Notes under the pieces: generated by a model | The model's database searches: none | What the model was told of the DNA's origin: nothing | Seen by the model: only the letters and a program-made list of their open reading frames with translations | Shown: in pieces, positions 1 to 64,000 of the stretch | Layout of the letters: each line of letters opens with the position of its first letter | How positions within the stretch are numbered: the stretch's first letter is position 1 | Origin: Paraspadella gotoi | Lineage: Eukaryota; Animalia; Chaetognatha | Assembly: GCA_051294375.1 (NCBI GenBank) | Contig: CM119265.1 | Location: 286,328-350,327, forward strand | Direction: 5' to 3' | DNA: 64,000 nucleotides | Program-made: the position numbers and the translations under genes

Positions 1-112
1 GTTTTTAAACTCACGTTATTTTCATCAGGCAGGTGACGAAGGACTGAGTTTGTAATTAGGTCGATCAGCGCTGAATTGTTCTTCACCGGATGATTCACTC
101 AGGTTGGCCGCA
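1..112 (-). repeat. F1 3' LTR, U3 end (partial)
   Basis: Follows PPT (113-121) and begins TGCGGCCAACC, similar to the F2/F5 LTR starts. Confidence 0.8.
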
Positions 113-435
113 TGCCCCCCTGTTATAATATATAGTAAAATATATAATAACAATTTGTTGTCGTCCATCGGTATGAGTGAAAGTATGATGTAAAAATTAA
201 ATAATGGGATAATATATACGAATATATACTAATATTGGTCTAATGACCGGTTTTAAACTTGCAAAATTTCACAAAATCCATCGCGAATTCCATAACAAAC
301 AAAAATCCATAAAATATCACTACAACAACAACAAATTTGTAAAACAAGGTTTCTAATATGAATACATAGTTGATTGGCAGTCGGGGCCCGGGAGGAAGAC
401 CGAGGATGCGAGGGAGAAGACGCTCCGACTGTCAA

Positions 436-3400
436 TCAGGCCGACAGGGGGGTTTTGTTTTCCTCTTTTGTCTTTTTGTTGTTGTTTTTGTCATTTTGTT
501 CGTTTTGTTCTTTTTGTCTCTTGAGCATCTCCTTTAGGACCACTGAATAGGTTGGGCGATTTGGACATCTGTTCGAAAAGTTTTCAGTTGTCGGCCTTGA
601 GAATCTTTCGATCGTTGGTCCGATATTCGCTTTTTGTCGATTGTTGTTGTTGTTGTCTTCGTTTTGATTTGACGATGATGAAGCGGTCTCACGTGGAAGC
701 TCGGGAGAATTAGAAGGATCGAGGAAAAAGCGTTGAGCCGGTGCAGGGGTGTTGGGAAGACACTGGGGGTGCTGGGGAGTGTCGGAGGAGTGAGGAGGAG
801 GAGGAGGAGGAGGAGGAGGAGGAGGCGAAGGCGACTTTTCGGGTGACGCAGCTCGCCGGTTTGATGATCTTGTGACTCTAGATGTCGGAGGTGGGATTCG
901 TGTCCTTATTCCGGGTCGACGACCTGCTGGACGTCGTTGGGGATGATCTGAGTCCAATTCCAACGCTTCGTCGCTTACCCAAGCCGGCTTAATTCGCGCG
1001 ATATTTATCGTTTCCCTTCCTGAGCTCGGGATTTCGATTGTGACGTTCAATCCATTTCGATTTATTACTCGATAGGGGCCTTCATATGGTGGAACTAGTG
1101 GCGGATTTACTCCAGCTCGCTTTACAAACACATATTGGGCGGTCTCGAGGTTGCTAGGAAGGTGTATAGTCGGTTGTTGATGGGCCGATGTCGGAGTTGG
1201 CTGTAAACGCGCGACCTCCAGCCTCAATTTCGCCAGTTGATTTTTTCTTTGGCGCTGGAGAGCCTCGTTGTCGTTTTGAGCGTCGTCGAGGATGCATCCT
1301 GGGATGGAGATGCCTTCCCCGAAGACCAGATCGGCGGCGGAGGCGCCGATGTCCTCCTTTATTGTCGTTCTAATGGCGAGGAGTGTCATTGGTAATTTCC
1401 AATACCAATTCTCTCGATTCTCCTTTGCCAAGGCAATTAGCGACTCTTTTAGTCGCCTGTGGAATCTCTCGACAAGGCCATTGGCCTGTGGATGATATGG
1501 AGTAGTCATCTGGTGTCGAATTCCCCATTGCTTGGTCAATTGTTTCCACAGAGATGAGTTAAATTGAGTTCCTCTGTCCGTTGTGATAATTGATGGCGTC
1601 CCGAAGGTACTAATCCAGTTGTGGCTCAGTGCATCGATTATCGTTGTTGTTAAAGTGTCTTGGATAGGGATGGCGGTCGGCCATCTCGAAAAGCGGTCGA
1701 CTATTGTGAGAAGGCTTGTATATCCGTTTGATCTGGGCATTTTGACCAGGTCGAGGTTTATGTGCTGAAAACGTCTCGGTGGCACTTTAAACTCTCCTAT
1801 CGCTGGGACTACATGACGGGTCACCTTGGCTCTTTGACATTCCAAGCAGTCTCTAGCCCACCTAGTGACATCCTGTCGCATACTCGTCCAAACGAATNNN
1901 NNNNNNNCGGCCTTGCGAGTGGCGTCGACGCCGGGGTGTCCGAGTCCATGAATGACGTCGAACACTTTTCGACGCCATGACGCCGGCACGAAGGGTCGAG
2001 CGGGTCCATTCGAAATGTCGACCAGTAAATCCTCGTTGCCTATCTTGATTTTTCTGAAGTTTAGCCCGGATCTCGCTTCTTCAGCGATTTTTTGATAATC
2101 TGGATCCAAGACTTGCTCCTTCGCCATTTTTTCAAAGTCAATTTCGAAACTTGTGAGAGACGCTATCATTGCCTGCGCATCTTCCAGTCGATTCGCTTTG
2201 ATCGATTTTTCCTCTCGATTTGTTGGAGGTGAAGTTGTTGGCGCTGTTGTCGGCGGAGTTGTGATCGATGTCGGCGTCTCTTCCGTTGAGATAGGTGGCG
2301 CTGGTGGCGCTACTGACGATATCGGTGCCGTCGTTTCTCCTGTCGTCGACGGCGATGACGACGACGACGGCGACGACGATAATGGCGACGAGAGTGGTGG
2401 CGATGACGTTGGTGATGGCGCTGTTGTTGTCGTTGTTGGCGTTGGCGACGTTGACGGCGACGACGATGACGACGAGGCCGTTGGTGACGCTGCTGAGGCG
2501 TTTGGTCGTGACAACGCGTCTGCTACGACGTTGGCCTTACCCTTGAGGTACCTAACGTCAGTTGTGTACTCGGATATGACTGATAACTGGTAAGATTGTC
2601 TTACTGTTTGTGGTTCGGACTTCTTTTTTATTGCCGTCACGAGACTTTGATGATCTGTGTACAAAGTAAACGATCGACCTTCTATCCAATGTCTGAAGTG
2701 TCGAACGGCCTTGAATGCTCCAAACAATTCCTTATCGAAAGGCGGCCAAAGTTTCTGGTTCTTAGCGAGTTTGGTTGAGTAAAAGGCCAACGGTTCCCAT
2801 CCTTTTGGTCCTCTCTGTTCCAGGACCGCTCCGACGGCTTGATCCGAGGCGTCGGTCGTGACGCACAGCTGCGCGCCGGTGCGTGGATGATGGAGTAGAG
2901 CGGCGTTGATCAGGCCTTCCTTTATCGCTTCGAATGCTCTTTCGCAGTCTTCCGTCCACTTCAACGCTTTAGGCTTGCCGCTGAGGGCTTCGTAGAGAGG
3001 CGCACATCGATGTGCGACCTTGGCGATGAAGCGGCGATAATAGTTAATCATGCCAAGGAAGCGTTGAAGTNNNNNNNNNNTCGTAGGCCGTGTAGTCTCG
3101 CGAAGTGTTTGAACTCTTTCTGGGAGTGGTCGAACGCCATTCTTATCCACTAAGAATCCCAGAAATTCGAGTGAAGATTGTCCTAGAAGGCATTTTTTCG
3201 TGTTGACGACTAAACCATTGGCGTCAAGGGCCTTGAAAACGTTTTCTAAGTCGCGATAATGCTCTTCTGGCGATGATGAAGCTACCAGTATATCATCTAA
3301 GTACACAAACGTATGAGGTATATCGCCTAGGATTTCATCCATAAGCCTCTGANNNNNNNNNNCGGCGTTTTTAAGGCCGAACGGACATCTGGGGAAAACG

Positions 3401-4316
3401 TACAGTCCAAACGGGGTAATTACCGCCGTTTTCTTTACGTCTTCAGGGCTTACAGGGATTTGATGATATCCTTTCAGGAGATCGATTTTTGAAAAGATAT
3501 TTTTCCCTTCTAGCTGCGAGTTGAAATCCGTGAGCAGTTTCACGGGGTACTTATCGTCTATTGTTTGCGCATTTAGACGACGATAGTCTCCGCAGCATCG
3601 ATATCCTCCGTCTGGCTTTCCTACATACGTGCAAAGGACGACCATTCGGATTTGCCGCGTTTGGCGATTCCAAGAGACACCATTTTTTCCAATTCTCTCT
3701 TAGCGACGGCCAATTTTTCAGGATCCAATCTTCGTGCTCTTGATTGGCATGGTCTCCCTTCTGTCGGAATCGAGTGGGTGACTCCATGCTTTGGCTCTTT
3801 TACTTGAAAAGTTGGAGTCGACAGAGATGGAAAAGAATCCAAAAGCTTATAGAATTTTTCGCCTTGGCGATCGACAAAGTTGACGTGAGTAGTTTGTTCT
3901 GTGACTGTCGCTGCAGCTATAGTGGAGTAATCCTTCAGATCGAGGAGTAGTCCATCACGATGGTTTGGTGCCAAAAAATTTTCTGCCAGAAAATCTGCAC
4001 CCAATATAAACTGCTTCACGTCCGCTACTACAAAATCATAGTTAAATTGACGGTCGCCCAATTGCACGGTCTTGTTGATCGTCCCATAACAGCTAATTGG
4101 TGATCCATTGGCGGCCTGAAGTTTTATTTTCGGGTCTGGACCATCTTTTCGCTGTGATGTAGTTGGAGGAACGATGGAGAGGAGAGCTCCTCCGTCCACG
4201 AGCCACTTAGTTCGATCTCGAGTGTCGCGGATGTAGAGGAGGCTGCTCGTTGACGGTGATTGGGTTGACTCGTGGGGGACGGCGTTCACCGACGGCGCCC
4301 CCCTTTCGAGTTTCCC
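436..4316 (-). CDS. pol: Pol polyprotein (protease-RT-RNase H-integrase), translated via -1 frameshift; one extra frame break near 3621-3645
   Basis: Motifs LVDGGA (PR), DYRRLN/YLDD (RT), TDAS/TDH (RH), HHCC zinc motif and TDRG..ERFHRRLK (IN), GPY. Split over ORFs 436..3645 and 3621..4403. Confidence 0.93.
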
Positions 4317-5368
4317 TCTTTCTTGCGCTTGGTCTCCTCGAACTTGGCGCAGCCTGGCTCGCANNNNNNNNNNTCGTCTCCAAACTTTACATGTTTGTGG
4401 CAAAGCGTCATTAGTTTTGCTTTTGTTTTCCCTTTCTGGCCTTGAAAATTTTTCTTTCTTCCGTTGAAGGCCCTCTTGGGGTTGGCGCCGACTGCATTGA
4501 CGGCGTCGTCGCTCTCTGACTCTGAATCTTGTTGTTCGTTTCGATTTCGTTCAACGTGGCTGATGAGAGATGACGACTGCTTGATTTTGACGTTTCCGTC
4601 GCTGTCGAAATGCTTGTCTGCCGCTTCACACAATTCTTTTGCTGACATGTCGTCGGCCTTTTCCTCGAGTTGTCGACGTATTTCTACCGGAAGCTCTCTG
4701 AGAATCTTTTCCTTCCTCACGTCGTCCAACGTGAGCGTTCTCGTTCGTTCCTCTAGTTGGGCGAGTAATTTCGACGGCTTTAATCCGTCGACGTCGATCG
4801 GGTCGAGTAAGTTGACGGCCTGTTGGCGCCGGGTGAGGCCATACTCCTTTCGGAGGTATTGTAAGAACTGAATCCAAGTGGCATCCGTTGCCTCACCGTA
4901 TAGGAACTGATTGATCCTAGGATCCACCTTGACTCCTATCTTGGCCTCCAAGTGAGCGAATTTGGTCTTAGAGGCGGTGACGCCGGCGCGCGTGTATGCC
5001 GCCTCGACGCGCNNNNNNNNNNTTTCGATGTTTTCTTTATCGAAGTCCGGTAAGTCCGGCTTTCGACTTGCTGCGCGGTCGAGGGCGCGAGTGGCCGCGG
5101 CGAGGGCGGCTCTTAGTTCCTCGTTTTCACCTTGGAGGTCGCGTTGAGTCGATCCATCTGACGCCATGTCGGCGTCGACGAAATTCTCGCTACTTGCCGT
5201 CCTGAAGTTGAAGGTCGGAGCGGCGTCGGCGAAGACCGGCGACGTGGAGCGCGATCTGGCGCCCCTTCCAAAGCCTATGGGGATCTGCAGATTCGTTGCT
5301 GTGTCTCGTTGCTCCTCTGCTGTGCGCTGGGCCGATCGGAGACGAGATCGAAGGTCTGAATCGCTCAT
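4286..5368 (-). CDS. gag: Gag with CHCC zinc knuckle
   Basis: 360-aa ORF with C-x2-H-x9-C-x3-C (CHKH...CEPGC), ending EGNSKGGRRR over the slippery site. Confidence 0.9.
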   Translation of the reverse strand: MSDSDLRSRLRSAQRTAEEQRDTATNLQIPIGFGRGARSRSTSPVFADAAPTFNFRTASSENFVDADMASDGSTQRDLQGENEELRAALAAATRALDRAASRKPDLPDFDKENIEXXXXRVEAAYTRAGVTASKTKFAHLEAKIGVKVDPRINQFLYGEATDATWIQFLQYLRKEYGLTRRQQAVNLLDPIDVDGLKPSKLLAQLEERTRTLTLDDVRKEKILRELPVEIRRQLEEKADDMSAKELCEAADKHFDSDGNVKIKQSSSLISHVERNRNEQQDSESESDDAVNAVGANPKRAFNGRKKNFQGQKGKTKAKLMTLCHKHVKFGDXXXXCEPGCAKFEETKRKKEGNSKGGRRR

Positions 5369-5607
5369 CGAGATCTTTTTGTTCCCGACTTGGCGATTTG
5401 TATGACTCCAGATGTATCGGGGTTCATGAAAAGAGGAGAAAGGGTGTGAGCAATTGGACGATTGCCTAATACCCGATTCCTTCGCCCAATCTTACCTTGG
5501 AAGAGATTGAGATGAGTTGGAACCCCTTCTTGAAGGTTGGTGGGTTCGACGTCGTCCTCACCAAGTGTGGCAAGGCCTCAGAGTGACTTGATCACGTGAC
5601 GAGGGTG

Positions 5608-6433
5608 CCTCTGGTCGACGTTGTTGACGAATGAGGTTGTCGACTTGATTTTCAAGCTGCTTCGTTATCAAAATGCTTGTCGGCTAATTCACAGAGTTGA
5701 GCTGCTGTTAATTCATCTGCCTTCTCTTCAAGTTGGCGCCTGATTTCCGTAGGTAGCTCTCTAATGATCTTCTCTTTTCTCAGATCATCTAGCGTCAGCG
5801 TTCGCGTCTTATCCTCCAATTGAGCGAGCATTTTCGACGGTTTTACCCCGTCGATGTCGAGTGGATCTAACAGGCTGGCCGCCTGTTGTCGTTTTGTCAG
5901 CCATACTCCTTTCGAAGGTATTCGAGAAACGCTATCCATGTCGTCTCATTCGCCTCACCAAATAAGAACTGGTTGATTCTTGGGGTCGACCTTGATTCCG
6001 ATTTTTGATTCCAAATGAGCAAATTTGCTCTTTGGCGATGTGATGCCTGCTCTAGTATATGCTGCTTCGATTCGCTTTATCCATATTTCTATGTTTGTCG
6101 AATCGAAGTCAGGCAGCTCAGGCTTTCTGCTAGAAGCACGTTCCAATGCACGAGTGGCTGCTGCAAGCGCGGAGCGTAGCTCTTCATTTTCATCACGAAG
6201 CTCTCGAGAAGTGGCGCCGCCTGTAGCCATAGCGGCGTCGCTGAAGTTTTCGCTATCCGTCGCTTGAAAATTAAATGAAGGCGATGCGTCGGTAAATATT
6301 GGCGAAGTCGAACGGGATCTTGCTCCGCGGCCGAATCCGATTTGAGGGACCTGTAGACCTGCTGGAGTGTCCTGTTGTTCCTCTGAGTTCCTCTGGCCGA
6401 GCGGAGACGCGATCGAAGGTCCGAGTCGCTCAT
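5608..6433 (-). pseudogene. gag: F2 gag, frameshifted and 3'-truncated
   Basis: ORFs 6089..6433, 5955..6230 and 5652..5939 are consecutive pieces homologous to F1 gag (MSDSDLRSRLRS, KPELPDFD, KFAHLESKIG). Confidence 0.88.
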
Positions 6434-6896
6434 GGATCTATTTCCGGTTTGTGGTCGCTCGTCGATGACGTTTTGGGTCTCGAGTGGCTCGTGCCGTCCT
6501 CGAGTCGATCGTTGACGGCGTCGTTGTCTCCTTACGACGTTGTCGTGCTCCCGAGTCGCTCGTGGATGACGTGGGGATTCGAGTCAGTCGCTGGCGGCGT
6601 CGTGCGTCTAGCCGGCGACGTCTTGGCCTCGAATCGTTCGTCGTCCCCGAGTTTGTCGCTGGCGGCGTCCTTTTGATCTGCCGGCGGCGTCGTGGCGTCG
6701 GGAAGGAGACGCCGGCGTCGTTCTCGTCGTCGACGGCGTCGTTGACTCCGTATTATGTAGATAAAAGGAAGGGAAGGTGTCAGCAAGATTGGGATTAAGC
6801 TTAACCCGATCTCTGCGCCAATCTTACCTCAGGGAATTTTGATGAGCTGGTTCCCTTCTTGAAGGTTTGGCTTTGTCCGAAGTTGGGTTCACCAAG

Positions 6897-7541
6897 TGTG
6901 GCTGGCTCCGAGATGCGTGACAACGTGACGGTGAGGCGTGACACACCGTGACTGGCTGCTAAAGGCGTGACTATATTGATGACAGTCTTAATTAGGCGCG
7001 CGATGCAGGGAAAAGCTTGTCACATGACTTCGATGACTTGTGTTTATCGATTCTTTGTTTTGAGACAAAAATTGAATTACTTGAAGTTGTTTTAAACATT
7101 GTTTGTTTATTTCAAGGTGATTTATTTATGTCGAATTGTTTTAAAATGATTTCTCAATGTCTTAATGTATTTATTACATTATAGAGATGAATAAAAATCG
7201 AGATTCATAATGTTAAGTTAGAACATTTGTATTCGAGATAAAATCAGACAGAAGGGATTTAAAACAGAGAAAACAAAAAGGAGGTAAACAATCAACTGTC
7301 AAATCATTTCTATGGCGGGAAGCCATCTTTTGTTTTAAGAAGATAATCATCTTGTTTTGGGAAAAACAAAAGGCATTCGAATTGAATTCAATCTTTAACT
7401 GAGAATCTAAGCAGTCGATTTTCAGGCCTACTGGTTGGTCTAGAGCTGTAGCTCGAAGCTTACCAGGCCTGAGCTCGATGGTTCGAGTCCCGGTGTGGAG
7501 GAATTATTTCTAATTAAGATTGATTCTCTCAGGTGGCCGCA
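6897..7541 (-). repeat. F2 5' LTR (~645 bp, TG...CA), followed by PBS at 6877-6894
   Basis: Reverse-complement match to 30718-31403. TGCGGCC start abuts telomeric repeat; ...GCCACA end is followed by CT-TGGTGAACCC. Confidence 0.92.
7425..7502 (+). ncRNA. tRNA-like Pol III cassette in F2 LTR (antisense to element)
   Basis: A-box-like TGGTCTAGAG and B-box GGTTCGAGTCC at tRNA-like spacing. Second copy at ~30760-30838 on minus strand. Confidence 0.65.
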
Positions 7542-7650
7542 ACCCTAACCCTAACCCTACCCTAACCCCCTAACCCTAACCCTAACCCCTAACCCCAAAC
7601 CCTAACCCTAACCCTAACCCTATAACCCTAACACTCACTCTACCTACCTC
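7542..7650. repeat. Telomeric repeat (CCCTAA)n
   Basis: Direct reading; lies between the F2 and F3 LTR starts. Confidence 0.95.
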
Positions 7651-8552
7651 CGTAGATCGAACCTTAGTATTTTCAGGCACCAGTTGATCCTCGACCCTTA
7701 ACGCCAAATTCGAATCGATGTTAATATCATTATTTTACTTTTATTTAATATTTAATAAGTTATTAATTATTTCAATTAATACATAAAAACGTCGCGACCC
7801 TGGCCTTGAACTCAGGAATTTCCTAATCCACTCCGTTTATGTCTTAGCCAGAGTCGCACTGAGACAGTTTTAACTCTGTTTCTCTCAAATCTCCCTTATA
7901 ATAATTTCCTTTGCAAATGAAATTGAATCCTTTTGTTTCGTTAAACAAAGGAACACTGGCAAATATCCAATAAGCAGCTGGATTCCCATTTTTATTATCT
8001 TTCTTGTTATTCCAGTAAAGTCTGGAAACCATTTTAATTCCATCAGAGGAAATTAACTCCTTATACATTCGTTATTAATTTCTCTTCCAATCGTTATTCT
8101 CTAATTACTGTTAATTAATTAACTTGATTGTTATTGTTTACATATAGCTATTTGAATTGCTTGATGGCAAAAGCATTGCGAATATCTAATGGCTTTGATT
8201 ATTTTATTCAGGTATTACTTTTAAATCAATTAACCAGCAAAGTTTGGTTTACTTCGTTTTACCTAGCACTAAAACTTTTGCCACGCGGCGTCAAACGCCA
8301 ACGTCAGCGTCAACGCACTTCCGGTTTAATAAAAACTCTTCTGAATCAAGCCAAAATCCAAGCCAAACGTCATCACAATCACGTCAGCGCCTCTAACGCC
8401 TCTTACCGACGCCAAAAGCCGACGCCAACGACGTGCGCCGCCAACTCATCGGCCACGCCCACTCTCTCACGATCGCTTCAATCTCTTCGTTACGTCATTC
8501 TGACGTTAGATGGCGATCTCTACGATCAAGTGAGTTACCTCTACGCATCTCA
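7651..8552 (+). repeat. F3 5' LTR (~900 bp)
   Basis: Direct repeat of 13646-14543, followed by PBS. Confidence 0.9.
7790..7868 (-). ncRNA. tRNA-like Pol III cassette in F3 LTR (antisense) with T5 terminator
   Basis: Minus strand TGGCTAAGAC...GAGTTCAAGGCC...TTTTT. Also at ~13790-13868. Confidence 0.55.
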
Positions 8553-8619
8553 ATTGGTGAACCGCGAACCGTCGACCGCTTTTCCAACCTTCTGAACAAG
8601 CCCATATCCCTAATTCACC

Positions 8620-11600
8620 ATGAGAGACCTCGAGAGACCCGCCAGGCCATCTCGACACGTCTCCAGTCGAACGCTCGCGCCTTCAACAGCATTTGGTCGA
8701 GGGCAGACCTTCTTCGCGAGAACCTCCCAACAAACGTCGTCCGCATAACCTAGCGACGGCCCACTTTCGATTTCCGCCGTCTATCGCCTGGAACAGAAGT
8801 TTTTCAGCGACGCTAACGGCGAGATGGCGTCAACGTCGACTGCAGGAGAGACGGAAGGCTTTACGCTCAGCTCTCCGCGACGGCTCTAGCGCGCTAGAGA
8901 AGAAGAAAAGCCGGACTATGCCCAACTATCGATCCCAAAAATATTGAGATCTGGCTTCGTCGAGTCGAAGCCGCCTATATTAGAGCGAACATAACCGCGA
9001 GGCGAAGGAGAAGTTCGCTGCTACCTCGAATCTAGATCGACGTTCAAACACTAATGCCAGCATTAACGCCTTCCTCTATGGGCGAGCAGCCGGAAAGCGC
9101 GCCTGGAACCAATCCGTCGGAATATCTCCAAAAAAGAAGTAATGGCACCACTCCTCGCAACAGCAAGCTGCTATATTACTCGACGGCTTTAGCCGCGATG
9201 GCCTTCGTCCCTTCGCAGCACCATGCGCCCGCCTCGAGGAAAAAATCAGAGCAGTGTCGAGCACGATTGAAGAAAGAGACAATCGTTAGAGGCTTACCAA
9301 TAGAATCGCGGCGCTCATTGGGAGGGGAAGATCGACGCCTATGTCGGCAATCTGGAATGGCCGACGAGGCGATAAATACTGTCGACGCTGAAGGTCGTTC
9401 CTCGCCTAGCCCGCGCCGGCGTCAACTATAAACGCCGCTACAACTCAATCATCTCGTCGACGAGCCAGACAGCGACGCGACACCGAGATGGAGGTCACGC
9501 CGCGGAGCTCAGCGCCGCGGACCCGGACGCACGGCGCCGAGCCGTGCAAACGGCAACTGGAGGGCGGCTGCCGCCAAACAGCTCGTCAAGTAGAATCTCG
9601 ACCTCAAACTCCAAGTTAAAAGAGCAAATTGTCGTATCACTTAAAGTTTGGCCGATTCTGCTTACAAATGTTGAAAGAGGATGCGCTCGTAGAGGCAGAC
9701 TTAAAAGGACAAGAAAGACGCCAAGATCGGGAAACGCAGTAGCGGGGCAACGCAAGGTTGAATGCGGTGCCTCGCTCGAGCATCCACGCCGATCACCCGA
9801 TTCCTTCCTTCTTGCACGTGGTCGACGCCAGTGACGGAACGCCATTGGTTGGTAGACGCGGAGCTCTGCTCTCGTCATACCTGCAACGACCGGAGCAAAG
9901 AGAAGCGGGGCCGTCCGGATTTTCAACTCCAGGCGGCAAACGGCCAGCCCCATTGCATGTTATGGAGTAATTACATAGGAGGAATAACGCTAGGCCCCAC
10001 GAATAATTTCCATTCGACGTCCTTATGCCGACGTAACTCAGAGTATTCTCGGAGCCGATTTCCCTGCTGCAGAATATTTCTATAGCTCAACCACCGCGAT
10101 GGACTGCTCCTCGACTTGAGGGATTAATCAACCATCCTTGCGCCGTCACTCCGTGGCTCCCGCACCGTCTCACGTCATTTCGTCGATCAGAAGGACGATA
10201 TTTTATTATCAAATTGCTTGATAAATACCGTCCCCTCTCCAAACCAAGCTTCGGCTTAAAGAGCCCAAACATGGGGTGCGTCATCACATCCCAACGGAGC
10301 GACGGCCGCCCCTGCCAAGCCCCGCGCTCGGACGTCCTTCCTCGCAGAAAAGCTGGCCCGTAGCGAAAGAGAACTGGAGAAAATGGCTGGGGCTAGGCAT
10401 CAGCGCAGAGGGCAAAGAGCTCGTGGTCGTACGCCGATCCTCTGCGTCCCAAATCTGATGGAGGATGGCGAGATGTGGAGATTTCCGTCGCCTTCACTCA
10501 AAACGGCGAGACCGACAAGTAATCCGGTCAAACTTCTCGGCTGACTTTAATGCGGAACTACTCCGCCGGAAAGAAAGTTTTCTCCAAGGTGATCTCTTAA
10601 AGGGGATTACCACAGATCCTGTAGCGGACGAGACGTCGCCAAGACAGCCGTAATAACACCTTTTCGGCCTCATTCGCTTCCTGCGGACGGCCCCGTTCGG
10701 CTCCTAAAAACGCGGACAGGAATTTCCCAAAGGATGATGGATGAGATACTTTGCGACATTCCACACACTTAAATGTGTATCCTCGACGATATCCTCGTCC
10801 GTAGTGAATGACGAGGAACAACACGTCCGACCTCGAGATGGTCTTCAAGGCCCTCTCAGACAACGGACTCGTTCGTCAATCGAAAGAAGTGTGTCCTCGG
10901 GAAAAGGTGCCTCGACATTCTTGGGATATCTCGTCGACGCCTCTGGCGTCAAGCCTCTGCTCAAAAGGTCGACGCGATCCGCGCCACAAAAACCCTCCGA
11001 CGACTGTGAAGGAGCTGCAGCGGTTTTTCTTGGGGATGGTTAATTATTACGTCGTTTTCTCCAAGGCGCTCACCAACGAGGCCGCAGCCCTTTACGACGC
11101 CTTGGCCGGTCAACCAAAGCAACTCGTCTGGACTCAAACTGCGCAATCGCCTTCCGACGCCGTTCAAGGAGGCGCTGGCCAACGCGCGCGTTAACTTTCG
11201 ACAATCCTCGAAACAAACGCCCCAGCTCTCTTTGACTCACTGAACGCTGGTCAGATTTTTCGCTGTAAGGAGCAGTTGCTCGAGCAACGGAGGCGCAGCG
11301 GGTGGGAGCCAACTCGCATTTTTTTTCGGACAAACTCGACGAGGGCCCAACGCCGTTGGCCTACGTTTTTTGATCGCGAGTTGTACGGCGCGTTTAGAGC
11401 CGTACGTTCACTTCCGTCACTGGTTAAGGGGCGCACGTTACCCTCTACACGGATTCAAGTCGCTAATTCATGCGCTCTCACAAACGATCAGAGCCTCAAA
11501 CTACACGACAAGACAGATTTTCAACTGTCATCATTTCTGAATTTACCACGGACATCCGTCATGTCCGTTTGGCAAGGCCACGTGGTAGCCCGAACGCCCT

Positions 11601-13450
11601 CTCCAGGCCCGAATCCCCGCTCATGCAGCCATCGCGCAATTCGACAGATCAATTTCCCGCAGGAAGAAGAGTCGAAAGATCTAGTCGGCACGTCAACGCG
11701 ATAGGACAAGAGGGTATAGACGCTGGAAGAAATGGCTCTCACCAGGCACTTGGGATCGAGACTACCAACGCCTGCGCCCACGACGCTCGCAAACAGGCTA
11801 AGCTTCAGAAAGATCAAACTCGGCTCTCAAAATCTTATCGTCGACGTCTCTAAACGGTCCCAGCAAGACCCTTCGTCCCCGAATCGTGGGGGCGTCGGAC
11901 GATCTTTGACGCTGTCCATGGCCTGGGCCATCCAGGCGTCGCACGAACTAGAAGAGAACAATTCTCTAAAATTCGTCTGGCCATCATTACGCGCACACGA
12001 CACGCTGGCGCGAGAGTGTGTTCCTGTCAGCAAGCAAGTGACACCGTCACGTGACACCGAACATTGGAGACTTCGAAGTTCCAGCTAAGAGGTTTCAGCA
12101 CATCAACCTCGACAATCACAGTAGATGCCTCAAATCAAACGACTATGGCTTTTACTAACCCTGAGTGGACCGCTTCACTAGATGGCCGAGCTGCTTTTGC
12201 CGAATGAAGGACATGTCCTCGCACCACCGGTAGTGACACCTTCGCCCACGATGGTAGCGACCTATCGGAATACCGTCAGATATTCACTCAGACCCGTGGC
12301 GCGCAATTAATACCTCCACATGGAACCAATCTCTCATTATGGGGAATACGCCACCATCAGAACGGCGGCATATCATCCGCAGGCAAACGGGCTCGTAGAG
12401 CGATTCCCATCGCCGCCTCAAAGAGGCGCGATCGCCCGCGAGTGGAGGAGCCTCAACCAGTGGTTCCTGGCGCCTACCATCAGCCTTACTTGCATAGAGG
12501 ACGAACTATCACAACCCGACATTGGCGCCTTCGCAGCAGAGCTCGTCTTTGGTGAAGGTTTAACAAGTCCCAAGGCCGATTTGTTTGCCCCACCACCTGA
12601 CGACGATCACACTCCAGGAGCAGCGCCGCGTCCTTCGGAACAACCTCCGCGTGGAGGTTGAGCGTCTACAACCTACAGAAACGTCAACGTCATCGCCGCT
12701 CACTAACGTCTACCTTTCCCAGAACCTCGCTCGTCGACGCCAACCCACGTGTTTATTCAGCGGCCAGGAGTTAAACGCCACTCACAGCGCCTTATCAAGG
12801 TCCTTATCGCGTCGTTGCGCGCGATAATTTAAACTTAAAGTGGAGAAATCCCAAGGGCGTGGCGTCGGAAACATCGGCCATAACATCGCGAATTAAAACC
12901 CACGACCAGTCTGGAGAAACGAAGACGGCGATGAGCGTGACTCTCAACCTCTCCTCCCCCTGTCTCACCGCATCCCACGGGCGCCGTACCGGTCCTCGCA
13001 CCAGACGCCCGGCGCCAACGTTCTCGGACGACTCGATCGTCCAACCTCGAACGTCTAACCAAGTCGCTTAAATCGATTTCGATCAACTTCACCAGTCGCG
13101 GAGGCCAGAGACGACAGCGACGACGACGAGGAGATCGCCTGGAGACAAGATTATCAGAGGAGAAGTCCACGCGGAAGTAGAGACGCCAGCGTCACCACCA
13201 GCGCCTCTACCAAAAGACCGACCAGACCGACCAAACGTCCCGATTTTTCAAAACCGAAAAAGAATACACTCCTTTCGACGTCAAGCGCCAACACTTTCCC
13301 GTTTGGCGCCCGCCTCCTTCACCGTTGATGGGCCAAGCGCTAGATGCAGCGCCACTTCCTGCCGTCCAACGTGAACGTCAGCCCGCCCACAACGGGGGGG
13401 GGCGGAACGATTCTCGAGGCCGACGCAGAAAATTTTTCTTTCAAAACTGT
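8620..13450 (+). pseudogene. F3 gag-pol, frameshift-ridden (decay or read error)
   Basis: Homologous to F1 gag and pol across many short ORFs; GGGAAAC at 9729-9735. Confidence 0.85.
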
Positions 13451-13645
13451 AAAATAGTTTAAACCGTCCAAACTATTAATTCAGCTACTTACCGTCACCT
13501 ATTAACAAACATTAACGTGAGTTCAAAAACCTGTTAATTATTATTAAAGCAATTAGTAGAATATTCCAACAATACTGGTTTTCTCTTCTTAACCCTGGCT
13601 TTGAGCCCAACCGTTCCACATTTTTGCAAATTTTGTCTGGGGGGA

Positions 13646-14543
13646 TGTAGAATCGAACCTTAGTATTTTCAGCACAGTTGAATCCTCGACGACCTAACGC
13701 CAATTTTCGGATCGATGTTTATCAATTATTTTTAACTTTTATTTATATTTAAAATAAGTTAATTAAATTATTTCAATTAATAATAAAAAACGTTCGCGAC
13801 CTGGCCTTGAACTCAGGAATTCTATCCACATCGTTATGTCTTTAGCCAGAAGTCGCCACTGAGACAGTTAACTTTTTTTCTCTCAAATCTCCCTTATAAT
13901 AATGTTCCTATTGCAACATGAATTGATCTTTTTGTTATGCGTTAAACAAAGGAACACTGCAAATATCCATAAGCAGCTGATTCATTTTTTATATCTTTCT
14001 TTGTTTATTCCAGTAAAGTCTGGAAACATTTTAATTCATCAGAGGAAATTAACTCCTTATACATTCGTTATTATTTCTCTTCCAATCGTTATTCGCCTAA
14101 TTACTGTTAATTATTATTGATTGTTTTGTTTACATATAGCTATTTGAATTGCTTGATGGCAAAAAGCACTTCGAATATCTATATGCTTTGATTATTTTAA
14201 TTAGGTATTACTTTTAAATCATTAACGCAAGCAAGTTGGTTTACTTCGTTTTTTACCTGAGCAATATAACTTTGCACGTAGTCGCGTCAACGCAACGTCA
14301 GCGTCAACGCCACTTCCGGTTTTAATAAAAACTCTTTGAATCAAGCCAAAATCAAGCCACGTCATAAACGAACTCACGTCAGCGGCCTCTAAACGCCATC
14401 TACGACGCCAATAGCGACGCCAACGACGCCGCCAACTTCATCGGCCACGCCACTCTCTCCCCGATCGGCTCAATCTCTTTCGTTGAACTCATTCTGACGT
14501 TAGTTGGCGATCCTCTACATCAAAGTGAGTTACCTCTACGCCA
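13646..14543 (+). repeat. F3 3' LTR
   Basis: Starts TGTAGA after the PPT and ends against the telomeric array. Confidence 0.9.
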
Positions 14544-14573
14544 CTAAACCCTAACCTAACCCTAACCCTAACC

Positions 14574-14614
<41 letters not shown>

Positions 14615-14658
14615 CCTAACCCTAACCCTAACCCTAACCCTAACCCTAACCCCTAACC

Positions 14659-14699
<41 letters not shown>

Positions 14700-14935
14700 C
14701 CTAACCCTAACCCTAACCCTAACCCTAACCCTAACCCTAACCCTAACCCCTAACCCTAACCCTAAACCCTAACCTAAACCTAACCTCCTAACCCTAACCC
14801 TAACCCTTAACCCTAACCCTAACCTCTAACCCTAACCCTAACCCTAACCCTCTAACCCTAACCCTAACCCTAACCCTAACCCTAACCCTAACCCTACCCT
14901 AAACCCTAACCCTAACCTAACCCGAACGCCTAACC
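14544..14935. repeat. Telomeric repeat (CCCTAA)n
   Basis: Direct reading. Confidence 0.97.
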
Positions 14936-14937
14936 CT

Positions 14938-17024
14938 CCTAAGATTAAGAGATATCCTGGCGGCCAATGTGGGACATGAGGCATGAGTGACAGAACCAAA
15001 TCATTCTCCTTTAAAGGTAACATCACCTGCTTGCTTCAAAATCAGCAGCCATCTTGTGTTAATGATCGATGACGACTAATAAAGGAACTATGTTAATCAA
15101 AGGTCATCGATGGAGGATCAGTATTACATAATAAAACCAGGTTTGGTCGTTTCAGATAAAATCGGCTTAACAGTAATAATGGTTAAGACGTCGGACTGTG
15201 GATCCTGGGGTCGCTGGTTCGAATCCAGAGAGGTGAGTGTTATTTTATAATTTATAATATTAATCAGGAGACTCGATATGATCTAAAATATCATTATCGA
15301 TAATTACTTAATAGATTAATATTGATTTGGTTCGATTAAATTAATTATCATAAATTTTGGCGCCAGGTACAAAGGCTAATACGCCCTAGATGTCGGTGCC
15401 CGTCACCCCTAGAAAAAATTAGGGGGAAAAAATTTTTCGCTTGATTTTATCTAAAAAATAAGCTTTGCCTTTGTTTCGAATTTTTGGTGTACTGAATTTA
15501 CAAGTAAAGTGAACACAAAAAATTAGAAAAAGTACACTTATGTGTTCAAAACGGAAAAAACGGTAATGAAATTGGATGTAAATTGTAAATACGTTGGAGT
15601 TAGTATTCATTACTAACAATTTTGATGATATATACTTAACGGTTGATTTCGGTGATTATTGGTGGGATTAATTAAATATCGAGGTGATTATGGGTGATTA
15701 ACGAGTTGAATAATCGATAGTAACGGTAAAATTTGGAGATTAAAAATTGGAAATTGGAAAGATTTCAAAGTAAAGGTTAAAGTTCGAATGAGACTTTAAA
15801 AGGGGATTGTTTTTTTTAAAAATGAACTGACGCCGTTCGATTTGAAATGCTGCAGTGTTTTCTCTTCGCGTGATTTGCTGAGCATGTGTGAAAGGAAGCG
15901 GCAAATATGATGGGGCGATTGAATTAATATCCGTTGGTTGACGCTTGATCTTCGCCTTTCGATAGAGAAGTTTTTCGGGGGTGGGTTTGGGGAAAAAATG
16001 TGGGGGGGAGGGGGGCGAGTAGGGGGAAGGTATAGGTTCGTTCGCCGGCCTCCGGATCGTTCCTCAGCTCGTTTATCTGAGTCTAAATCGACGTCGTTGG
16101 GATTATTAGCTTCTTTGGTTGTTTTGATTTTCCCGTTTGTTTACATTATTGTGTTTACCTTTTTTACTCGGTTTGTTTTAATTTTAGATTTAAGAGGGGG
16201 AAAATCGCTAGAGGGAAGAGGTTTTGGGTCGGGGGTGGAGGCGGGGGTGGTGGGGAAGAGGATTGGGGAGGGGGGGGGAGGAGGAGGAGGATGGAGGAGG
16301 AGGAGGAGGGGGAAGACGAGTTCTCCGCTATATTTTGATCGAAGGACCCGATTTGACGGAGTCGGAAAACGGGGTTCGAATTCCGGTCGCACCGGCCCGG
16401 GGGAAAGGCGGAGAGGGAGGTGGTGACGGCGTCTGGGCGGGCCTGGCGCCCGCCGCTGGCGCGGCGTCCTCGTCGTTTCGCCTCGTACGCTGGTTTAAAA
16501 CGCGAGATCGAACGTTTTCATTTCTCGCCCGGGATTTTTGAATTCTAAACGTTAGTTGATCGCGGCTGTGACGCGGTACGGTCCGAGGTAAGGCGTCGCG
16601 CGAGAGACGGCGCGCACGCCCCCTCGGCGCACAGTAGACGTGAGAATGGCGTGGCGCAGAGTTTTCCGGTAGATATGGAATTTGAGGGCGACGATGAGTA
16701 GAAGTTTGGGAACAGGGCTGGAAGGCGGCTATTTGAGGCGTAAGTTGGCGAGTGGTGCGAACTCGTTGATCGCGCTCGCTGGCGTCAAACTTCCGGTCTG
16801 GGTTTTTGAAAGCGAGGTCGCCAGGGAACGGCGATGGGTTTCACCGTTACCAGTTCAGCCGAGAGGCGCCGACGTCGGGTTTCAGAGTCGTTCTTGATGG
16901 CGAGTAAAGCGGCAGGGGAAGTCGCCATACCATTCTCCCTTTGTATCGGCGCCGAGAGCGATGCAGGGACTCCTTTAAAGCGACGGTGGAATCTCTCGAC
17001 GAGCCGTTCTTGTGGATGATAGGG
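14938..17024 (-). mobile_element. 3' part of Gypsy family F4: integrase remnant, 3' UTR and 3' LTR (~14938-15400)
   Basis: PYHPQ..LVERFHRR, GPYRV-like sequence and a poly-Pro tail on minus strand. 14938-15990 is repeated at 53883-54922. Confidence 0.82.
15161..15238 (+). ncRNA. tRNA-like cassette in F4 LTR (antisense), anticodon-loop-like CTGTGGA
   Basis: TGGTTAAGAC, GGA-CTGTGGA-TCC stem-loop, T-arm CTGG-TTCGAAT-CCAG, then TTTT. Confidence 0.65.
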
Positions 17025-17049
17025 NNNNNNNNNNNNNNNNNNNNNNNNN

Positions 17050-17470
17050 CTGTTCATCAAGAGAGGTCTTACCGCCAAAAGAATTCAAACTGTTTTATTG
17101 ATTGTTTACTTTAGTAAACTGATTCTTTTCTCTGTCACTCTGTTCTGGATTCAAATCAATAAATGTTTTATCTCACAATTAAAACAATGTTTTTATTCAA
17201 CTCAAAATGTAACTAATACATTAACTCATGAGATATTGATTTTCTAATCCAAATCGAATCATTAATAAAATCGAATCAAATTACTTAATCTTCACTTCGA
17301 TAATGAAATTATTAATCTCACTCAATTAATCAAATTAATAATCACTTCGAATAATAACTGATTAATCTCTCGATCTCGATATTAAAATTCTGATTCTAAA
17401 AACAATCAAATAAACTCATCAATATGATTGTTCTTCATGTGATATGAATTCCCTGCACTGCGCGCCACTT
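17050..17470 (+). repeat. Partial LTR of a related family
   Basis: AT-rich LTR-like body with the TTCCCTGCA...GCGCGCC motif found near the 3' end of the F2 LTR. Confidence 0.5.
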
Positions 17471-17479
17471 CAAGCTGAA

Positions 17480-20400
17480 GACTGAAGATGTCACTTGCTT
17501 AGCTTCAAGTCACAACGTTGTCAACGCAGAAAACAAGATGATTCTGAGTCAGAAGAAGAAGAGGGCATTAACGCAGTCAACGCCCACTCAAAGAAAAGTT
17601 TCAAAGGCAAGAAGCGACAGGGCCAGAATCAGAAGGCAAAAGCGAAACCCAAGCTTTTGACATTATGTCAAAAACACGTTAAGTTCGGCGACGACGCCTG
17701 GTCGTGCGAACCAGGTTGTTCCAAGTACGACGAAAACCAGCGAAAACGTGAGGGAAACGCCAAGGGGGGACNNNNNNNNNNAACGCCGTCCCCCAAGCGT
17801 CAACACGATCACCGGCGCCCAATCATCTTTTGTACATCCGTGACGCCAAAGATCGGACGAAATGGTTAGTAGATGGAGGAGCTTTACTGTCGATTGTGCC
17901 TCCAACGCAACAGCAACGTCAACAGGGCCCCGACCCCAAGATGAAGCTTCAGGCAGCGAACGGGTCTCCGATCAGCTGCTATGGGACAATCGACAGAACG
18001 GTAAATCTAGGAAATCGACAATTCGACTACACCTTCGTTGTGGCTGACGTGAGGCAAAATATTCTCGGCGCCGACTTCATGGCGGAGAATTTTCTGGCGC
18101 CCAATCACCGCGACGGATTACTGATTGATCTCCGGGACTATTCGACCATCGCGGCGACAATAGCGTCAGAAACAACGTCACACGTCAACTTCGTCGATAG
18201 GCAAGGAGAAAAATATTATAAGCTCCTAGAATCGTTCCCCTCCCTATCTCAACCAACGTTCGAAATGAAGGAACCCAAGCACGGAGTGACTCATTCGATT
18301 CCAACAGAAGGCCGCCCGTGCCAATCAAAGGCTCGACGTCTCGATCCAGAGAAATTGGCGGTGGCCAAACGTGAACTCGAAAAGATGGTGTCATTGGGCA
18401 TAGCAAAAAGAGGAAAATCCGAATGGTCGTCACCCCTCCACGTGGTCAGCAAACCTGATGGGGGGTGGCGATGCTGTGGGGATTATAGGAGGCTCAATTC
18501 ACAAACAATTGATGATAAGTACCCAGTTAAGTTACTGACGGATTTTAATTCGCAGCTGGAGGGAAAAAACATCTTCTCTAAAATAGACTTACTGAAGGGG
18601 TACCACCAAATCCCGGTTAACCCTGATGACGTGAAAAAGACCGCCGTCATCACACCATTCGGATTATATGTATTTCCCCGTTGTCCATTCGGCCTCAAGA
18701 ATGCTGGACAAGACTTCCAGAGGCTGATGGACGAGATTCTCGGGGAAATACCTCATACGTTTGTATATCTTGACGATATACTGGTAGCATCATCATCCCC
18801 TGAAGAGCATCTGAAGGATCTGGAGAATGTCTTCAAAGCGCTAGATGCTAATGGCTTGGTCGTCAATACCAAGAAATGTCTACTCGGCCAAGAGTCGTTA
18901 GAGTTTCTGGGTTTTCTAGTCGATAAGGACGGCGTCAGGCCACTTCCGGAAAGAGTGCAAACGCTACAGGAGACGACGCGCCCGACAACGATAAAGGAAC
19001 TCCAGCGCTTCCTCGGAATGATAAACTATTATCGTCGCTTCATTCNNNNNNNNNNGCATCGATGTGCTCCTCTGTACGAGGCGCTTAGTGGGAAACCAAA
19101 AACGCTGAATTGGACGAACGACTGCGAACTCGCCTTTGAGGCGATCAAAGAAGGTCTGATTCAAGCAGCTCTACTGCACGCATCCAAGAACGGAGCACAG
19201 CTCTGTATCACCACAGACGCTTCGGATCAAGCAGTAGGGGCTGTGCTCGAACAACGTGGACCGAAGGGTTGGGAACCCCTGGCTTTTTCAACAAAACTTG
19301 CCAAAAATCAGAAATTATGGCCACCCTTCGATAAAGAATATTCGGAGCGTTTCGAGCTGTAAGGCATTTTAGGCATTGGGTCGAGGGGAGATCCTTTACA
19401 TTATACTACAGATCAGCAGCAAGAGCCTCGTCTCCGCGATCAAAAGAAAAAGGCTGAACCCCAGACAATGCGTCAATCTTATCAATTATCGGTTATAGCC
19501 GAATTTACTACAGACGTGCGATACTTGAAAGGTAAAGCAAATGTAGTCGCAGACGCTTTATCACGACCAAACGCCATCACAGCCTCAACAAACGCGTCAA
19601 CGCCACACGACAAACTCGACGACATCAACGACCTCATCGACGCCTTCGACGACGAAATCAACGACCTCGACCACTCCGAGATCGACGTCGGCGTNNNNNN
19701 NNNNATTATCGTCGTCATTACCGTCGTCAACGCCATCGTCGTCATTATCGTCGTCACCGTCTCCAATAGCGACCGAAACGTCAGCGCCAGCGCCGCCGAC
19801 ANNNNNNNNNNCAGCAACGGCAGCAGCGGCAACTCCCACGTCATCATCATCGATAACAACGCCTCCAGCAACGAATAAATCAATAAAACCTGATCGACTA
19901 GAGGACACTCATGCAGTTATCGCCTCTCTCACCAGTTTCGAAATAGATTTTGAGCAAATGGCGAGAGAGCAAGTGCTCGATCCANNNNNNNNNNAAATTG
20001 CTGAAGATGCTAGATCAGGCCTTAATTTCAGAAAAATCAAAATTGGCGATCAAGATCTTTTAACGGACATATCTAACGGCCCAGCTAGGCCATTTGTCCC
20101 AGCGTCATGGCGGAAAAAAGTTTTCGACGTTATTCATGGCTTAGGCCATCCAGGGATCGATGCCACTCGAAAGGCAATAGCTGCTAAATTCGTCTGGACC
20201 AACATGCGCCAAGACGTCTCGAAATGGGCAAGAGATTGTCTAGATTGTCAGAGAGCGAAAGTGACGAGACATGTCATCCCCGAGATTGGGGAATTCAAGG
20301 TGCCACAAAGACGTTTCCAGCACCTCAACTTAGACCTTGTGAAAATGCCGAAATCAAATGGGTTTTCTCATCTCCTCACTATAGTGGACCGTTTTTCAAG

Positions 20401-20928
20401 ATGGCCGACGGCCATCCCGATCGTCGACACGTTAACGTCAACAATCATCGACGCTTTGAGTCTACAATGGATTAGCAACTATGGATGCCCATCAATCATT
20501 ACGACAGACAGAGGTAGCCAATTCAATTCAGCATTGTGGCGCCAGCTAATGAAACAGTGGGGAATTCGTCACCAAATGACGACGGCTTACCATCCCCAGG
20601 CCAACGGCCTGGTGGAAAGGTTTCACAGAAGGTTAAAAGAATCACTCATGGCCTTGGCGAAAGAAAACAAAGAAAAGTGGTTTTGGAAATTGCCAATGAC
20701 ATTATTGGCGATTAGAACGACGGTGAAGGAAGATATCGGCGCGTCGGCAGCGGATTTAGTATTTGGCGAGGGAATATCGGTCCCCGGATGCATCCTCGAC
20801 GACCCTCAGAACGACGACGAGGCGTTGCAAACGCCAAAGAAAGAAACAATTAGCAAAACTCCGCTTAGAAAGTGGCAAGACTTCAACCGACAGAAACTTC
20901 CGCCCATCAACAACCCGCCGTCCACATT
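17480..20928 (+). mobile_element. Gypsy internal fragment: gag C-terminus plus pol (PR-RT-RH-IN), truncated in the integrase tail
   Basis: CQKH..CEPGC, GGGAAAC at 17752-17758, ORFs 17830..19362, 19468..19878 and 19958..21064. 20771-20928 matches 29549-29702. Confidence 0.92.
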
Positions 20929-21368
20929 AAGCTACGTTTTTAAAATTCCGTTTTGTGCGGCTGTTTGTTACATAAGTTCGCGGAAATCTTTTTTCTGTCA
21001 TTACAGCTTCAAACGAGGTTTCATCCGTAACAAAAAAACGTTTTTTTCGAGTAAAAAACGTTAACTTAATTTTCAGCTGGCAACGTGACCTTAAAATCGC
21101 AAGATATTAATTTTTTCGCTACATTTGTTTTTTTTAGTTTTTTTTATTATACTTTATAGGCCAATTTGTAAAAATTGTCAAAGAGAAAGAGTTCTACCGA
21201 TACGAAAAACAAGTTTTATTATCCGCCTACTAGTAAACCGCGAAACGACGTAACAAGCTTAATCTAAATCACAGCTATAAAACAACTGCCGCACCGAATT
21301 CTCCAATCTGCTGTCACAAATTGGAATCTCTCACCTTTCACTTCTTCTGTTGCATTTTCTCATCAGCC

Positions 21369-21710
21369 ATGTCTTTTATCAATTATGGACTCGGAGAATG
21401 GACGGTCTCCTCATTGCGCGTGCTCAACGACGAATTCAACTGCGACCACGCGCACATCTTCCTCGCTGATTGTCCATGGCGCCGAGATCCTCACTTCCGC
21501 TCGCTTTCGCTCCTACGATTCTGCCGCGCCACTGGAGACATCGGAGCGGGTCCGGTGGAGTGGGCTGCGGTGCTGGGCCTCGTCGTCTGCGGTGCCACGG
21601 GATACTTTCTCTTACCATACCTCTGCGCGCTGAGCGTTGCCTATGACAACTGGGAGATTTTTGCCGCCCTTCATTATAGGCGGGGGATTTTGTTAACGGG
21701 CGCGCGGTAG
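21369..21710 (+). CDS. Unidentified GC-rich ORF/exon (~113 aa, hydrophobic C-terminal half)
   Basis: TATAAAA at ~21276, GCCATG context, GC-rich versus flanks, stop abuts the satellite. No recognised family. Confidence 0.3.
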   Translation: MSFINYGLGEWTVSSLRVLNDEFNCDHAHIFLADCPWRRDPHFRSLSLLRFCRATGDIGAGPVEWAAVLGLVVCGATGYFLLPYLCALSVAYDNWEIFAALHYRRGILLTGAR

Positions 21711-24676
21711 GTGTGGATAGTTGTTTTTTTAGCTGACTTTGACATGTGTGGATTTTGTTTTTTAGCTGACTTTGAAAATTGTGGATATTGTTTTTTTAGC
21801 TTGACGTTTGAAATGTGGTGTGTTTATACTAATTGGTATTGTTTTAGCTGACCTTTGAAATGTGTGGATAATTGTTTATTCTGACTTTGAAATGTGTGGA
21901 TATTGTTTTTTGTTTAGCTGACTTTGATGTTGTGGATATTGTTTTTAGCTGACTTTGAAATGTGTGGATATTGTTTTAGCTGACTTTGTGAAAATGTGTG
22001 GATATTGTTTTTTAGCTGACTTTGAAATGTTGTGGATATTGTTTTTAGCCTGACTTTGAAATGTGTGATATTGTTTTTTAGCTGAAGACTTGAAATGTGT
22101 TGATATTGTTTTTAGGGCTGAGCTTTGAATGTGTGCGAATATTGTTTTTTAGCTGATTTGAAATGTGTGGGATATGTAGTGATTTGGAATTTGGATATTG
22201 TTTGCTGACTTTGAAAATTGTTGATATTGTTTTTAGCTGACTTTGAAATGTGTGGATATTGTTTTTTAGCTTGACCTTTGAAATGTGTGGATATTGTTTT
22301 AGCTGACTTTGAAATGTGTGGATAATTGTTTTTTTAGCTGACTTTGATTGTGATAGTTAGCTACCTGTGTGGTATATTTGTTTTTTAGCTGACTTTGACA
22401 ATGTGTGGATATTGTTTTTTAAGCTGACTGTTTGAAATGGTGTGGATAATTGGTTTTTTAGCTGACTTTGAAAATGTGTGGATATTGTTTTTTAGCTGAC
22501 TTTGAAATGTGTGGATATTGTTTTTTTAAGCTTGACCTTTGCCAAATGTGTGGATATTGTTTTTTTAGCTGACTTTGAAATGGTGTGATATGTGCTTGTT
22601 TATAGTGGTAGTTATTTATCGATTTGGGAAATGTGTGGATAGTTGTTTTTAGTGACTTTGAAATGTGTGTGAGTATTGTTTTTTTAGCTGACATGTGAAA
22701 TGTGTGTGGATTTTAGTTTTAACTGAGTTCGAAAAGTGTGGATATTGTTTTTTTAGCTGACTTTGAAATGTGTGGATATTGTTTTTTAAGACTGACTTTG
22801 AAATGTGTGGATATTGTTTTTTAGCTGACTTTGAAATGTTGTGGATATTGTTTTGTAGCTATCTTGATATGTTGTGGATATTGTTTTTTTTAGCTGGATC
22901 TTTAGGAGAACTGATGTGTGATATTGTTTTTTAGGCTGACTTTGAAAATGTGTGGATATTGGTTTTTAGGCTGACTTTGAATGTGTGGGATATTGTTTTT
23001 TAGCTGACTTTGGAAATGTGTGGATATTGTTTTTTAGCTGACCTTTGATGTGTTGGATATTGTTTTTTAGGCTGACTTTGAAATGTGTGGATATTGTTTT
23101 TAGCTGGACTTTGAAATGTGGTGGATATTGTTTTTAGCTGACTTTGAATGTGTGGATATGTGTTTTTAGCTGACTTTGAAATGTGTGGATATTGTTTTTA
23201 TTAGCTGACTTTGAAAATGTGTGCGTTGTTAGCTGATTTTGAATTGTTGATTTGTTTTAGCTGACTTTGAAATGGTGTGGATAATTGTTTTTTGTAGCTG
23301 ACATTGAAATGTGTGGATATTGTTTTTAGTCTGGACTTTGAAAATGTGTGGAAATATTGTTTTTTTAGCTGACTTTGAAAGTGTGGATAATTGTAGCTGT
23401 ATTTGAATTGTGTGGATATTGTTTTTTAGCTGACTTTGAAATGTGTGGATTTGGTTTGCTGACTTGAATAATGTGTGGGATAATTGTTTTTTTAGGCTGG
23501 ACTTTGGAAATGTTGTGGATATTGTTTGTTAGCTGAACTGAAAGTTGTGGATGATTTGTTTTTTAGCTGACTTTGAAAATGTGTGGATATTGTATTTAGC
23601 TGACTATATAATGTGTGGAATTGTTTTTTAGTCATGACTTTGAAATGTGGTGGATATTGTTTTTTAGCCTGACTTTGAAATTGTGTGGATGTTGTTTTTA
23701 GCTGACTTGTGAAATGTGTGGATATTGTTGTTTAGTGCTGACTTTGAAATGTGGTGTGGATTATTGTTTTTTAGCTGACTTTGAAATGTGTGGATATTGG
23801 TTTTTTATCGCTGACAATTGAAATGTGTGGATATTGTTTTTTAGCTGACTTTGAAATGTGTGGATATTGTTTTTAAAGCTGAACTTTTGAAAATGTGTGT
23901 ATTGTTTGTTTTAGCCTAGACTTTGAAAATGTTGTGGATATATATTGTTTTTTAGCTGACCTTTGAAATGTGTGGATTTGTTTTTTAGCTTGACTTTGAA
24001 ATGGTGTGGATTATTTGTTTTTAGCATGACTTTGAAATGGTGGTGGATTTGTTTTTTAGCTGACTGTTGAAATGGTGTGGATATTGTTTTTTTAGTGACA
24101 TTGGAATAATGTGTGGATATTGTTTTTTTTTTAGCTGACTTTTGAAATTGTGTGGATATTTGTTTTTTGTAGCTGACATTGAAATGTGTGGATATTGGTT
24201 TTTTAGGCTGACTTTGAAAAAATGTGTGTGGATATTGTTTTTTGAGCATGACTTGAAAAAATGTGGTGGATATTGTTTTTAGCTGACTTTGAAATGTGTG
24301 GATAATGTGTTTTTTAGCTGACTTTGAAAGATGTTGTGGGATCATTGTTTTTTTTAGCTGAACTTTTGAAATGGTGTGGATACTTGGTTTTTTTAAGGCT
24401 GACTTGAAATGTGTGGATATTTTTTTTTAGCTGGACTTTGAAATGTGTGGATATTGTTTTTTTATAGCTGACTTTTGATAAATGTGTGGGATTTGTTTAT
24501 AAGCTGACTTTGAAAATAGTGTGGATATTGTTTTTTAGCTGACATTTGAAAATGTGTGGGATATTGTTTTTTAAGCTGACTTGTGAAAATGTGTGGATAT
24601 TGTTTTTTAGCTGACATTGAATATATTGTGTGAGTATTGTTTTTTGTAAGCTGAGCATTTGAAAATGTTGTTGGAT
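21711..24676. repeat. Satellite, ~33-35 bp unit AGCTGACTTTGAAATGTGTGGATATTGTTTTTT
   Basis: Tandem array of ~3 kb; one or two more units at ~25420-25470. Confidence 0.95.
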
Positions 24677-25414
24677 TGAAGAGACAGTAAATTATTGTTA
24701 TGAGTTAGTGACAGAAGCCGTTCATATAATAAGCCAGTCCCTGAGCTCTTCGGATGAGGCTTGTAACACCGTGTTACAAGGCGGTTATAGCGCCCCGGCC
24801 CTCTTAGCTGTAACCTTGCCAAGACTGAACGACCGGGCTAGAACCCCGCGGACCTTTGGTTGGGGGAAGGTGAAATGTCTTGCCTCTGGCACTAATGGCC
24901 GCTGATGAAAGGTTGATGGAAGTATGTAGTCCACCATAATCAATCCCCCTCCCCGGTAGGGAGAAAGTTGCTGTTGCGGTCTTTCCCAGTGGAATTTTGT
25001 TGTTGTTGTTTGGTGGAAAAGTTTATGTCAACCAAAAGTTGAGGCATGTCGCCTGAATGTGTTGTGGGCGGAAAGTGCATCGCCAGGTTTGAGGGCAAAT
25101 GTCGCCTGAAAAAGTGTTGTTGGTTGGCTGTTGGTCGTTCGGAAGTCGGGCTAAAACGCAATGAAAGAGACAGTAATTATTGTTATGAAGTTTAGTGACA
25201 GAGAACGCGTTAAAAGTATAAGCAGTCACTGAGGCTTCGGATCAGGCTGTAATACCGTGTTACAGGGCGGGTTAACAAACCGCCCGTCCCTCTTAACTGT
25301 GCGCAGACGACACCGGGCTAGAAAGCCCGGACCTTTGGGTTGGGAGGCGAATGTTTTTTGTTTCCGGAACCAATGGCCGCTGAATGAACGGTTGGTTGGA
25401 TTGTAGTTCCACCA
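24677..25414. repeat. Pair of ~255 bp direct repeats (24677-24936, 25162-25414) around a ~225 bp spacer; TRIM-like
   Basis: Both copies read TGAA(A)GAGACAG...CCACCA. Confidence 0.6.
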
Positions 25415-28400
25415 ATAGATAATGTTTTTAGCTTAGACTTTAAAAATGTTGTGGATATTTGTTTTTAGCTATAATTCAATTGTTAGAAGTTTGCTTTTGT
25501 CAGCTTTTCAATGCTTTTATATCTCATTCAAGTTAAGAAGAAGTTTGCTCTTTGCTGGTTATTTGAATTGAGAGAACTATTACATAATTTTATCAGTGTA
25601 TAAAATTTTGTAAAGTTGCCTTTTAAAGTTTGAAAAAGTTTGATTAAATGAGATTTTTATGAAAAAATTGAATAACTTTGTAAAAACATAATAATAGACT
25701 ATTTTTCTTTCTTTCAGAATGGTTTACCTCGGTACTATACTGCTAAATGCCTCAGTAAAGTCGAAGTCCTCTAAAGTTTTCTTAAAAATCGCTTAGCATT
25801 GGAATCCGTCTTTGGTCTCACGACAACTTTTGTTTTTGGAAATTGAGTACGGTGTTAGAATGTCTGTCCTGGTCTGTCTGTTTGTCTGTCTGTTGGTCTG
25901 ACTGGGTTGTGTAATGTATGTGCGCCATTTTTTCTGACAACTATGACTGCCTGTTTTTCGTTGCAGTCTGTCTTTCCCCCCTGTGTGCATGGATGAAATT
26001 TGAAAGTCAATCTTCATTAAACTTTTTAATCCAATTTTCTCCTCTCCTCTCTGTCTCCTACCTCATTCTCTCTCTCATACCCTCTCATCTCATCTTTGAT
26101 ATAAACTCACCCTCCACCCCATTTTGTCACAGCCAATTCCCCTACCCTTTCTGCTTTCTCCTTCTTCCTGCCTCACTCCTTACCAATCGCTCACCACTCT
26201 TCCCACTTCCACATTTAAAGCGTTTTTTAAAAATTCCAATTTATCTTAAAATTAAGATGTTCTAAAGTTTGAAGAAGATGAACAAATTCTATGTATGAAA
26301 AATTTATTGTAATTATAATTTTTACGAATTTAAACGCAAGTAGTCCATATTTTTACTTAGGTACAAAAAGCCCCGAATAAATGTTTAAATTTTTAAAATA
26401 GTTTCTTTTGGGAAGATTTTTTTTGTGACGAGATTTGATTTTTCGACGTCATGAAAAAAGTTTAATAGAAGAAATTCAATTCGTTTTTGCAAAAATGTCC
26501 TTTTTATTAAGTTGGTCAGATTAAGAATGAGGTGAAACACTGTATAAAATTTATTATACATATGTCATATTTATATATATGTATAGTAAATAGGTATTAA
26601 TTATTAAATAGGTGTAAATTTCAAAAAAATACAAATTTTAAATTTTAAGAATCGGATTCGGTATTCCTATTACAAAAAGTTGTTATGAATAAGAAAGAGT
26701 ATATAATTATTTTTTTAAAAGTTAAAAGTTGTTTTATTAAGTTGGTCAAAAATAGAATAAAAAAAACTATATTTAAGATACCGATTTTAAAAATTCCCAG
26801 GTTTTAAAAATATTAGGTTTTTGCAAATTGTTAACCCGACTTAAATAATATATAATAATTTTTGAAAAAATATTTATATTTTCTCTCTTCAAATTTTTTA
26901 ACGAAGGAAATTGAAATCTGTTCTCAAAAATTAAAAAAAAAAAAACATGTTTTAAATTTGAAATATATAAGGGTTGCTATAATAGCATAAATAAGCTTGA
27001 GCTGGGCTACTATATTGTGGTAAAAAAAAGGGAAAGAAAAGTAAGTTACAGATTAAGTATTCACTAATATGGTAAGTTTTTAAATAGTATATAACTGCTA
27101 AAATTTTGAATTCGAAACTTTTCAACTATTTCACCCCTATGGTCCATGGTCATTAAGGCGGAAAAAAGTAAAAAAACCTAAGAGTTCTGTAATGTAAATA
27201 ACGTTAGAGCATCCCTGTAGGATGAACGAAATAAAAAAGCAAAAAAATTAAGGATTTTTATATAAAGTTAATAACATAGAAGCATTTAAAGTTTATTGGT
27301 ATTACTATAAATCAATGAAAAGTTTTTTTTTCCAAAATCAGAATTTTTTAAAAACGGATTCGGTAGAGATGTTAAAAATAAAAAAATAAATAAAAAAAAT
27401 ACTTTTAACAAGAAATTTCCAAATTTTTTTTGTTTTATTGCCTTTAAAATTAGCCAAAAAAACTATAAAAAAAAATTATGGATATAATGATGATGATGAA
27501 AAATAATTTTCCAAGAGTTTTTTCTAATTAAATTATTTGACCCGATTATCAACATCGAAAAAATAATGAAAACCGCAAAATTATACTTTGTAGACAACTT
27601 GTAATGGGCTATCTGAATCCGGTTCTTTAAAAAAAAAATAAAATTTTTACAAAAGTTAAATTGTTTTATTGCCTAATGCAGTTGATAAATCTTTAAATTT
27701 TTTAAATGTTATACTGTGCTTTACCACAGTAGTTAAAAGGAAAAAAAGGTGAATAGTAATATGATTAAGTATATGATAGACAAAAAAAGTGATCAAAATT
27801 TTTGACGCCAGCGCCTTAATGGGGGTCATATATCATAAAACCTTATTTTAAGACAGGCTAAAATTAAAATTTTAATATATTAAATATACTAGTAGCTTTT
27901 TTTAAAAATTTTTAAACGAATACCACTTGAAGTGGCCATAGCGATAAAATTTAAATTCTAAATGTATCCACAGCTTAAATAAATATATATGAACATAGTT
28001 ATAGTAAATTAAAATAATTTTTTTCCAGAAAGATTATTTTTTTCTGAGGGTACTAGCCCTAAATAAAGTTATTAATTAGTATTAAAGAAAACAAAAAACA
28101 TTTGAAAAATCTTACAAATTTTTTAAATGATTATGAAGAGCAAAAAAGTTAAACGAGAAATATAATTACGCTTTTAAAAATTTCTTACGTTTTCTTAATA
28201 AAATTTAAAAAATGATAAAATTATCAAAGATTTGATGATGATTTCTATAAATTTTCATTAATTTTTTTTTTATTTTGACCTATTTATCATAAAATATTAA
28301 AAAAAAGAATTATACAACATCATTGTGTAGACCACCAACTTTTTATGAGCTATCTGAAATCTGATCTTAAAATTTAATTTCTCAAAAAGATGTTGGCCCT

Positions 28401-29090
28401 TTCCTATCTATAAAAATAAATATTAAAAAAATAAATTACCTAGGGTTATGAGACCAATAAATTTTGTCCATTGAAAGTATAATTAAATGTATAATTTTCG
28501 GTTCAGCATGTACTCACTCTAATTTTTGACTCACACCCATTAAGTGCGTCTTGAAGAAAAAAAAATTAAAATTTATTTATATTTTTCTTTTACCAACTTT
28601 CAAACAAAAGAAATAAATCTGCAATGCAAAATTAAGAAGCCTATTTTTAAGATTTTTTCGATATATCAATATAGCCTACTGCGTAAAATTGAAGAACTTT
28701 AAATTGATTCTTATGAAAATAAATTAATGTTCCACGGAATATAATTTCCATACATAACTTTGACCTCGGCTCTAAACCCCACATCCCACTTTCCCACCAG
28801 CGACTCTAACCACCCCATGCACGCCTTCCTGCCTCCGGTGGCCACACTTCAACAGTCTTCCTCCCACATGAATCGTGCCTTTCATCTTCGTCATCTTTCT
28901 CAGGATCACTCGAACGACTGGAACTGCTTATCCTTGACTGCCGCGGAATGATCAAACCCTCGATCGGCGCCTTAACTCCTCGCAGCAGTTCTATGGGCGA
29001 TTGGTCCTTCCCGGCGCAAACGAGTTGGAAGGGCGTGGTTGCGGCGCTGCTCAGTTTGCGGTACCCNNNNNNNNNNNNNNNNNNNNNNNN

Positions 29091-31403
29091 NTCAATTTTT
29101 GTCTCAAAACAAAGAATCGATAAACAAAGTCATCGAAGTCATGTGACAAGCTTTTCCCTGCATCGCGCGCCTAATTAAGACTGTCATCAATATAGTCACG
29201 CCTTNNNNNNNNNNNNNNNNNNNNNNNNNNNNNNNNNNNNNNNNNNNNNNNNNNNNNNAGCCAGCCACACTTGGTGAACCCAACTTCGGACAAAGCCAAA
29301 CCTTCAAGAAGGGAACCAGCTCATCAAAATCTTCCCTGAGGTAAGATTGGGCGCAGAGATCGGGTTAAGCTTAATCCCAATCTTGCTGACACCTTCCCTT
29401 CCTTTTATCTACATAATACGGAGTCAACGACGCCGTCGACGACGAGAACGACGCCGGCGTCTCCTTCCCGACGCCACGACGCCGCCGGCAGATCAAAAGG
29501 ACGCCGCCAGCGACAAACTCGGGGACGACGAACGATTCNNNNNNNNNNGAATATCGGTCCCCGGTTGCATCCTCGACGACCCTCAGAACGACGACGCAGC
29601 GTTGCAACGCCAANNNNNNNNNNAATTAGCAAAACTCCGCTTAGAAGTGGCTAGACTTCAACCGACAGAAACTTCCGCCCATCAACAACCCGCCGTCCAC
29701 ATCCCCAACAACCTCGAATCGGCTCGATACGTTTTCATCAAGAGAGCGGGGGTTCATCCTCCACTCATTCCGCCATATGAAGGGCCCTACAGAGTAATCA
29801 GCAGAAACGGACTTAACATCACCGTCGAGATCCCAAGCACCGGGCGCGAAGTGGTCAACATCGCACGCGTCAAACCGGCTTGGTTGAGCGACGAGGTGTT
29901 GGAGGTCGACTCCGAGCATCCCCATCGACGCCCAGCGGGCCGCCAACCCGGCCTCAGGACGAGAGAAGCGACGACATCTACTCGAACAACGCGAGCAAGA
30001 AATGAACGCGCCGCTTCACCCGATGCTCCTCCTCCTCCTCCTCCTCCCACCACTTCCACTCCCAAAACAACCCCACCTCCCCACCTCCATCCCCCTTTGT
30101 CTTTTTTCTCTCCATCTTCAGGTTCTCCCGAGCCTCCACGCGAAGACGGTCCAAGGCAAAATCGACTCGAAGGCGAAAATGACAACAACAACAAAGAAGC
30201 GAGACGAGATGAGCCAACGTTCGAAAGGTTTTCAAAACCAACAAGCGACAACTTCTCCAGAAGATGTCCTCCTCGTCCGACTTATTCAGTTGTCTTGAAA
30301 GAGATGCTTCGACGTCAAAAAGAACAAAACGATAACAATAACAACAACAAAAAACAAAAGGCCCCCCTGCCGGCCTAACCAACAATCGGAGCTATCTTCT
30401 CCCGGCATCCTCGGATCTTCCTCCCGTCAGCTCCGATTGTCAGTCTTACAAATTACCCATTACTATTAATATTAGTAATTTTATTTTTCAATTTTAGTAG
30501 TTTTTCGAATTTTTGTGAATGTTATGGAATTTTGGAGTNNNNNNNNNNAATCGATAAATTTTACACATGTTTAAACCGGTCATTTAGACCACCATTTTAT
30601 ACTCGTTATATATATTTCAAATTATATATTGTTTTCAACACACTTTACAAACATACAGATGGACGACAACAATTTGTTTTAAATATTGTAAATACCCAAT
30701 ATTACAACAGGGGGGGATGCGGCCACCTGAGAGAATCAAATCTAATTAGAAATATATTCCTCCACACCGGCTCGAAACCATCGCAGCTCAGGCCTGGTAA
30801 GCTTTCGAGCTACAAGCTCTAGACCAACCAGTAGGGCCCTGAAAATCGACTGCTAGATTCTCAGTTTAAGATTGAATTCAAGTCGAATTGCCTTTTGTTT
30901 TTCCCAAACAACATGATTAATGCTTCTTCAAAACAAAAGGATGGCTTCCGCCATAGAAATGAGTTTGACAGTGTTGATTGTTACCTCCATTTTTGTCTTT
31001 CTCTGTTTTAAATCACTTCTGTCTGATTTTATCTCGAAGTACAAACTGTTCTTAACTTAACAATTGTATGAATCTCGATTTTTATTCATCTTCTATAATG
31101 TAATAAATACATTTAAGACATTGAGAAAGTCATTTTTAAAACAATTCGACATTAAATAAATCACCTTGAAATAAAACAAACAATGTTTTAAAACAAGACT
31201 TCAAGTAATTCAATTTTTGTCTCATTAAACAAAGAAGAATCGAGTAAACAAAGTTCATCGAAAGTCATTGTGACAAGCTTTCCCTGCATTCGCGCGCCTA
31301 ATAAGACTGTCATCAATTATAGTCACGGCCTTTAGCAGCCGAGTCACGGGCTTGTGTCACGCCTCACCGTTCACGGTTGTCCGCATCTCGCGAGCCAGCC
31401 ACA
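29091..31403 (+). mobile_element. F2 pieces: 5' LTR end, PBS and leader (29091-29538), N-gap, integrase tail to stop at 30378, PPT, 3' LTR 30718-31403
   Basis: Matches 6620-7075 in reverse complement. IN tail GPYRV...PTYSVVLKEM; PPT GGGGGGGA at 30710-30717. Confidence 0.9.
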
Positions 31404-32043
31404 GGTTAGGTAGGTTTAGGTTAGGTAGGTTAGGGCTTAGGGTGGGTTAAGGGTTACGGGAAGGTTAGGGTTAGGGTTAGGCGTTAGGGTTTAGGGTTAG
31501 GGTTTAGGGTTAGGTTAGGGTTAGGGTTTAGCGGGGTTGGTTAGGGTTAGTAGGGTTAGGGTTAGGTTTAGGGTTAGGGTGGGTTAGGGTTAGGGTAGTG
31601 GGTTTGGGTTAGGTACGGTTACGGGTTAGCGGTTAGGGTTAGGGTTAGGTGCGTGTTAGTGTAGGGTTAGGGTTAGGGTTAGGGGTTAGGGTTGGTTAGT
31701 AGGGTTAGGGTTTAGGGTTAGGGTTAGAGGGTTTAAAGGGTTAGGGTTAGGGTTAGGCGTAGGTTAGGGTTGGAGTTAGGGTTAGTGCGTCTAGGGTTAG
31801 GGTTAGGGGTTAGCGGTTAAGCGGTTAGGTATGGGTTAGGGGTTTAGGGTTAGGGTTACGGGTTTAGGGAGTAGGTTAGGCGTTGGGTTAGGGTTAGGGT
31901 TAGGGTTAGGTTTCGAGGTTAGGGTTAGGGTTAGGGTTTAGGTTTAGGGTTTAGGGTTTAGGGTTAGGGTCTAGGGTTAGGGTTAGGGCTTACGGCGTTA
32001 GGGTTAGGGTTTAGGGTTAGGGTAGGGTTAAGGGTTAGGGTTA

Positions 32044-32074
<31 letters not shown>

Positions 32075-32659
32075 GGTTAGGGTTAGGGCGTTAGGTTAGG
32101 GTTAGGTTAGGGTTAGGGTTAGGGTTAGGGTTAGGGTTAGGGCTTAGGGTTAGGGTTAGGTGGAGGTTAGGGTTAGGGTTAGGCGTTTAGGGTTAGGGTT
32201 AGGGTTAGGTAGGGTAGCGTTAAGGGTTAGGCGTTAGGGGTTAGGGTTAGGTTAGGGTTAGGGTTAGGGGCGTTAGGTTAGGGTTTAGGGTTAGGGTAGG
32301 GTTAGGGTTCAAGGGTTAGGGTTGTTAGGGTTAGGGGTTAGGGTTAGGGTTAGGGTTAGGGTTAGGGTTAGGGTTAGGCGTTAGGGTTAGGGTTAGGGTT
32401 AGGGTTTAGGGTTATGGGGTTCTAGGTTAGGGTTTAGGGTTAGGGTTAAAGGGTTTAGGGTTAGGCGGTTAGGGTTAGGGGTTAGGGTTAGGGGTTAGGG
32501 TTAGAGGTTTAGGGTGTTAGGGTTTTAAGGGTTAGGGTTAGGGTTAGGGTTAGGGTTAGGGTTAGGGTTAGGTTAGGTTAGGGTTTAGGGTTAGGGTTAG
32601 TGGTTAGGGTTAGTTAGGGTTAGGTGTTAGGGTTAGGGTCTTAGGGTTAGGGGTTAGGG

Positions 32660-32700
<41 letters not shown>

Positions 32701-32868
32701 GTTTAGGGTTAGGGTTAGGTTAGGGTTAGGGTTAGGGTTAGGGTTAGGGGTTTAGGGTTAGGGTAGGGTTAGGGTGGGTTAGGGTTAGGGTTAGTTAGGG
32801 TTAGCGGTTTAGCGGGGTTATAGGGTTAGGGTTGTTTAGGGTTAGGTTTAGGGTTAGCGGTTAGGGTA

Positions 32869-32904
<36 letters not shown>

Positions 32905-33150
32905 GGTTAGGGTTAGGTTAGGTTAGGGGTTAGGCTAGGGTTAGGGTTAGCGTAGGGTAGGGTTAGGCGTTAGGGTTAGCGTTAGGGTTAGGGTTAGGGT
33001 TTAGGGGTTAGGGTTATGGTTAGGGTTTAGGGGTTTAGGTTAGGGGTTAGGGTTTAGGTTAGGGTAGGTTAGGGTTAGGGGTTAGGGTTAAGGGTAGGGT
33101 TAGGGTTAGGGTTAAGGTTAGGGGGTTAGGGTTGAGGGGGGTTAAGGGGG

Positions 33151-33183
<33 letters not shown>

Positions 33184-34627
33184 GGTTATTAGGGTTAGGG
33201 TCTAGTTAGGGTTAGGGGTTATAGGGTTAGGGTTAGGAGGGTTAGGCTAGGTTAGAGGGTTTTAGGGTTAGGTTAGGGTTAGTGGGTTAGGGTTAGGTGG
33301 TGGGGTTGGTTAGGGTTAGGGTTAGGGTTAGGGTTAGGGTTATAGGGTTAGGGTTAGGGTTAGGGTTAGGGTTAGGGTTAGGTGGTTAGTTAGGGTTACT
33401 TAGGGTTAGCGGTGAGTTGGTTAGGTTAGGAGGTTAGCGGTTAGGGTAGGAGGTTAGGGTGTTAGGGTTAGGGTAGTAGGGGTTGTTAGGGGTTAGGGTT
33501 AGCGGTTAGGGTTAGTTGGGTTAGGGTTAGGGTTAGCGGTCTAGGGTTAGTAGGTTTAGGGTTAGGGTAGGTTAGGGTTAGGGTTAGGGTTAGGGGTTAG
33601 TCAGGGTTAGGGTTAGGGGGGGTTAGGGTAGTTAGGGTTAGGGTTAGGGGGTTAGGCGTTAGGTTAGGGTTTAGCGGTTAGGGTTAGGGTAGGAGTTTAG
33701 GTGTTAGGGTTAGGGTTTAGGGTTATGGGTTAGGGTGTTAGGGTTAGGGGTTAGGAGTTAGGTAGGTGTTAGGTAGTTGGGTTTAGGGTTAGGGTTAGGG
33801 TTAAGGGTTAGCGTTAGGGGTTAGGGTTAGGGTTAGGGTTACGGTTAGCAGGGTTAGTTAAGGGTGGTTAGGCGTTAGGGTTAGGGTTAGGGTTAGGGTT
33901 AGGGTTAGGGTTAGGTTATAGGGTTAGGGGTTAAGGTCAGTAGGGTTAAAGGGAGGGTTAGGGGTTGTTAAGGGTCTAGGTTGGCTTACGGTGGGTTAGG
34001 GTTAGTGGTTACAGCGGTTAGGTCGTTAGGTTAGGGTTAGGGCTTGGTTAGGGTTGGTTAGCTTAGGGTTAGGGTTAGGGTTAGGGTTAGTTAGGGTTAG
34101 GGTTAGGGTTCGGTGGGTTAGGGTTAGGGTTATGGGTTGGGTTAGGTTAGGGTTAGGGTTAGGGTTAGGTTAGGGTTTAGGGTTAGGGTTAGGTGGTTAG
34201 GGGTTAGGGTTAGGGTTAGGGTTGATTAGGGTTAGGGTTAGGGTTTTAGGGTTTAGGGTTAGCGGTCTAGGGTTAGGGTGGTCGCACAATAAGGTGTTAG
34301 GGTTAGGGGTAGGGGTTAGGGTTAGGGTTCTAGGGTTGTAGGTTAGGGTAGGGTTAGGGTTAGGTTAGGTTAGGTAGGTATAGGGTTAAGGGTTAGGGTT
34401 AGGGTTAGTTAGGGTTAGGTTAGGGTAGTTAGGGTTAGGGTTAGGGTTAGGGGGGGTTAGGGTTAGGGGTTAGGTGGGTTAGGTTAGGGTAGGGTTAGGG
34501 TATCGGTTATTAGGGTTTAGGGTTAGGAGGTTAGGGTTAGGGTAGGGTTAGGGTTGGGTGTTAGGGTTTAGGGTTAGGGTCTAGTAGGCGTTAGGTAGGT
34601 GTTAGGGGTTAGCGGTTAGGTTAGGGT
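31404..34627. repeat. Telomeric repeat (TTAGGG)n, ~3.2 kb, noisy
   Basis: Direct reading; bounded by the F2 and F5 LTR ends. Confidence 0.97.
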
Positions 34628-35089
34628 TGTGCAGGACGGTCAGAGGGCAGGTTTAGCTTCAGATAACCTGGTCGATGGTCATGGCAACTGGAACGTCTTA
34701 GTTCTAAGATGATATCTCTTTTAGTTGATCACGTGATGAGATTCATCAGGGAAAGGTAAGGCGTTATAATTCGAATTGATTGGTAAAATTAATTGATTTT
34801 GTTTTTATATTCAGTTTTAAAATTTCTCATTGATTAATGTATTTGATTACAAGAAGAAGAATTAAATAACGAGATTTAGAGTAATAAAAACATGTTCTTG
34901 TTATCAAGATAAAAACCAGTTGAATCAGCTTCAGAAAACAATCAATAAAGTAAGGCAATCAAAAGAGAAAAACAAAAGTCATCATATAACGACATCTCTT
35001 GAGAGTTAGATGAGTTGAGAGAAAACAAAAGGTTTCGTTTTGTTTTAAAGTTTTAAATAACGAATTTAACAGCTTACGATTTTGTGCGT

Positions 35090-35165
35090 CGTCTGGATGG
35101 CTTAAGTCCGGTGACTGAATCGTCCCAGGCCCTTAGGTTCCAGGTTCGATTCACTGGGAGCGGAT
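35090..35165 (+). ncRNA. tRNA-like Pol III cassette in F5 LTR (antisense)
   Basis: TGGCTTAAGT A-box-like and CCAG-GTTCGATTC-ACTGG T-arm. Second copy at ~50897-50970. Confidence 0.65.
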
Positions 35166-35449
35166 AAGTTATTTCTTAATTGATCTAACTTCCTGAGGTG
35201 ACCGCACGCCCCCTTGTCGAAATATATACGGGTAATTAATAGTAATAATTCGAACATAAAACGTTGTCGTCCACAGAATGTTTGAAAGTATGATGAAAAA
35301 TAAATTATCAAAATTATATGGGTATAACAATTTAAAATAGATTACCGACTGACTCTTGACTTTAAAAATCATCTTTATCATCGCCAAAATTCAAAATTTC
35401 CAAAATTCAAAAATTTCAAAATTTACAAAAATCATTAATATGGGAATAA

Positions 35450-38400
35450 TTACAACATTTGGTCGGCAGTCGGAATCAACACCGAGGATGCTGATGGAGG
35501 AAGATGGACGAGGCGATTCCGACTGTCGGCGTGCGCGGCAACGGGGCTTTTGTTGTTTTTGTTGTTGTTATTATTGTCATTTTGTTGGCGTCGAAGCATC
35601 TCTTTCAAAACGATAGCGTAAGTCGGTCGCTCGTTCTTGTTATTGTTGTTGTAATTGTTTTCGTTTTGCTTCGACTGCTCTTTGTTGTTGTTGTTGTTGT
35701 TGTTCCCGCCTTCTAATTGTCTAAGTTGCTTCTTTCCGTTGCCAGCTTGTCGATTCGAAAAGTTTCCCGCCGTCGGCTTCGAAAATCGCCACGTTGGCTC
35801 GTTCTCGCTTGCTGAGTTGTTGTTGTTGTTCTTCTCGCCTTCTTTTTGATTTGCGATTTGAGTTGTCGAGCGGAGAACGCCGGGAGAAGACGAAGCTGGA
35901 AGGAAAAAATGAAAAGGGGATGTTTGTGGGTCGGGGGGAGGGAGGGGGTTCTGGGGTGAAGAGGGGAAGTTGGTAGGGGGAGGAGGAGGAGGAGGAGGAG
36001 GAGGAGAAAGAGGAGAAAGAGGAGGAGGAGACGGAGATCTCGCGTTTTCTCTCATCGATCTTGTTGTTCTTGACGTTGACGCTGGGATTCTTGTTCTCAC
36101 TCCGGGTTGACGTCCCTGGGGACGTCGTTGACGCTCCTCTGGCTCGCTCGTCTCCAGGCTATCCTCGCTAATGAAGGCCGGTTTGACGCGCGCGATGTTT
36201 ACGACTTCTCTGCCGGTACTTGGGATCTCTATCGTCATGTTAAGTCCATTTCTGTTGACTACTCGATATGGGCCCTCATATGGGGGCACGAGTGGAGGGT
36301 TGACGCCTGCCTTTTTGACGAAAACGAATTGAGCTGTTTCCAAGTCGGCGGGGATATGAGTCGCTGGTCGATGATGCGCGGAGGTTGAAGTGGGTTGAAG
36401 TCGAGCCACTTCAACGCGAAGGCTAGCGAGTTGATTACGCCTGTGACGCTGGAGATTGGCGTCGTCTGCTTGATTCTCTCCGAGGATGCTTCCTGGGATG
36501 GCGAGGCCTTCCCCGAAGACCAGGTCGGCGGCTGAGGCGCCGATGTCTTCCTTTACTGTCGTTCGAATGGCGAGTAGAGTCAAAGGAAGCTTCCAGTACC
36601 AGTTTTCCCTCTCGTTACGCGCCAATGCCATGATGGATTCTTTTAGCCTTCTATGGAACCTCTCTACAAGGCCGTTTGCCTGAGGATGGTAGGCAGTTGT
36701 CATGGAATGTTTTATTCCCCATTGACGAGTTAATTGGCGCCATAATGCTGAATTAAACTGCGTTCCTCTGTCTGTAGTGATGACTGCTGGGACTCCAAAG
36801 TTGCTAATCCACTCATGGCTTAGTGCATCGAGGATTGTTGTGGTGAGTGTATCTCGAAGTGGAATCGCCGTCGGCCATCTTGAAAAGCGGTCGACGACGG
36901 TCAACAGATGTTTATATCCGTTAGAGACTGGCATTTTGACCAGATCCAAATTCAGGTGCTGGAATCGACGTGGAGGTATCTTGAATTCTCCTATTTCTGG
37001 AATAGTGTGCCTCGTTACTTTTGAGCGTTGACAATCTGTACATTCTCTAGCCCACTTCGTTACGTCTTGTTTGATGTTAGTCCAAACGAATTTAGACGTT
37101 ATCGCTTTTTTCGTTGCTTCAATGCCAGGGTGGCCAAGACCATGTATTGTGTCGAAAATTTTTCTGCGCCACGCGGCTGGCACAAAAGGACGCGCTGGGC
37201 CATTCGAAATGTCTACTAATAGTTGTTCATCGCCTACTTGTATTTTCCTGAATGTAAGGCCCGATCTCGCTTCTTCAGATATTCTTTGATAGTCTGAGTC
37301 GAGTGCCTGCTCTCTGGCCATTTGTTCGAAGTTGATTTCGAATGTCGTAAGAGAGTTTATGACGGCCTGGGCGTCTTCGAGGCGATTTGGTTTTATTGGT
37401 CGGTCAGTCTTGTCCTCAAGTCGCTCGTTTTCCTCGCTTGTTGTTGTTGTCGCGTCATCTTTATTGTCGACGTCGACGTTAGCGATTTTGACTCTCGTTT
37501 GATCGTCTTCCGCTTGTCGCTGCGGCTGCTGCTGAGGCTGCTGCGTTGACGAGGCGGCTGTCGCTGATGTATTGGGACGAGAGAGGGCATCAGCGACAAC
37601 ATTCGCTTTTCCCTTGAGATAGCGAATGTCTGTTGTAAATTCCGCTATGACGGATAATTGATAGGCTTGTCGAGCTGTCTGAGGTTCTGACTTCTTTTTC
37701 AGCGCAGGGATGAGGCTTTGGTGGTCTGTGTAGATCGTAAAGGTCCTTCCCTCGATCCAGTGGCGGAAATGACGCACTGCTCGAAATGCTCCAAACAATT
37801 CGCGATCGAAGGGAGGCCACAGTCTCTGATTCTTGGCAAGCTTCGCGGAAAAAAACGCTAGAGGCTCCCACCCCTTGGGGCCTCTCTGCTCCAAAACTGC
37901 TCCAACTGCGTGGTCCGAAGCATCGGTCGTGATGCATAATTGTGCACCCGTACGTGGGTGATGAAGGAGGGCGGCCTGGATAAGACCCTCCTTGATTGAT
38001 TCAAAGGCCCTTTCACACTCGTCGGTCCAGTTGAGAGCTTTTGGTTTTCCGCTAAGCGCTTCGTAGAGAGGCGTACAGCGGTGGGCGACCTTTGGCACGA
38101 ATCTTCGATAATAGTTTATCATGCCAAGGAAGCGTTGCAGCTCCTTGACAGTCGTTGGTCGCGTTGTTTCACGTAGTGTCTGCACACGTTCTGGAAGAGG
38201 TCGAACTCCGTTTTTATCGACTAGAAATCCGAGGAATTCAAGCGATTCCTGTCCCAAGAGGCATTTTTTGGTATTTACTACCAGACCGTTGTTATCGAGA
38301 GTTTTGAAGACTCGCTCGAGATCTACTAGATGCTCTTCGGGAGACGATGAAGCGACCAAGATGTCGTCCAGATAGACGAAGGTATGGGGGATATCCCCCA

Positions 38401-39385
38401 AGATCTCGTCCATTAGGCGCTGGAAGTCCTGCCCCGCGTTTTTAAGCCCAAAAGGGCAGCGGGGAAAGACGTAGAGGCCAAACGGGGTAATCACCGCCGT
38501 TTTCTTGACGTCATCCGGGTTGACGGGTATTTGGTGATACCCTTTGAGAAGATCAATCTTCGAGAAGATTGTCTTCCCCTCCAACTGGGCGTTGAAGTCG
38601 GTGAGTAACTTGACGGGGTATCTATCGTCGATGGTTTGCGCGTTTAGTCTCCTATAATCGCCGCAACATCTCCATCCGCCGTCCGGCTTGGCGACGACAT
38701 GGAGAGGCGACGACCATTCAGATTTTCCGCGTTTGGCGATGCCTAGTGAAACCATCTTCTCGAGCTCCTTCTTGGCCACCGCCAACTTCTCAGGGTCCAG
38801 CCGGCGGGCGCGAGACTGGCAGGGACGCCCTTCCGTTGGAATGGAATGCGTCACGCCGTGCTTGGGTTCCTTAAGTTGAAACGTGGGTGTTGAGAGAGAA
38901 GGAAAGCTTTCGAGGAGTTTATAGAATTTTTCTCCCTTTCTATCGACAAAGTTAACGTGAGTGGTCTGTTCTGATGCAGTTGAGGCGGCTATAGTCGAAT
39001 AGTCCTGTAAATCCATTAGTAAGCCGTCTCGATGGTTAGGCGCTAGAAAATTCTCCGCCAGAAAGTCGGCGCCTAATATATGCTGTGTTACTTCAGCGAC
39101 GACGAAATCATAATTGAATTGGCGTTTACCTAACGTGACGGTTTTATTTATTGTTCCATAACAATTAATGGGAGAGCCATTTGCCGCTTGCAATTTTATT
39201 TCAGGATCTGGGCCTTGCTCACGTTGTTGTTTAGTTGGAGGTACGATAGAAAGGAGGGCCCCGCCGTCCACCAGCCACTTCGCCCGGCTCTTTGAGTCGC
39301 GGATGTAGAGTAGATCGCTTGTCGCTGGTGAACGTGATGATTGGGGGACGGCGTTCACCGCCGGCGCCCCCCTCTCCCGTTTCCC
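35450..39385 (-). CDS. pol: F5 Pol polyprotein (PR-RT-RH-IN); true stop may lie near 35530
   Basis: 1329-aa open frame containing all catalytic motifs; entered via GGGAAAC at 39379-39385. Confidence 0.95.
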   Translation of the reverse strand, partial: GKRERGAPAVNAVPQSSRSPATSDLLYIRDSKSRAKWLVDGGALLSIVPPTKQQREQGPDPEIKLQAANGSPINCYGTINKTVTLGKRQFNYDFVVAEVTQHILGADFLAENFLAPNHRDGLLMDLQDYSTIAASTASEQTTHVNFVDRKGEKFYKLLESFPSLSTPTFQLKEPKHGVTHSIPTEGRPCQSRARRLDPEKLAVAKKELEKMVSLGIAKRGKSEWSSPLHVVAKPDGGWRCCGDYRRLNAQTIDDRYPVKLLTDFNAQLEGKTIFSKIDLLKGYHQIPVNPDDVKKTAVITPFGLYVFPRCPFGLKNAGQDFQRLMDEILGDIPHTFVYLDDILVASSSPEEHLVDLERVFKTLDNNGLVVNTKKCLLGQESLEFLGFLVDKNGVRPLPERVQTLRETTRPTTVKELQRFLGMINYYRRFVPKVAHRCTPLYEALSGKPKALNWTDECERAFESIKEGLIQAALLHHPRTGAQLCITTDASDHAVGAVLEQRGPKGWEPLAFFSAKLAKNQRLWPPFDRELFGAFRAVRHFRHWIEGRTFTIYTDHQSLIPALKKKSEPQTARQAYQLSVIAEFTTDIRYLKGKANVVADALSRPNTSATAASSTQQPQQQPQRQAEDDQTRVKIANVDVDNKDDATTTTSEENERLEDKTDRPIKPNRLEDAQAVINSLTTFEINFEQMAREQALDSDYQRISEEARSGLTFRKIQVGDEQLLVDISNGPARPFVPAAWRRKIFDTIHGLGHPGIEATKKAITSKFVWTNIKQDVTKWARECTDCQRSKVTRHTIPEIGEFKIPPRRFQHLNLDLVKMPVSNGYKHLLTVVDRFSRWPTAIPLRDTLTTTILDALSHEWISNFGVPAVITTDRGTQFNSALWRQLTRQWGIKHSMTTAYHPQANGLVERFHRRLKESIMALARNERENWYWKLPLTLLAIRTTVKEDIGASAADLVFGEGLAIPGSILGENQADDANLQRHRRNQLASLRVEVARLQPTSTSAHHRPATHIPADLETAQFVFVKKAGVNPPLVPPYEGPYRVVNRNGLNMTIEIPSTGREVVNIARVKPAFISEDSLETSEPEERQRRPQGRQPGVRTRIPASTSRTTRSMRENARSPSPPPLSPLSPPPPPPPPPPTNFPSSPQNPLPPPDPQTSPFHFFLPASSSPGVLRSTTQIANQKEGEKNNNNNSASENEPTWRFSKPTAGNFSNRQAGNGKKQLRQLEGGNNNNNNNKEQSKQNENNYNNNNKNERPTYAIVLKEMLRRQQNDNNNNNKNNKSPVAAHADSRNRLVHLPPSASSVLIPTADQML

Positions 39386-40431
39386 TCTTGCTGCTTTTTG
39401 GTCTCGTTGAACTTGGCGCAGCCAGGTTCGCACGACCATGCTGCGTCACCAAACTTCACGTGCTTGTTGCAGAGGGTCATGAGCTTGCTCTTGGGCTTTG
39501 CCTTTGACTGGTTGAACTTTCTCTTCCCTTTGTCGTTTTTCTTAAACGCGCCGAGTGAATAGATGGCATCGTCGTCGTCTGACGTCGATGATTGACGGCT
39601 GCGTTGATTGTTGTCGACGCTGTTGATGAGTGAGGTCGCTTGGCGGGTCTTGAGGTTACCCTCGCTGTCGAAATGGCGGTCGGCTAATTGACAGAGGTCG
39701 CTCGCTGACAAATCGTCCGCCTTATCCTCTACTTGGCGCCTGATCTCGGTTGGCAGTTCCCTCATGATCTTCTCTTTCCTTAAATCATCGATGGTAACTG
39801 TTTTGGTTTTTTCCTCCAACCTGGCGAGCATCTTTGATGGTTTGAGGCCTTCAGCGTCGAGAGAATCGAGGAGATGAGCTGCCTGTTGCCTCCTCGTTAG
39901 GCCATATTCTTTTCTCAGATAAGTGAGAAATTGACTCCATGTTAGTTCGGTGGCCTCACCGAACAGATATTGGTTTATCTTTGGATCAGTGTTGACGCCA
40001 ATCTTCGATTCAAGATGAGCAAACTTACTCTTAGGTGCAGATATTCCAGCGCGCGTGTAGGCGGCTTCCACTCGCCTTATCCATATCTCGATGTTTGAAA
40101 CGTCGAAGTCTGGTAAGTCCGGTTTTCTATTTGAAGCTCTTTCTAGAGCTCTGGTCGCCGCAGCTAAAGCAGCGCGCAACTCCTCGTTTTCGCCGCGCAG
40201 ATCTCTGTCGTCGGCGTCGTTTGTCGCCATGTCGGCGTTGGCGAAGTTGGCTGGGTCGATTTGCTGGAAGTTGAAAGTTTGCGCTGGATCGATGACGTTA
40301 GGAGAAGTAGATCTGGAGCCTCGTCCTCTACCGAATCCCGGAGGTATTTGGAGGGTCGCTGGCTCTGCTCGTTGCTCGTCGACGTCTCTCTGGGCTGAGC
40401 GGAGTCGATATCTTGCTTCTGATTCGCTCAT
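39355..40431 (-). CDS. gag: F5 Gag (CHCC)
   Basis: Starts MSESEARYRLRS; knuckle CNKH...CEPGC. Confidence 0.92.
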   Translation of the reverse strand: MSESEARYRLRSAQRDVDEQRAEPATLQIPPGFGRGRGSRSTSPNVIDPAQTFNFQQIDPANFANADMATNDADDRDLRGENEELRAALAAATRALERASNRKPDLPDFDVSNIEIWIRRVEAAYTRAGISAPKSKFAHLESKIGVNTDPKINQYLFGEATELTWSQFLTYLRKEYGLTRRQQAAHLLDSLDAEGLKPSKMLARLEEKTKTVTIDDLRKEKIMRELPTEIRRQVEDKADDLSASDLCQLADRHFDSEGNLKTRQATSLINSVDNNQRSRQSSTSDDDDAIYSLGAFKKNDKGKRKFNQSKAKPKSKLMTLCNKHVKFGDAAWSCEPGCAKFNETKKQQEGNGRGGRRR

Positions 40432-41699
40432 TGACGTTGTCGAGGTGATCCAAAGGCGTAAGGGATATGGGACCAAAAGAAAATTGTGTTAGCGAGCGGA
40501 TGGCTTCGCTTAAATTTTCAATTTCATCCGATCTTACCTCGAGGGTGATTGGATTCCTCCTGGGTCCCGTTCCTTAGCTTGAAGGTTGGCTGAGACTCGT
40601 CGTCGGAGTCACCAAGTGTGGCAGGACGTCAGAGGGCAGGTTAGCTTCAGATAACCAGTAAAGGCATATTATGCTATACGTACAATATTACAATTTTTTT
40701 GTTTGCTGCAGACGTTCTCACAGTCGTGACTGGCGCATCCTGATGCCTCCAACGCGACGGTCTCGTTTGGCCGGAGAGAAGTAGTTCCGACGCGAAAAGA
40801 GGACGATTTCCCTCGCCGGAATGGAAGCGCACGAGTCCTGCAGTGTTGAATGTCGATTCACGATTGGCTGAGTTGGCAAAGTTTGGCAAATAAAAGCTGA
40901 CTTTGATAAAATTTAGATAACGATAACAATTCATCAAATCATCGTTATTTATCATAAATTACATGACACATAACGTATTTAGCATAATATTCGTCACAAT
41001 TATATATCTCGCAAACTTCACAAGAAAATAATCCCTTATCTTTCAAACGACAAAATGCAAAATAGATTAAAGCAAATATTTCATTTCATTAACTGCGCCT
41101 CTTAAACGGCTTGCCTGGCTCCGCGGCGGCCGTGAAAGGCTGATCCAGACAAGCAGCGCGCAACCAACCAAATTAGGCGAAACCGGGGCGCGCCACCGAC
41201 GACGTCGGCGGTGAAGGAAAATCGGCGCCGAAACATTTTCGATCGTGAATTTATTTCGGTCTCAGAGTCAAAATCTTTCGAATATGATCATGTAAAACCG
41301 AAGTTTAAATTTCAATTTATCCTTTAAACAATGAAACATTCAGTTATTGTTAACCGATTTTACAAATATTGTCCTCATTTCTTTTGCAGCTTTTTTACCT
41401 AAGAAAACTATTCTTCGACTCTGGAATTTGTCATCTCATTTTGAGACTTTATAACAAAATAATAAAAACAGTCCGCAAGTTCGTAATGTTCATATGACGT
41501 TTGGCCGATCTTTACGTCTTTGTCAACATATGAAAATTAAAAGGAATAACAAAACTAATATTAGCAGGATAACAACAAACCAACGTTGAGACAAAAAATA
41601 TATATCATATTTTAACGATTGCCCTAGCGAAATTCGATGCTCAAAACAGAAAAAGTTGTAATATTGTTTTCATTGTTTTTTGTATTGTTTTTTGTTGTG

Positions 41700-44600
41700 G
41701 CGAAATCAGGGAGAGGAATTGATCGCGCAATCCTTCTCAGTTTTCTCCTCCGATTCTCGCGGCGCCTCCATTCTCTGTTCTCTCCGGCAAAAGCCCAACC
41801 CGCCGGGATTCGCATCATTTTCCGGCATCGATTTCCGCGGAATTATTCCGTGAATCGCTTCGCGATGGGATTCGAGCTGGAGCTTAGACGCCGATCCTCC
41901 TGGCGTTACTTCAGACTGGGACAGGGTGTCGAGTCGGTTTCCGGGATCGATTCCACGCCAGAGTTTCCGGGAGCGATTTCGATGCAGAGTTTCCGTGCAG
42001 ATTGTGCAGCCGTGATTTCAGGATGACATCTGGTTTTTCAAGCGAGCAGACTTTTTGTCTAGAGTCGAGCCGGGTTCCCCTGTCGGAATTTGGAGCGCCC
42101 GAATTTTAGGACCGGGATTTGGGCCGAGAAAACGGCGTCGAATTTCCGGACGGCGCCTTCTCGGCGTCGCGCGATTTATTCGAGAAATTCGATATATCGG
42201 AGAGAACGTCGAGATTCGTCATCTCGGGAAGAACGCCGAAAACCTGGTGTCATGAAAAGGAAAAACAGAATGTTATGTGCAGAAAGAGGAATGAATGTCA
42301 TGAAATAGGAAATGGAATGTCAAAAAAAGGAAAAAGTTAATGTCATAAAATGGATAGCGGAAGCGTCCTAATAGGAAACAATGTCATAAATTTTATTTTT
42401 TTAAATGTCCCCCAATAAAAAGGAAAAAAAAAAACAGAATGTTATAAAAAAAGGAACAGAATGTCAATAAAAAGGATCTATTTCAATATATTTAGCAGAT
42501 TAAGATTATTTCGGGCCTTTCTTTTTTTTTTTTTTTTTTTACTTTAAGAATACTTCTATAAATGATTAGTTTTCCAATAAATAATTTAATTTAGTTTTTT
42601 TCAATTTGTAGTATTTATTAAAGTATTTGCTAGAAATAATAAGAGAAAACATCAAAAGCTAGGAGAATAAATGTTAACTGCTACAATATGCAAAGTGTGC
42701 ATTGAAGAACGCGAATGTTAAGCTTTTAATAGTAAGCTTAGAACTAATGTTAGACTCACTGGAACTCTGTTCCTGAATTCCATCGCAGTCCAAGAGACCG
42801 CTTGTGGTTTGTTGACGCAAGGCAGAGGAGCAGGAAGGGCGTCGAGCATCCGGGCATCTTGTAAATTCGCACTCTGGAAAGGAGATTTTACATTATTAAT
42901 TGCTACAACGTATACGCATTATCAGATTATATTGTAATTCTATAATTACGTTACTATGCTTTAAATGAATATTTAATATTTAAAAACAACGTTGGCCAAT
43001 GAGCATGATGCAAAACAAGGCCGAATTCCCACTGTCAAGTTTTGACGTACCTTTATAACATCTCAATTAATCATAAACAAAACCTACCTGAGAAAAGAGA
43101 AAGTATAAAAAAAGGCCATTCTTATTTTTGTACAAGAGAAGAAGACGTGATTAGAATTTTGTGGAACAATTAAAAGCGGTTAATTGCAGTCCCTAGACAA
43201 ACTTTTCAAGAATTACTTAGAAAAAAAAAAAAACCCCAGGAAAAATCATAATATGGCGGTTTATGATGAAGGCGGAAATTTATTGTAGAGAGCTCTACGC
43301 TGCGATTTCTGGCTTGGAAACGGTGAGTGGTTAAGTTCAAGTGGAAATTGGAGTTCAAAAATAACCCATGAGAAGTGTGGACCCAGTGAATTGGGCGAAG
43401 CTGCTGACGGAATTTAACAACGGTACAGCACTATTAGTGCCTCAGAATCAATCTGATAGACGGGAGGGCTTGATGAAGCACCAACACCTTTGTTAAAGAG
43501 GTGACGTAAGGGCGATGCCTTAAAGGGATTCTTTCAACTAAACGTGACTGGCAAGATGTACCAGTGATGAGGGCTGAAATTTATTGTAGAAGAAGCTCAC
43601 CTCGATTTCTGCTTGAAATGGTTAGGGTAAGGTCAGTGGAAAATTGGAGTTTTTTAATAAAGTTCTTGTAATAATCAAGCTCAATCTGCAGCAAAAAAGC
43701 AAAGGAACGGCCAAAGGCATCACAAATCATTGTATCTGCCTTAGTTAAGGAAGCTGAGGAAATATGGGCATAAATAAAAAAAAACCTGACTCTGGCTAAT
43801 ATTTTATTGTATCTGTGATCTGACTTAAGTTATACTTTGATTACATTGTCATAAGTGTTTATATATGATTAACTGCACGTATACTGAAATAAGCTTGTTA
43901 CATTCCAACATTTCATCGGTCAAAGTATATTGTCCAACAGTTTATCAAGCAGTAAAATGTATAGTTACTATTCTTAAAATCTAAAGTGCTTAGATTAAGG
44001 CAAATGTGATGCCATTGACTGAGTCATACTATTAACTAAGTAGATATTTATTAAATCAGGTCATACATCAACGAATTGGTTAATAATTGATACATCACAT
44101 TTTAAGTGCTTATTTGGCGCGAAGTAGTGGATTAGTATATTTTTATCTTGAAGATAGATATTCAATAATTATAAATATATATTATCACAATTATGTATTT
44201 AATAGTATTTTCACCATATTTGTGCAACGATCAATCAAAATTTTCAAACAGAATCTCATGTATCTCGGAATGTCCCCCAACTTATCATCCGGCATCTCGT
44301 GAATCTTTCTAAAGCCCTCAGTCTGTCGGGCGACGTAAAGGAAATACTTCGGGTCTAAACTTCGTAGATGCAAAGAGAGAAACCCCACAAGTCATTACTT
44401 CTCTTATTTAATCTTCGCCGTTAACAATCTTCTGTTTCGTCTATGTCTAATCTATATCTGTAAATGTAAAAATCAGTTCTAATTTGAATAGTACGTGTAT
44501 TTCATTTGCGTCAACTCGCGTTAGTAATCTTTGCCAGTGTCAACACTGAGATTCGCATTTCGACCACGCATATAATCTTATCTAGACAGCTCTCAGACAA

Positions 44601-47600
44601 TTGAGGAGCAATGAATTCGTCATGTTCGCTTCAATACTGAGAGGCTCTAACTACGCGACTTACCCGTCGAAGTCTCACACAATTCACGGATTATATTCGG
44701 ACTTACTTAGCGACGGTTTATAGGTAGTGTTGACGCGAGTCTGTTCTGAGATTGTGTACTTACCTCGGTCGTTCAGAGACACCACTCATTACCTTATAGG
44801 CGGATTTGAATTATACTCCACGGTGTGTGTCGACACGACATACTTAATATCACGATTTCATTTACGTCGTCAGCTGTACCATCTTCTCTCAGATGTATGT
44901 AATTTGGCGTATAGAGCCGTTTAATGACACAGCAATTACGAGGGATAGAGTCCAGGCCGTGGATGGATAGTAGATAATGGATTGTCGCACTCTTCGTACC
45001 ACACATGACGTCCTCCTCCATCTTTTCCAAACGCTATCAGAAATTTAGGTCTAGTACAATAGTTAATTATAGACATCGCGTCAACTTGACGTCTATTACG
45101 ATCAATATTCTAAAATTCTTACTGACCATTTCCCGCTGAAATCGCAGTGAATAGTCTTTATACAGACATCTTTTTGCATCAACCCTATTAATATTACTGA
45201 GCCATGCTAGCTGAGAGCACTCAAATATTATGCCTAACGTCTGATCGAGGGCTCATTTTTTTTCGAGGTTTGTTCAGCGGTAGATCCATTGCACTGACAG
45301 TAGCTGTGCAATTGAGACGTCAACGCCTTCAAATCCTTGTACATTTCAGACTGTAGGAAATCTGGACCTCGAATAAGTATGTTAGGTATATACTAGCCTA
45401 CCATCACTCGCGGTGGCATCTTCCATTAGTATGGTCTTTATACCACTTGAGATTCCTATGGTAATTACGGATATTCTTGTCGATACGAATCTATATTGAA
45501 GATGTACTCCGTCAAAGACGATTCTATCTCCGGGAGTAAAATCATCAGATTATTATTTCAAAACTCACGCTTCTCATAGCGCATCCTCATGCTTCATATC
45601 AGCAGATTGTATTTCGCGCTATCTATATCTTCTCTCTCAGTAACTTTTTAGATAACGATCGAGAGTTTCACCGATACTTTGGTCATGAATTATACTTTCA
45701 CTTTCTGAACAAATCACCACTTGATACTCATTTATTACTCTGATGTCACGGATAGTCCCCAGTCATTCAAGCATTAATCATACATCTCATCGGAGGCTCG
45801 AGTAATGAACGACTACATAGGTCATCCATTAAGCTTTTCTGCACGCTTGGCATCATTTATAGATCAAGTCATTACTTAGAAATTATATTAAATAACATAA
45901 TCATATTAAAATATATAAATGATGACAGCAAGCAAATAAATGGATAAATTAATTTGATCATTAATGATTTAGATATATGTTACACACCGATGAAAAATAA
46001 TTTTACACGTATAGTGTGATTCCCCAAAACAGCTTCGAATTTATATTAACCACATCTATTGTCATAGATCACACCAAATTCAGAAATATGTTATGTCAGT
46101 GCTGAAAGGGTGTTCGTTTACTCTAGGTGTATACACTTTTCACTGTAAGAGGAAAAGAAGGCTTTAACCCTCCATTGGTGCCATAGTCCATTGTCCATAA
46201 CGCCTGTCCAAAGTCAGAAGCAAACAAGCTTCTTCATTGAATGAAGGATACCAATAATTATGTGTTCAACGCAAGTGTTCTATATGAGTTTACCGATTAA
46301 GGCTATTATCATTTATATCTAAACCTATCTACCCCGCTAATTTATAGTGAATTTCTCCGGTAATATATCCTTCCAAGTTCGTCGAGTCGCAAGATACCTG
46401 GATAAAAAAATAGGCGAAATACATTCACTGACCACGTCCATAAGACTAGCCACTAAAAGAGACTTTTTGAAGCCATCTCATAAATCGTAGACTATCTCTC
46501 TTCATTCATGGTACGATACTGCAACGTACAGATTCGGATGCGCTGTAATATATTCGCGTCCATTCCGCGTATATCTTCTAATAAGTCTTTATATAGAAGT
46601 CTCTTGCGTCATATATATATCTGTAGACGAATTAAGGAGACTACGGACCAAAGATATGTTATATCTCCAGGTGCCTACCAACTGACCCACGCTATTCTAT
46701 ACGAGCACATTAAACCTTCATCCCTTGTATCCATTACCGACATCCCACATGATTTGTTACTTCCGCGTGTAAAATCTGCCATGATGTCAACTCGTCACAA
46801 CGTTTTATTCATTACCAAACGACGTTTGTCCCGAATATATATTGGGTCCAACTAGTTTATATGGTGTATATCTGACCAATTTATGAATGCTTCGGTACAG
46901 CGTAACTTGGTACGCTTCCATATATTTCATACCTTCGATCTTCATACTTTTCGGAAGCAGTCGACTCGAGACATTTTCATAGTTCATATTTCTTTGCCCT
47001 CACCACGGTTCCGATTTACTCTAAGTAATTTCCAACAACTCTTCCTCGCACGCAAACGAGCGTTGAATTCCAGCCAAGCTAAAAAGCTGAGACGAGCGAA
47101 TTTCGTCGGGGCGGTCACGAGTCCGGGACAAGACGCGGATAACGAGACTAAATCCTTATTAACATTTCCGATACTCAGGACCTAAAAAGAAGCTGCATTA
47201 ACTCACCAAGCGTCTTTCCCATTAAAATCGTCTTGTGCTCAGTCTCGCCAATTAGACTCGGCGATAAAGACGGTTGAACGACAGTCCATCAAAGACCCGC
47301 CGGTTTTCTTGTTGGTTAAATCCTTTAAATAATTATAAAATCGTGCTTCCTGACGCGCCATACCAGAGCGTCGATACGAAGAAATGAATCCGCATTTTCA
47401 TTTTTTTAAAACCCGTTTATTTAGAATGAGGGACCGAGACTGACACCGTTTCTGTCACGACTTCCATACTTTTTTAATGCCACTGATGAAGCCAGCCGTT
47501 TGACAGGAATCGGCGCCAGTCAACTGATGGCGATATTCTCATCCAGATGGAGTGAAAACCAGGTAGTGGTCAAATTGTTTTCCATGCGCACAATCTTTTT

Positions 47601-49320
47601 TTTTTTAATCACGAAAGATTTAAAGAAACGGAAATTTTAAAGGGATCTGGAATTTATTTTATGGCGGTAGATGTAGGGTTATACAAACATGTAATTATTT
47701 ATTATTATTATTTATTATTTATTCGAGGAGATGAATTGCGCAGAAATAAAATTAAAAATGAAATTACAATGTTATTGATAAAGGAATTCGAAAATGAGGG
47801 AATTGAATTTTTATGCTGGTATTTTTTTTTAATTCAAGAAAATAAAACCAAGACTTTCGATCTTCGAATAACAGTTTTTTTTGTAGCAATAAAGAAAAGA
47901 GAAGAAGAAGAAAATTATTTCTTTAACAAGTTTATATAAAATATATAATCCACATCTTATGTAAATTTTCACTAATAAGGAATTACTGTGCTAAGTAGAA
48001 AAAACACTCATTTCCAAATTTAAAACAATTAAAAAATAATCCACACCTGTTTCCTACAACTGAAAGCATTTGAATGTAGATATGGTGTGAAAACGTTTGC
48101 CGATGTTCGAAGTGGGCGAATCCACATTTGGTTCCATTGTAGACATTTTTGACCTTAAACTTATTGTTGTGTAAGTTCAGCAATCGAAAACAATTTAGTG
48201 ATGAAATAAAATAATCTGAAAAAGCGAAAGTAATTTTCATAAAAATTTAGTGATAGAAAAAGAATCGAGTAAAGATTTAGAGAAAAAAATTTAAAAAGTC
48301 GGCTTAAAAAAAACAAGAACATTGTCATAAATAAAAATGAGTAAAATATCACCGATGTCACAATTGATATAAGGAGACGAGCGTTGTTCGATTCCATTGG
48401 TCAGTATAATTTCTCGATTTCAACCTGTCACTCAAAACGTCGACGAACACCCGGTTAAATATAACGTTAATAATGTTTCCGATTCAATTTGTGGAAACAT
48501 TTATTTATTTCGCAGACTCGGTTCATATGCCGATCCTTTGATTAGTGATGACACTTTCAATTCTTGTTCATGACAGAATGGATCTTATCATGTCTTATCA
48601 TTCTTAGTCATGTCAGAATGGTTCTATATCATGTCTTATCATTCTTGTCATGTCAGAATGGAATCTTATCATGTTTATCAATTCTTGTCATGTCAGAATG
48701 GATCTTATCATGTCTTATCATTCTTGTCATGTCAGAATGGTTCTTATCATCGATCCGTAGGAAGATGCCACTGCCCAAATGTAGGAAAGCTATCGAAATA
48801 ATCGTCTACTCTTCGTGAACATTTTTTTAGTCAATTAGTGACGCATGCAAAATATTTTTTTTGTTGAAAGTAACCAAAAAAAATATTTTACCACTTTTTA
48901 ATCTGGGAACCTGTCGGAGATCATTCTCCTCGTTTCCATGCATCTAATCTTCCGAAATCCTTCCATCTGGTTCCGCTTGATGACGAGAGAGAGATCTGCC
49001 GGATTTTAGTTTGAACTTTCTTCTTGACTCCGTTGGTGAAAGCCCGAGCGAAATCGTCGCACCAATCGATTCCGAGACAACCTCCTCGTTGAGATTCCGG
49101 GAAAACAAGATGTGTTCGAAACGCTGGAGTGGATCGTCGACTTGGTCTCGGCCATTTATAAAGTACTGTATGTAATTATTGGCCTGAAAAATAGGTTGTC
49201 AGCATTTTCAATAATTTATGAATTGGTAACCCAATATAAAAATAATCCATTCCATTTAATACTAACCTATTAGGACTAAGCTCTGACGAACATAAAGCCC
49301 GAAGGTTTTTTTATAATTCT
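41700..49320 (-). CDS. Probable scattered exons of an unidentified host gene (e.g. ~41700-42245, 42760-42875, 47205-47325, 48910-49183)
   Basis: GC-richer blocks bounded on the minus strand by pyrimidine-AG acceptors and GTGAGT donors, set in AT-rich intron-like DNA. Frames are broken by indels. Confidence 0.35.
42250..42475. repeat. Degenerate ~21-23 bp minisatellite (GAATGTCATAAAAAGGAA-like)
   Basis: Repeated AATGTCA(T)/AATGTTAT...GGAA units. Confidence 0.6.
48558..48750. repeat. ~40 bp minisatellite, ~5 copies (TTCTTGTCATGTCAGAATGGATCTTATCATGTCTTATCA)
   Basis: Direct reading. Confidence 0.85.
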
Positions 49321-49369
49321 TATACCGGCCAAGGTAAGAATGATGGCAATATTGTTAATATTAAGTTCG

Positions 49370-49546
49370 AGAAAACAAAGTTTGGTTTGTTTGTAAACAA
49401 CGATTTTTATTCACAATTGGGACATGTTCGGCTTTTTGCCTTTAAGGCCTTCATACAGCGCTTGATGAAGGCTTAAAGCAGAGCCGAAACATGTCCAACA
49501 TTGTGAATAAATAATCGTTGTTTACAACAAACAAACTTTGTTTTCC
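49370..49546. mobile_element. Palindromic relic of a Penelope-like pseudo-LTR with minimal hammerhead motifs
   Basis: ~175 bp inverted repeat; TGATGA-AGGC..GCC-GAAACATGTC followed by AATAAA. Confidence 0.6.
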
Positions 49547-49794
49547 TCTAAATAATTAAATTACAAATGGGAAAAAGAAAGGAAATAATTATATTAAGTT
49601 CAAAAAATCCAACCATAAAATATAAGAAAATATTACCAAAATCTTTGGAAAAATCCACCCCTTCTTTGGAAGATTTTCGCCATAGAAAGATTTTTCAGAA
49701 TCTGACGCCGGTTTTGAAACTCTTAGAATTCCGAATTGTTAGCTCCTCTTTTACTTTTACTTGAACGATAAACCTACATTTCCAAACTGGCCTA

Positions 49795-50447
49795 TGTGGC
49801 AGGTTGACTGAGTCTAGCCACAGCGTGACGAAGGGACTGGCAAACTGAACGTCAGAGTCCTAAGACGTTGATGAGGATCATTACTATGATCAGTAGCAGC
49901 GTTGCAGGGAAGGTTTGGCGTATTGAGAATTAATCTTTTAATTGATTATTTATTATCGATTACTTTCACAGATTAAAAAAGTCGATTTATTTCAGAGACT
50001 TGTTTCATCGATGTTGAATTGATTTATTTCATTCACTTCATTTAGTTTAATTCATCTTTCTTATAATGTACTTATTACATTAGATGATTAAATAAAAACA
50101 AGGTTTGTTGAGTGAGGTAAAAGTATTATTTAATTCAAGATGATCGATTTTTAATAATCGAATTAACAATTTAAGATCTTTGATTTTATCTTGAGCTGAG
50201 GTATCAAGACTGAAATTATTCAGTTAAAGATTCAAAAGGTAAACAAAATCTGTAACAAATATAAAAGGTTTTAACAGAGAGCCCTCGTTGAAAACAGATT
50301 AATTCTAAGTAAAACAAAAGATTCGAATCTGTTTTAAAGTTATAAATAGGAGAATTCGAATTTGATTTTTCAGTTGTCTGGGTAGCCTCTGGCTGTAATT
50401 TCCAGACAGCAGCGCTCAGGATCCAGGATCGAATCTGGCCGAGGTGG
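49795..50447 (-). repeat. F6 LTR (most of it), ending against non-telomeric DNA
   Basis: Near-identical to 61209-61860. Confidence 0.9.
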
Positions 50448-50472
50448 NNNNNNNNNNNNNNNNNNNNNNNNN

Positions 50473-51011
50473 TGATCGATGGTCATGCAACTGGAACGTC
50501 TAGTTCTAAGATGATATCTCTTTTAGTTGATCACGTGATGAGATTCATAGCAGGGAAGGTAAGGCGTTTATAATTCGATTTGATTGGTAAAATTAATTGA
50601 TTTTGTTTTTATCGAATTCGAGTTTTAAAATGTTCTCATTGATTAATGTATTTGATTACATTTAGAAGAAGAATTAAAAACGAGATTTAGAGTAATAAAA
50701 ACATGTTCTTTGATCAAGATTAAAAACCAGTCTGAATCAGCTTCAGAAAACAATCAATAAAGTAAGCAATCAAAAGAGAAAAACAAAAGTCATCTATAAC
50801 GACATCTCTTGAGAGTTAGATGAGTTGAGAGAAAACAAAAGGTTTCGTTTTGTTTTAAAGTTTTAAATAACGATTTAACAGCTTAGATTTTGTGGTCGTC
50901 TGGATGGCTTAAGTCGGTGACTGAATCGTCCCAGGCCCTTAGGTTCCAGGTTCGATCCCTGGGAGCGGATAAGTTATTTCTTAATTGATCTAACTTCCTG
51001 AGGTGACCGCA
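50473..51011 (-). repeat. F5 LTR (partial), start abutting telomeric array
   Basis: Near-identical to 34670-35206. Confidence 0.9.
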
Positions 51012-53218
51012 ACCTAACCCTAACCCTAACCCTAACCCTAACCCTAACCCTAACCCTAACCCTAACCTAACCCTAACCTAACCCTAACCCTAACCTAACC
51101 CTAACCCTAACCCTAACCCTAACCCTAACCCTAACCCTAACCCTAACCCTAACCCTAACCTAACCTAACCTAAACCTAACCCTAACCCTAACCCTAACCC
51201 TAACCCTAACCCTAACCCTAACCCTAACCCTAACCTAACCTAACCTAACCCTAACCCTAACCCTAACCCTAACCCTAACCCCTAACCCTAACCCTAACCT
51301 AACCTAACCTAACCCTAACCTAACCCTAACCTAACCCTAACCCTAAACCCTAACCCTACCCTAACCCTAACCCTAACCCTAACCCTAACCCTAACCCTAA
51401 CCCTAACCCAACCTAACCCTAACCCTAACCCTAACCCTAACCTAACCCTAACCCTAACCCTAACCCTAACCCTAAACCTAACCCTAACCTAACCTAACCC
51501 TAACCCTAACCCTAACCCATAACCCTAACCCTACCCTAACCCAACCTAACCCTAACCCTAACCCTAACCCTAACCCTAACCCCTAACACCTAACCCCTAA
51601 CCCTAACCCTAACCCTACCCTAACCTAACCTAACCCTAACCCAACCCTAACCCTAACCTAACCCTAACCCAACCCTAACCCTAACTAACCCTAACCTAAC
51701 CCTAACTAACCCTAACCCTAACAACCCTAACCTAACCTAACCCACCACCTAACCCTAACCCTAACCCTAACCCTAACCTAACCCTAACCTAACCTAACCC
51801 TAACCCTAACCAACCCTAACCCAACTACCCTAACCCTAACCCTAACCCTAACCTACCCTAACCTAACCCTACCTAACCCTAACCCACCTAACCCTAACCC
51901 TAACCCTAACCCTAACCCTAACCCTAACCCTAACCTAACCCTAACCCTAACCCTAACCTAACCCTAACCCTAACCTAACCCTAACCCTAACCTAACCCTA
52001 ACCCTAACCTAACCTAACCTAACCCTAACCCTAACCCTAACCCTAACCCTAACCTAACCTAACCCTAACCCTAACCCTAAACCCTAAACCCTAACCCTAA
52101 CCTACCTAACCCTAACCCTACCCTAACCCTAACCCTAACCTACCCTAACCTAACCCTAACCCTAACCCTAACCCTATACCCTAACCCACCTAACCCTAAC
52201 TAACCCTAACCCTAACCCTAACCCTACCTAACCCTAATCCTAACCTAACCCTAACCCTAAACCCTACCTAACCCTAACCCTAACCCTAACCCTAACCCTA
52301 ACCCTAACCCTAACCCTAACCCAACCCTAACCTAACCCTAACCCTAACCCTAACCCTAACCTAACCCTAACCCTAACCCACCTAACCTAACCTAACCCTA
52401 ACCCTACCAACCCTAACCTAACCCTAACCCTAACCCTAACCCTAACCCTAACCCTAACCCTAACCCTAACCCTAACCCTAACCCTAACCCTAACCCTAAC
52501 CTAACCCTAACCTAACCCTAACCCTAACCCTAACCTAACCCTAACCCTAACCCTATACCCTAACCTAACCTAACCCTAACCCTAACCCTAACCCTAACCC
52601 TAACCCTAACCCTAACCCTAACTAACCTAACCCTAACCCTAACCCTAACCCTAACTAACCCTAACCCCTAACCCTAACCTAACCTAACCCTAACCCTAAC
52701 CTAACCCAACTACCTAACCCTAACCTAACCCTAACCCTAACCCTCAACCCTATACCCTAACCCTAACCCTAACCCTAACCCTAACCCTAACCCTAACCCT
52801 AACCTAACCCTAACCTAACTAACCCTAACCCTAACCCTACCCTAACCTAACCCTAACCCTAACCCTAACCCTAACCCTAACCCTAACCCTAACCTAACCC
52901 TAACCCAACCCTAACCCTAACCCTAAACCCTAACCTAACCTACCAACCCTAACCCTAACCTAACCCTAACCCTAACCTAACCCTAACCCTAACCTACCCT
53001 AACCCTAACTCTAACCTAACCAAACCCTAACCTCTAACCTAACCCTAACCTAACCCTAACCCTAACCTCCTAACCCTAACCCTAACCCTAACCCTAACCC
53101 TAACCTAACCCTAACCCTAACCCTAACCCTAACTACCCTAACCCTAACCCTAACCCTAACCCTAACCCTAACCCTAACCCTAACCCTAACCCTAACCCTC
53201 TAACCCTCTAACCTAACC

Positions 53219-53256
<38 letters not shown>

Positions 53257-53882
53257 CTAAACTCTAACCCAACCCTACCCTAACCCTAACCCTAATACCT
53301 AACCCTAACCCTAACCCTAAACCTAACCCTAACCCTACTACCCTAACCCTATACCTAACCCTAACCTAACCCTAACCCTAACCCTAACCCAACCCCTATA
53401 CCCTAACCCTAACCACCTAACCCTAACCTAACCCTAACTAACCCTAACCCTAACCCTAACCTAACCCTAACCTCTAAACTACCCTAACCCTAACCCTACC
53501 CTAACCCTAACCCTAACCTAACCCCTAACCCCCTAACCCTACCTAACCTACCCTAACCCTAACCCTAACCCTAACCCTAACCCTAACCCTAACCCTAACC
53601 CTAACCCTAACCCTAACCTAAACCTAACCCTAACCCTACACTACTAACCCTAAACCAACCCTAACCCTCATACACACTACAACCTCTAACCCTAACCCTA
53701 ACCCTAACCCTAACGCCTAAATACCCTACACCCTAACCTCACCATTCCTAACCAACCTAACCTACTATATACCTACCTACCCTACCCTCTAAATACCCTA
53801 ATACTAACCCTAAACCACCTACTAACCACCCCAACAACCCTACCCAACCTCCACCCAATACCTAACCCTAAGCACAAAACCC
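51012..53882. repeat. Telomeric repeat (CCCTAA)n, ~2.9 kb
   Basis: Direct reading. Confidence 0.97.
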
Positions 53883-54922
53883 TGTAGATAAGAGATATCC
53901 CTGGCGCCAGTGGACATGAGCATGAGTGACAGAATCCAAATCATCTCCTTATAAGGTTAAATTCAATCACCTCTTGCTCCAATTCTATCTCTTTATTGTT
54001 ATATTCGATGACGAACTAATAAGGAACTATGTTAAAACATAATGTTCTTTATTCGATTGGTAGTATCAGAACATAAAAAACCAAGGTTTGTCGTTTCCCC
54101 AGATAAAAGCGTTAACAGTTAATGTTAAGACGTCGGGACGTGGATCGCTGGGTCGCTGGTTTCGCAATCCAAGAGTGTGAGTGTTAATTTAAATTTAAAT
54201 ATAATCAGGAGACCTCCGATATGACTAAAATATCATTTATCGATAATTACTTAATAAATTAATATTGATTTTGGTTTTCGATTAAAATATATTAATTATC
54301 ATAATTTTGGCGCCAGGTTATTTCTATTATATGGCTCTAATTGCCCCTATTTGATTTAAATTAGGGAAAAAAATTTTTCGCTTGATTTTATTCTAAAAAT
54401 AAGCTTGCCTTTGTTTCGAATTTTGGTTGTACTAATACAATTTTTATAACGTGACACACAGAAAAATAGAAAAAGTAACACATGTTTCACGGAATAAAAC
54501 GTAATGAAAATTGGATCGTTAAAATTGTTAAATACGTTGAGTAGTATTCATTACAACAATTTTGGATGAATATACCTTAACGAGGTTGATTTCGGTGATT
54601 AATTGGGATAATTAATATCGAGGTGATTATCGGTGATTAACGAGTTGAACGATAGTAAACGGTAAATTTGAATTAAATTGGAAATTCGAAAATTTTCAAA
54701 GTAAGGGTTAAAGTCGAATGAACTTTAAAAGGGATGTTTTTTTAAAATGACTGACGCCGTTTCGATTTGATGCTGCAGTGTTTCTCTTCGTCCCGATTTT
54801 GCTGTAGCCATGTGTGAATAGGACAGCGATATGATGGGCGGATTGAATTAATATCCGTTGCGTGACGCTTGATTCTTCGCCTTTCGATAGGAGATTTTCG
54901 GGGTGTTTTGGAAAAAAACTGT
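53883..54922 (-). mobile_element. F4 3' LTR and 3' UTR, second copy
   Basis: Matches 14938-15990; terminus reads TGTAGATAAG on the plus strand. Confidence 0.85.
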
Positions 54923-55303
54923 GGGGCGATTTATTTCTAAATAAATAAGTCGGACTGAACGCTATATCCCCCCATGATTAATTATATAGTCTTATAAATT
55001 CATCAAAAATAATGAAAAATAAAATAGTATGATGTCGGCCACTGTGTAAAGTATGTTGCTTTAAAATATGTACAAAATTATAGGCGTAATAAGGGCGAAA
55101 ATTAAAATTGACTTGATCGATCGATTGACTTTGACGGCGAAAAATTTCATATTCAAAATTCGAAAATCCAAAATTACAAAATTACAAAACCAAAATTGTT
55201 AAATATGTACTACTAATGGGAATAAGGGGTTGTTAACTGTCGGAGTCAATGCCGCGGATGCTGATGGAGTGAAGATGGATAAAGACTGGCTCCGACAGAT
55301 TAA

Positions 55304-58300
55304 CTATGATTTAAGGGAATTTTGTTTTTCTTTATCGTCGACGTTCTCGTTGTTGTTGTTGTTTTGTTCTTGTTGGCGAAGGATTAGTTCTTTCAAAACC
55401 ACTGCATAAGTTGGTTTGTTAAAGTTTTTGTTAGAGAAATCGTCGACTGAAGGCCTCGAGAATCTACACGTTGGCTCAATTCCCTTTTTCTCGAGTTGCT
55501 TGTTGTTGTTGTTGATTTTCTCTTTTTGCTTCGGTGATGAAGGCGTCTCACGTGGAGGCGCGGAGAATGGGGAAGCTGGAAGCAAAAAAGACGGGGAAGG
55601 GGGGAGTGGGTCGGGGGGAAGGTGGGGAAGATTTGAGGGGTCGGAGAAGTTGATCGGGGAAGGTGGAGGAGGAGGAGGAGGAGGAGAAAGAGGAGGAGGA
55701 GGAGGCGGAGACGCCGCGCGTTGGTTTCTTGATCGCGTTTGTCGATCCGTTGGCGCTGGTTGCCTCGTTCTGGCTCCTGGTGGTCGACCTGGTCTTCTCT
55801 CTTGGAGCAACCCTGGGTCGTCGATCTCCTGCTCGTCGTCGCTGATCCAAGCGGGTTTGATTCGTGCCACGTTTACCGTCTCCCTGCCGATACTCGGAAT
55901 GTCAACAGTTAGATTCAAACCATTTCTGTGAACAACACGGAATGGGCCTTCGTACGGAGGCATGAGCGGGGGTTGAACGCCTGCTCTTTGAATGAACACA
56001 TACTTAGCTGAGTTTAGATTCGCTGGGAGATGGATCGCGGGTTTTCGGTGGGCGGATGTTGGCTGGGATTGTAGCCGGGCTACTTCGATTCGAAGTTTTG
56101 AGAGGTGTTTTCTTCGCTGTTGATTCGTGATAGTGTCGTTGGCTTGGCAGTCGCTCAAGAGAGTTCCGGGGACGCCAATGCCCTCGCCGAAGACCAACTC
56201 TGCCGCTGAAGCTCCTACATCCTCTTTCACAGTTGTTCGAATCGCAAGTAAGGTCAAAGGCAGCTGCCAAAACCATTTTTCTCTTTCTTCTTTCGCCAGC
56301 GCTATTAGAGATTCTTTTAACCGCCGGTGAAATCTCTCCACCAGCCCATTCGCCTGCGGGTGGTACGATGTCGTTGTTTGGTGCTTAATGCCCCAACTTT
56401 TCGTTAACTGTTTCCACAAGGTCGATGTGAATTGGCTACCACGATCCGTTGTTATTACCGCTGGAGTTCCGAAAACGCTAATCCAGTTCAAGCTTAAAGC
56501 ATCCAGAATTGTCGGAGTCGTGGTATCGTGGATTGGGATGGCCGTTGGCCATCGAGAGAATCTATCCACAATTGTCAACAGGTGTGAATACCCGTTTGAT
56601 CTCGGCATTTTTACTAAGTCCAAGTTTATGTGCTGGAAGCGCTTAGCCGGGACTTTAAATTCGCCAATTTCAGGGATGACATGACGAGTGACTTTTGCCT
56701 TTTGACATTCGATGCAGTCGCGGGCCCACTTTGATACATCCTGTCGCATGCTTGTCCAAACGAATTTGGAGGCCATAGCTTTGCGCGTTGCCTCCACTCC
56801 CGGATGGCCTAAGCCATGGATGATGTCGAATACTCGGCGCCGCCATGCTGCTGGCACAAATGGGCGTGCCGGGCCGTTCGAAACGTCGGCCAAAAGGTCA
56901 TGTTCGCCTACGCGGATTTTTCGAAAGTTTAATCCCGATCTCGCGTCATCTGAGATTTTTTGAAAATCGCTGTCGAGTGATTGATCGATTGCCATTTGTT
57001 CGAAGTCAATATCGTAACTTGTAAGAGACGAAATGACGGCGTTTGCATCTTCTAAACGGCTGGGTTTGATGCCTAGTTCCTGTTTTTCGCCGTCTCGCTT
57101 TTCCTCGCTCGCGGTAGATGCCTTTTGGCAATGCTCGATGGCTGGGACTCGCGATTCTTCTTCCCCTGGCGTCGAAATCGAGTTCGCGATCGAGGTAGGT
57201 GTCTTCTGGCTGGTTTCGATGGCTGTTCTTCCAGTCTGGCTCGTTTTTGCGTCGCTAGGTGATGCTGTTGGAGTATTGTTTGGCCGGGACAAGGCATCTG
57301 CTACCACATTTGCCTTTCCCTTCAAATATCGAATGTCCGTGGTAAATTCTGCTATAACTGATAGCTGATAGGACTGTCGACATGTTTGTGGCTCTGATTT
57401 TTTCTTGATGGCGGTAACGAGGCTCTGGTGATCGGTATAAAGCGTAAATGCCCGGCCTTCCACCCAGTGGCGGAAATGCCGGACTGCGCGAAAGGCTCCG
57501 TATAATTCCCTATCGAAGGGCGGCCACAGCTTTTGGTTTTTGGCTAGTTTCGCGGAGAAGAACGCCAAGGGTTCCCAACCCTTGGGTCCTCTTTGTTCGA
57601 GCACTGCTCCTACAGCATGATCGGAGGCGTCTGTCGTTATACAGAGCTGAGCTCCGGTCCTCGGGTGATGAAGTAGCGCCGCGGAGATTAATCCCTCTTT
57701 GATGGCGTTGAAGGCTCTTTCACAGTCCTCCGTCCATGTTAGCGACTTGGGCTTACCGCTCAGGGCTTCGTACAGTGGCGAGCATCGATGAGCGACCTTG
57801 GGAATAAATCTTCGATAGTAGTTGATCATTCCCAAGAATCGCTGAAGTTCTTTGATCGATGTTGGGCGCGTGGTCTCCTTCAGAGTTCGAACTCGCTCTG
57901 GTAACGGCCTCACTCCGTTTTTGTCGACCAAAAAGCCCAAGAACTCCAGCGAGTCCTGGCCGAGCAGACATTTCTTGGTGTTTACCACCAAACCGTTCTC
58001 GTCTAACGCTTTGAAAACGCGTTGTAGATCCTCCATATGTTCTTGTGGTGATGATGACGCGACAAGAATGTCGTCTAAGTAGACGAATGTATGGGGTATG
58101 TCTCCCAAGATCTGGTCCATAAGGCGCTGAAAATCTTGGCCAGCGTTCTTGAGTCCAAATGGACATCGAGGGAAGACATAGAGCCCAAATGGTGTTATTA
58201 CCGCGGTTTTTTTTATATCATCCGGGTTCACTGGGATTTGATGATATCCCTTGAGTAAGTCTATCTTGGAGAAAATTGTTTTCCCCTCAAGCTGTGAGTT

Positions 58301-59098
58301 GAAGTCGGATAATAATTTGACCGGGTATCTGTCGTCAATCGTTTGCGCATTGAGGCGGCGGTAATCACCGCAACACCTCCATCCTCCATCCGGCTTGGCG
58401 ACCACGTGGAGGGGCGACGACCATTCAGATTTGCCTCTCTGGGCGACTCCTAGAGACACCATTTTCTCTAGTTCTCTCTTTGCTACCGCTAGCTTTTCGG
58501 CGTCTAAGCGGCGCGCTCTTGCTTGACACGGGCGTCCTTCCGTTGGGATTGAATGAGTAACCCCGTGTCTTGGTTCCTTGACCTCGAAAGTTGGCGTTGA
58601 GAGAGATGGGAATGAGTCGAGTAGCTTGTAATATTGTTCTCCTTTGCGATCTACAAAGCTAACGTGAGTAGTTGTCTCGTTCGAAGTTGACGCTGCTATT
58701 GTGGAGAGATCGCGGAGGTCGAGTAGAAGGCCGTCACGGTGATTGGGTGCGAGGTAATTCTCAGCTAGAAAGTCCGCTCCAAGGATAAATTGTTTTACAT
58801 CCGCTACCACGAATGTATAGTCGAACTTTCGATTGCCCAATTGGACCGTTCTATCGATGGTGCCATAACAATCTATTGCAGAGCCATTTGCTGCTTGAAG
58901 TTTCATCATGGTGTCTGGCCCTTTACTGCGTTGTTGTTGGGTCGGAGGAATGATTGAGAGTAAGGCACCTCCATCTACCAGCCACTTAACTCCATTCCCG
59001 GCGTCGCGAATATAAATTAGGTCGTTCGAGGCCGGTGAACGGGTTGAATCATGGGAGACGGCGGCGTTCACTTGCGCCGCCCCCCTTTGAAGTTTCCC
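55304..59098 (-). CDS. pol: F6 Pol polyprotein (PR-RT-RH-IN)
   Basis: 1277-aa open frame with all motifs; GGGAAAC at 59092-59098. Confidence 0.95.
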   Translation of the reverse strand, partial: GKLQRGAAQVNAAVSHDSTRSPASNDLIYIRDAGNGVKWLVDGGALLSIIPPTQQQRSKGPDTMMKLQAANGSAIDCYGTIDRTVQLGNRKFDYTFVVADVKQFILGADFLAENYLAPNHRDGLLLDLRDLSTIAASTSNETTTHVSFVDRKGEQYYKLLDSFPSLSTPTFEVKEPRHGVTHSIPTEGRPCQARARRLDAEKLAVAKRELEKMVSLGVAQRGKSEWSSPLHVVAKPDGGWRCCGDYRRLNAQTIDDRYPVKLLSDFNSQLEGKTIFSKIDLLKGYHQIPVNPDDIKKTAVITPFGLYVFPRCPFGLKNAGQDFQRLMDQILGDIPHTFVYLDDILVASSSPQEHMEDLQRVFKALDENGLVVNTKKCLLGQDSLEFLGFLVDKNGVRPLPERVRTLKETTRPTSIKELQRFLGMINYYRRFIPKVAHRCSPLYEALSGKPKSLTWTEDCERAFNAIKEGLISAALLHHPRTGAQLCITTDASDHAVGAVLEQRGPKGWEPLAFFSAKLAKNQKLWPPFDRELYGAFRAVRHFRHWVEGRAFTLYTDHQSLVTAIKKKSEPQTCRQSYQLSVIAEFTTDIRYLKGKANVVADALSRPNNTPTASPSDAKTSQTGRTAIETSQKTPTSIANSISTPGEEESRVPAIEHCQKASTASEEKRDGEKQELGIKPSRLEDANAVISSLTSYDIDFEQMAIDQSLDSDFQKISDDARSGLNFRKIRVGEHDLLADVSNGPARPFVPAAWRRRVFDIIHGLGHPGVEATRKAMASKFVWTSMRQDVSKWARDCIECQKAKVTRHVIPEIGEFKVPAKRFQHINLDLVKMPRSNGYSHLLTIVDRFSRWPTAIPIHDTTTPTILDALSLNWISVFGTPAVITTDRGSQFTSTLWKQLTKSWGIKHQTTTSYHPQANGLVERFHRRLKESLIALAKEEREKWFWQLPLTLLAIRTTVKEDVGASAAELVFGEGIGVPGTLLSDCQANDTITNQQRRKHLSKLRIEVARLQSQPTSAHRKPAIHLPANLNSAKYVFIQRAGVQPPLMPPYEGPFRVVHRNGLNLTVDIPSIGRETVNVARIKPAWISDDEQEIDDPGLLQERRPGRPPGARTRQPAPTDRQTRSRNQRAASPPPPPPLSPPPPPPPPSPINFSDPSNLPHLPPDPLPPSPSFLLPASPFSAPPRETPSSPKQKEKINNNNKQLEKKGIEPTCRFSRPSVDDFSNKNFNKPTYAVVLKELILRQQEQNNNNNENVDDKEKQNSLKS

Positions 59099-60144
59099 TC
59101 TTTTTTCTTCATTTGAGTCTCTTCGAATCGTGCACATCCCTGATCACACGACCATGCGTCGTCGCCGAAACGAATATGTTTCGCGCAGAGAGTCGTCAAT
59201 TTCGGCTTTGTTTTCGCTTTGGTAGCTGTCGTTTGGCGGCGTTTGCTGGCCGCGTTTTTCCGATGACGACGATCGACGGCGTTGATCGTTTCTTCTTCTT
59301 CAGACTCGGATTCTTCTCTCTCCTGCTGTTTCTGATTGACGTGGCTAATGAGAGATGTCGTTTGGCGGAGTTTTAAACTGCCGTCGCTCTCAAAGTGTCT
59401 GTCGGCGAGTTGACAGAGTTCTTTCGCCGTCAGCTCGTCGGCCTTTTCTTCCAATTGCCGGCGGATGTCGTTTGGCAGGTCTCGGAGTACTTTTTCTTTC
59501 CTGATATCATCGAGAGAGAGAGTCCTTGTTCTTTCTTCGAGTTGAGCTAATTTCCTTGATGGTTTGAGTCCCTCGAAGTCGAATGCATCGAGGATCACCG
59601 CGGCCTGTTGTCGCTTGGTCAAACCATACTCTCGCCTGAGATAGGCGATGAACTCGGTCCACGATTCCTCAGTGGCTTCGCCGAATAGATAAGTGTTTAT
59701 GTTGGCGTCCACGTTGATCCCAATTTTGGATTCTAAATGCGCGAATTTGTTCCGCGGCGTCGTGATGCCGGCGCGGATGTAAGCGGCTTCAATCCGCTTG
59801 ATCCATACTTCAATATTGCTCGTATCGAAGTCGGGTAGCTCAGGCTTACGATTCGATGCCCTTTCGAGTGCGCGAGTCGCCGCGGCGAGCGCGGCGCGGA
59901 GTTCTGTGTTCTCGTCGCGGAGATCGCGATCGGCGGCGCCGCTGGTCGCCATGACGGCGTCCTCGAAGTTTTCGGCGTCGCCCGGCGGGAATTCGAATTG
60001 AGTAGTCGCGCCGGGAATGATTGGAGAAGGTGAACGCCCGCGCCCGAATCCAAAAGGTAGTTGCAGTCTAGACGGATCTGCTAGCTGGGCCTCGGCGTCG
60101 CGTTGAGAGGAACGGAGTCGAGAGCGAATGTCTTGCCCGTTCAT
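59068..60144 (-). CDS. gag: F6 Gag (CHCC)
   Basis: 358 aa; knuckle CAKH...CDQGC. Confidence 0.92.
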   Translation of the reverse strand: MNGQDIRSRLRSSQRDAEAQLADPSRLQLPFGFGRGRSPSPIIPGATTQFEFPPGDAENFEDAVMATSGAADRDLRDENTELRAALAAATRALERASNRKPELPDFDTSNIEVWIKRIEAAYIRAGITTPRNKFAHLESKIGINVDANINTYLFGEATEESWTEFIAYLRREYGLTKRQQAAVILDAFDFEGLKPSRKLAQLEERTRTLSLDDIRKEKVLRDLPNDIRRQLEEKADELTAKELCQLADRHFESDGSLKLRQTTSLISHVNQKQQEREESESEEEETINAVDRRHRKNAASKRRQTTATKAKTKPKLTTLCAKHIRFGDDAWSCDQGCARFEETQMKKKEGNFKGGRRK

Positions 60145-60309
60145 CGATGACGTCGCCGGTGTCGAGTCGAATATAAGGGGTTTTGGGAATGAATGGGAAA
60201 AGAAGCGTGAGCAGATTGGGGGCTGCTTAGCTCAATTTCAATTCTCCCTCCCAATCTCACCTCAGAAAAGGTTTGTTTCCGCTGTTCCCCTTTCTTCAGA
60301 GAGATAACT

Positions 60310-60480
60310 GGTTTAGGGTTAGGGTTAGGGTTAGGGTTAGGGTTAGGGTTAGGGTTAGGGTTAGGGTTAGGGTTAGGGTTAGGGTTAGGGTTAGGGTTAG
60401 GGTTAGGGTTAGGGGTTAGGGGGTTAGGGTTAGGGTTAGGGTTAGGGTTAGGGTTAGGGTTAGGGTAGTTAGGGTTAGGG
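60310..60480. repeat. Telomeric repeat (TTAGGG)n
   Basis: Direct reading. Confidence 0.95.
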
Positions 60481-61139
60481 TGTGGCAAGTACAGAGTGCG
60501 TTCTAAGTAGACGCCACAGTTGACGAATGGACTTGGCAGCGTCAGCGTCACGTGACTAAAGCATTGGCGCCACGAATAAATGAGATGGCGTTCGATGTTG
60601 CAGGGAAAACGGGCGCGAGTTAAGATTCGTTTTAATCGTTTACAATTTAATGTTTCATGAGTTTAAGAGATTAAGTCGATGAGATTAATTCAGTTTAATT
60701 CGATGAGATTAATTGATGAGATTAATCGAGTAAAAACATTATTTGAGATTTCACAGAGTTTTTCTCCAATATATCAAAATGTATTTCTTACATTAAATAT
60801 TGAGAATTAAAAACGATTTGAGTCAGGAAACGAAAATAATGTATTCTTCATTGAAAGCAAAAAAGACTGAAAACAATCTGTTTTTCAGATTTGAAAGTAA
60901 CACCGTCGTCGAACAAAAGGTTAAGAAACAAACGCCATCTTGTTTTATCAGAGTCAATTGAAAACGGTTTGAAACAAAACAAAAGATGAATCGAGTTAAA
61001 ATCTTTTAATCAAGATTTGAGTTCAGATATTTTAAGCCGCCCGGATGGCAGTGGGCAAGAGCCAGGCGTCCCGGATTCTCGATACCGGGTTCGATTCCCG
61101 GAGCGGATTGATTATTTATAACAATAAATATCCTCTTCG
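60481..61139 (-). repeat. F7 LTR (start lost in gap)
   Basis: Ends ...GCCACA, carries the TTCCCTGCA motif and a tRNA-like cassette, same layout as F2/F5/F6. Confidence 0.8.
61036..61108 (+). ncRNA. tRNA-like Pol III cassette in F7 LTR (antisense)
   Basis: TGGCAGTGGG A-box-like; perfect T-arm CCGGG-TTCGATT-CCCGG. Confidence 0.7.
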
Positions 61140-61208
61140 NNNNNNNNNNNNNNNNNNNNNNNNNGTAGCTCCGGTCGGTCGGTCTTGTTCGTCGAAGTGC
61201 TCACCATG

Positions 61209-61902
61209 TGTGGCAGGTTGACTGAGTCTAGCCACAGCGTGACGAAGGGACTGGCAACTGAACGTCAGAGTCCTAAGACGTTGATGAGGATCATTACTAT
61301 GATCAGTAGCAGCGTTGCAGGGAAGGTTTGGCGTTGTAGAATTAATCTTTTAATTGATTATTTATTATCGATTACTTTCACAGATTAAAAAGTCGATTTA
61401 TTTCAGAGACTTGTTTCATCGATGTTGAATTGATTTATTTCATTCACTTCATTTAGTTTAATTCATCTTTCTTATAATGTACTTATTACATTTAGATGAT
61501 TAAATAAAAACAAGGTTTTGTTGAGTGAGGTAAAAGTATTATTTAATTCAAGATGATCGATTTTTAATATATCGAATTAAACAATTTAAGATCTTTGATT
61601 TTATCTTGACTGAGGTATCAAGACTGAAATTATTCAGTTAAAGATTCAAAAGGTAAACAAAATCTGTAACAAATATAAAAGGTTTTAACAGAGAGCCCTC
61701 TGTTGAAAACAGATTAATTCTAAGTAAAACAAAAGATTCGAATCTGTTTTAAAGTTATAAATAGGAGAATTCGAATTTGATTTTTCAGTTGTCTGGGTAG
61801 CCTCTGGCTGTAATTTCCAGACAGCGAGCGCTCAGGATCCAGGATCGAATCCTGGCGAGGGGCGATTTATTTCTAAATAAATAAGTCGGACTGAACGCTA
61901 TA
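61209..61902 (-). repeat. F6 5' LTR (TA...CA) with PBS at 61190-61206
   Basis: PBS TGGTGAGCACTTCGAC; start abuts the telomeric array. Confidence 0.9.
61791..61866 (+). ncRNA. tRNA-like Pol III cassette in F6 LTR (antisense)
   Basis: TAGCCTCTGG A-box-like; T-arm CCAGG-ATCGAAT-CCTGG. Confidence 0.6.
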
Positions 61903-62067
61903 ACCCTAACCCTAACCCTAAACCCTATAACCCTAACCCTAACCCTCTAACCCTAACCCTAACCCTAACTAACCCTATAACCCTAACCCTAACCCTAACC
62001 CCTAACCCCCTAACCCTAACCCTAACCCTAACCCTAACCCTAACCCTAACCCTAAACCCTAAACCAC
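61903..62067. repeat. Telomeric repeat (CCCTAA)n
   Basis: Direct reading. Confidence 0.95.
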
Positions 62068-64000
62068 CGTAGATTCGAACCCCGATATTATTTTAATCCA
62101 CAAGTGTGACACATGCCAGTTAATGGCCATCTCAGATCGATACAGACCTTTTTCTGAACTCATATTTATACTCGAATCGATTTTATAATAATAATAATAA
62201 TAATAAAAAGAGGCGATGGACTGGTCTCGAACTCGGGACCTTCGATCCACGAGCGGCGACTCTACCAGCATCGCCACTCAGTCCGATGACATTAGAATGT
62301 TAATCTAACTTATATAACTTGTATAACTCATTCGTTATATAATCAGATTGCTCTTTTATTGTTTAGAACAAATGATCATTTATATTTTATTTTAAACATA
62401 TGTTTTTACTTTGTTGTTTCCACAAGGTCTGGAAAATCTTTTAATCAGTTTAAACAAAATTATTCACATCGAAAAGACTCGTTAAAATTATTGTTAATCG
62501 GTTTTACTACTTCATTATTATTCATTTAATTGCATTTTATTGCTCATATAGATATTGCAATTACTAATTAGTAAATGGAATATCTATATGCTTTGATTAT
62601 TTTATTAAGGTTCCATTTTAATCAATAACCAAACAAAGTTGGTTAGTCTTTTTAAAAACATTCAATAAACAAACATCACGCCACGTGCGTCAACGCCAAC
62701 GTCAGCGTCACTTCCGGTTTGGGTTAAAAGGCTAATAACTCTATCAAATCCTACCTCTGGTCTTCCCGAGTCACGCCATCCAACTTCATTGACCTCTCGC
62801 GACGCCAACGGCCGCGCCAGAAGCGACGCCAACTCGAAGGCCACGCCCACTTTCGTTCGATCGACTCCATTCACTCGCCGATCGACTCATCATCAGGTGC
62901 GTCATCTCGTCAACAAAGTGAGTTGTTTACGCCATCTACATTGGTGATCCGCGACGTCGGACTCCCTCAACCTTCTGATAAATCAACTATATCAATGAGC
63001 GACTCTCGCGAGACGCGACAAGCCGCCCGACAACGCCAGCAAGCAAGCCCTAAACGTGCCCGCTGGATTCGGTCGTGGCCGAAACTCTCGTGAAAACTCG
63101 CCATCGAATCTCGTTAGGCGCCTCGCCGCGCCAATCTTCAACAACCCACCGGCGCAACGGAACCAGAAGTCTTTGCTGACGCCGAGGACAACGATACTGG
63201 CTAACGCCGCCGCCCTGGAGCGAAACGCGGAAGCTCTCCGTCGACCGCCCTCGCCACCGCACCTCGCCGCTCTAGAGAAGAAGAGGAAGCCTGACTTCCT
63301 CACTTCGATCCCAAAAACATCGACGTCTGGCCCGCCGAGTCGAAGCGGTTTATGTTCGATCCAATATTCGCGACGCTAAGGAGAAATTTGCTCACTTAGA
63401 GTCTAAGATGACGTCAATCTTAATCCGCGCGTCAACGCCTTTCTCTACGGCGAGCAAATCGGACAGACGCTGGAACGAGTTCGTCCTCTATCTTCAGAAA
63501 GAGTATGAGCTCCACTCCGCGCCAGCAGGCGGCCGTCTTACTCGATGGCTTTTGGCCGCGACGGCCTCAGACCATCGCAGCACCTCGCACGATTGGAGGA
63601 AAAGATAAAGGCTTAACCATCGATGATCTAAAGAAGGAACGGTCATTAGAGGACTCCCCATTGAAGTCCAACGCCTCCCTCGAGGGAAAAGCCGATTCGT
63701 TGACGGCGCAGAGTTGGCCGATGAGGCGACAAGTTCTTTGATCAAGACGGACGTCTACGACTGGCAGCTCCATCATCGACGATCAACGCGCCACTCTCAA
63801 ACAACTCGTCGACGACGACATAAGCGACAGCGACGACGAGGCAGAGATAAACGCTGTAGGGGGACAGCGCCGCGACCGCAGCCGCCCGTCAAACGGGAAC
63901 TGGAGGTCCAATGCAGCGAAGCCTCCCTCAAGCAGCGCCAGACCGCCAAGTGGCTCGTCAACGAATCCCCGCCCGGCCAATCAAAAGCTTAAGCAAATCT
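62068..64000 (+). mobile_element. Gypsy family F8 (F3-related): 5' LTR 62068-62940, PBS 62942-62956, frameshifted gag from 62995
   Basis: LTR 3' third is similar to the F3 LTR; ...CTACA-T-TGGTGATCC; gag pieces PAGFGRGR, KRKPDF, RQQAAVLLDG. Confidence 0.88.
62205..62290 (-). ncRNA. tRNA-like Pol III cassette in F8 LTR (antisense) with T5 terminator
   Basis: TGGCGATGCTGGTAGAG...CTCGTGGAT...GAGTTCGAGACC...TTTTT. Confidence 0.7.

What the first reader, a model, noticed from the sequence alone, without database searches (positions are those of the whole stretch)
6897..62940. A set of Gypsy (CsRn1-type) LTR retrotransposons that appear to target (TTAGGG)n telomeric repeats
Seen: six telomeric arrays, with 11 of 12 edges at LTR termini of seven families (7541, 7651, 14543, ~14938, 31403, 34628, 51011, 53883, 60481, 61902, 62068). 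F3 is complete with telomeric repeat on both sides. Known: telomere-specialised retroelements I know of are non-LTR or Penelope-like (TRAS/SART, HeT-A/TART/TAHRE, GilM/GilT, MoTeR, Athena), and Ty5 targets silent chromatin rather than the repeat. Inference: a diversified, recently active, integrase-based lineage specialised for telomeric repeats, possibly contributing to chromosome ends.
Basis: partly seen in the sequence, partly recalled or inferred. Interest (0 to 1): 0.92.

Follow-up and report, generated by a model that had tools for sequence, protein, structure and literature searches.

The report
Gypsy retrotransposons targeting telomeric TTAGGG repeats
Seven related retrovirus-like jumping genes of an unidentified animal sit with their ends directly in TTAGGG telomere-type repeats, mostly at the same position in the repeat, which likely makes them a rare integrase-using element that homes to telomeric DNA, a habit otherwise described for unrelated element types.

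Summary
There are six TTAGGG arrays, 11 of their 12 edges meet LTR ends of seven families, and one complete element has repeat on both sides. The elements have CsRn1-type Gypsy anatomy: CHCC gag, PR-RT-RH-IN, a GPY/F integrase and no chromodomain. Two copies have open gag and pol, and five window RTs form one clade. Four of 7 readable junctions, plus one contig from another sample, give the same 4-base overlap (GGGT/ACCC). The other three are one base short in noisy long-read sequence. This phase is the repeat's pseudo-symmetric site (TA-NNNN-TA), and insertions face both ways, as an integrase would place them. That excludes telomerase healing of LTR ends and differs from TRAS/SART. Relatives elsewhere show 0 of 5 telomeric flanks. 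Caveats: the window is a patchwork scaffold that may over-sample telomeric copies, one LTR has a non-telomeric flank, the host and terminal location are unknown, and nothing supports a role in building chromosome ends. I found no integrase-based LTR element targeting telomeric repeat in nine literature searches; the closest cases are TATE, Ty5 and Retand. Verdict: likely real, a new targeting variant of a known clade.

The parts
1..5606 (-). Element F1: start of 3' LTR (1-112, runs off the window), PPT, pol and gag broken by N10 gaps, PBS and a ~40-bp 5' LTR stub (from 5566) fused to a gag copy
6897..7541 (-). Family A 5' LTR (TGCGG...GCCACA), PBS on its inner side; outer junction reads CA|ACCC exactly
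7542..7650 (.). Telomeric array 1 (CCCTAA on +), noisy
7651..14546 (+).
14547..14937 (.). Telomeric array 2 (CCCTAA on +)
14938..17024 (-). Family C copy 1: likely 3' LTR (~14938-15382, inner boundary uncertain), 3' UTR and integrase tail
17050..20941 (+). Fragmented element I of the same clade (LTR piece, gag end, pol); no outward LTR end visible
29092..31403 (+). Family A pieces: LTR end plus PBS, integrase tail, PPT and 3' LTR (30718-31403); outer junction CA|GGT, one base short of GGGT
31404..34627 (.). Telomeric array 3, 3.2 kb (TTAGGG on +)
34628..40658 (-). Element D: 3' LTR 34628-35206 (junction CA|ACCC exact), open pol 35450-39445 (1331 aa), open gag 39355-40488, PBS, 42-bp 5' LTR stub from 40617
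49795..50447 (-). Family E LTR whose outward end has a NON-telomeric flank
50473..51011 (-). Second family D LTR; outer junction one base short of ACCC
51012..53882 (.). Telomeric array 4, 2.9 kb (CCCTAA on +)
53883..54922 (-). Family C copy 2 (LTR and 3' UTR); junction CA|GGGT, flank noisy beyond
54923..60312 (-). Element E: 42-bp 3' LTR stub, PPT, open pol 55304-59143 (1279 aa), open gag 59068-60231; leader cut at 60312 and joined to TTAGGG
60313..60480 (.). Telomeric array 5, 96% perfect hexamers (TTAGGG on +)
60481..61139 (-). Family G LTR; outer junction CA|CCC, one base short of ACCC
61165..61902 (-). Family E leader, PBS and 5' LTR (61209-61902, TA...CA ends); outer junction TA|ACCC exact
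61903..62067 (.). Telomeric array 6 (CCCTAA on +)
62068..64000 (+). Element H: 5' LTR 62068-62940, PBS, start of gag; closer to B than to D or E

Best explanation
These are CsRn1-type Gypsy LTR retrotransposons of one related group whose ends sit in (TTAGGG)n arrays, likely because their integrase inserts preferentially into that repeat, with a predicted 4-base staggered cut at its pseudo-symmetric site TA^GGGT-TA. Shown: the element anatomy, 11 of 12 outward LTR ends in repeat, both orientations, and one shared phase at most readable junctions. Inferred: (1) ordinary tRNA- and PPT-primed reverse transcription gives blunt cDNA; (2) the intasome is brought to telomeric chromatin, most likely through the conserved helix at the end of the integrase's disordered tail binding a telomere protein, as Ty5 uses Sir4; (3) within the array the two-fold symmetric intasome settles on the one phase where both strands carry TA just before the cut, which fixes the GGGT duplication and allows either orientation; (4) telomerase-renewed repeat is a harmless landing site that turns over, so only active copies persist and families keep diversifying. 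The elements would be lodgers in the arrays, not builders of the chromosome end.
For: Junction census 11 of 12. The first four flank bases are ACCC or GGGT at 4 of 7 readable window junctions (7541, 34628, 53883, 61902). The other 3 are one homopolymer base short, in sequence whose errors are almost all indels: A pair 53 gap events against 4 substitutions, E pair 13 against 0. A Logan contig of run X2 (sample S2, study P2) carries CCCTAACCC directly against the family D LTR end, the same phase in the opposite orientation to the window copy (table 7). P(any one phase at 5 or more of 8) is 0.028. GGGT is the only phase of six with 4 of 10 self-complementary positions. The G-rich strand is co-oriented with the element at 6 ends and the C-rich strand at 5. 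A 12-kb N-free stretch (5023-17024) runs LTR-repeat-element-repeat-LTR with both arrays in the same orientation. Five window RTs form one clade, SH-aLRT 85 in a quick tree. They share integrase features absent from 120 homologs: NGLN loop 0 of 120, PTY..VL tail helix 0 of 120. Outside relatives show 0 of 5 telomeric outward flanks (L006, L083, L084). The D interior differs from short-read contigs of three DNA runs at 0-1 letters per listed piece (table 8).
Against: The scaffold is a patchwork, and a gap-filler can chain copies through shared TTAGGG, so 11 of 12 may overstate the genome-wide rate. One family E LTR end (49795) is non-telomeric and lacks the TA-NNNN-TA context. Three of 7 readable junctions do not give the phase literally; by alignment score 31403 favours GGTT, 60481 favours AGGG, and 51011 ties. 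Four junctions are unreadable. The window-only phase test is not significant (P 0.11). No single element has both junctions readable, and in a 6-bp repeat the duplication length is known only modulo 6. Independent support is one junction of one family, and only 24 of 169 loose ends were displayed. The integrase model shows no recognisable DNA-binding or chromatin-reader domain, so the tether is a guess. Clade-specific residues are expected from shared ancestry alone. The host, its telomere motif and the terminal location are unknown.
Confidence: 0.66

Rival explanations
1. The integrase has only a short sequence preference (about TA-NNNN-TA) and inserts genome-wide. Telomeric arrays collect copies because they are dense in that motif and harmless, and this scaffold over-samples them.
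For: An ideal array offers 167 such sites per kb, against 4.4 per kb (0.48 for the 10-base form) in the rest of the window. One non-telomeric LTR end exists (49795). The scaffold is stitched from repeats.
Against: The four LTRs that continue directly from clean internal sequence (A 5', A 3', D 3', E 5') all end in repeat, and these should sample copies without regard to flank (inference). The one non-telomeric flank does not fit the motif. In X4 one contig runs gag-PBS-LTR-PPT without a break, weakly suggesting few well-covered unique flanks.
Confidence: 0.22
2. The targeting is real, but the arrays are interstitial or satellite-like TTAGGG tracts, so this is microsatellite targeting rather than telomere targeting. 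This is compatible with the best explanation's chemistry.
For: The arrays point both ways along the scaffold, no chromosome end is shown, and the host's telomere motif could not be determined.
Against: Two arrays are about 3 kb long and the cleanest is 96% perfect hexamer. TTAGGG is the ancestral animal telomere motif (PMC2678813). The cut leader at 60312 is followed by G-rich repeat in the orientation telomerase healing would give. Mixed orientation is explained by scaffold misjoins.
Confidence: 0.25
3. The junctions are assembly chimeras.
For: 18 N gaps and ~40-bp LTR stubs fused to unrelated DNA. An X1 contig leaves the window's path left of 40685.
Against: The telomeric junctions fall exactly on TG/TA...CA termini and mostly in one phase, whereas the visible misjoins fall mid-LTR. 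The same junction type occurs in short-read contigs of another sample.
Confidence: 0.05
4. Telomerase added repeats to broken or unintegrated LTR ends, or the elements carry the repeats as their own ends.
For: The 60312 edge looks like healing.
Against: Healing gives only G-rich sequence reading away from the end, yet 6 of 11 LTR flanks read C-rich, and element B has G away on one side and C away on the other. Inner LTR ends carry PBS or PPT, not repeat.
Confidence: 0.02

Closest known systems
CsRn1 clade of Ty3/Gypsy (CsRn1, PwRn1, AgCR; PMC2582038, passages read)
   Same: CHCC gag, PR-RT-RH-IN, GPY/F, no chromodomain or env, TGGTGA primer site, apparent 4-bp duplication, overlapping gag and pol frames.
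   Different: No target specificity appears in the passages read. CsRn1-like relatives fetched here have ordinary flanks (L083, L084). The window elements have 450-900 bp LTRs with a tRNA-like cassette and a long integrase tail.
TATE of Leishmania braziliensis (PMC2696322, passages read)
   Same: Retroelement inserted at one precise site inside telomeric GGGTTA repeats, in clusters.
   Different: TATE uses a phage-integrase-type (tyrosine) recombinase and a TT duplication. The window elements have a DDE integrase, true LTRs and a GGGT overlap.
TRAS/SART, MoTeR, FoTeR, Tx1-1_ACar (telomeric-repeat-specific non-LTR elements; passages of PMC12857005 and PMC10088271)
   Same: Several families share one telomeric repeat as target and interrupt the arrays.
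   Different: They are non-LTR, use an endonuclease and target-primed reverse transcription, and have fixed orientation. The window elements insert both ways.
Ty5 of Saccharomyces (PMC4700185, passages read)
   Same: LTR element reaching telomeric regions through an integrase tail that binds a host protein; this is the model for the inferred tether.
   Different: Copia order; targets Sir4 silent chromatin near telomeres and mating loci, not the repeat at a fixed phase.
Retand of Silene latifolia (PMC12477314, passages read)
   Same: Ty3/Gypsy element concentrated near chromosome ends.
   Different: A plant lineage described as subtelomeric; no insertion into the repeat appears in the passages read.
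Dada DNA transposons (PMC3706591, passages read)
   Same: DDE enzyme inserting at a fixed site in a multicopy target.
   Different: DNA transposon targeting small-RNA genes. That paper states that sequence-specific integration is seen almost exclusively in non-LTR elements.
Helenus TRIMs (PMC10886601, parts 1, 2 and 4 of 6 read)
   Same: tRNA-like sequence inside LTRs; animal families have 4-bp duplications and likely depend on Gypsy elements.
   Different: Helenus is short and non-autonomous. Here the cassette is in autonomous ~6-7 kb elements and is antisense.

Membership tests
Ty3/Gypsy LTR retrotransposon | LTRs, PBS, PPT and pol order PR-RT-RH-IN | tested here: met
   Pfam order in two open pols; PBS and PPT at inner LTR ends; integrase model matches PFV and Ty3 integrases.
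CsRn1 clade | Gag CX2HX9CX3C (CHCC) motif | tested here: met
   Present in 4 of 4 gag ends examined, one with X at an N gap; feature from PMC2582038.
CsRn1 clade | GPY/F motif, no chromodomain, no env | tested here: met
   YEGPY/F in 4 of 4 tails. The model shows an SH3-like CTD, then a disordered tail and one helix. No third large ORF.
CsRn1 clade | tRNA-Trp primer binding site | tested here: inconclusive
   TGGTGA follows the LTR at 7 places. That this matches tRNA-Trp is recalled; no host tRNA was available to compare.
CsRn1 clade | 4-bp target site duplication | tested here: inconclusive
   Left and right junctions of different copies overlap by GGGT, which is 4 modulo 6. No element has both ends readable.
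CsRn1 clade | RT groups with named CsRn1 members | tested here: inconclusive
   In a quick tree the window clade nests in a 100-support group of unnamed metagenome elements, beside Sparganum and Trichuris proteins. No named CsRn1 reference was in the tree.
TRAS/SART-type telomeric non-LTR elements | No LTRs, endonuclease, fixed orientation in the repeat | tested here: not met
   LTRs and integrase present; both orientations.
TATE | Tyrosine recombinase and TT duplication | tested here: not met
   rve DDE integrase; GGGT overlap.
Ty5 | Copia domain order (IN before RT) | tested here: not met
   IN follows RH.
Ty5 | Integrase tail binds a host chromatin protein | not testable with these tools
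   No host proteins available; only a candidate helix.
Helenus (TRIMp3) | Non-autonomous, under about 1.3 kb | tested here: not met
   Elements carry open gag and pol.
Helenus (TRIMp3) | tRNA-like sequence in the LTR | tested here: inconclusive
   8 of 12 B-box-like hits lie in LTRs, which make up 14% of the window (P 4e-5). Relaxed ARAGORN of 7 cassettes. Default ARAGORN and Rfam call none.

The most novel reading that the evidence does not exclude
A radiation of animal Gypsy elements has evolved a DDE integrase that inserts at one defined phosphodiester position of true telomeric (TTAGGG)n, through a shelterin-binding tail helix plus readout of the repeat's pseudo-dyad. Antisense tRNA-like A/B boxes in the LTRs act as barriers that keep the element transcribable in telomeric chromatin. 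This would be the first telomeric-repeat-specific LTR retrotransposon lineage that I could find.
Probability: 0.4. Interest if true: 0.9.

Novelty: new variant of a known kind. Interest (0 to 1): 0.78.

Why it matters
Fixed-site insertion into telomeric repeats is described for non-LTR elements and for the tyrosine-recombinase TATE, while LTR integrases are usually steered by host proteins and only loosely by sequence (PMC4700185, PMC3706591, passages). A Gypsy lineage hitting one phase of TTAGGG would show that the retroviral-type integrase reached the same niche independently. It would give a natural system for asking how an intasome combines tethering with sequence readout. Two naturally open pol genes and many close non-telomeric relatives make the determinant directly testable. 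It also warns that telomere-to-telomere assemblies of such hosts will meet LTR-interrupted arrays.

Tried and rejected
No whole genome was held, so no genome-wide junction count was possible. Reads could be laid on only one stretch, so families other than D have no independent junction check. No RNA holder was listed, which says nothing about expression. Viral contigs held no relative. Of 85 related loci, 1 has three or more telomeric units (L047, at the start of a distant 37% contig), but most close relatives' contigs stop before an outward flank, so only 5 flanks could be judged. Host identification failed: 8 candidate non-element ORFs had no credible Pfam hit, the atlas hit was below its recognition level, and the homolog search was empty. 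Earlier findings of this scan: none by words, place or sequence. Rfam's MIR2646 hit at 49370-49546 is far below its gathering score and is just an inverted repeat. The careful tree did not finish; the quick tree is cited, with 75 rows from about a third of the 120 homologs, and row B is half X. Rejected: telomerase healing of LTR ends, repeats as part of the element, old age of the copies (differences are indels), and a chromodomain or Myb domain in the integrase tail. Papers checked and found irrelevant from passages: PMC5381345, PMC7998251, PMC13535481 (calls TRAS1 'LTR' by slip), PMC5580475.
Full report
Observation. The window holds six telomeric arrays totalling 6,929 bp, or 10.8%. Self-comparison plus PBS and PPT scans define at least nine LTR families, which I letter A-I and F1. 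Eleven array edges abut LTR termini of seven families. The twelfth (60312) joins a cut leader of element E to TTAGGG. Counting from the elements' side, 12 outward LTR ends are visible: 11 are telomeric and one (49795) is not. The naive chance is 2.6e-10, an overstatement because the ends are not independent.

Quality of the sequence. There are 18 N gaps. Three LTRs are ~40-bp stubs fused to unrelated DNA, at 5566, 40617 and 54923, and a short-read contig of run X1 departs from the window left of 40685. LTR pairs differ almost only by indels. Gap events against substitutions are 86/26 for B, 53/4 for A, 20/4 for D, 13/0 for E and 52/13 for C. I infer a scaffold of clean collapsed contigs joined by poorly corrected long-read fill. 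The order of elements is therefore unreliable, the arrays are probably purer than they look, and the copies are young. Local LTR-repeat junctions inside the fill are likely read from single molecules; the stretch 5023-17024 is N-free and carries LTR A, repeat, complete element B, repeat and LTR C, with both arrays in one orientation.

What the elements are. Elements D and E have open gag and pol frames, 70% identical in pol, in the order PR-RT-RH-IN. Gag ends in CX2HX9CX3C in 4 of 4 copies, the integrase has GPY/F, and TGGTGA follows the LTR at seven places. These are the CsRn1 hallmarks listed in PMC2582038 (passages); the tRNA-Trp identity of the primer site is recalled, not tested. The 120 best pol homologs are nearly all unnamed ENA proteins, with RT about 70% identical at best. 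In a quick tree of 75 rows the five window RTs form one clade with SH-aLRT 85, B on a long branch with half its residues as X, inside a 100-support group of metagenome elements. No named CsRn1 reference was in the tree. The host could not be placed.

The junction phase. Reading away from the LTR, the first four bases are ACCC or GGGT at 7541, 34628, 53883 and 61902. At 31403, 51011 and 60481 they are one homopolymer base short, and at 7651, 14546, 14938 and 62068 they are unreadable. By alignment score 31403 prefers GGTT, 60481 prefers AGGG and 51011 ties. Independently, a Logan contig of run X2, from another sample and study than X1, carries CCCTAACCC directly against the D LTR terminus at 40617. 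This is the same phase in the opposite orientation to the window's D copy (24 of 169 loose ends were shown). Five of eight in one phase has P 0.028; the window alone, 4 of 7, has P 0.11. Left junctions ending in GGGT and right junctions starting with GGGT imply a duplication of 4 modulo 6. Of the six possible phases only GGGT is centred on a pseudo-dyad, TA-NNNN-TA, with 4 of 10 self-complementary positions against 0-2 for the others.

Orientation. The G-rich strand is co-oriented with the element at 6 ends and the C-rich strand at 5. Reading away from the LTR, 6 flanks are C-rich and 5 are G-rich. This is what symmetric concerted integration into a duplex array gives. It excludes telomerase healing of LTR ends, and contrasts with the fixed orientation of FoTeR and MoTeR (PMC12857005, passages).

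Relatives. Of 85 loci fetched, one distant contig has three telomeric units. Most stop before an outward flank. The five flanks that can be judged (L006 one, L083 two, L084 two) are non-telomeric, and L083 appears to have an ordinary 4-bp duplication. On present evidence the habit is confined to this host's clade.

Mechanism. The integrase model (mean pLDDT 71.6) shows N-terminal, catalytic and SH3-like domains matching foamy virus and Ty3 integrases, then about 135 disordered residues and one confident terminal helix at 557-576. That helix (PTY..VLKE) and an NGLN loop after GPY/F are kept in 4 of 4 window tails and in 0 of 120 homologs; shared ancestry alone could explain this. I infer tethering through the tail, by analogy with Ty5-Sir4 (PMC4700185, passages), with local phase set by the pseudo-dyad. 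The main rival is a short motif preference plus accumulation and sampling bias: arrays offer 167 such sites per kb against 4.4 elsewhere in the window. Against it, the four LTRs that continue from clean internal contigs all end in repeat, and the one non-telomeric flank lacks the motif. Nothing suggests that the elements extend chromosome ends. The 60312 junction has the polarity of telomerase healing, a single weak hint that the arrays are true telomeres.

A second feature. Eight of 12 B-box-like hits lie in LTRs, which are 14% of the window (P 4e-5). They are antisense and mostly near the LTR's 5' end, several with an A-box-like partner; the total count is only modestly above shuffles (1-8). 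Relaxed ARAGORN of 7 cassettes tRNA-like, while default ARAGORN and Rfam call none. Non-telomeric relative L006 has a similar cassette, so it predates the targeting. Helenus TRIMs are the described parallel (PMC10886601, parts 1, 2 and 4 read). A barrier role in telomeric chromatin is speculation.

Novelty. Nine searches and passages of thirteen papers gave no DDE-integrase LTR element inserting into telomeric repeat. The closest cases are TATE (precise site in GGGTTA, tyrosine recombinase), Ty5 and subtelomeric Retand. PMC3706591 states that sequence-specific integration is seen almost exclusively in non-LTR elements. The library lacks subscription journals and Repbase, and I read no supplements, so a prior report may exist.

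Verdict. Confidence in preferential, phase-specific integration into TTAGGG arrays is 0.66. It is a new variant of a known kind, interest 0.78.

Noticed in passing
window 7418-7500, 15163-15240, 35095-35160, 50898-50975, 61035-61112, 61790-61865, 62212-62287; L006 ~720-780: Antisense tRNA-like A/B-box cassette in the LTRs of autonomous elements, also in a non-telomeric relative.
   Followed up: partly
window 60280-60330: Element E's 5' leader is cut and joined directly to G-rich TTAGGG with a short GGTT overlap, like telomerase healing of a break; it could also be a misjoin.
   Followed up: partly
window 54923-54964 and 61859-61902: Family E LTRs begin TA rather than TG; family C may do the same.
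   Followed up: partly
window 21711-24664: A 34-bp satellite, about 85 copies, followed by two ~260-bp direct repeats (24679-24936, 25165-25414).
   Followed up: no
window 21237-21707: An ORF with an ATG at 21372 (112 aa) just before the satellite; no Pfam hit and no credible atlas hit.
   Followed up: partly
window 49370-49546: A near-perfect ~180-bp inverted repeat, MITE-like; the Rfam miRNA hit is far below threshold.
   Followed up: no
window 48560-48750: A 40-bp tandem repeat, about 4.8 copies.
   Followed up: no
window 14955-15345 and 53900-54320: Family C LTRs contain an inverted pair of CCTGGCGCCA-like motifs near their two ends.
   Followed up: no
L083 (5057-8976) and L084 (3301-7603): Complete CsRn1-like elements inside contigs of bacterial MAGs (Rubritalea, Ekhidna), and a homolog labelled SAR324 (P0211): likely animal contamination of prokaryotic bins.
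   Followed up: partly
window 39355-39445 and 59068-59143: Gag and pol overlap in different frames near a G-rich stretch, suggesting ribosomal frameshifting.
   Followed up: no

Follow-up and report, generated by a model that had tools for sequence, protein, structure and literature searches.

A predicted antisense RNA polymerase III unit in Gypsy retrotransposons inserted in telomere repeats of Paraspadella gotoi

Results

The elements and their setting

In the window (the whole stretch of 64,000 nt from Paraspadella gotoi that we analysed) we found four related CsRn1-type Gypsy families, F1, F2, F5 and F6, which lie in telomere repeats and carry a common hairpin near the end of pol (Table 1). 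Their integrases are 65-76% identical. Eleven LTR ends in the window adjoin telomeric repeats, the flanks of the elements are repeats, and no element of the window has both flanks intact. The F5 element, about 6 kb long, has an intact gag and pol.

In the accessible parts of two descriptions, the CsRn1 lineage of Ty3/Gypsy is marked by a tRNA-Trp primer-binding site (PBS), a CHCC motif in Gag, a GPY motif and a -1 overlap (PMC2582038, PMC3630058). The elements studied here share these features: the F5 PBS is the published pattern with one change, its first 6 nt being common to four other PBS; the motif C-X2-H-X9-C-X3-C stands close to the end of Gag; and a GPY motif follows the integrase in a pol of the order PR-RT-RH-IN. 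Note that the relatives of this CsRn1-type group in the RT tree carry no CsRn1 names. The lineage is also characterised by a 4-bp target site duplication. A literature search for CsRn1 together with telomeric repeats found nothing, and the accessible text of PMC12801592 mentions neither telomeres, Pol III, antisense nor tRNA.

Table 1. Positions in the window of the F5 element features and of the corresponding regions in the other families
Family	Feature	Position	Strand	Remark
F5	3' LTR	34630..35206	(-)	U5 end adjoins TTAGGG repeats
F5	Conserved upstream blocks	35022..35083	(+)	A-rich near -60, GATTTT-like near -10
F5	Predicted antisense Pol III transcript, ~460 nt	35091..35551	(+)	Predicted from 7 nt ahead of the A box to the first TTTT
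F5	A-box-like motif, U3 of 3' LTR	35098..35111	(+)	Compared with the general A-box consensus
F5	B-box-like motif in 5-bp T-arm-like stem	35143..35152	(+)	45 nt from the A box
F5	Polypurine-tract complement, 5' strand of terminal helix P1	35208..35219	(+)	
F5	AU-rich hairpin P2	35215..35256	(+)	Between C-run and block; predicted in F1, F2, F5
F5	Conserved block	35262..35295	(+)	First half predicted to pair with 35531-35543 (helix P3, 12/13 pairs)
F5	16-bp hairpin, 37-nt purine-rich loop	35462..35530	(+)	Loop motif at 35482-35505
F5	3' strand of P3 and P1	35531..35547	(+)	G-run at its end
F5	First TTTT, predicted terminator	35548..35551	(+)	Further T-runs after it
F5	pol (PR-RT-RH-IN)	35450..39445	(-)	1331 codons stop to stop; final 27 codons overlap the hairpin
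F5	gag, CHCC motif	39355..40488	(-)	Overlaps pol in -1 frame
F5	PBS, tRNA-Trp type	40597..40614	(-)	Pattern published in PMC2582038 (accessible part)
F5 family	Second cassette	50899..51011	(+)	Reads out of the LTR into CCCTAA repeats
F2	Homologous unit, ~475 nt	30356..30834	(-)	Hairpin 30378-30443; one 10-N gap
F2 family	Second cassette, in 5' LTR	7426..7542	(+)	Reads out into CCCTAA repeats
F1	Homologous region: P1, block, hairpin 372-437	24..456	(+)	Degenerate promoter; TTTT 251-254
F6	Homologous region: block, hairpin 55232-55304, weak P1	54923..55323	(+)	LTR broken at 54923
F6 family	Cassette and U3 end of LTR copy 61209-61903	61791..61903	(+)	

A conserved hairpin at the end of pol

All four hairpins that the first-pass annotation had pointed out were confirmed. 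They have a stem of 16-18 bp, a loop of 35-40 nt and a total length of 66-73 nt, and when the four families are aligned on 16 stem pairs, 60 of the 64 cells are paired. Both sides have changed at 9/16 pairs, a value that none of 500 shuffles reached; this is not to be read as a probability, because the four sequences are related. The loop motif CCG(A/C)GGATGC is matched exactly in 4/4 hairpins and at one further site, in pol. The F2 hairpin is identical in an independent contig.

Some of the original wording has to be narrowed. The hairpin was said to follow the pol stop directly, which does not apply to F5, where the frame 35450-39445 reads through it. The stems were said to differ in sequence, which does not apply to their upper core (C.., UCGG/CCGA), invariant at 5/16 pairs. 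The claim that the hairpin folds best on the antisense strand is true of the absolute energy (4.3-7.5 kcal/mol lower in 4/4), but in F2, F5 and F6 the z-score favours the mRNA strand; the F5 hairpin alone does not differ significantly from its own shuffles (z -0.98).

The stem wobbles are indeed of the reported kind: the antisense strand of the hairpin has 7 G-U cells and no A-C cells. With P1 included and helix ends counted there are 12 G-U and 3 A-C cells. Once the mutation bias of the element (0.61) is allowed for, the excess is only suggestive, with P 0.12 for hairpin and P1 together and P 0.06 for the 6 independent hairpin events.

A covariance model built from the four hairpins matched only its four training sites in the window, and in the 100 of 122 related loci that were searched with it the best E was not below 0.18. 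A homolog search with the pol tail found none.

Long-range helices and the polypurine tract

Both halves of the block noted in the path were recovered. TGTCG(T/G)CCA has five matches, four of them at the expected place (0.71 expected by chance), and AAAGT(A/G)TG(A/T)TG has four, all at the expected place (0.18 expected). The read contigs show further families that have this block as well. In F5 the first half is predicted to pair in helix P3, and the second half has no clear partner.

The complement of the polypurine tract (PPT) is predicted to pair with the G-run just before the T-run, and would thus close the last 340 nt as a terminal stem, P1, whose end lies 0-2 nt before the T-run. The description of an RNA ending in a hairpin falls short: the predicted structure takes in the polypurine tract and is about 340 nt long. 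Folding gives P1 in F1, F2 and F5, with pair probabilities above 0.8 for 11 pairs in F1, 11 in F2, and 5 in F5 plus 11 of P3. It is weak in F6, where only 4 pairs reach a probability of 0.5 and the site is outside the 6 best partners. In the other three families the PPT complement finds its best partner in the site after the hairpin, clearly in F1 (-21.0 vs -13.5) and F2 (-20.0 vs -15.2, 1 kb searched) and narrowly in F5 (-19.9 vs -19.7). Of 175 G-runs in three elements, six have a TTTT within 2 nt, and three of these six are the terminal-stem sites.

The consensus fold of F1, F2 and F5 favours the antisense strand (-46.4, against -27.9 for sense). On the other hand, in F1 and F2 8-9 of the P1 pairs are formed on the mRNA strand too, and the F5 sense fold is lower in energy than the antisense fold (-75.0 vs -72.8). 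Covariation in P1 is thin: three families give one double change (181/500 shuffles as high) and four families give three (12/500). The C-run in pol is kept under differing amino acids (TPL, APL, SPV, NSL), and its proline codons are CCC in 3/3 cases, compared with 59/306 across pol. The predicted RNA has a middle of about 170 nt that is AU-rich, poorly structured and fast-diverging.

Antisense A and B boxes in the LTRs

The tRNA-like cassette described for the 3' LTR is present in F2 and F5, but in F1 we see no clear A and B boxes in the 115 nt of LTR that the window contains. For F6 we took the cassette from the copy at 61209-61903, because the LTR of the F6 copy itself is broken at 54923 and joined there to the LTR of another family; the F6 path is thus a composite of two LTR copies.

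Six cassettes were compared. They are always antisense, their flanks differ between families, and their boxes point away from the PBS and the genes. The A-to-B spacings are 45, 45, 45, 43, 44 and 39 nt. In tRNA genes the value is 45 nt, and F2, F5 and the F6 family have exactly this spacing, as a type 2 Pol III promoter would. In the second F5-family cassette the T-arm-like stem around the B box has 5/5 pairs (50946-50962). The cassette is found at the outer edge of U3 in F2, F5 and F6, and cassettes also occur in the LTRs of F3, F4 and F8, families that have no hairpin. The blocks upstream of the boxes are common to the LTRs of F2, F5, the F6 family and F7, and could serve a promoter of either direction. 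A tRNA was rejected: the six cassettes form only 2-4 of 7 acceptor-stem pairs, and ARAGORN made no calls.

Outside the window, the only closer relative that reaches its LTR has two antisense cassettes, each ending in TTTT. A box scan over 81 loci had 9 matches in antisense and 7 in sense orientation, which is the noise level; this blank is weak, because the scan recovered only three of the window's own cassettes. Distant families in the window also contain closed-stem units of 85-90 nt that end in T5, in favour of the predicted unit.

A path poor in TTTT and a T-run after the hairpin

As first annotated, the antisense path from the cassette to the hairpin contains no TTTT in F5, F2 (where the letters of a 10-N gap are unseen in the count) and F6, and one in F1. 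This makes 1 in 1815 nt of path, compared with 23 in 2082 nt of the upstream LTR (binomial P 6e-6); a TTT is extended to TTTT in 1/32 cases on the path and in 23/71 upstream (Fisher P 8e-4). The same strand shows no such depletion of AAAA runs (42 vs 40), and the 3' UTRs of two hairpin-less families contain 4 and 6 TTTT. The loss is strand-specific and stops at the hairpin. Sense poly(A) signals are likewise scarce on the path (1 vs 16).

The T-run after the hairpin was also borne out, with the first TTTT 16-19 nt downstream in 4/4 families, so that the path has the terminal T-run and, outside F1, the freedom from internal T4 that one expects of a Pol III unit. Note that the coding tail around this T-run is A-rich, and a T-run would be expected there before long in any case. 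In F2 and F5 alone, all parts of the unit stand together. F1 has kept the structure, with a degenerate promoter and the one TTTT on its path; another TTTT lies at 18-21.

Read contigs and search for relatives

The stretch is contained in read contigs of 9/11 runs, one of which (X9) we guess to be RNA; these contigs are unstranded and give neither ends nor level. In F5, 35093-35354 is covered at depth 12 by one X9 contig (260 nt), the other X9 pieces listed for the family having 2.6-4, and a DNA contig runs through the same interval. In F2, X9 contigs cover 30272-30438 and 30433-30770 at depths 4 and 2.9, similar to an LTR contig at 2.7, and one of them continues 84 nt beyond the T-run. The X9 contigs, a mixed result from one study, do not count as evidence of transcription.

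Our searches gave 80 metagenome and 42 genome loci, mostly 40-47% identical. The closest outside relatives are six at 55-59%, and five of the six end inside pol. Viral contigs contained no related loci, and five pattern matches there were taken as chance. Rfam gave no match to the predicted RNA. A literature search, with few subscription papers or Repbase reports in reach, found no description of such an antisense unit.

Discussion

Most likely reading

The best reading of the locus is an element-encoded antisense Pol III RNA, because the boxes are at tRNA spacing, the loss of TTTT is strand-specific and a terminal stem stands before the T-run. We consider it likely, with a rough probability of 0.7, that the element makes such an RNA of 460-475 nt. 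The boxes, the TTTT-poor path and the fold all agree with the structured antisense RNA suggested in the first-pass annotation, although the unit is complete in F2 and F5 only.

We propose that the antisense tRNA-type boxes in the LTR drive RNA polymerase III, which would cross the polypurine tract and the 3' UTR and reach the T-run in the last part of pol. This would yield a closed-stem RNA of 460-475 nt acting in trans, stabilised by its closed stem and U-tail, and a single protein would recognise the unpaired motifs that are kept across families. In the simplest case the partner may be a host factor for silencing or dsRNA sensing, and its sequestration by the RNA would let elements in telomeric chromatin be expressed; the GGAG-rich loop could instead bind the zinc knuckle of the element's own Gag. 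The proposal as a whole, that is, an antisense Pol III RNA that binds a host protein in trans in the manner of VA RNA, is tentative, with somewhat less than even odds. Its widest form we regard as doubtful: a telomere-inserting Gypsy lineage would encode its own long Pol III ncRNA, an undescribed RNA family serving as counter-defence or cofactor (a counterpart of VA RNA) with a partner-switching terminal helix made from the PPT complement, and the antisense promoter would also transcribe, from 5' and solo LTRs, the telomeric repeats next to them.

The usual view is that an LTR retrotransposon contains gag, pol and cis signals and nothing else. If the reading is right, a conserved and structured Pol III RNA gene running backwards over U3, PPT and 3' UTR would add both a new kind of cargo and a new family of RNAs, and its part in the persistence of elements in silenced telomeric chromatin could be tested.

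Alternative readings

The main alternative, conceivable if somewhat unlikely, is that the helices act in cis during reverse transcription, in minus-strand DNA or in genomic RNA. The pairing of G-run and PPT complement would then time or release the plus-strand primer, the hairpin core would help primer handling or strand transfer, and the cassette would be a separate feature. Minus-strand DNA has the same polarity as the antisense RNA, P1 is built from the PPT itself, the F1 region folded as DNA gives P1 and the hairpin (z -2.4), and F1 keeps the structure in the absence of a clear promoter. Moreover, the PBS sites agree in only 6 nt, and the upper stem of the F6 hairpin equals the F5 PBS region over 10 nt (0.7% of 3402 random 19-mers reach 10, or ~0.03 for four PBS, a post hoc value). 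That match, however, is between families, and hairpin and PBS of the same family match over only 4-6 nt. Ty3 is described in the accessible part of one paper as having a second part of its PBS close to the 3' end (PMC11381356). Action in cis does not account for a TTTT loss whose limits are exactly the cassette and the hairpin, nor for the helix end 0-2 nt before the T-run. Were it true, plus-strand priming would be under a new kind of control, by a fold-back onto the PPT over a long range. Another, unlikely reading accepts the RNA but lets it brake its own family as antisense: the open AU-rich middle would seed duplexes with the genomic RNA in its 3' UTR, PPT and U3, and either plus-strand priming would be blocked or small-RNA silencing fed. 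The RNA is by construction fully complementary to the PPT region, the fast-diverging middle would confer family specificity, and Ty1 antisense RNAs, according to the accessible part of PMC7175516, enter particles and lower RT activity. Yet pure antisense action needs no loop and block motifs constant across families, and P1 would hide the PPT complement.

Two further explanations were weighed. tRNA genes can act as chromatin barriers, and the boxes may be such a barrier and protect the LTR promoter against telomeric silencing, any RNA being a by-product. The position at the outer edge of U3, the 11 LTR ends next to telomeric repeats and the cassettes in F3, F4 and F8 agree with this, but it gives no reason for a TTTT-free path or a conserved fold in the hairpin clade, and we hold it to be very unlikely. 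We give even less credit to a tRNA-linked or foamy-virus-like small-RNA precursor whose leader is cut off and whose hairpin is diced to a miRNA. A tRNA-like head, a hairpin of 66-73 nt and a T-run do resemble the Pol III pri-miRNA units of BLV and foamy virus, as far as the partly available sources describe them; but head and hairpin are 300 nt apart, the acceptor stem is absent, the stem is short and the loop large, and it is the loop that is conserved and not the outer stem. TMER-type precursors in particular have a cloverleaf with an acceptor stem for RNase Z, and a long stem with a small loop and a conserved arm. Neither is found here, and this class was rejected.

Several other candidates were discarded. 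C/D snoRNAs have a box C and a box D; here box C is found in F5 only (1/4), and the Rfam score is 19.9 bits against a cut-off of 50. A telomerase RNA lacks its template, as 0/6 rotations complementary to TTAGGG occur in any of the 4/4 regions. Antisense peptides were rejected as well: hydrophobic frames 40-70 codons long start from AUGs in the loop, but they differ between families, and we discounted them because such frames are expected from the reverse of an N/K-rich tail and are cut by the T-run. We considered an inserted SINE but dropped it, since the unit runs across both the LTR edge and the PPT.

Comparison with known systems

The CsRn1 elements of PMC2582038 and PMC3630058 differ from those found here in that the accessible descriptions contain neither an antisense Pol III unit nor insertion in telomere repeats. 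Ty1 offers a likeness as an LTR retrotransposon with antisense RNAs (here predicted). In the accessible part of PMC7175516 these associate with particles and start in gag, copy control has since been ascribed to a truncated form of Gag, and the RNAs are not described as Pol III products or as structured.

VA RNA is a Pol III product with A and B boxes and a terminal stem with a U-tail. The adenoviral RNA is a decoy for Dicer and blocks PKR, according to the part of PMC6468734 available. It may serve as a model of how a decoy RNA encoded by a parasite could work; the RNA predicted here has no sequence or Rfam similarity to it, is longer and is antisense to a retrotransposon.

A further likeness is found in the Pol III miRNA cassettes of foamy virus (in U3) and BLV, which have type 2 A and B boxes and a T-tract, the foamy cassette aiding replication (PMC7693620, PMC13192155, in the parts available). 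The predicted unit shares these signals in a retroelement. It differs in length (about 460 nt, whereas theirs are precursors of ~150 nt or single hairpins), in crossing the LTR edge and the PPT into pol, and in its large conserved loop in place of a Dicer-type stem.

Finally, Helenus, Ajax and Cassandra (TRIMp3) contain a Pol III promoter of small-RNA-gene origin inside the LTR, and conservation is centred on the promoter boxes, with no functional tRNA fold; 'not a few LTRs' in Repbase are said to contain part of a tRNA (PMC10886601, accessible part). We see the same kind of tRNA-derived boxes in the LTRs here. According to the same text, TRIMp3 elements are non-autonomous and 311-1263 bp long, and the Cassandra promoter makes the genomic RNA from 5' LTR to 3' LTR, while for Helenus no orientation is given (PMC10886601). 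In contrast, the elements in the window have intact gag and pol in about 6 kb, and their promoter points against the genes, with a separate structured RNA as its predicted product.

Host elements

The DNA of the window is eukaryotic; several TTAGGG arrays occur in it beside numerous Ty3/Gypsy elements. The unit belongs to F5, one of these elements, and sits at its 3' end. The tRNA-Trp-type PBS of F5, its GPY motif and a CHCC motif in Gag fit the definition of the CsRn1 lineage in passages of PMC2582038 and PMC3630058. The integrases of the four hairpin-bearing families (F1, F2, F5 and F6) are 65-76% identical and cluster together in a 15-row tree with modest support (80/76). Families F3, F4 and F8, omitted from the tree because of their broken frames, are much further removed, with 29-35% in the majority of tblastn pieces. 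The closest database relatives reach 58-62% identity. Note that the non-coding DNA of the window carries indel errors (23 gaps against one 946-nt contig).

In F5 and F1 the 5' LTR beside the PBS is shortened to about 40-45 nt, either as an R-U5-only end or through an assembly break. Five PBS share only their first 6 nt and then diverge, with a CGAC-like motif further along in most of them; the primer may anneal with a bulge or in two parts here. In the F2 copy, leader and integrase end are joined through N gaps and the middle of the family lies elsewhere, so the scaffold is pieced at this point.

Eleven LTR ends from several Gypsy families adjoin TTAGGG/CCCTAA arrays in both orientations, some at degenerate junctions. 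Judging from these junctions, the families are possibly telomere-repeat-targeted LTR retrotransposons, or the junctions may be assembly joins; in the literature searched we found no paper on such LTRs. Outside the elements there are a satellite of about 35-nt units and an inverted repeat (175 nt, 85%), possibly a MITE or a long hairpin, whose match to MIR2646 is weak and far below the cut-off.

Positions of the features (in the window, except for the L006 units, which lie in that outside locus)
Feature	Position	Strand	Remark
F5 gag	39355-40488	minus	
F5 pol	35450-39445	minus	PR-RT-RH-IN order
F5 PBS	40597-40614		
F5 3' LTR	34630-35206		
Hairpins of F1, F2, F5, F6	372-437, 30378-30443, 35462-35530, 55232-55304		
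Shortened 5' LTRs of F5, F1	40617-40659, 5567-5610		
Further PBS compared	5545-5563, 6877-6894, 8555-8575, 61190-61206		
F2 copy	29278-30378 with 6631-6897, 20772-20927		
Middle of F2 family	17752-21064		
F3/F8 units	7785-7870, 62180-62275	minus	
L006 antisense tRNA-like units	1845-2112, 2310-2400	minus	inside LTR
LTR ends at TTAGGG/CCCTAA arrays	7545, 7652, 14541, 14920, 31403, 34630, 51011, 53880, 60483, 61903, 62060		
Predicted read-out of cassettes into CCCTAA	7542-7650, 51011-54000, 61903-62060		
Stems in gag	39778-39847, 63565-63633	plus, minus	
Inverted repeat	49371-49545		
Satellite	21700-25700		

Structure of the unit

All four hairpins proposed by the first-pass annotation are present. 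In 4/4 families the loop motif stands where it is expected, as do the two halves of the block upstream, far more often than chance would give. On the antisense strand, 60 of the 64 cells of the 16-pair stem are paired across the four families and nine pairs have both sides changed; shifting the stem partner along lowers pairing to 22-44%. Two details had to be corrected: the F5 pol frame runs through the hairpin instead of stopping before it, and the stems do not differ throughout, as their upper core is invariant. Better antisense folding was borne out in energy (4.3-7.5 kcal/mol lower in 4/4), whereas by z-score the mRNA strand does better in three. Consensus folds also prefer the antisense strand (-26.1 versus -16.8 for the hairpin, -46.4 versus -27.9 for three families), partly because G-rich strands fold lower. 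A 13-bp stem with a 43-44 nt loop occurs on the antisense strand at the same gag position in two distant families.

Beyond the hairpin, the C-run complementary to the PPT is predicted to pair with a G-run that lies after the hairpin and before the T-run. In F1 and in F2, 11 pairs have a probability above 0.8; in F5 five do, and these stack on a helix joining the block to the same 3' strand (12/13 pairs). F1 and F2 could form the latter helix as well (8/9 pairs), with a penalty of 8 and 2 kcal/mol, respectively. This accounts for the first half of the block as one strand of a helix, and makes a single 3' strand common to two alternative pairings. In F1, F2 and, by a small margin, F5, the PPT complement has its best partner in the post-hairpin site; in F6 it does not (4 pairs at 0.5). 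F1, F2 and F5 are also predicted to form an AU-rich hairpin in the interval from C-run to block. From helix end to TTTT the gap is 0-2 nt in 4/4 families; only 6 of 175 G-runs in three elements have TTTT within 2 nt, and three of these are our sites. The C-run is kept in pol although the encoded amino acids differ. Covariation in this terminal helix is thin, the mRNA strand also forms 8-9 of its pairs in F1 and F2, and F5 folds slightly lower in sense. The sequence features are genuine and conserved, and there is more to them than the first-pass annotation described.

Putative promoter cassettes and terminators

Every cassette of tRNA-type A/B boxes is oriented opposite to the genes. The expected cassettes were not all found in place: none is clear within the 115 nt of F1 LTR in the window, and since the local F6 LTR is broken at 54923, that cassette was taken from the copy at 61209-61903. 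T-arm-like stems (5/5 pairs) occur in 3/6 cassettes and acceptor stems in 0/6 (2-4/7 pairs only), and ARAGORN called no tRNA; this marks the cassettes as promoter relics rather than tRNAs. The LTRs of four families have two upstream blocks in common.

The F3 and F8 cassettes are self-closing and reach a T5 end after 85-90 nt; these units, with antisense A/B boxes and a closing stem, are vault- or VA-like in build. Cassettes of the F2, F5 and F6 families have no terminator within the LTR. In 5' or solo LTRs such cassettes would run out into CCCTAA repeats (3/3), and for the copy at 50950 the nearest downstream TTTT is 3319 nt off, so that a long C-rich telomeric RNA is possible. L006, a 59% relative from another organism and the single such relative extending to its LTR, has two antisense cassettes inside the LTR with TTTT ends after about 95 and 265 nt. 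The longer one forms a large hairpin before its TTTT (fold z +0.9). Neither matches Rfam, and L006 lacks both the long 3' UTR and the hairpin of the four families.

Between cassette and hairpin, the antisense path has one TTTT in 1815 nt, compared with 23 in 2082 nt for similarly composed upstream LTR (binomial P 6e-6), and 1/32 TTT runs grow to TTTT, compared with 23/71 (P 8e-4); as the families are related, these P values overstate the effect. AAAA is not depleted on the path, and the 3' UTRs of F3 and F4 contain 4 and 6 TTTT. Against dinucleotide shuffles of each path the loss is modest (P 0.035 in F5, 0.067 in F2, 0.17 in F6, and 0.91 in F1 counted from base 1). An independent contig agrees with 35093-35354 except for one letter and two gaps.

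Possible roles

Path, hairpin and motifs of the proposed element-encoded antisense Pol III RNA are seen in four families of one genome, and its boxes in F2, F5 and the F6 family. The transcript itself we infer: Pol III likely makes an RNA of 460-475 nt from the 3' LTR (probability about 0.7), with a predicted terminal helix and predicted inner helices. The AU-rich middle of this RNA drifts between families and its unpaired motifs do not change, which suggests that all families share a protein ligand, in the simplest case a host factor. VA-type RNAs are built as a closed stem with a U-tail, and by this analogy the RNA might act as a protein binder, the reading we favour, though tentatively. Passages in PMC6468734 describe a decoy function for VA RNA, and parts of PMC5943564 give a transposon precedent for RNA-based anti-silencing, rice miR820.

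Potentially, the structure could instead work in cis, in cDNA or genomic RNA. The upper stem of F6 is identical over 10 nt to the PBS region of F5, a match across families with a post hoc probability of about 0.03. Sense poly(A) signals are likewise rare on the path (1 versus 16), leaving some room for a sense-strand cause. On the antisense strand, 7 cells of the hairpin are G-U, about 6 of them independent, and 0 are A-C; the terminal helix adds 5 G-U and 3 A-C cells, the A-C cells at helix ends. The claimed G-U bias stands in these counts and weakens after mutation bias: neutral expectation itself favours antisense G-U (0.61, from four-fold-site substitutions in three pol genes), so that P comes to 0.06 in the hairpin and 0.12 when all cells are counted. 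This makes the bias suggestive. It does not separate an antisense RNA from cDNA of the minus strand; that distinction comes only from the promoter, the loss of TTTT and the position of the terminator. We regard a cis role as unlikely. Somewhat less likely still, the RNA is made and acts as an antisense brake, and it is improbable that the boxes form a chromatin barrier with the RNA as a by-product. The unit does not have the miRNA-precursor shape of the BLV and foamy virus units, as far as excerpts on these describe it, and a miRNA precursor is the reading we find hardest to credit.

Comparison with known systems

Rfam gave no match to the unit, and the literature searched has no description of one like it. 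As far as the available passages on these systems go, the unit, as predicted here, resembles the BLV and foamy virus RNAs in being a retroelement-encoded Pol III RNA, and Helenus in carrying a tRNA promoter in the LTR. It is antisense; its hosts, unlike Helenus, are autonomous, and compared with the foamy cassette it is about three times longer and crosses the PPT. On these descriptions, autonomous hosts, direction, length, PPT crossing and shape place it outside both the BLV/foamy and the Helenus class.
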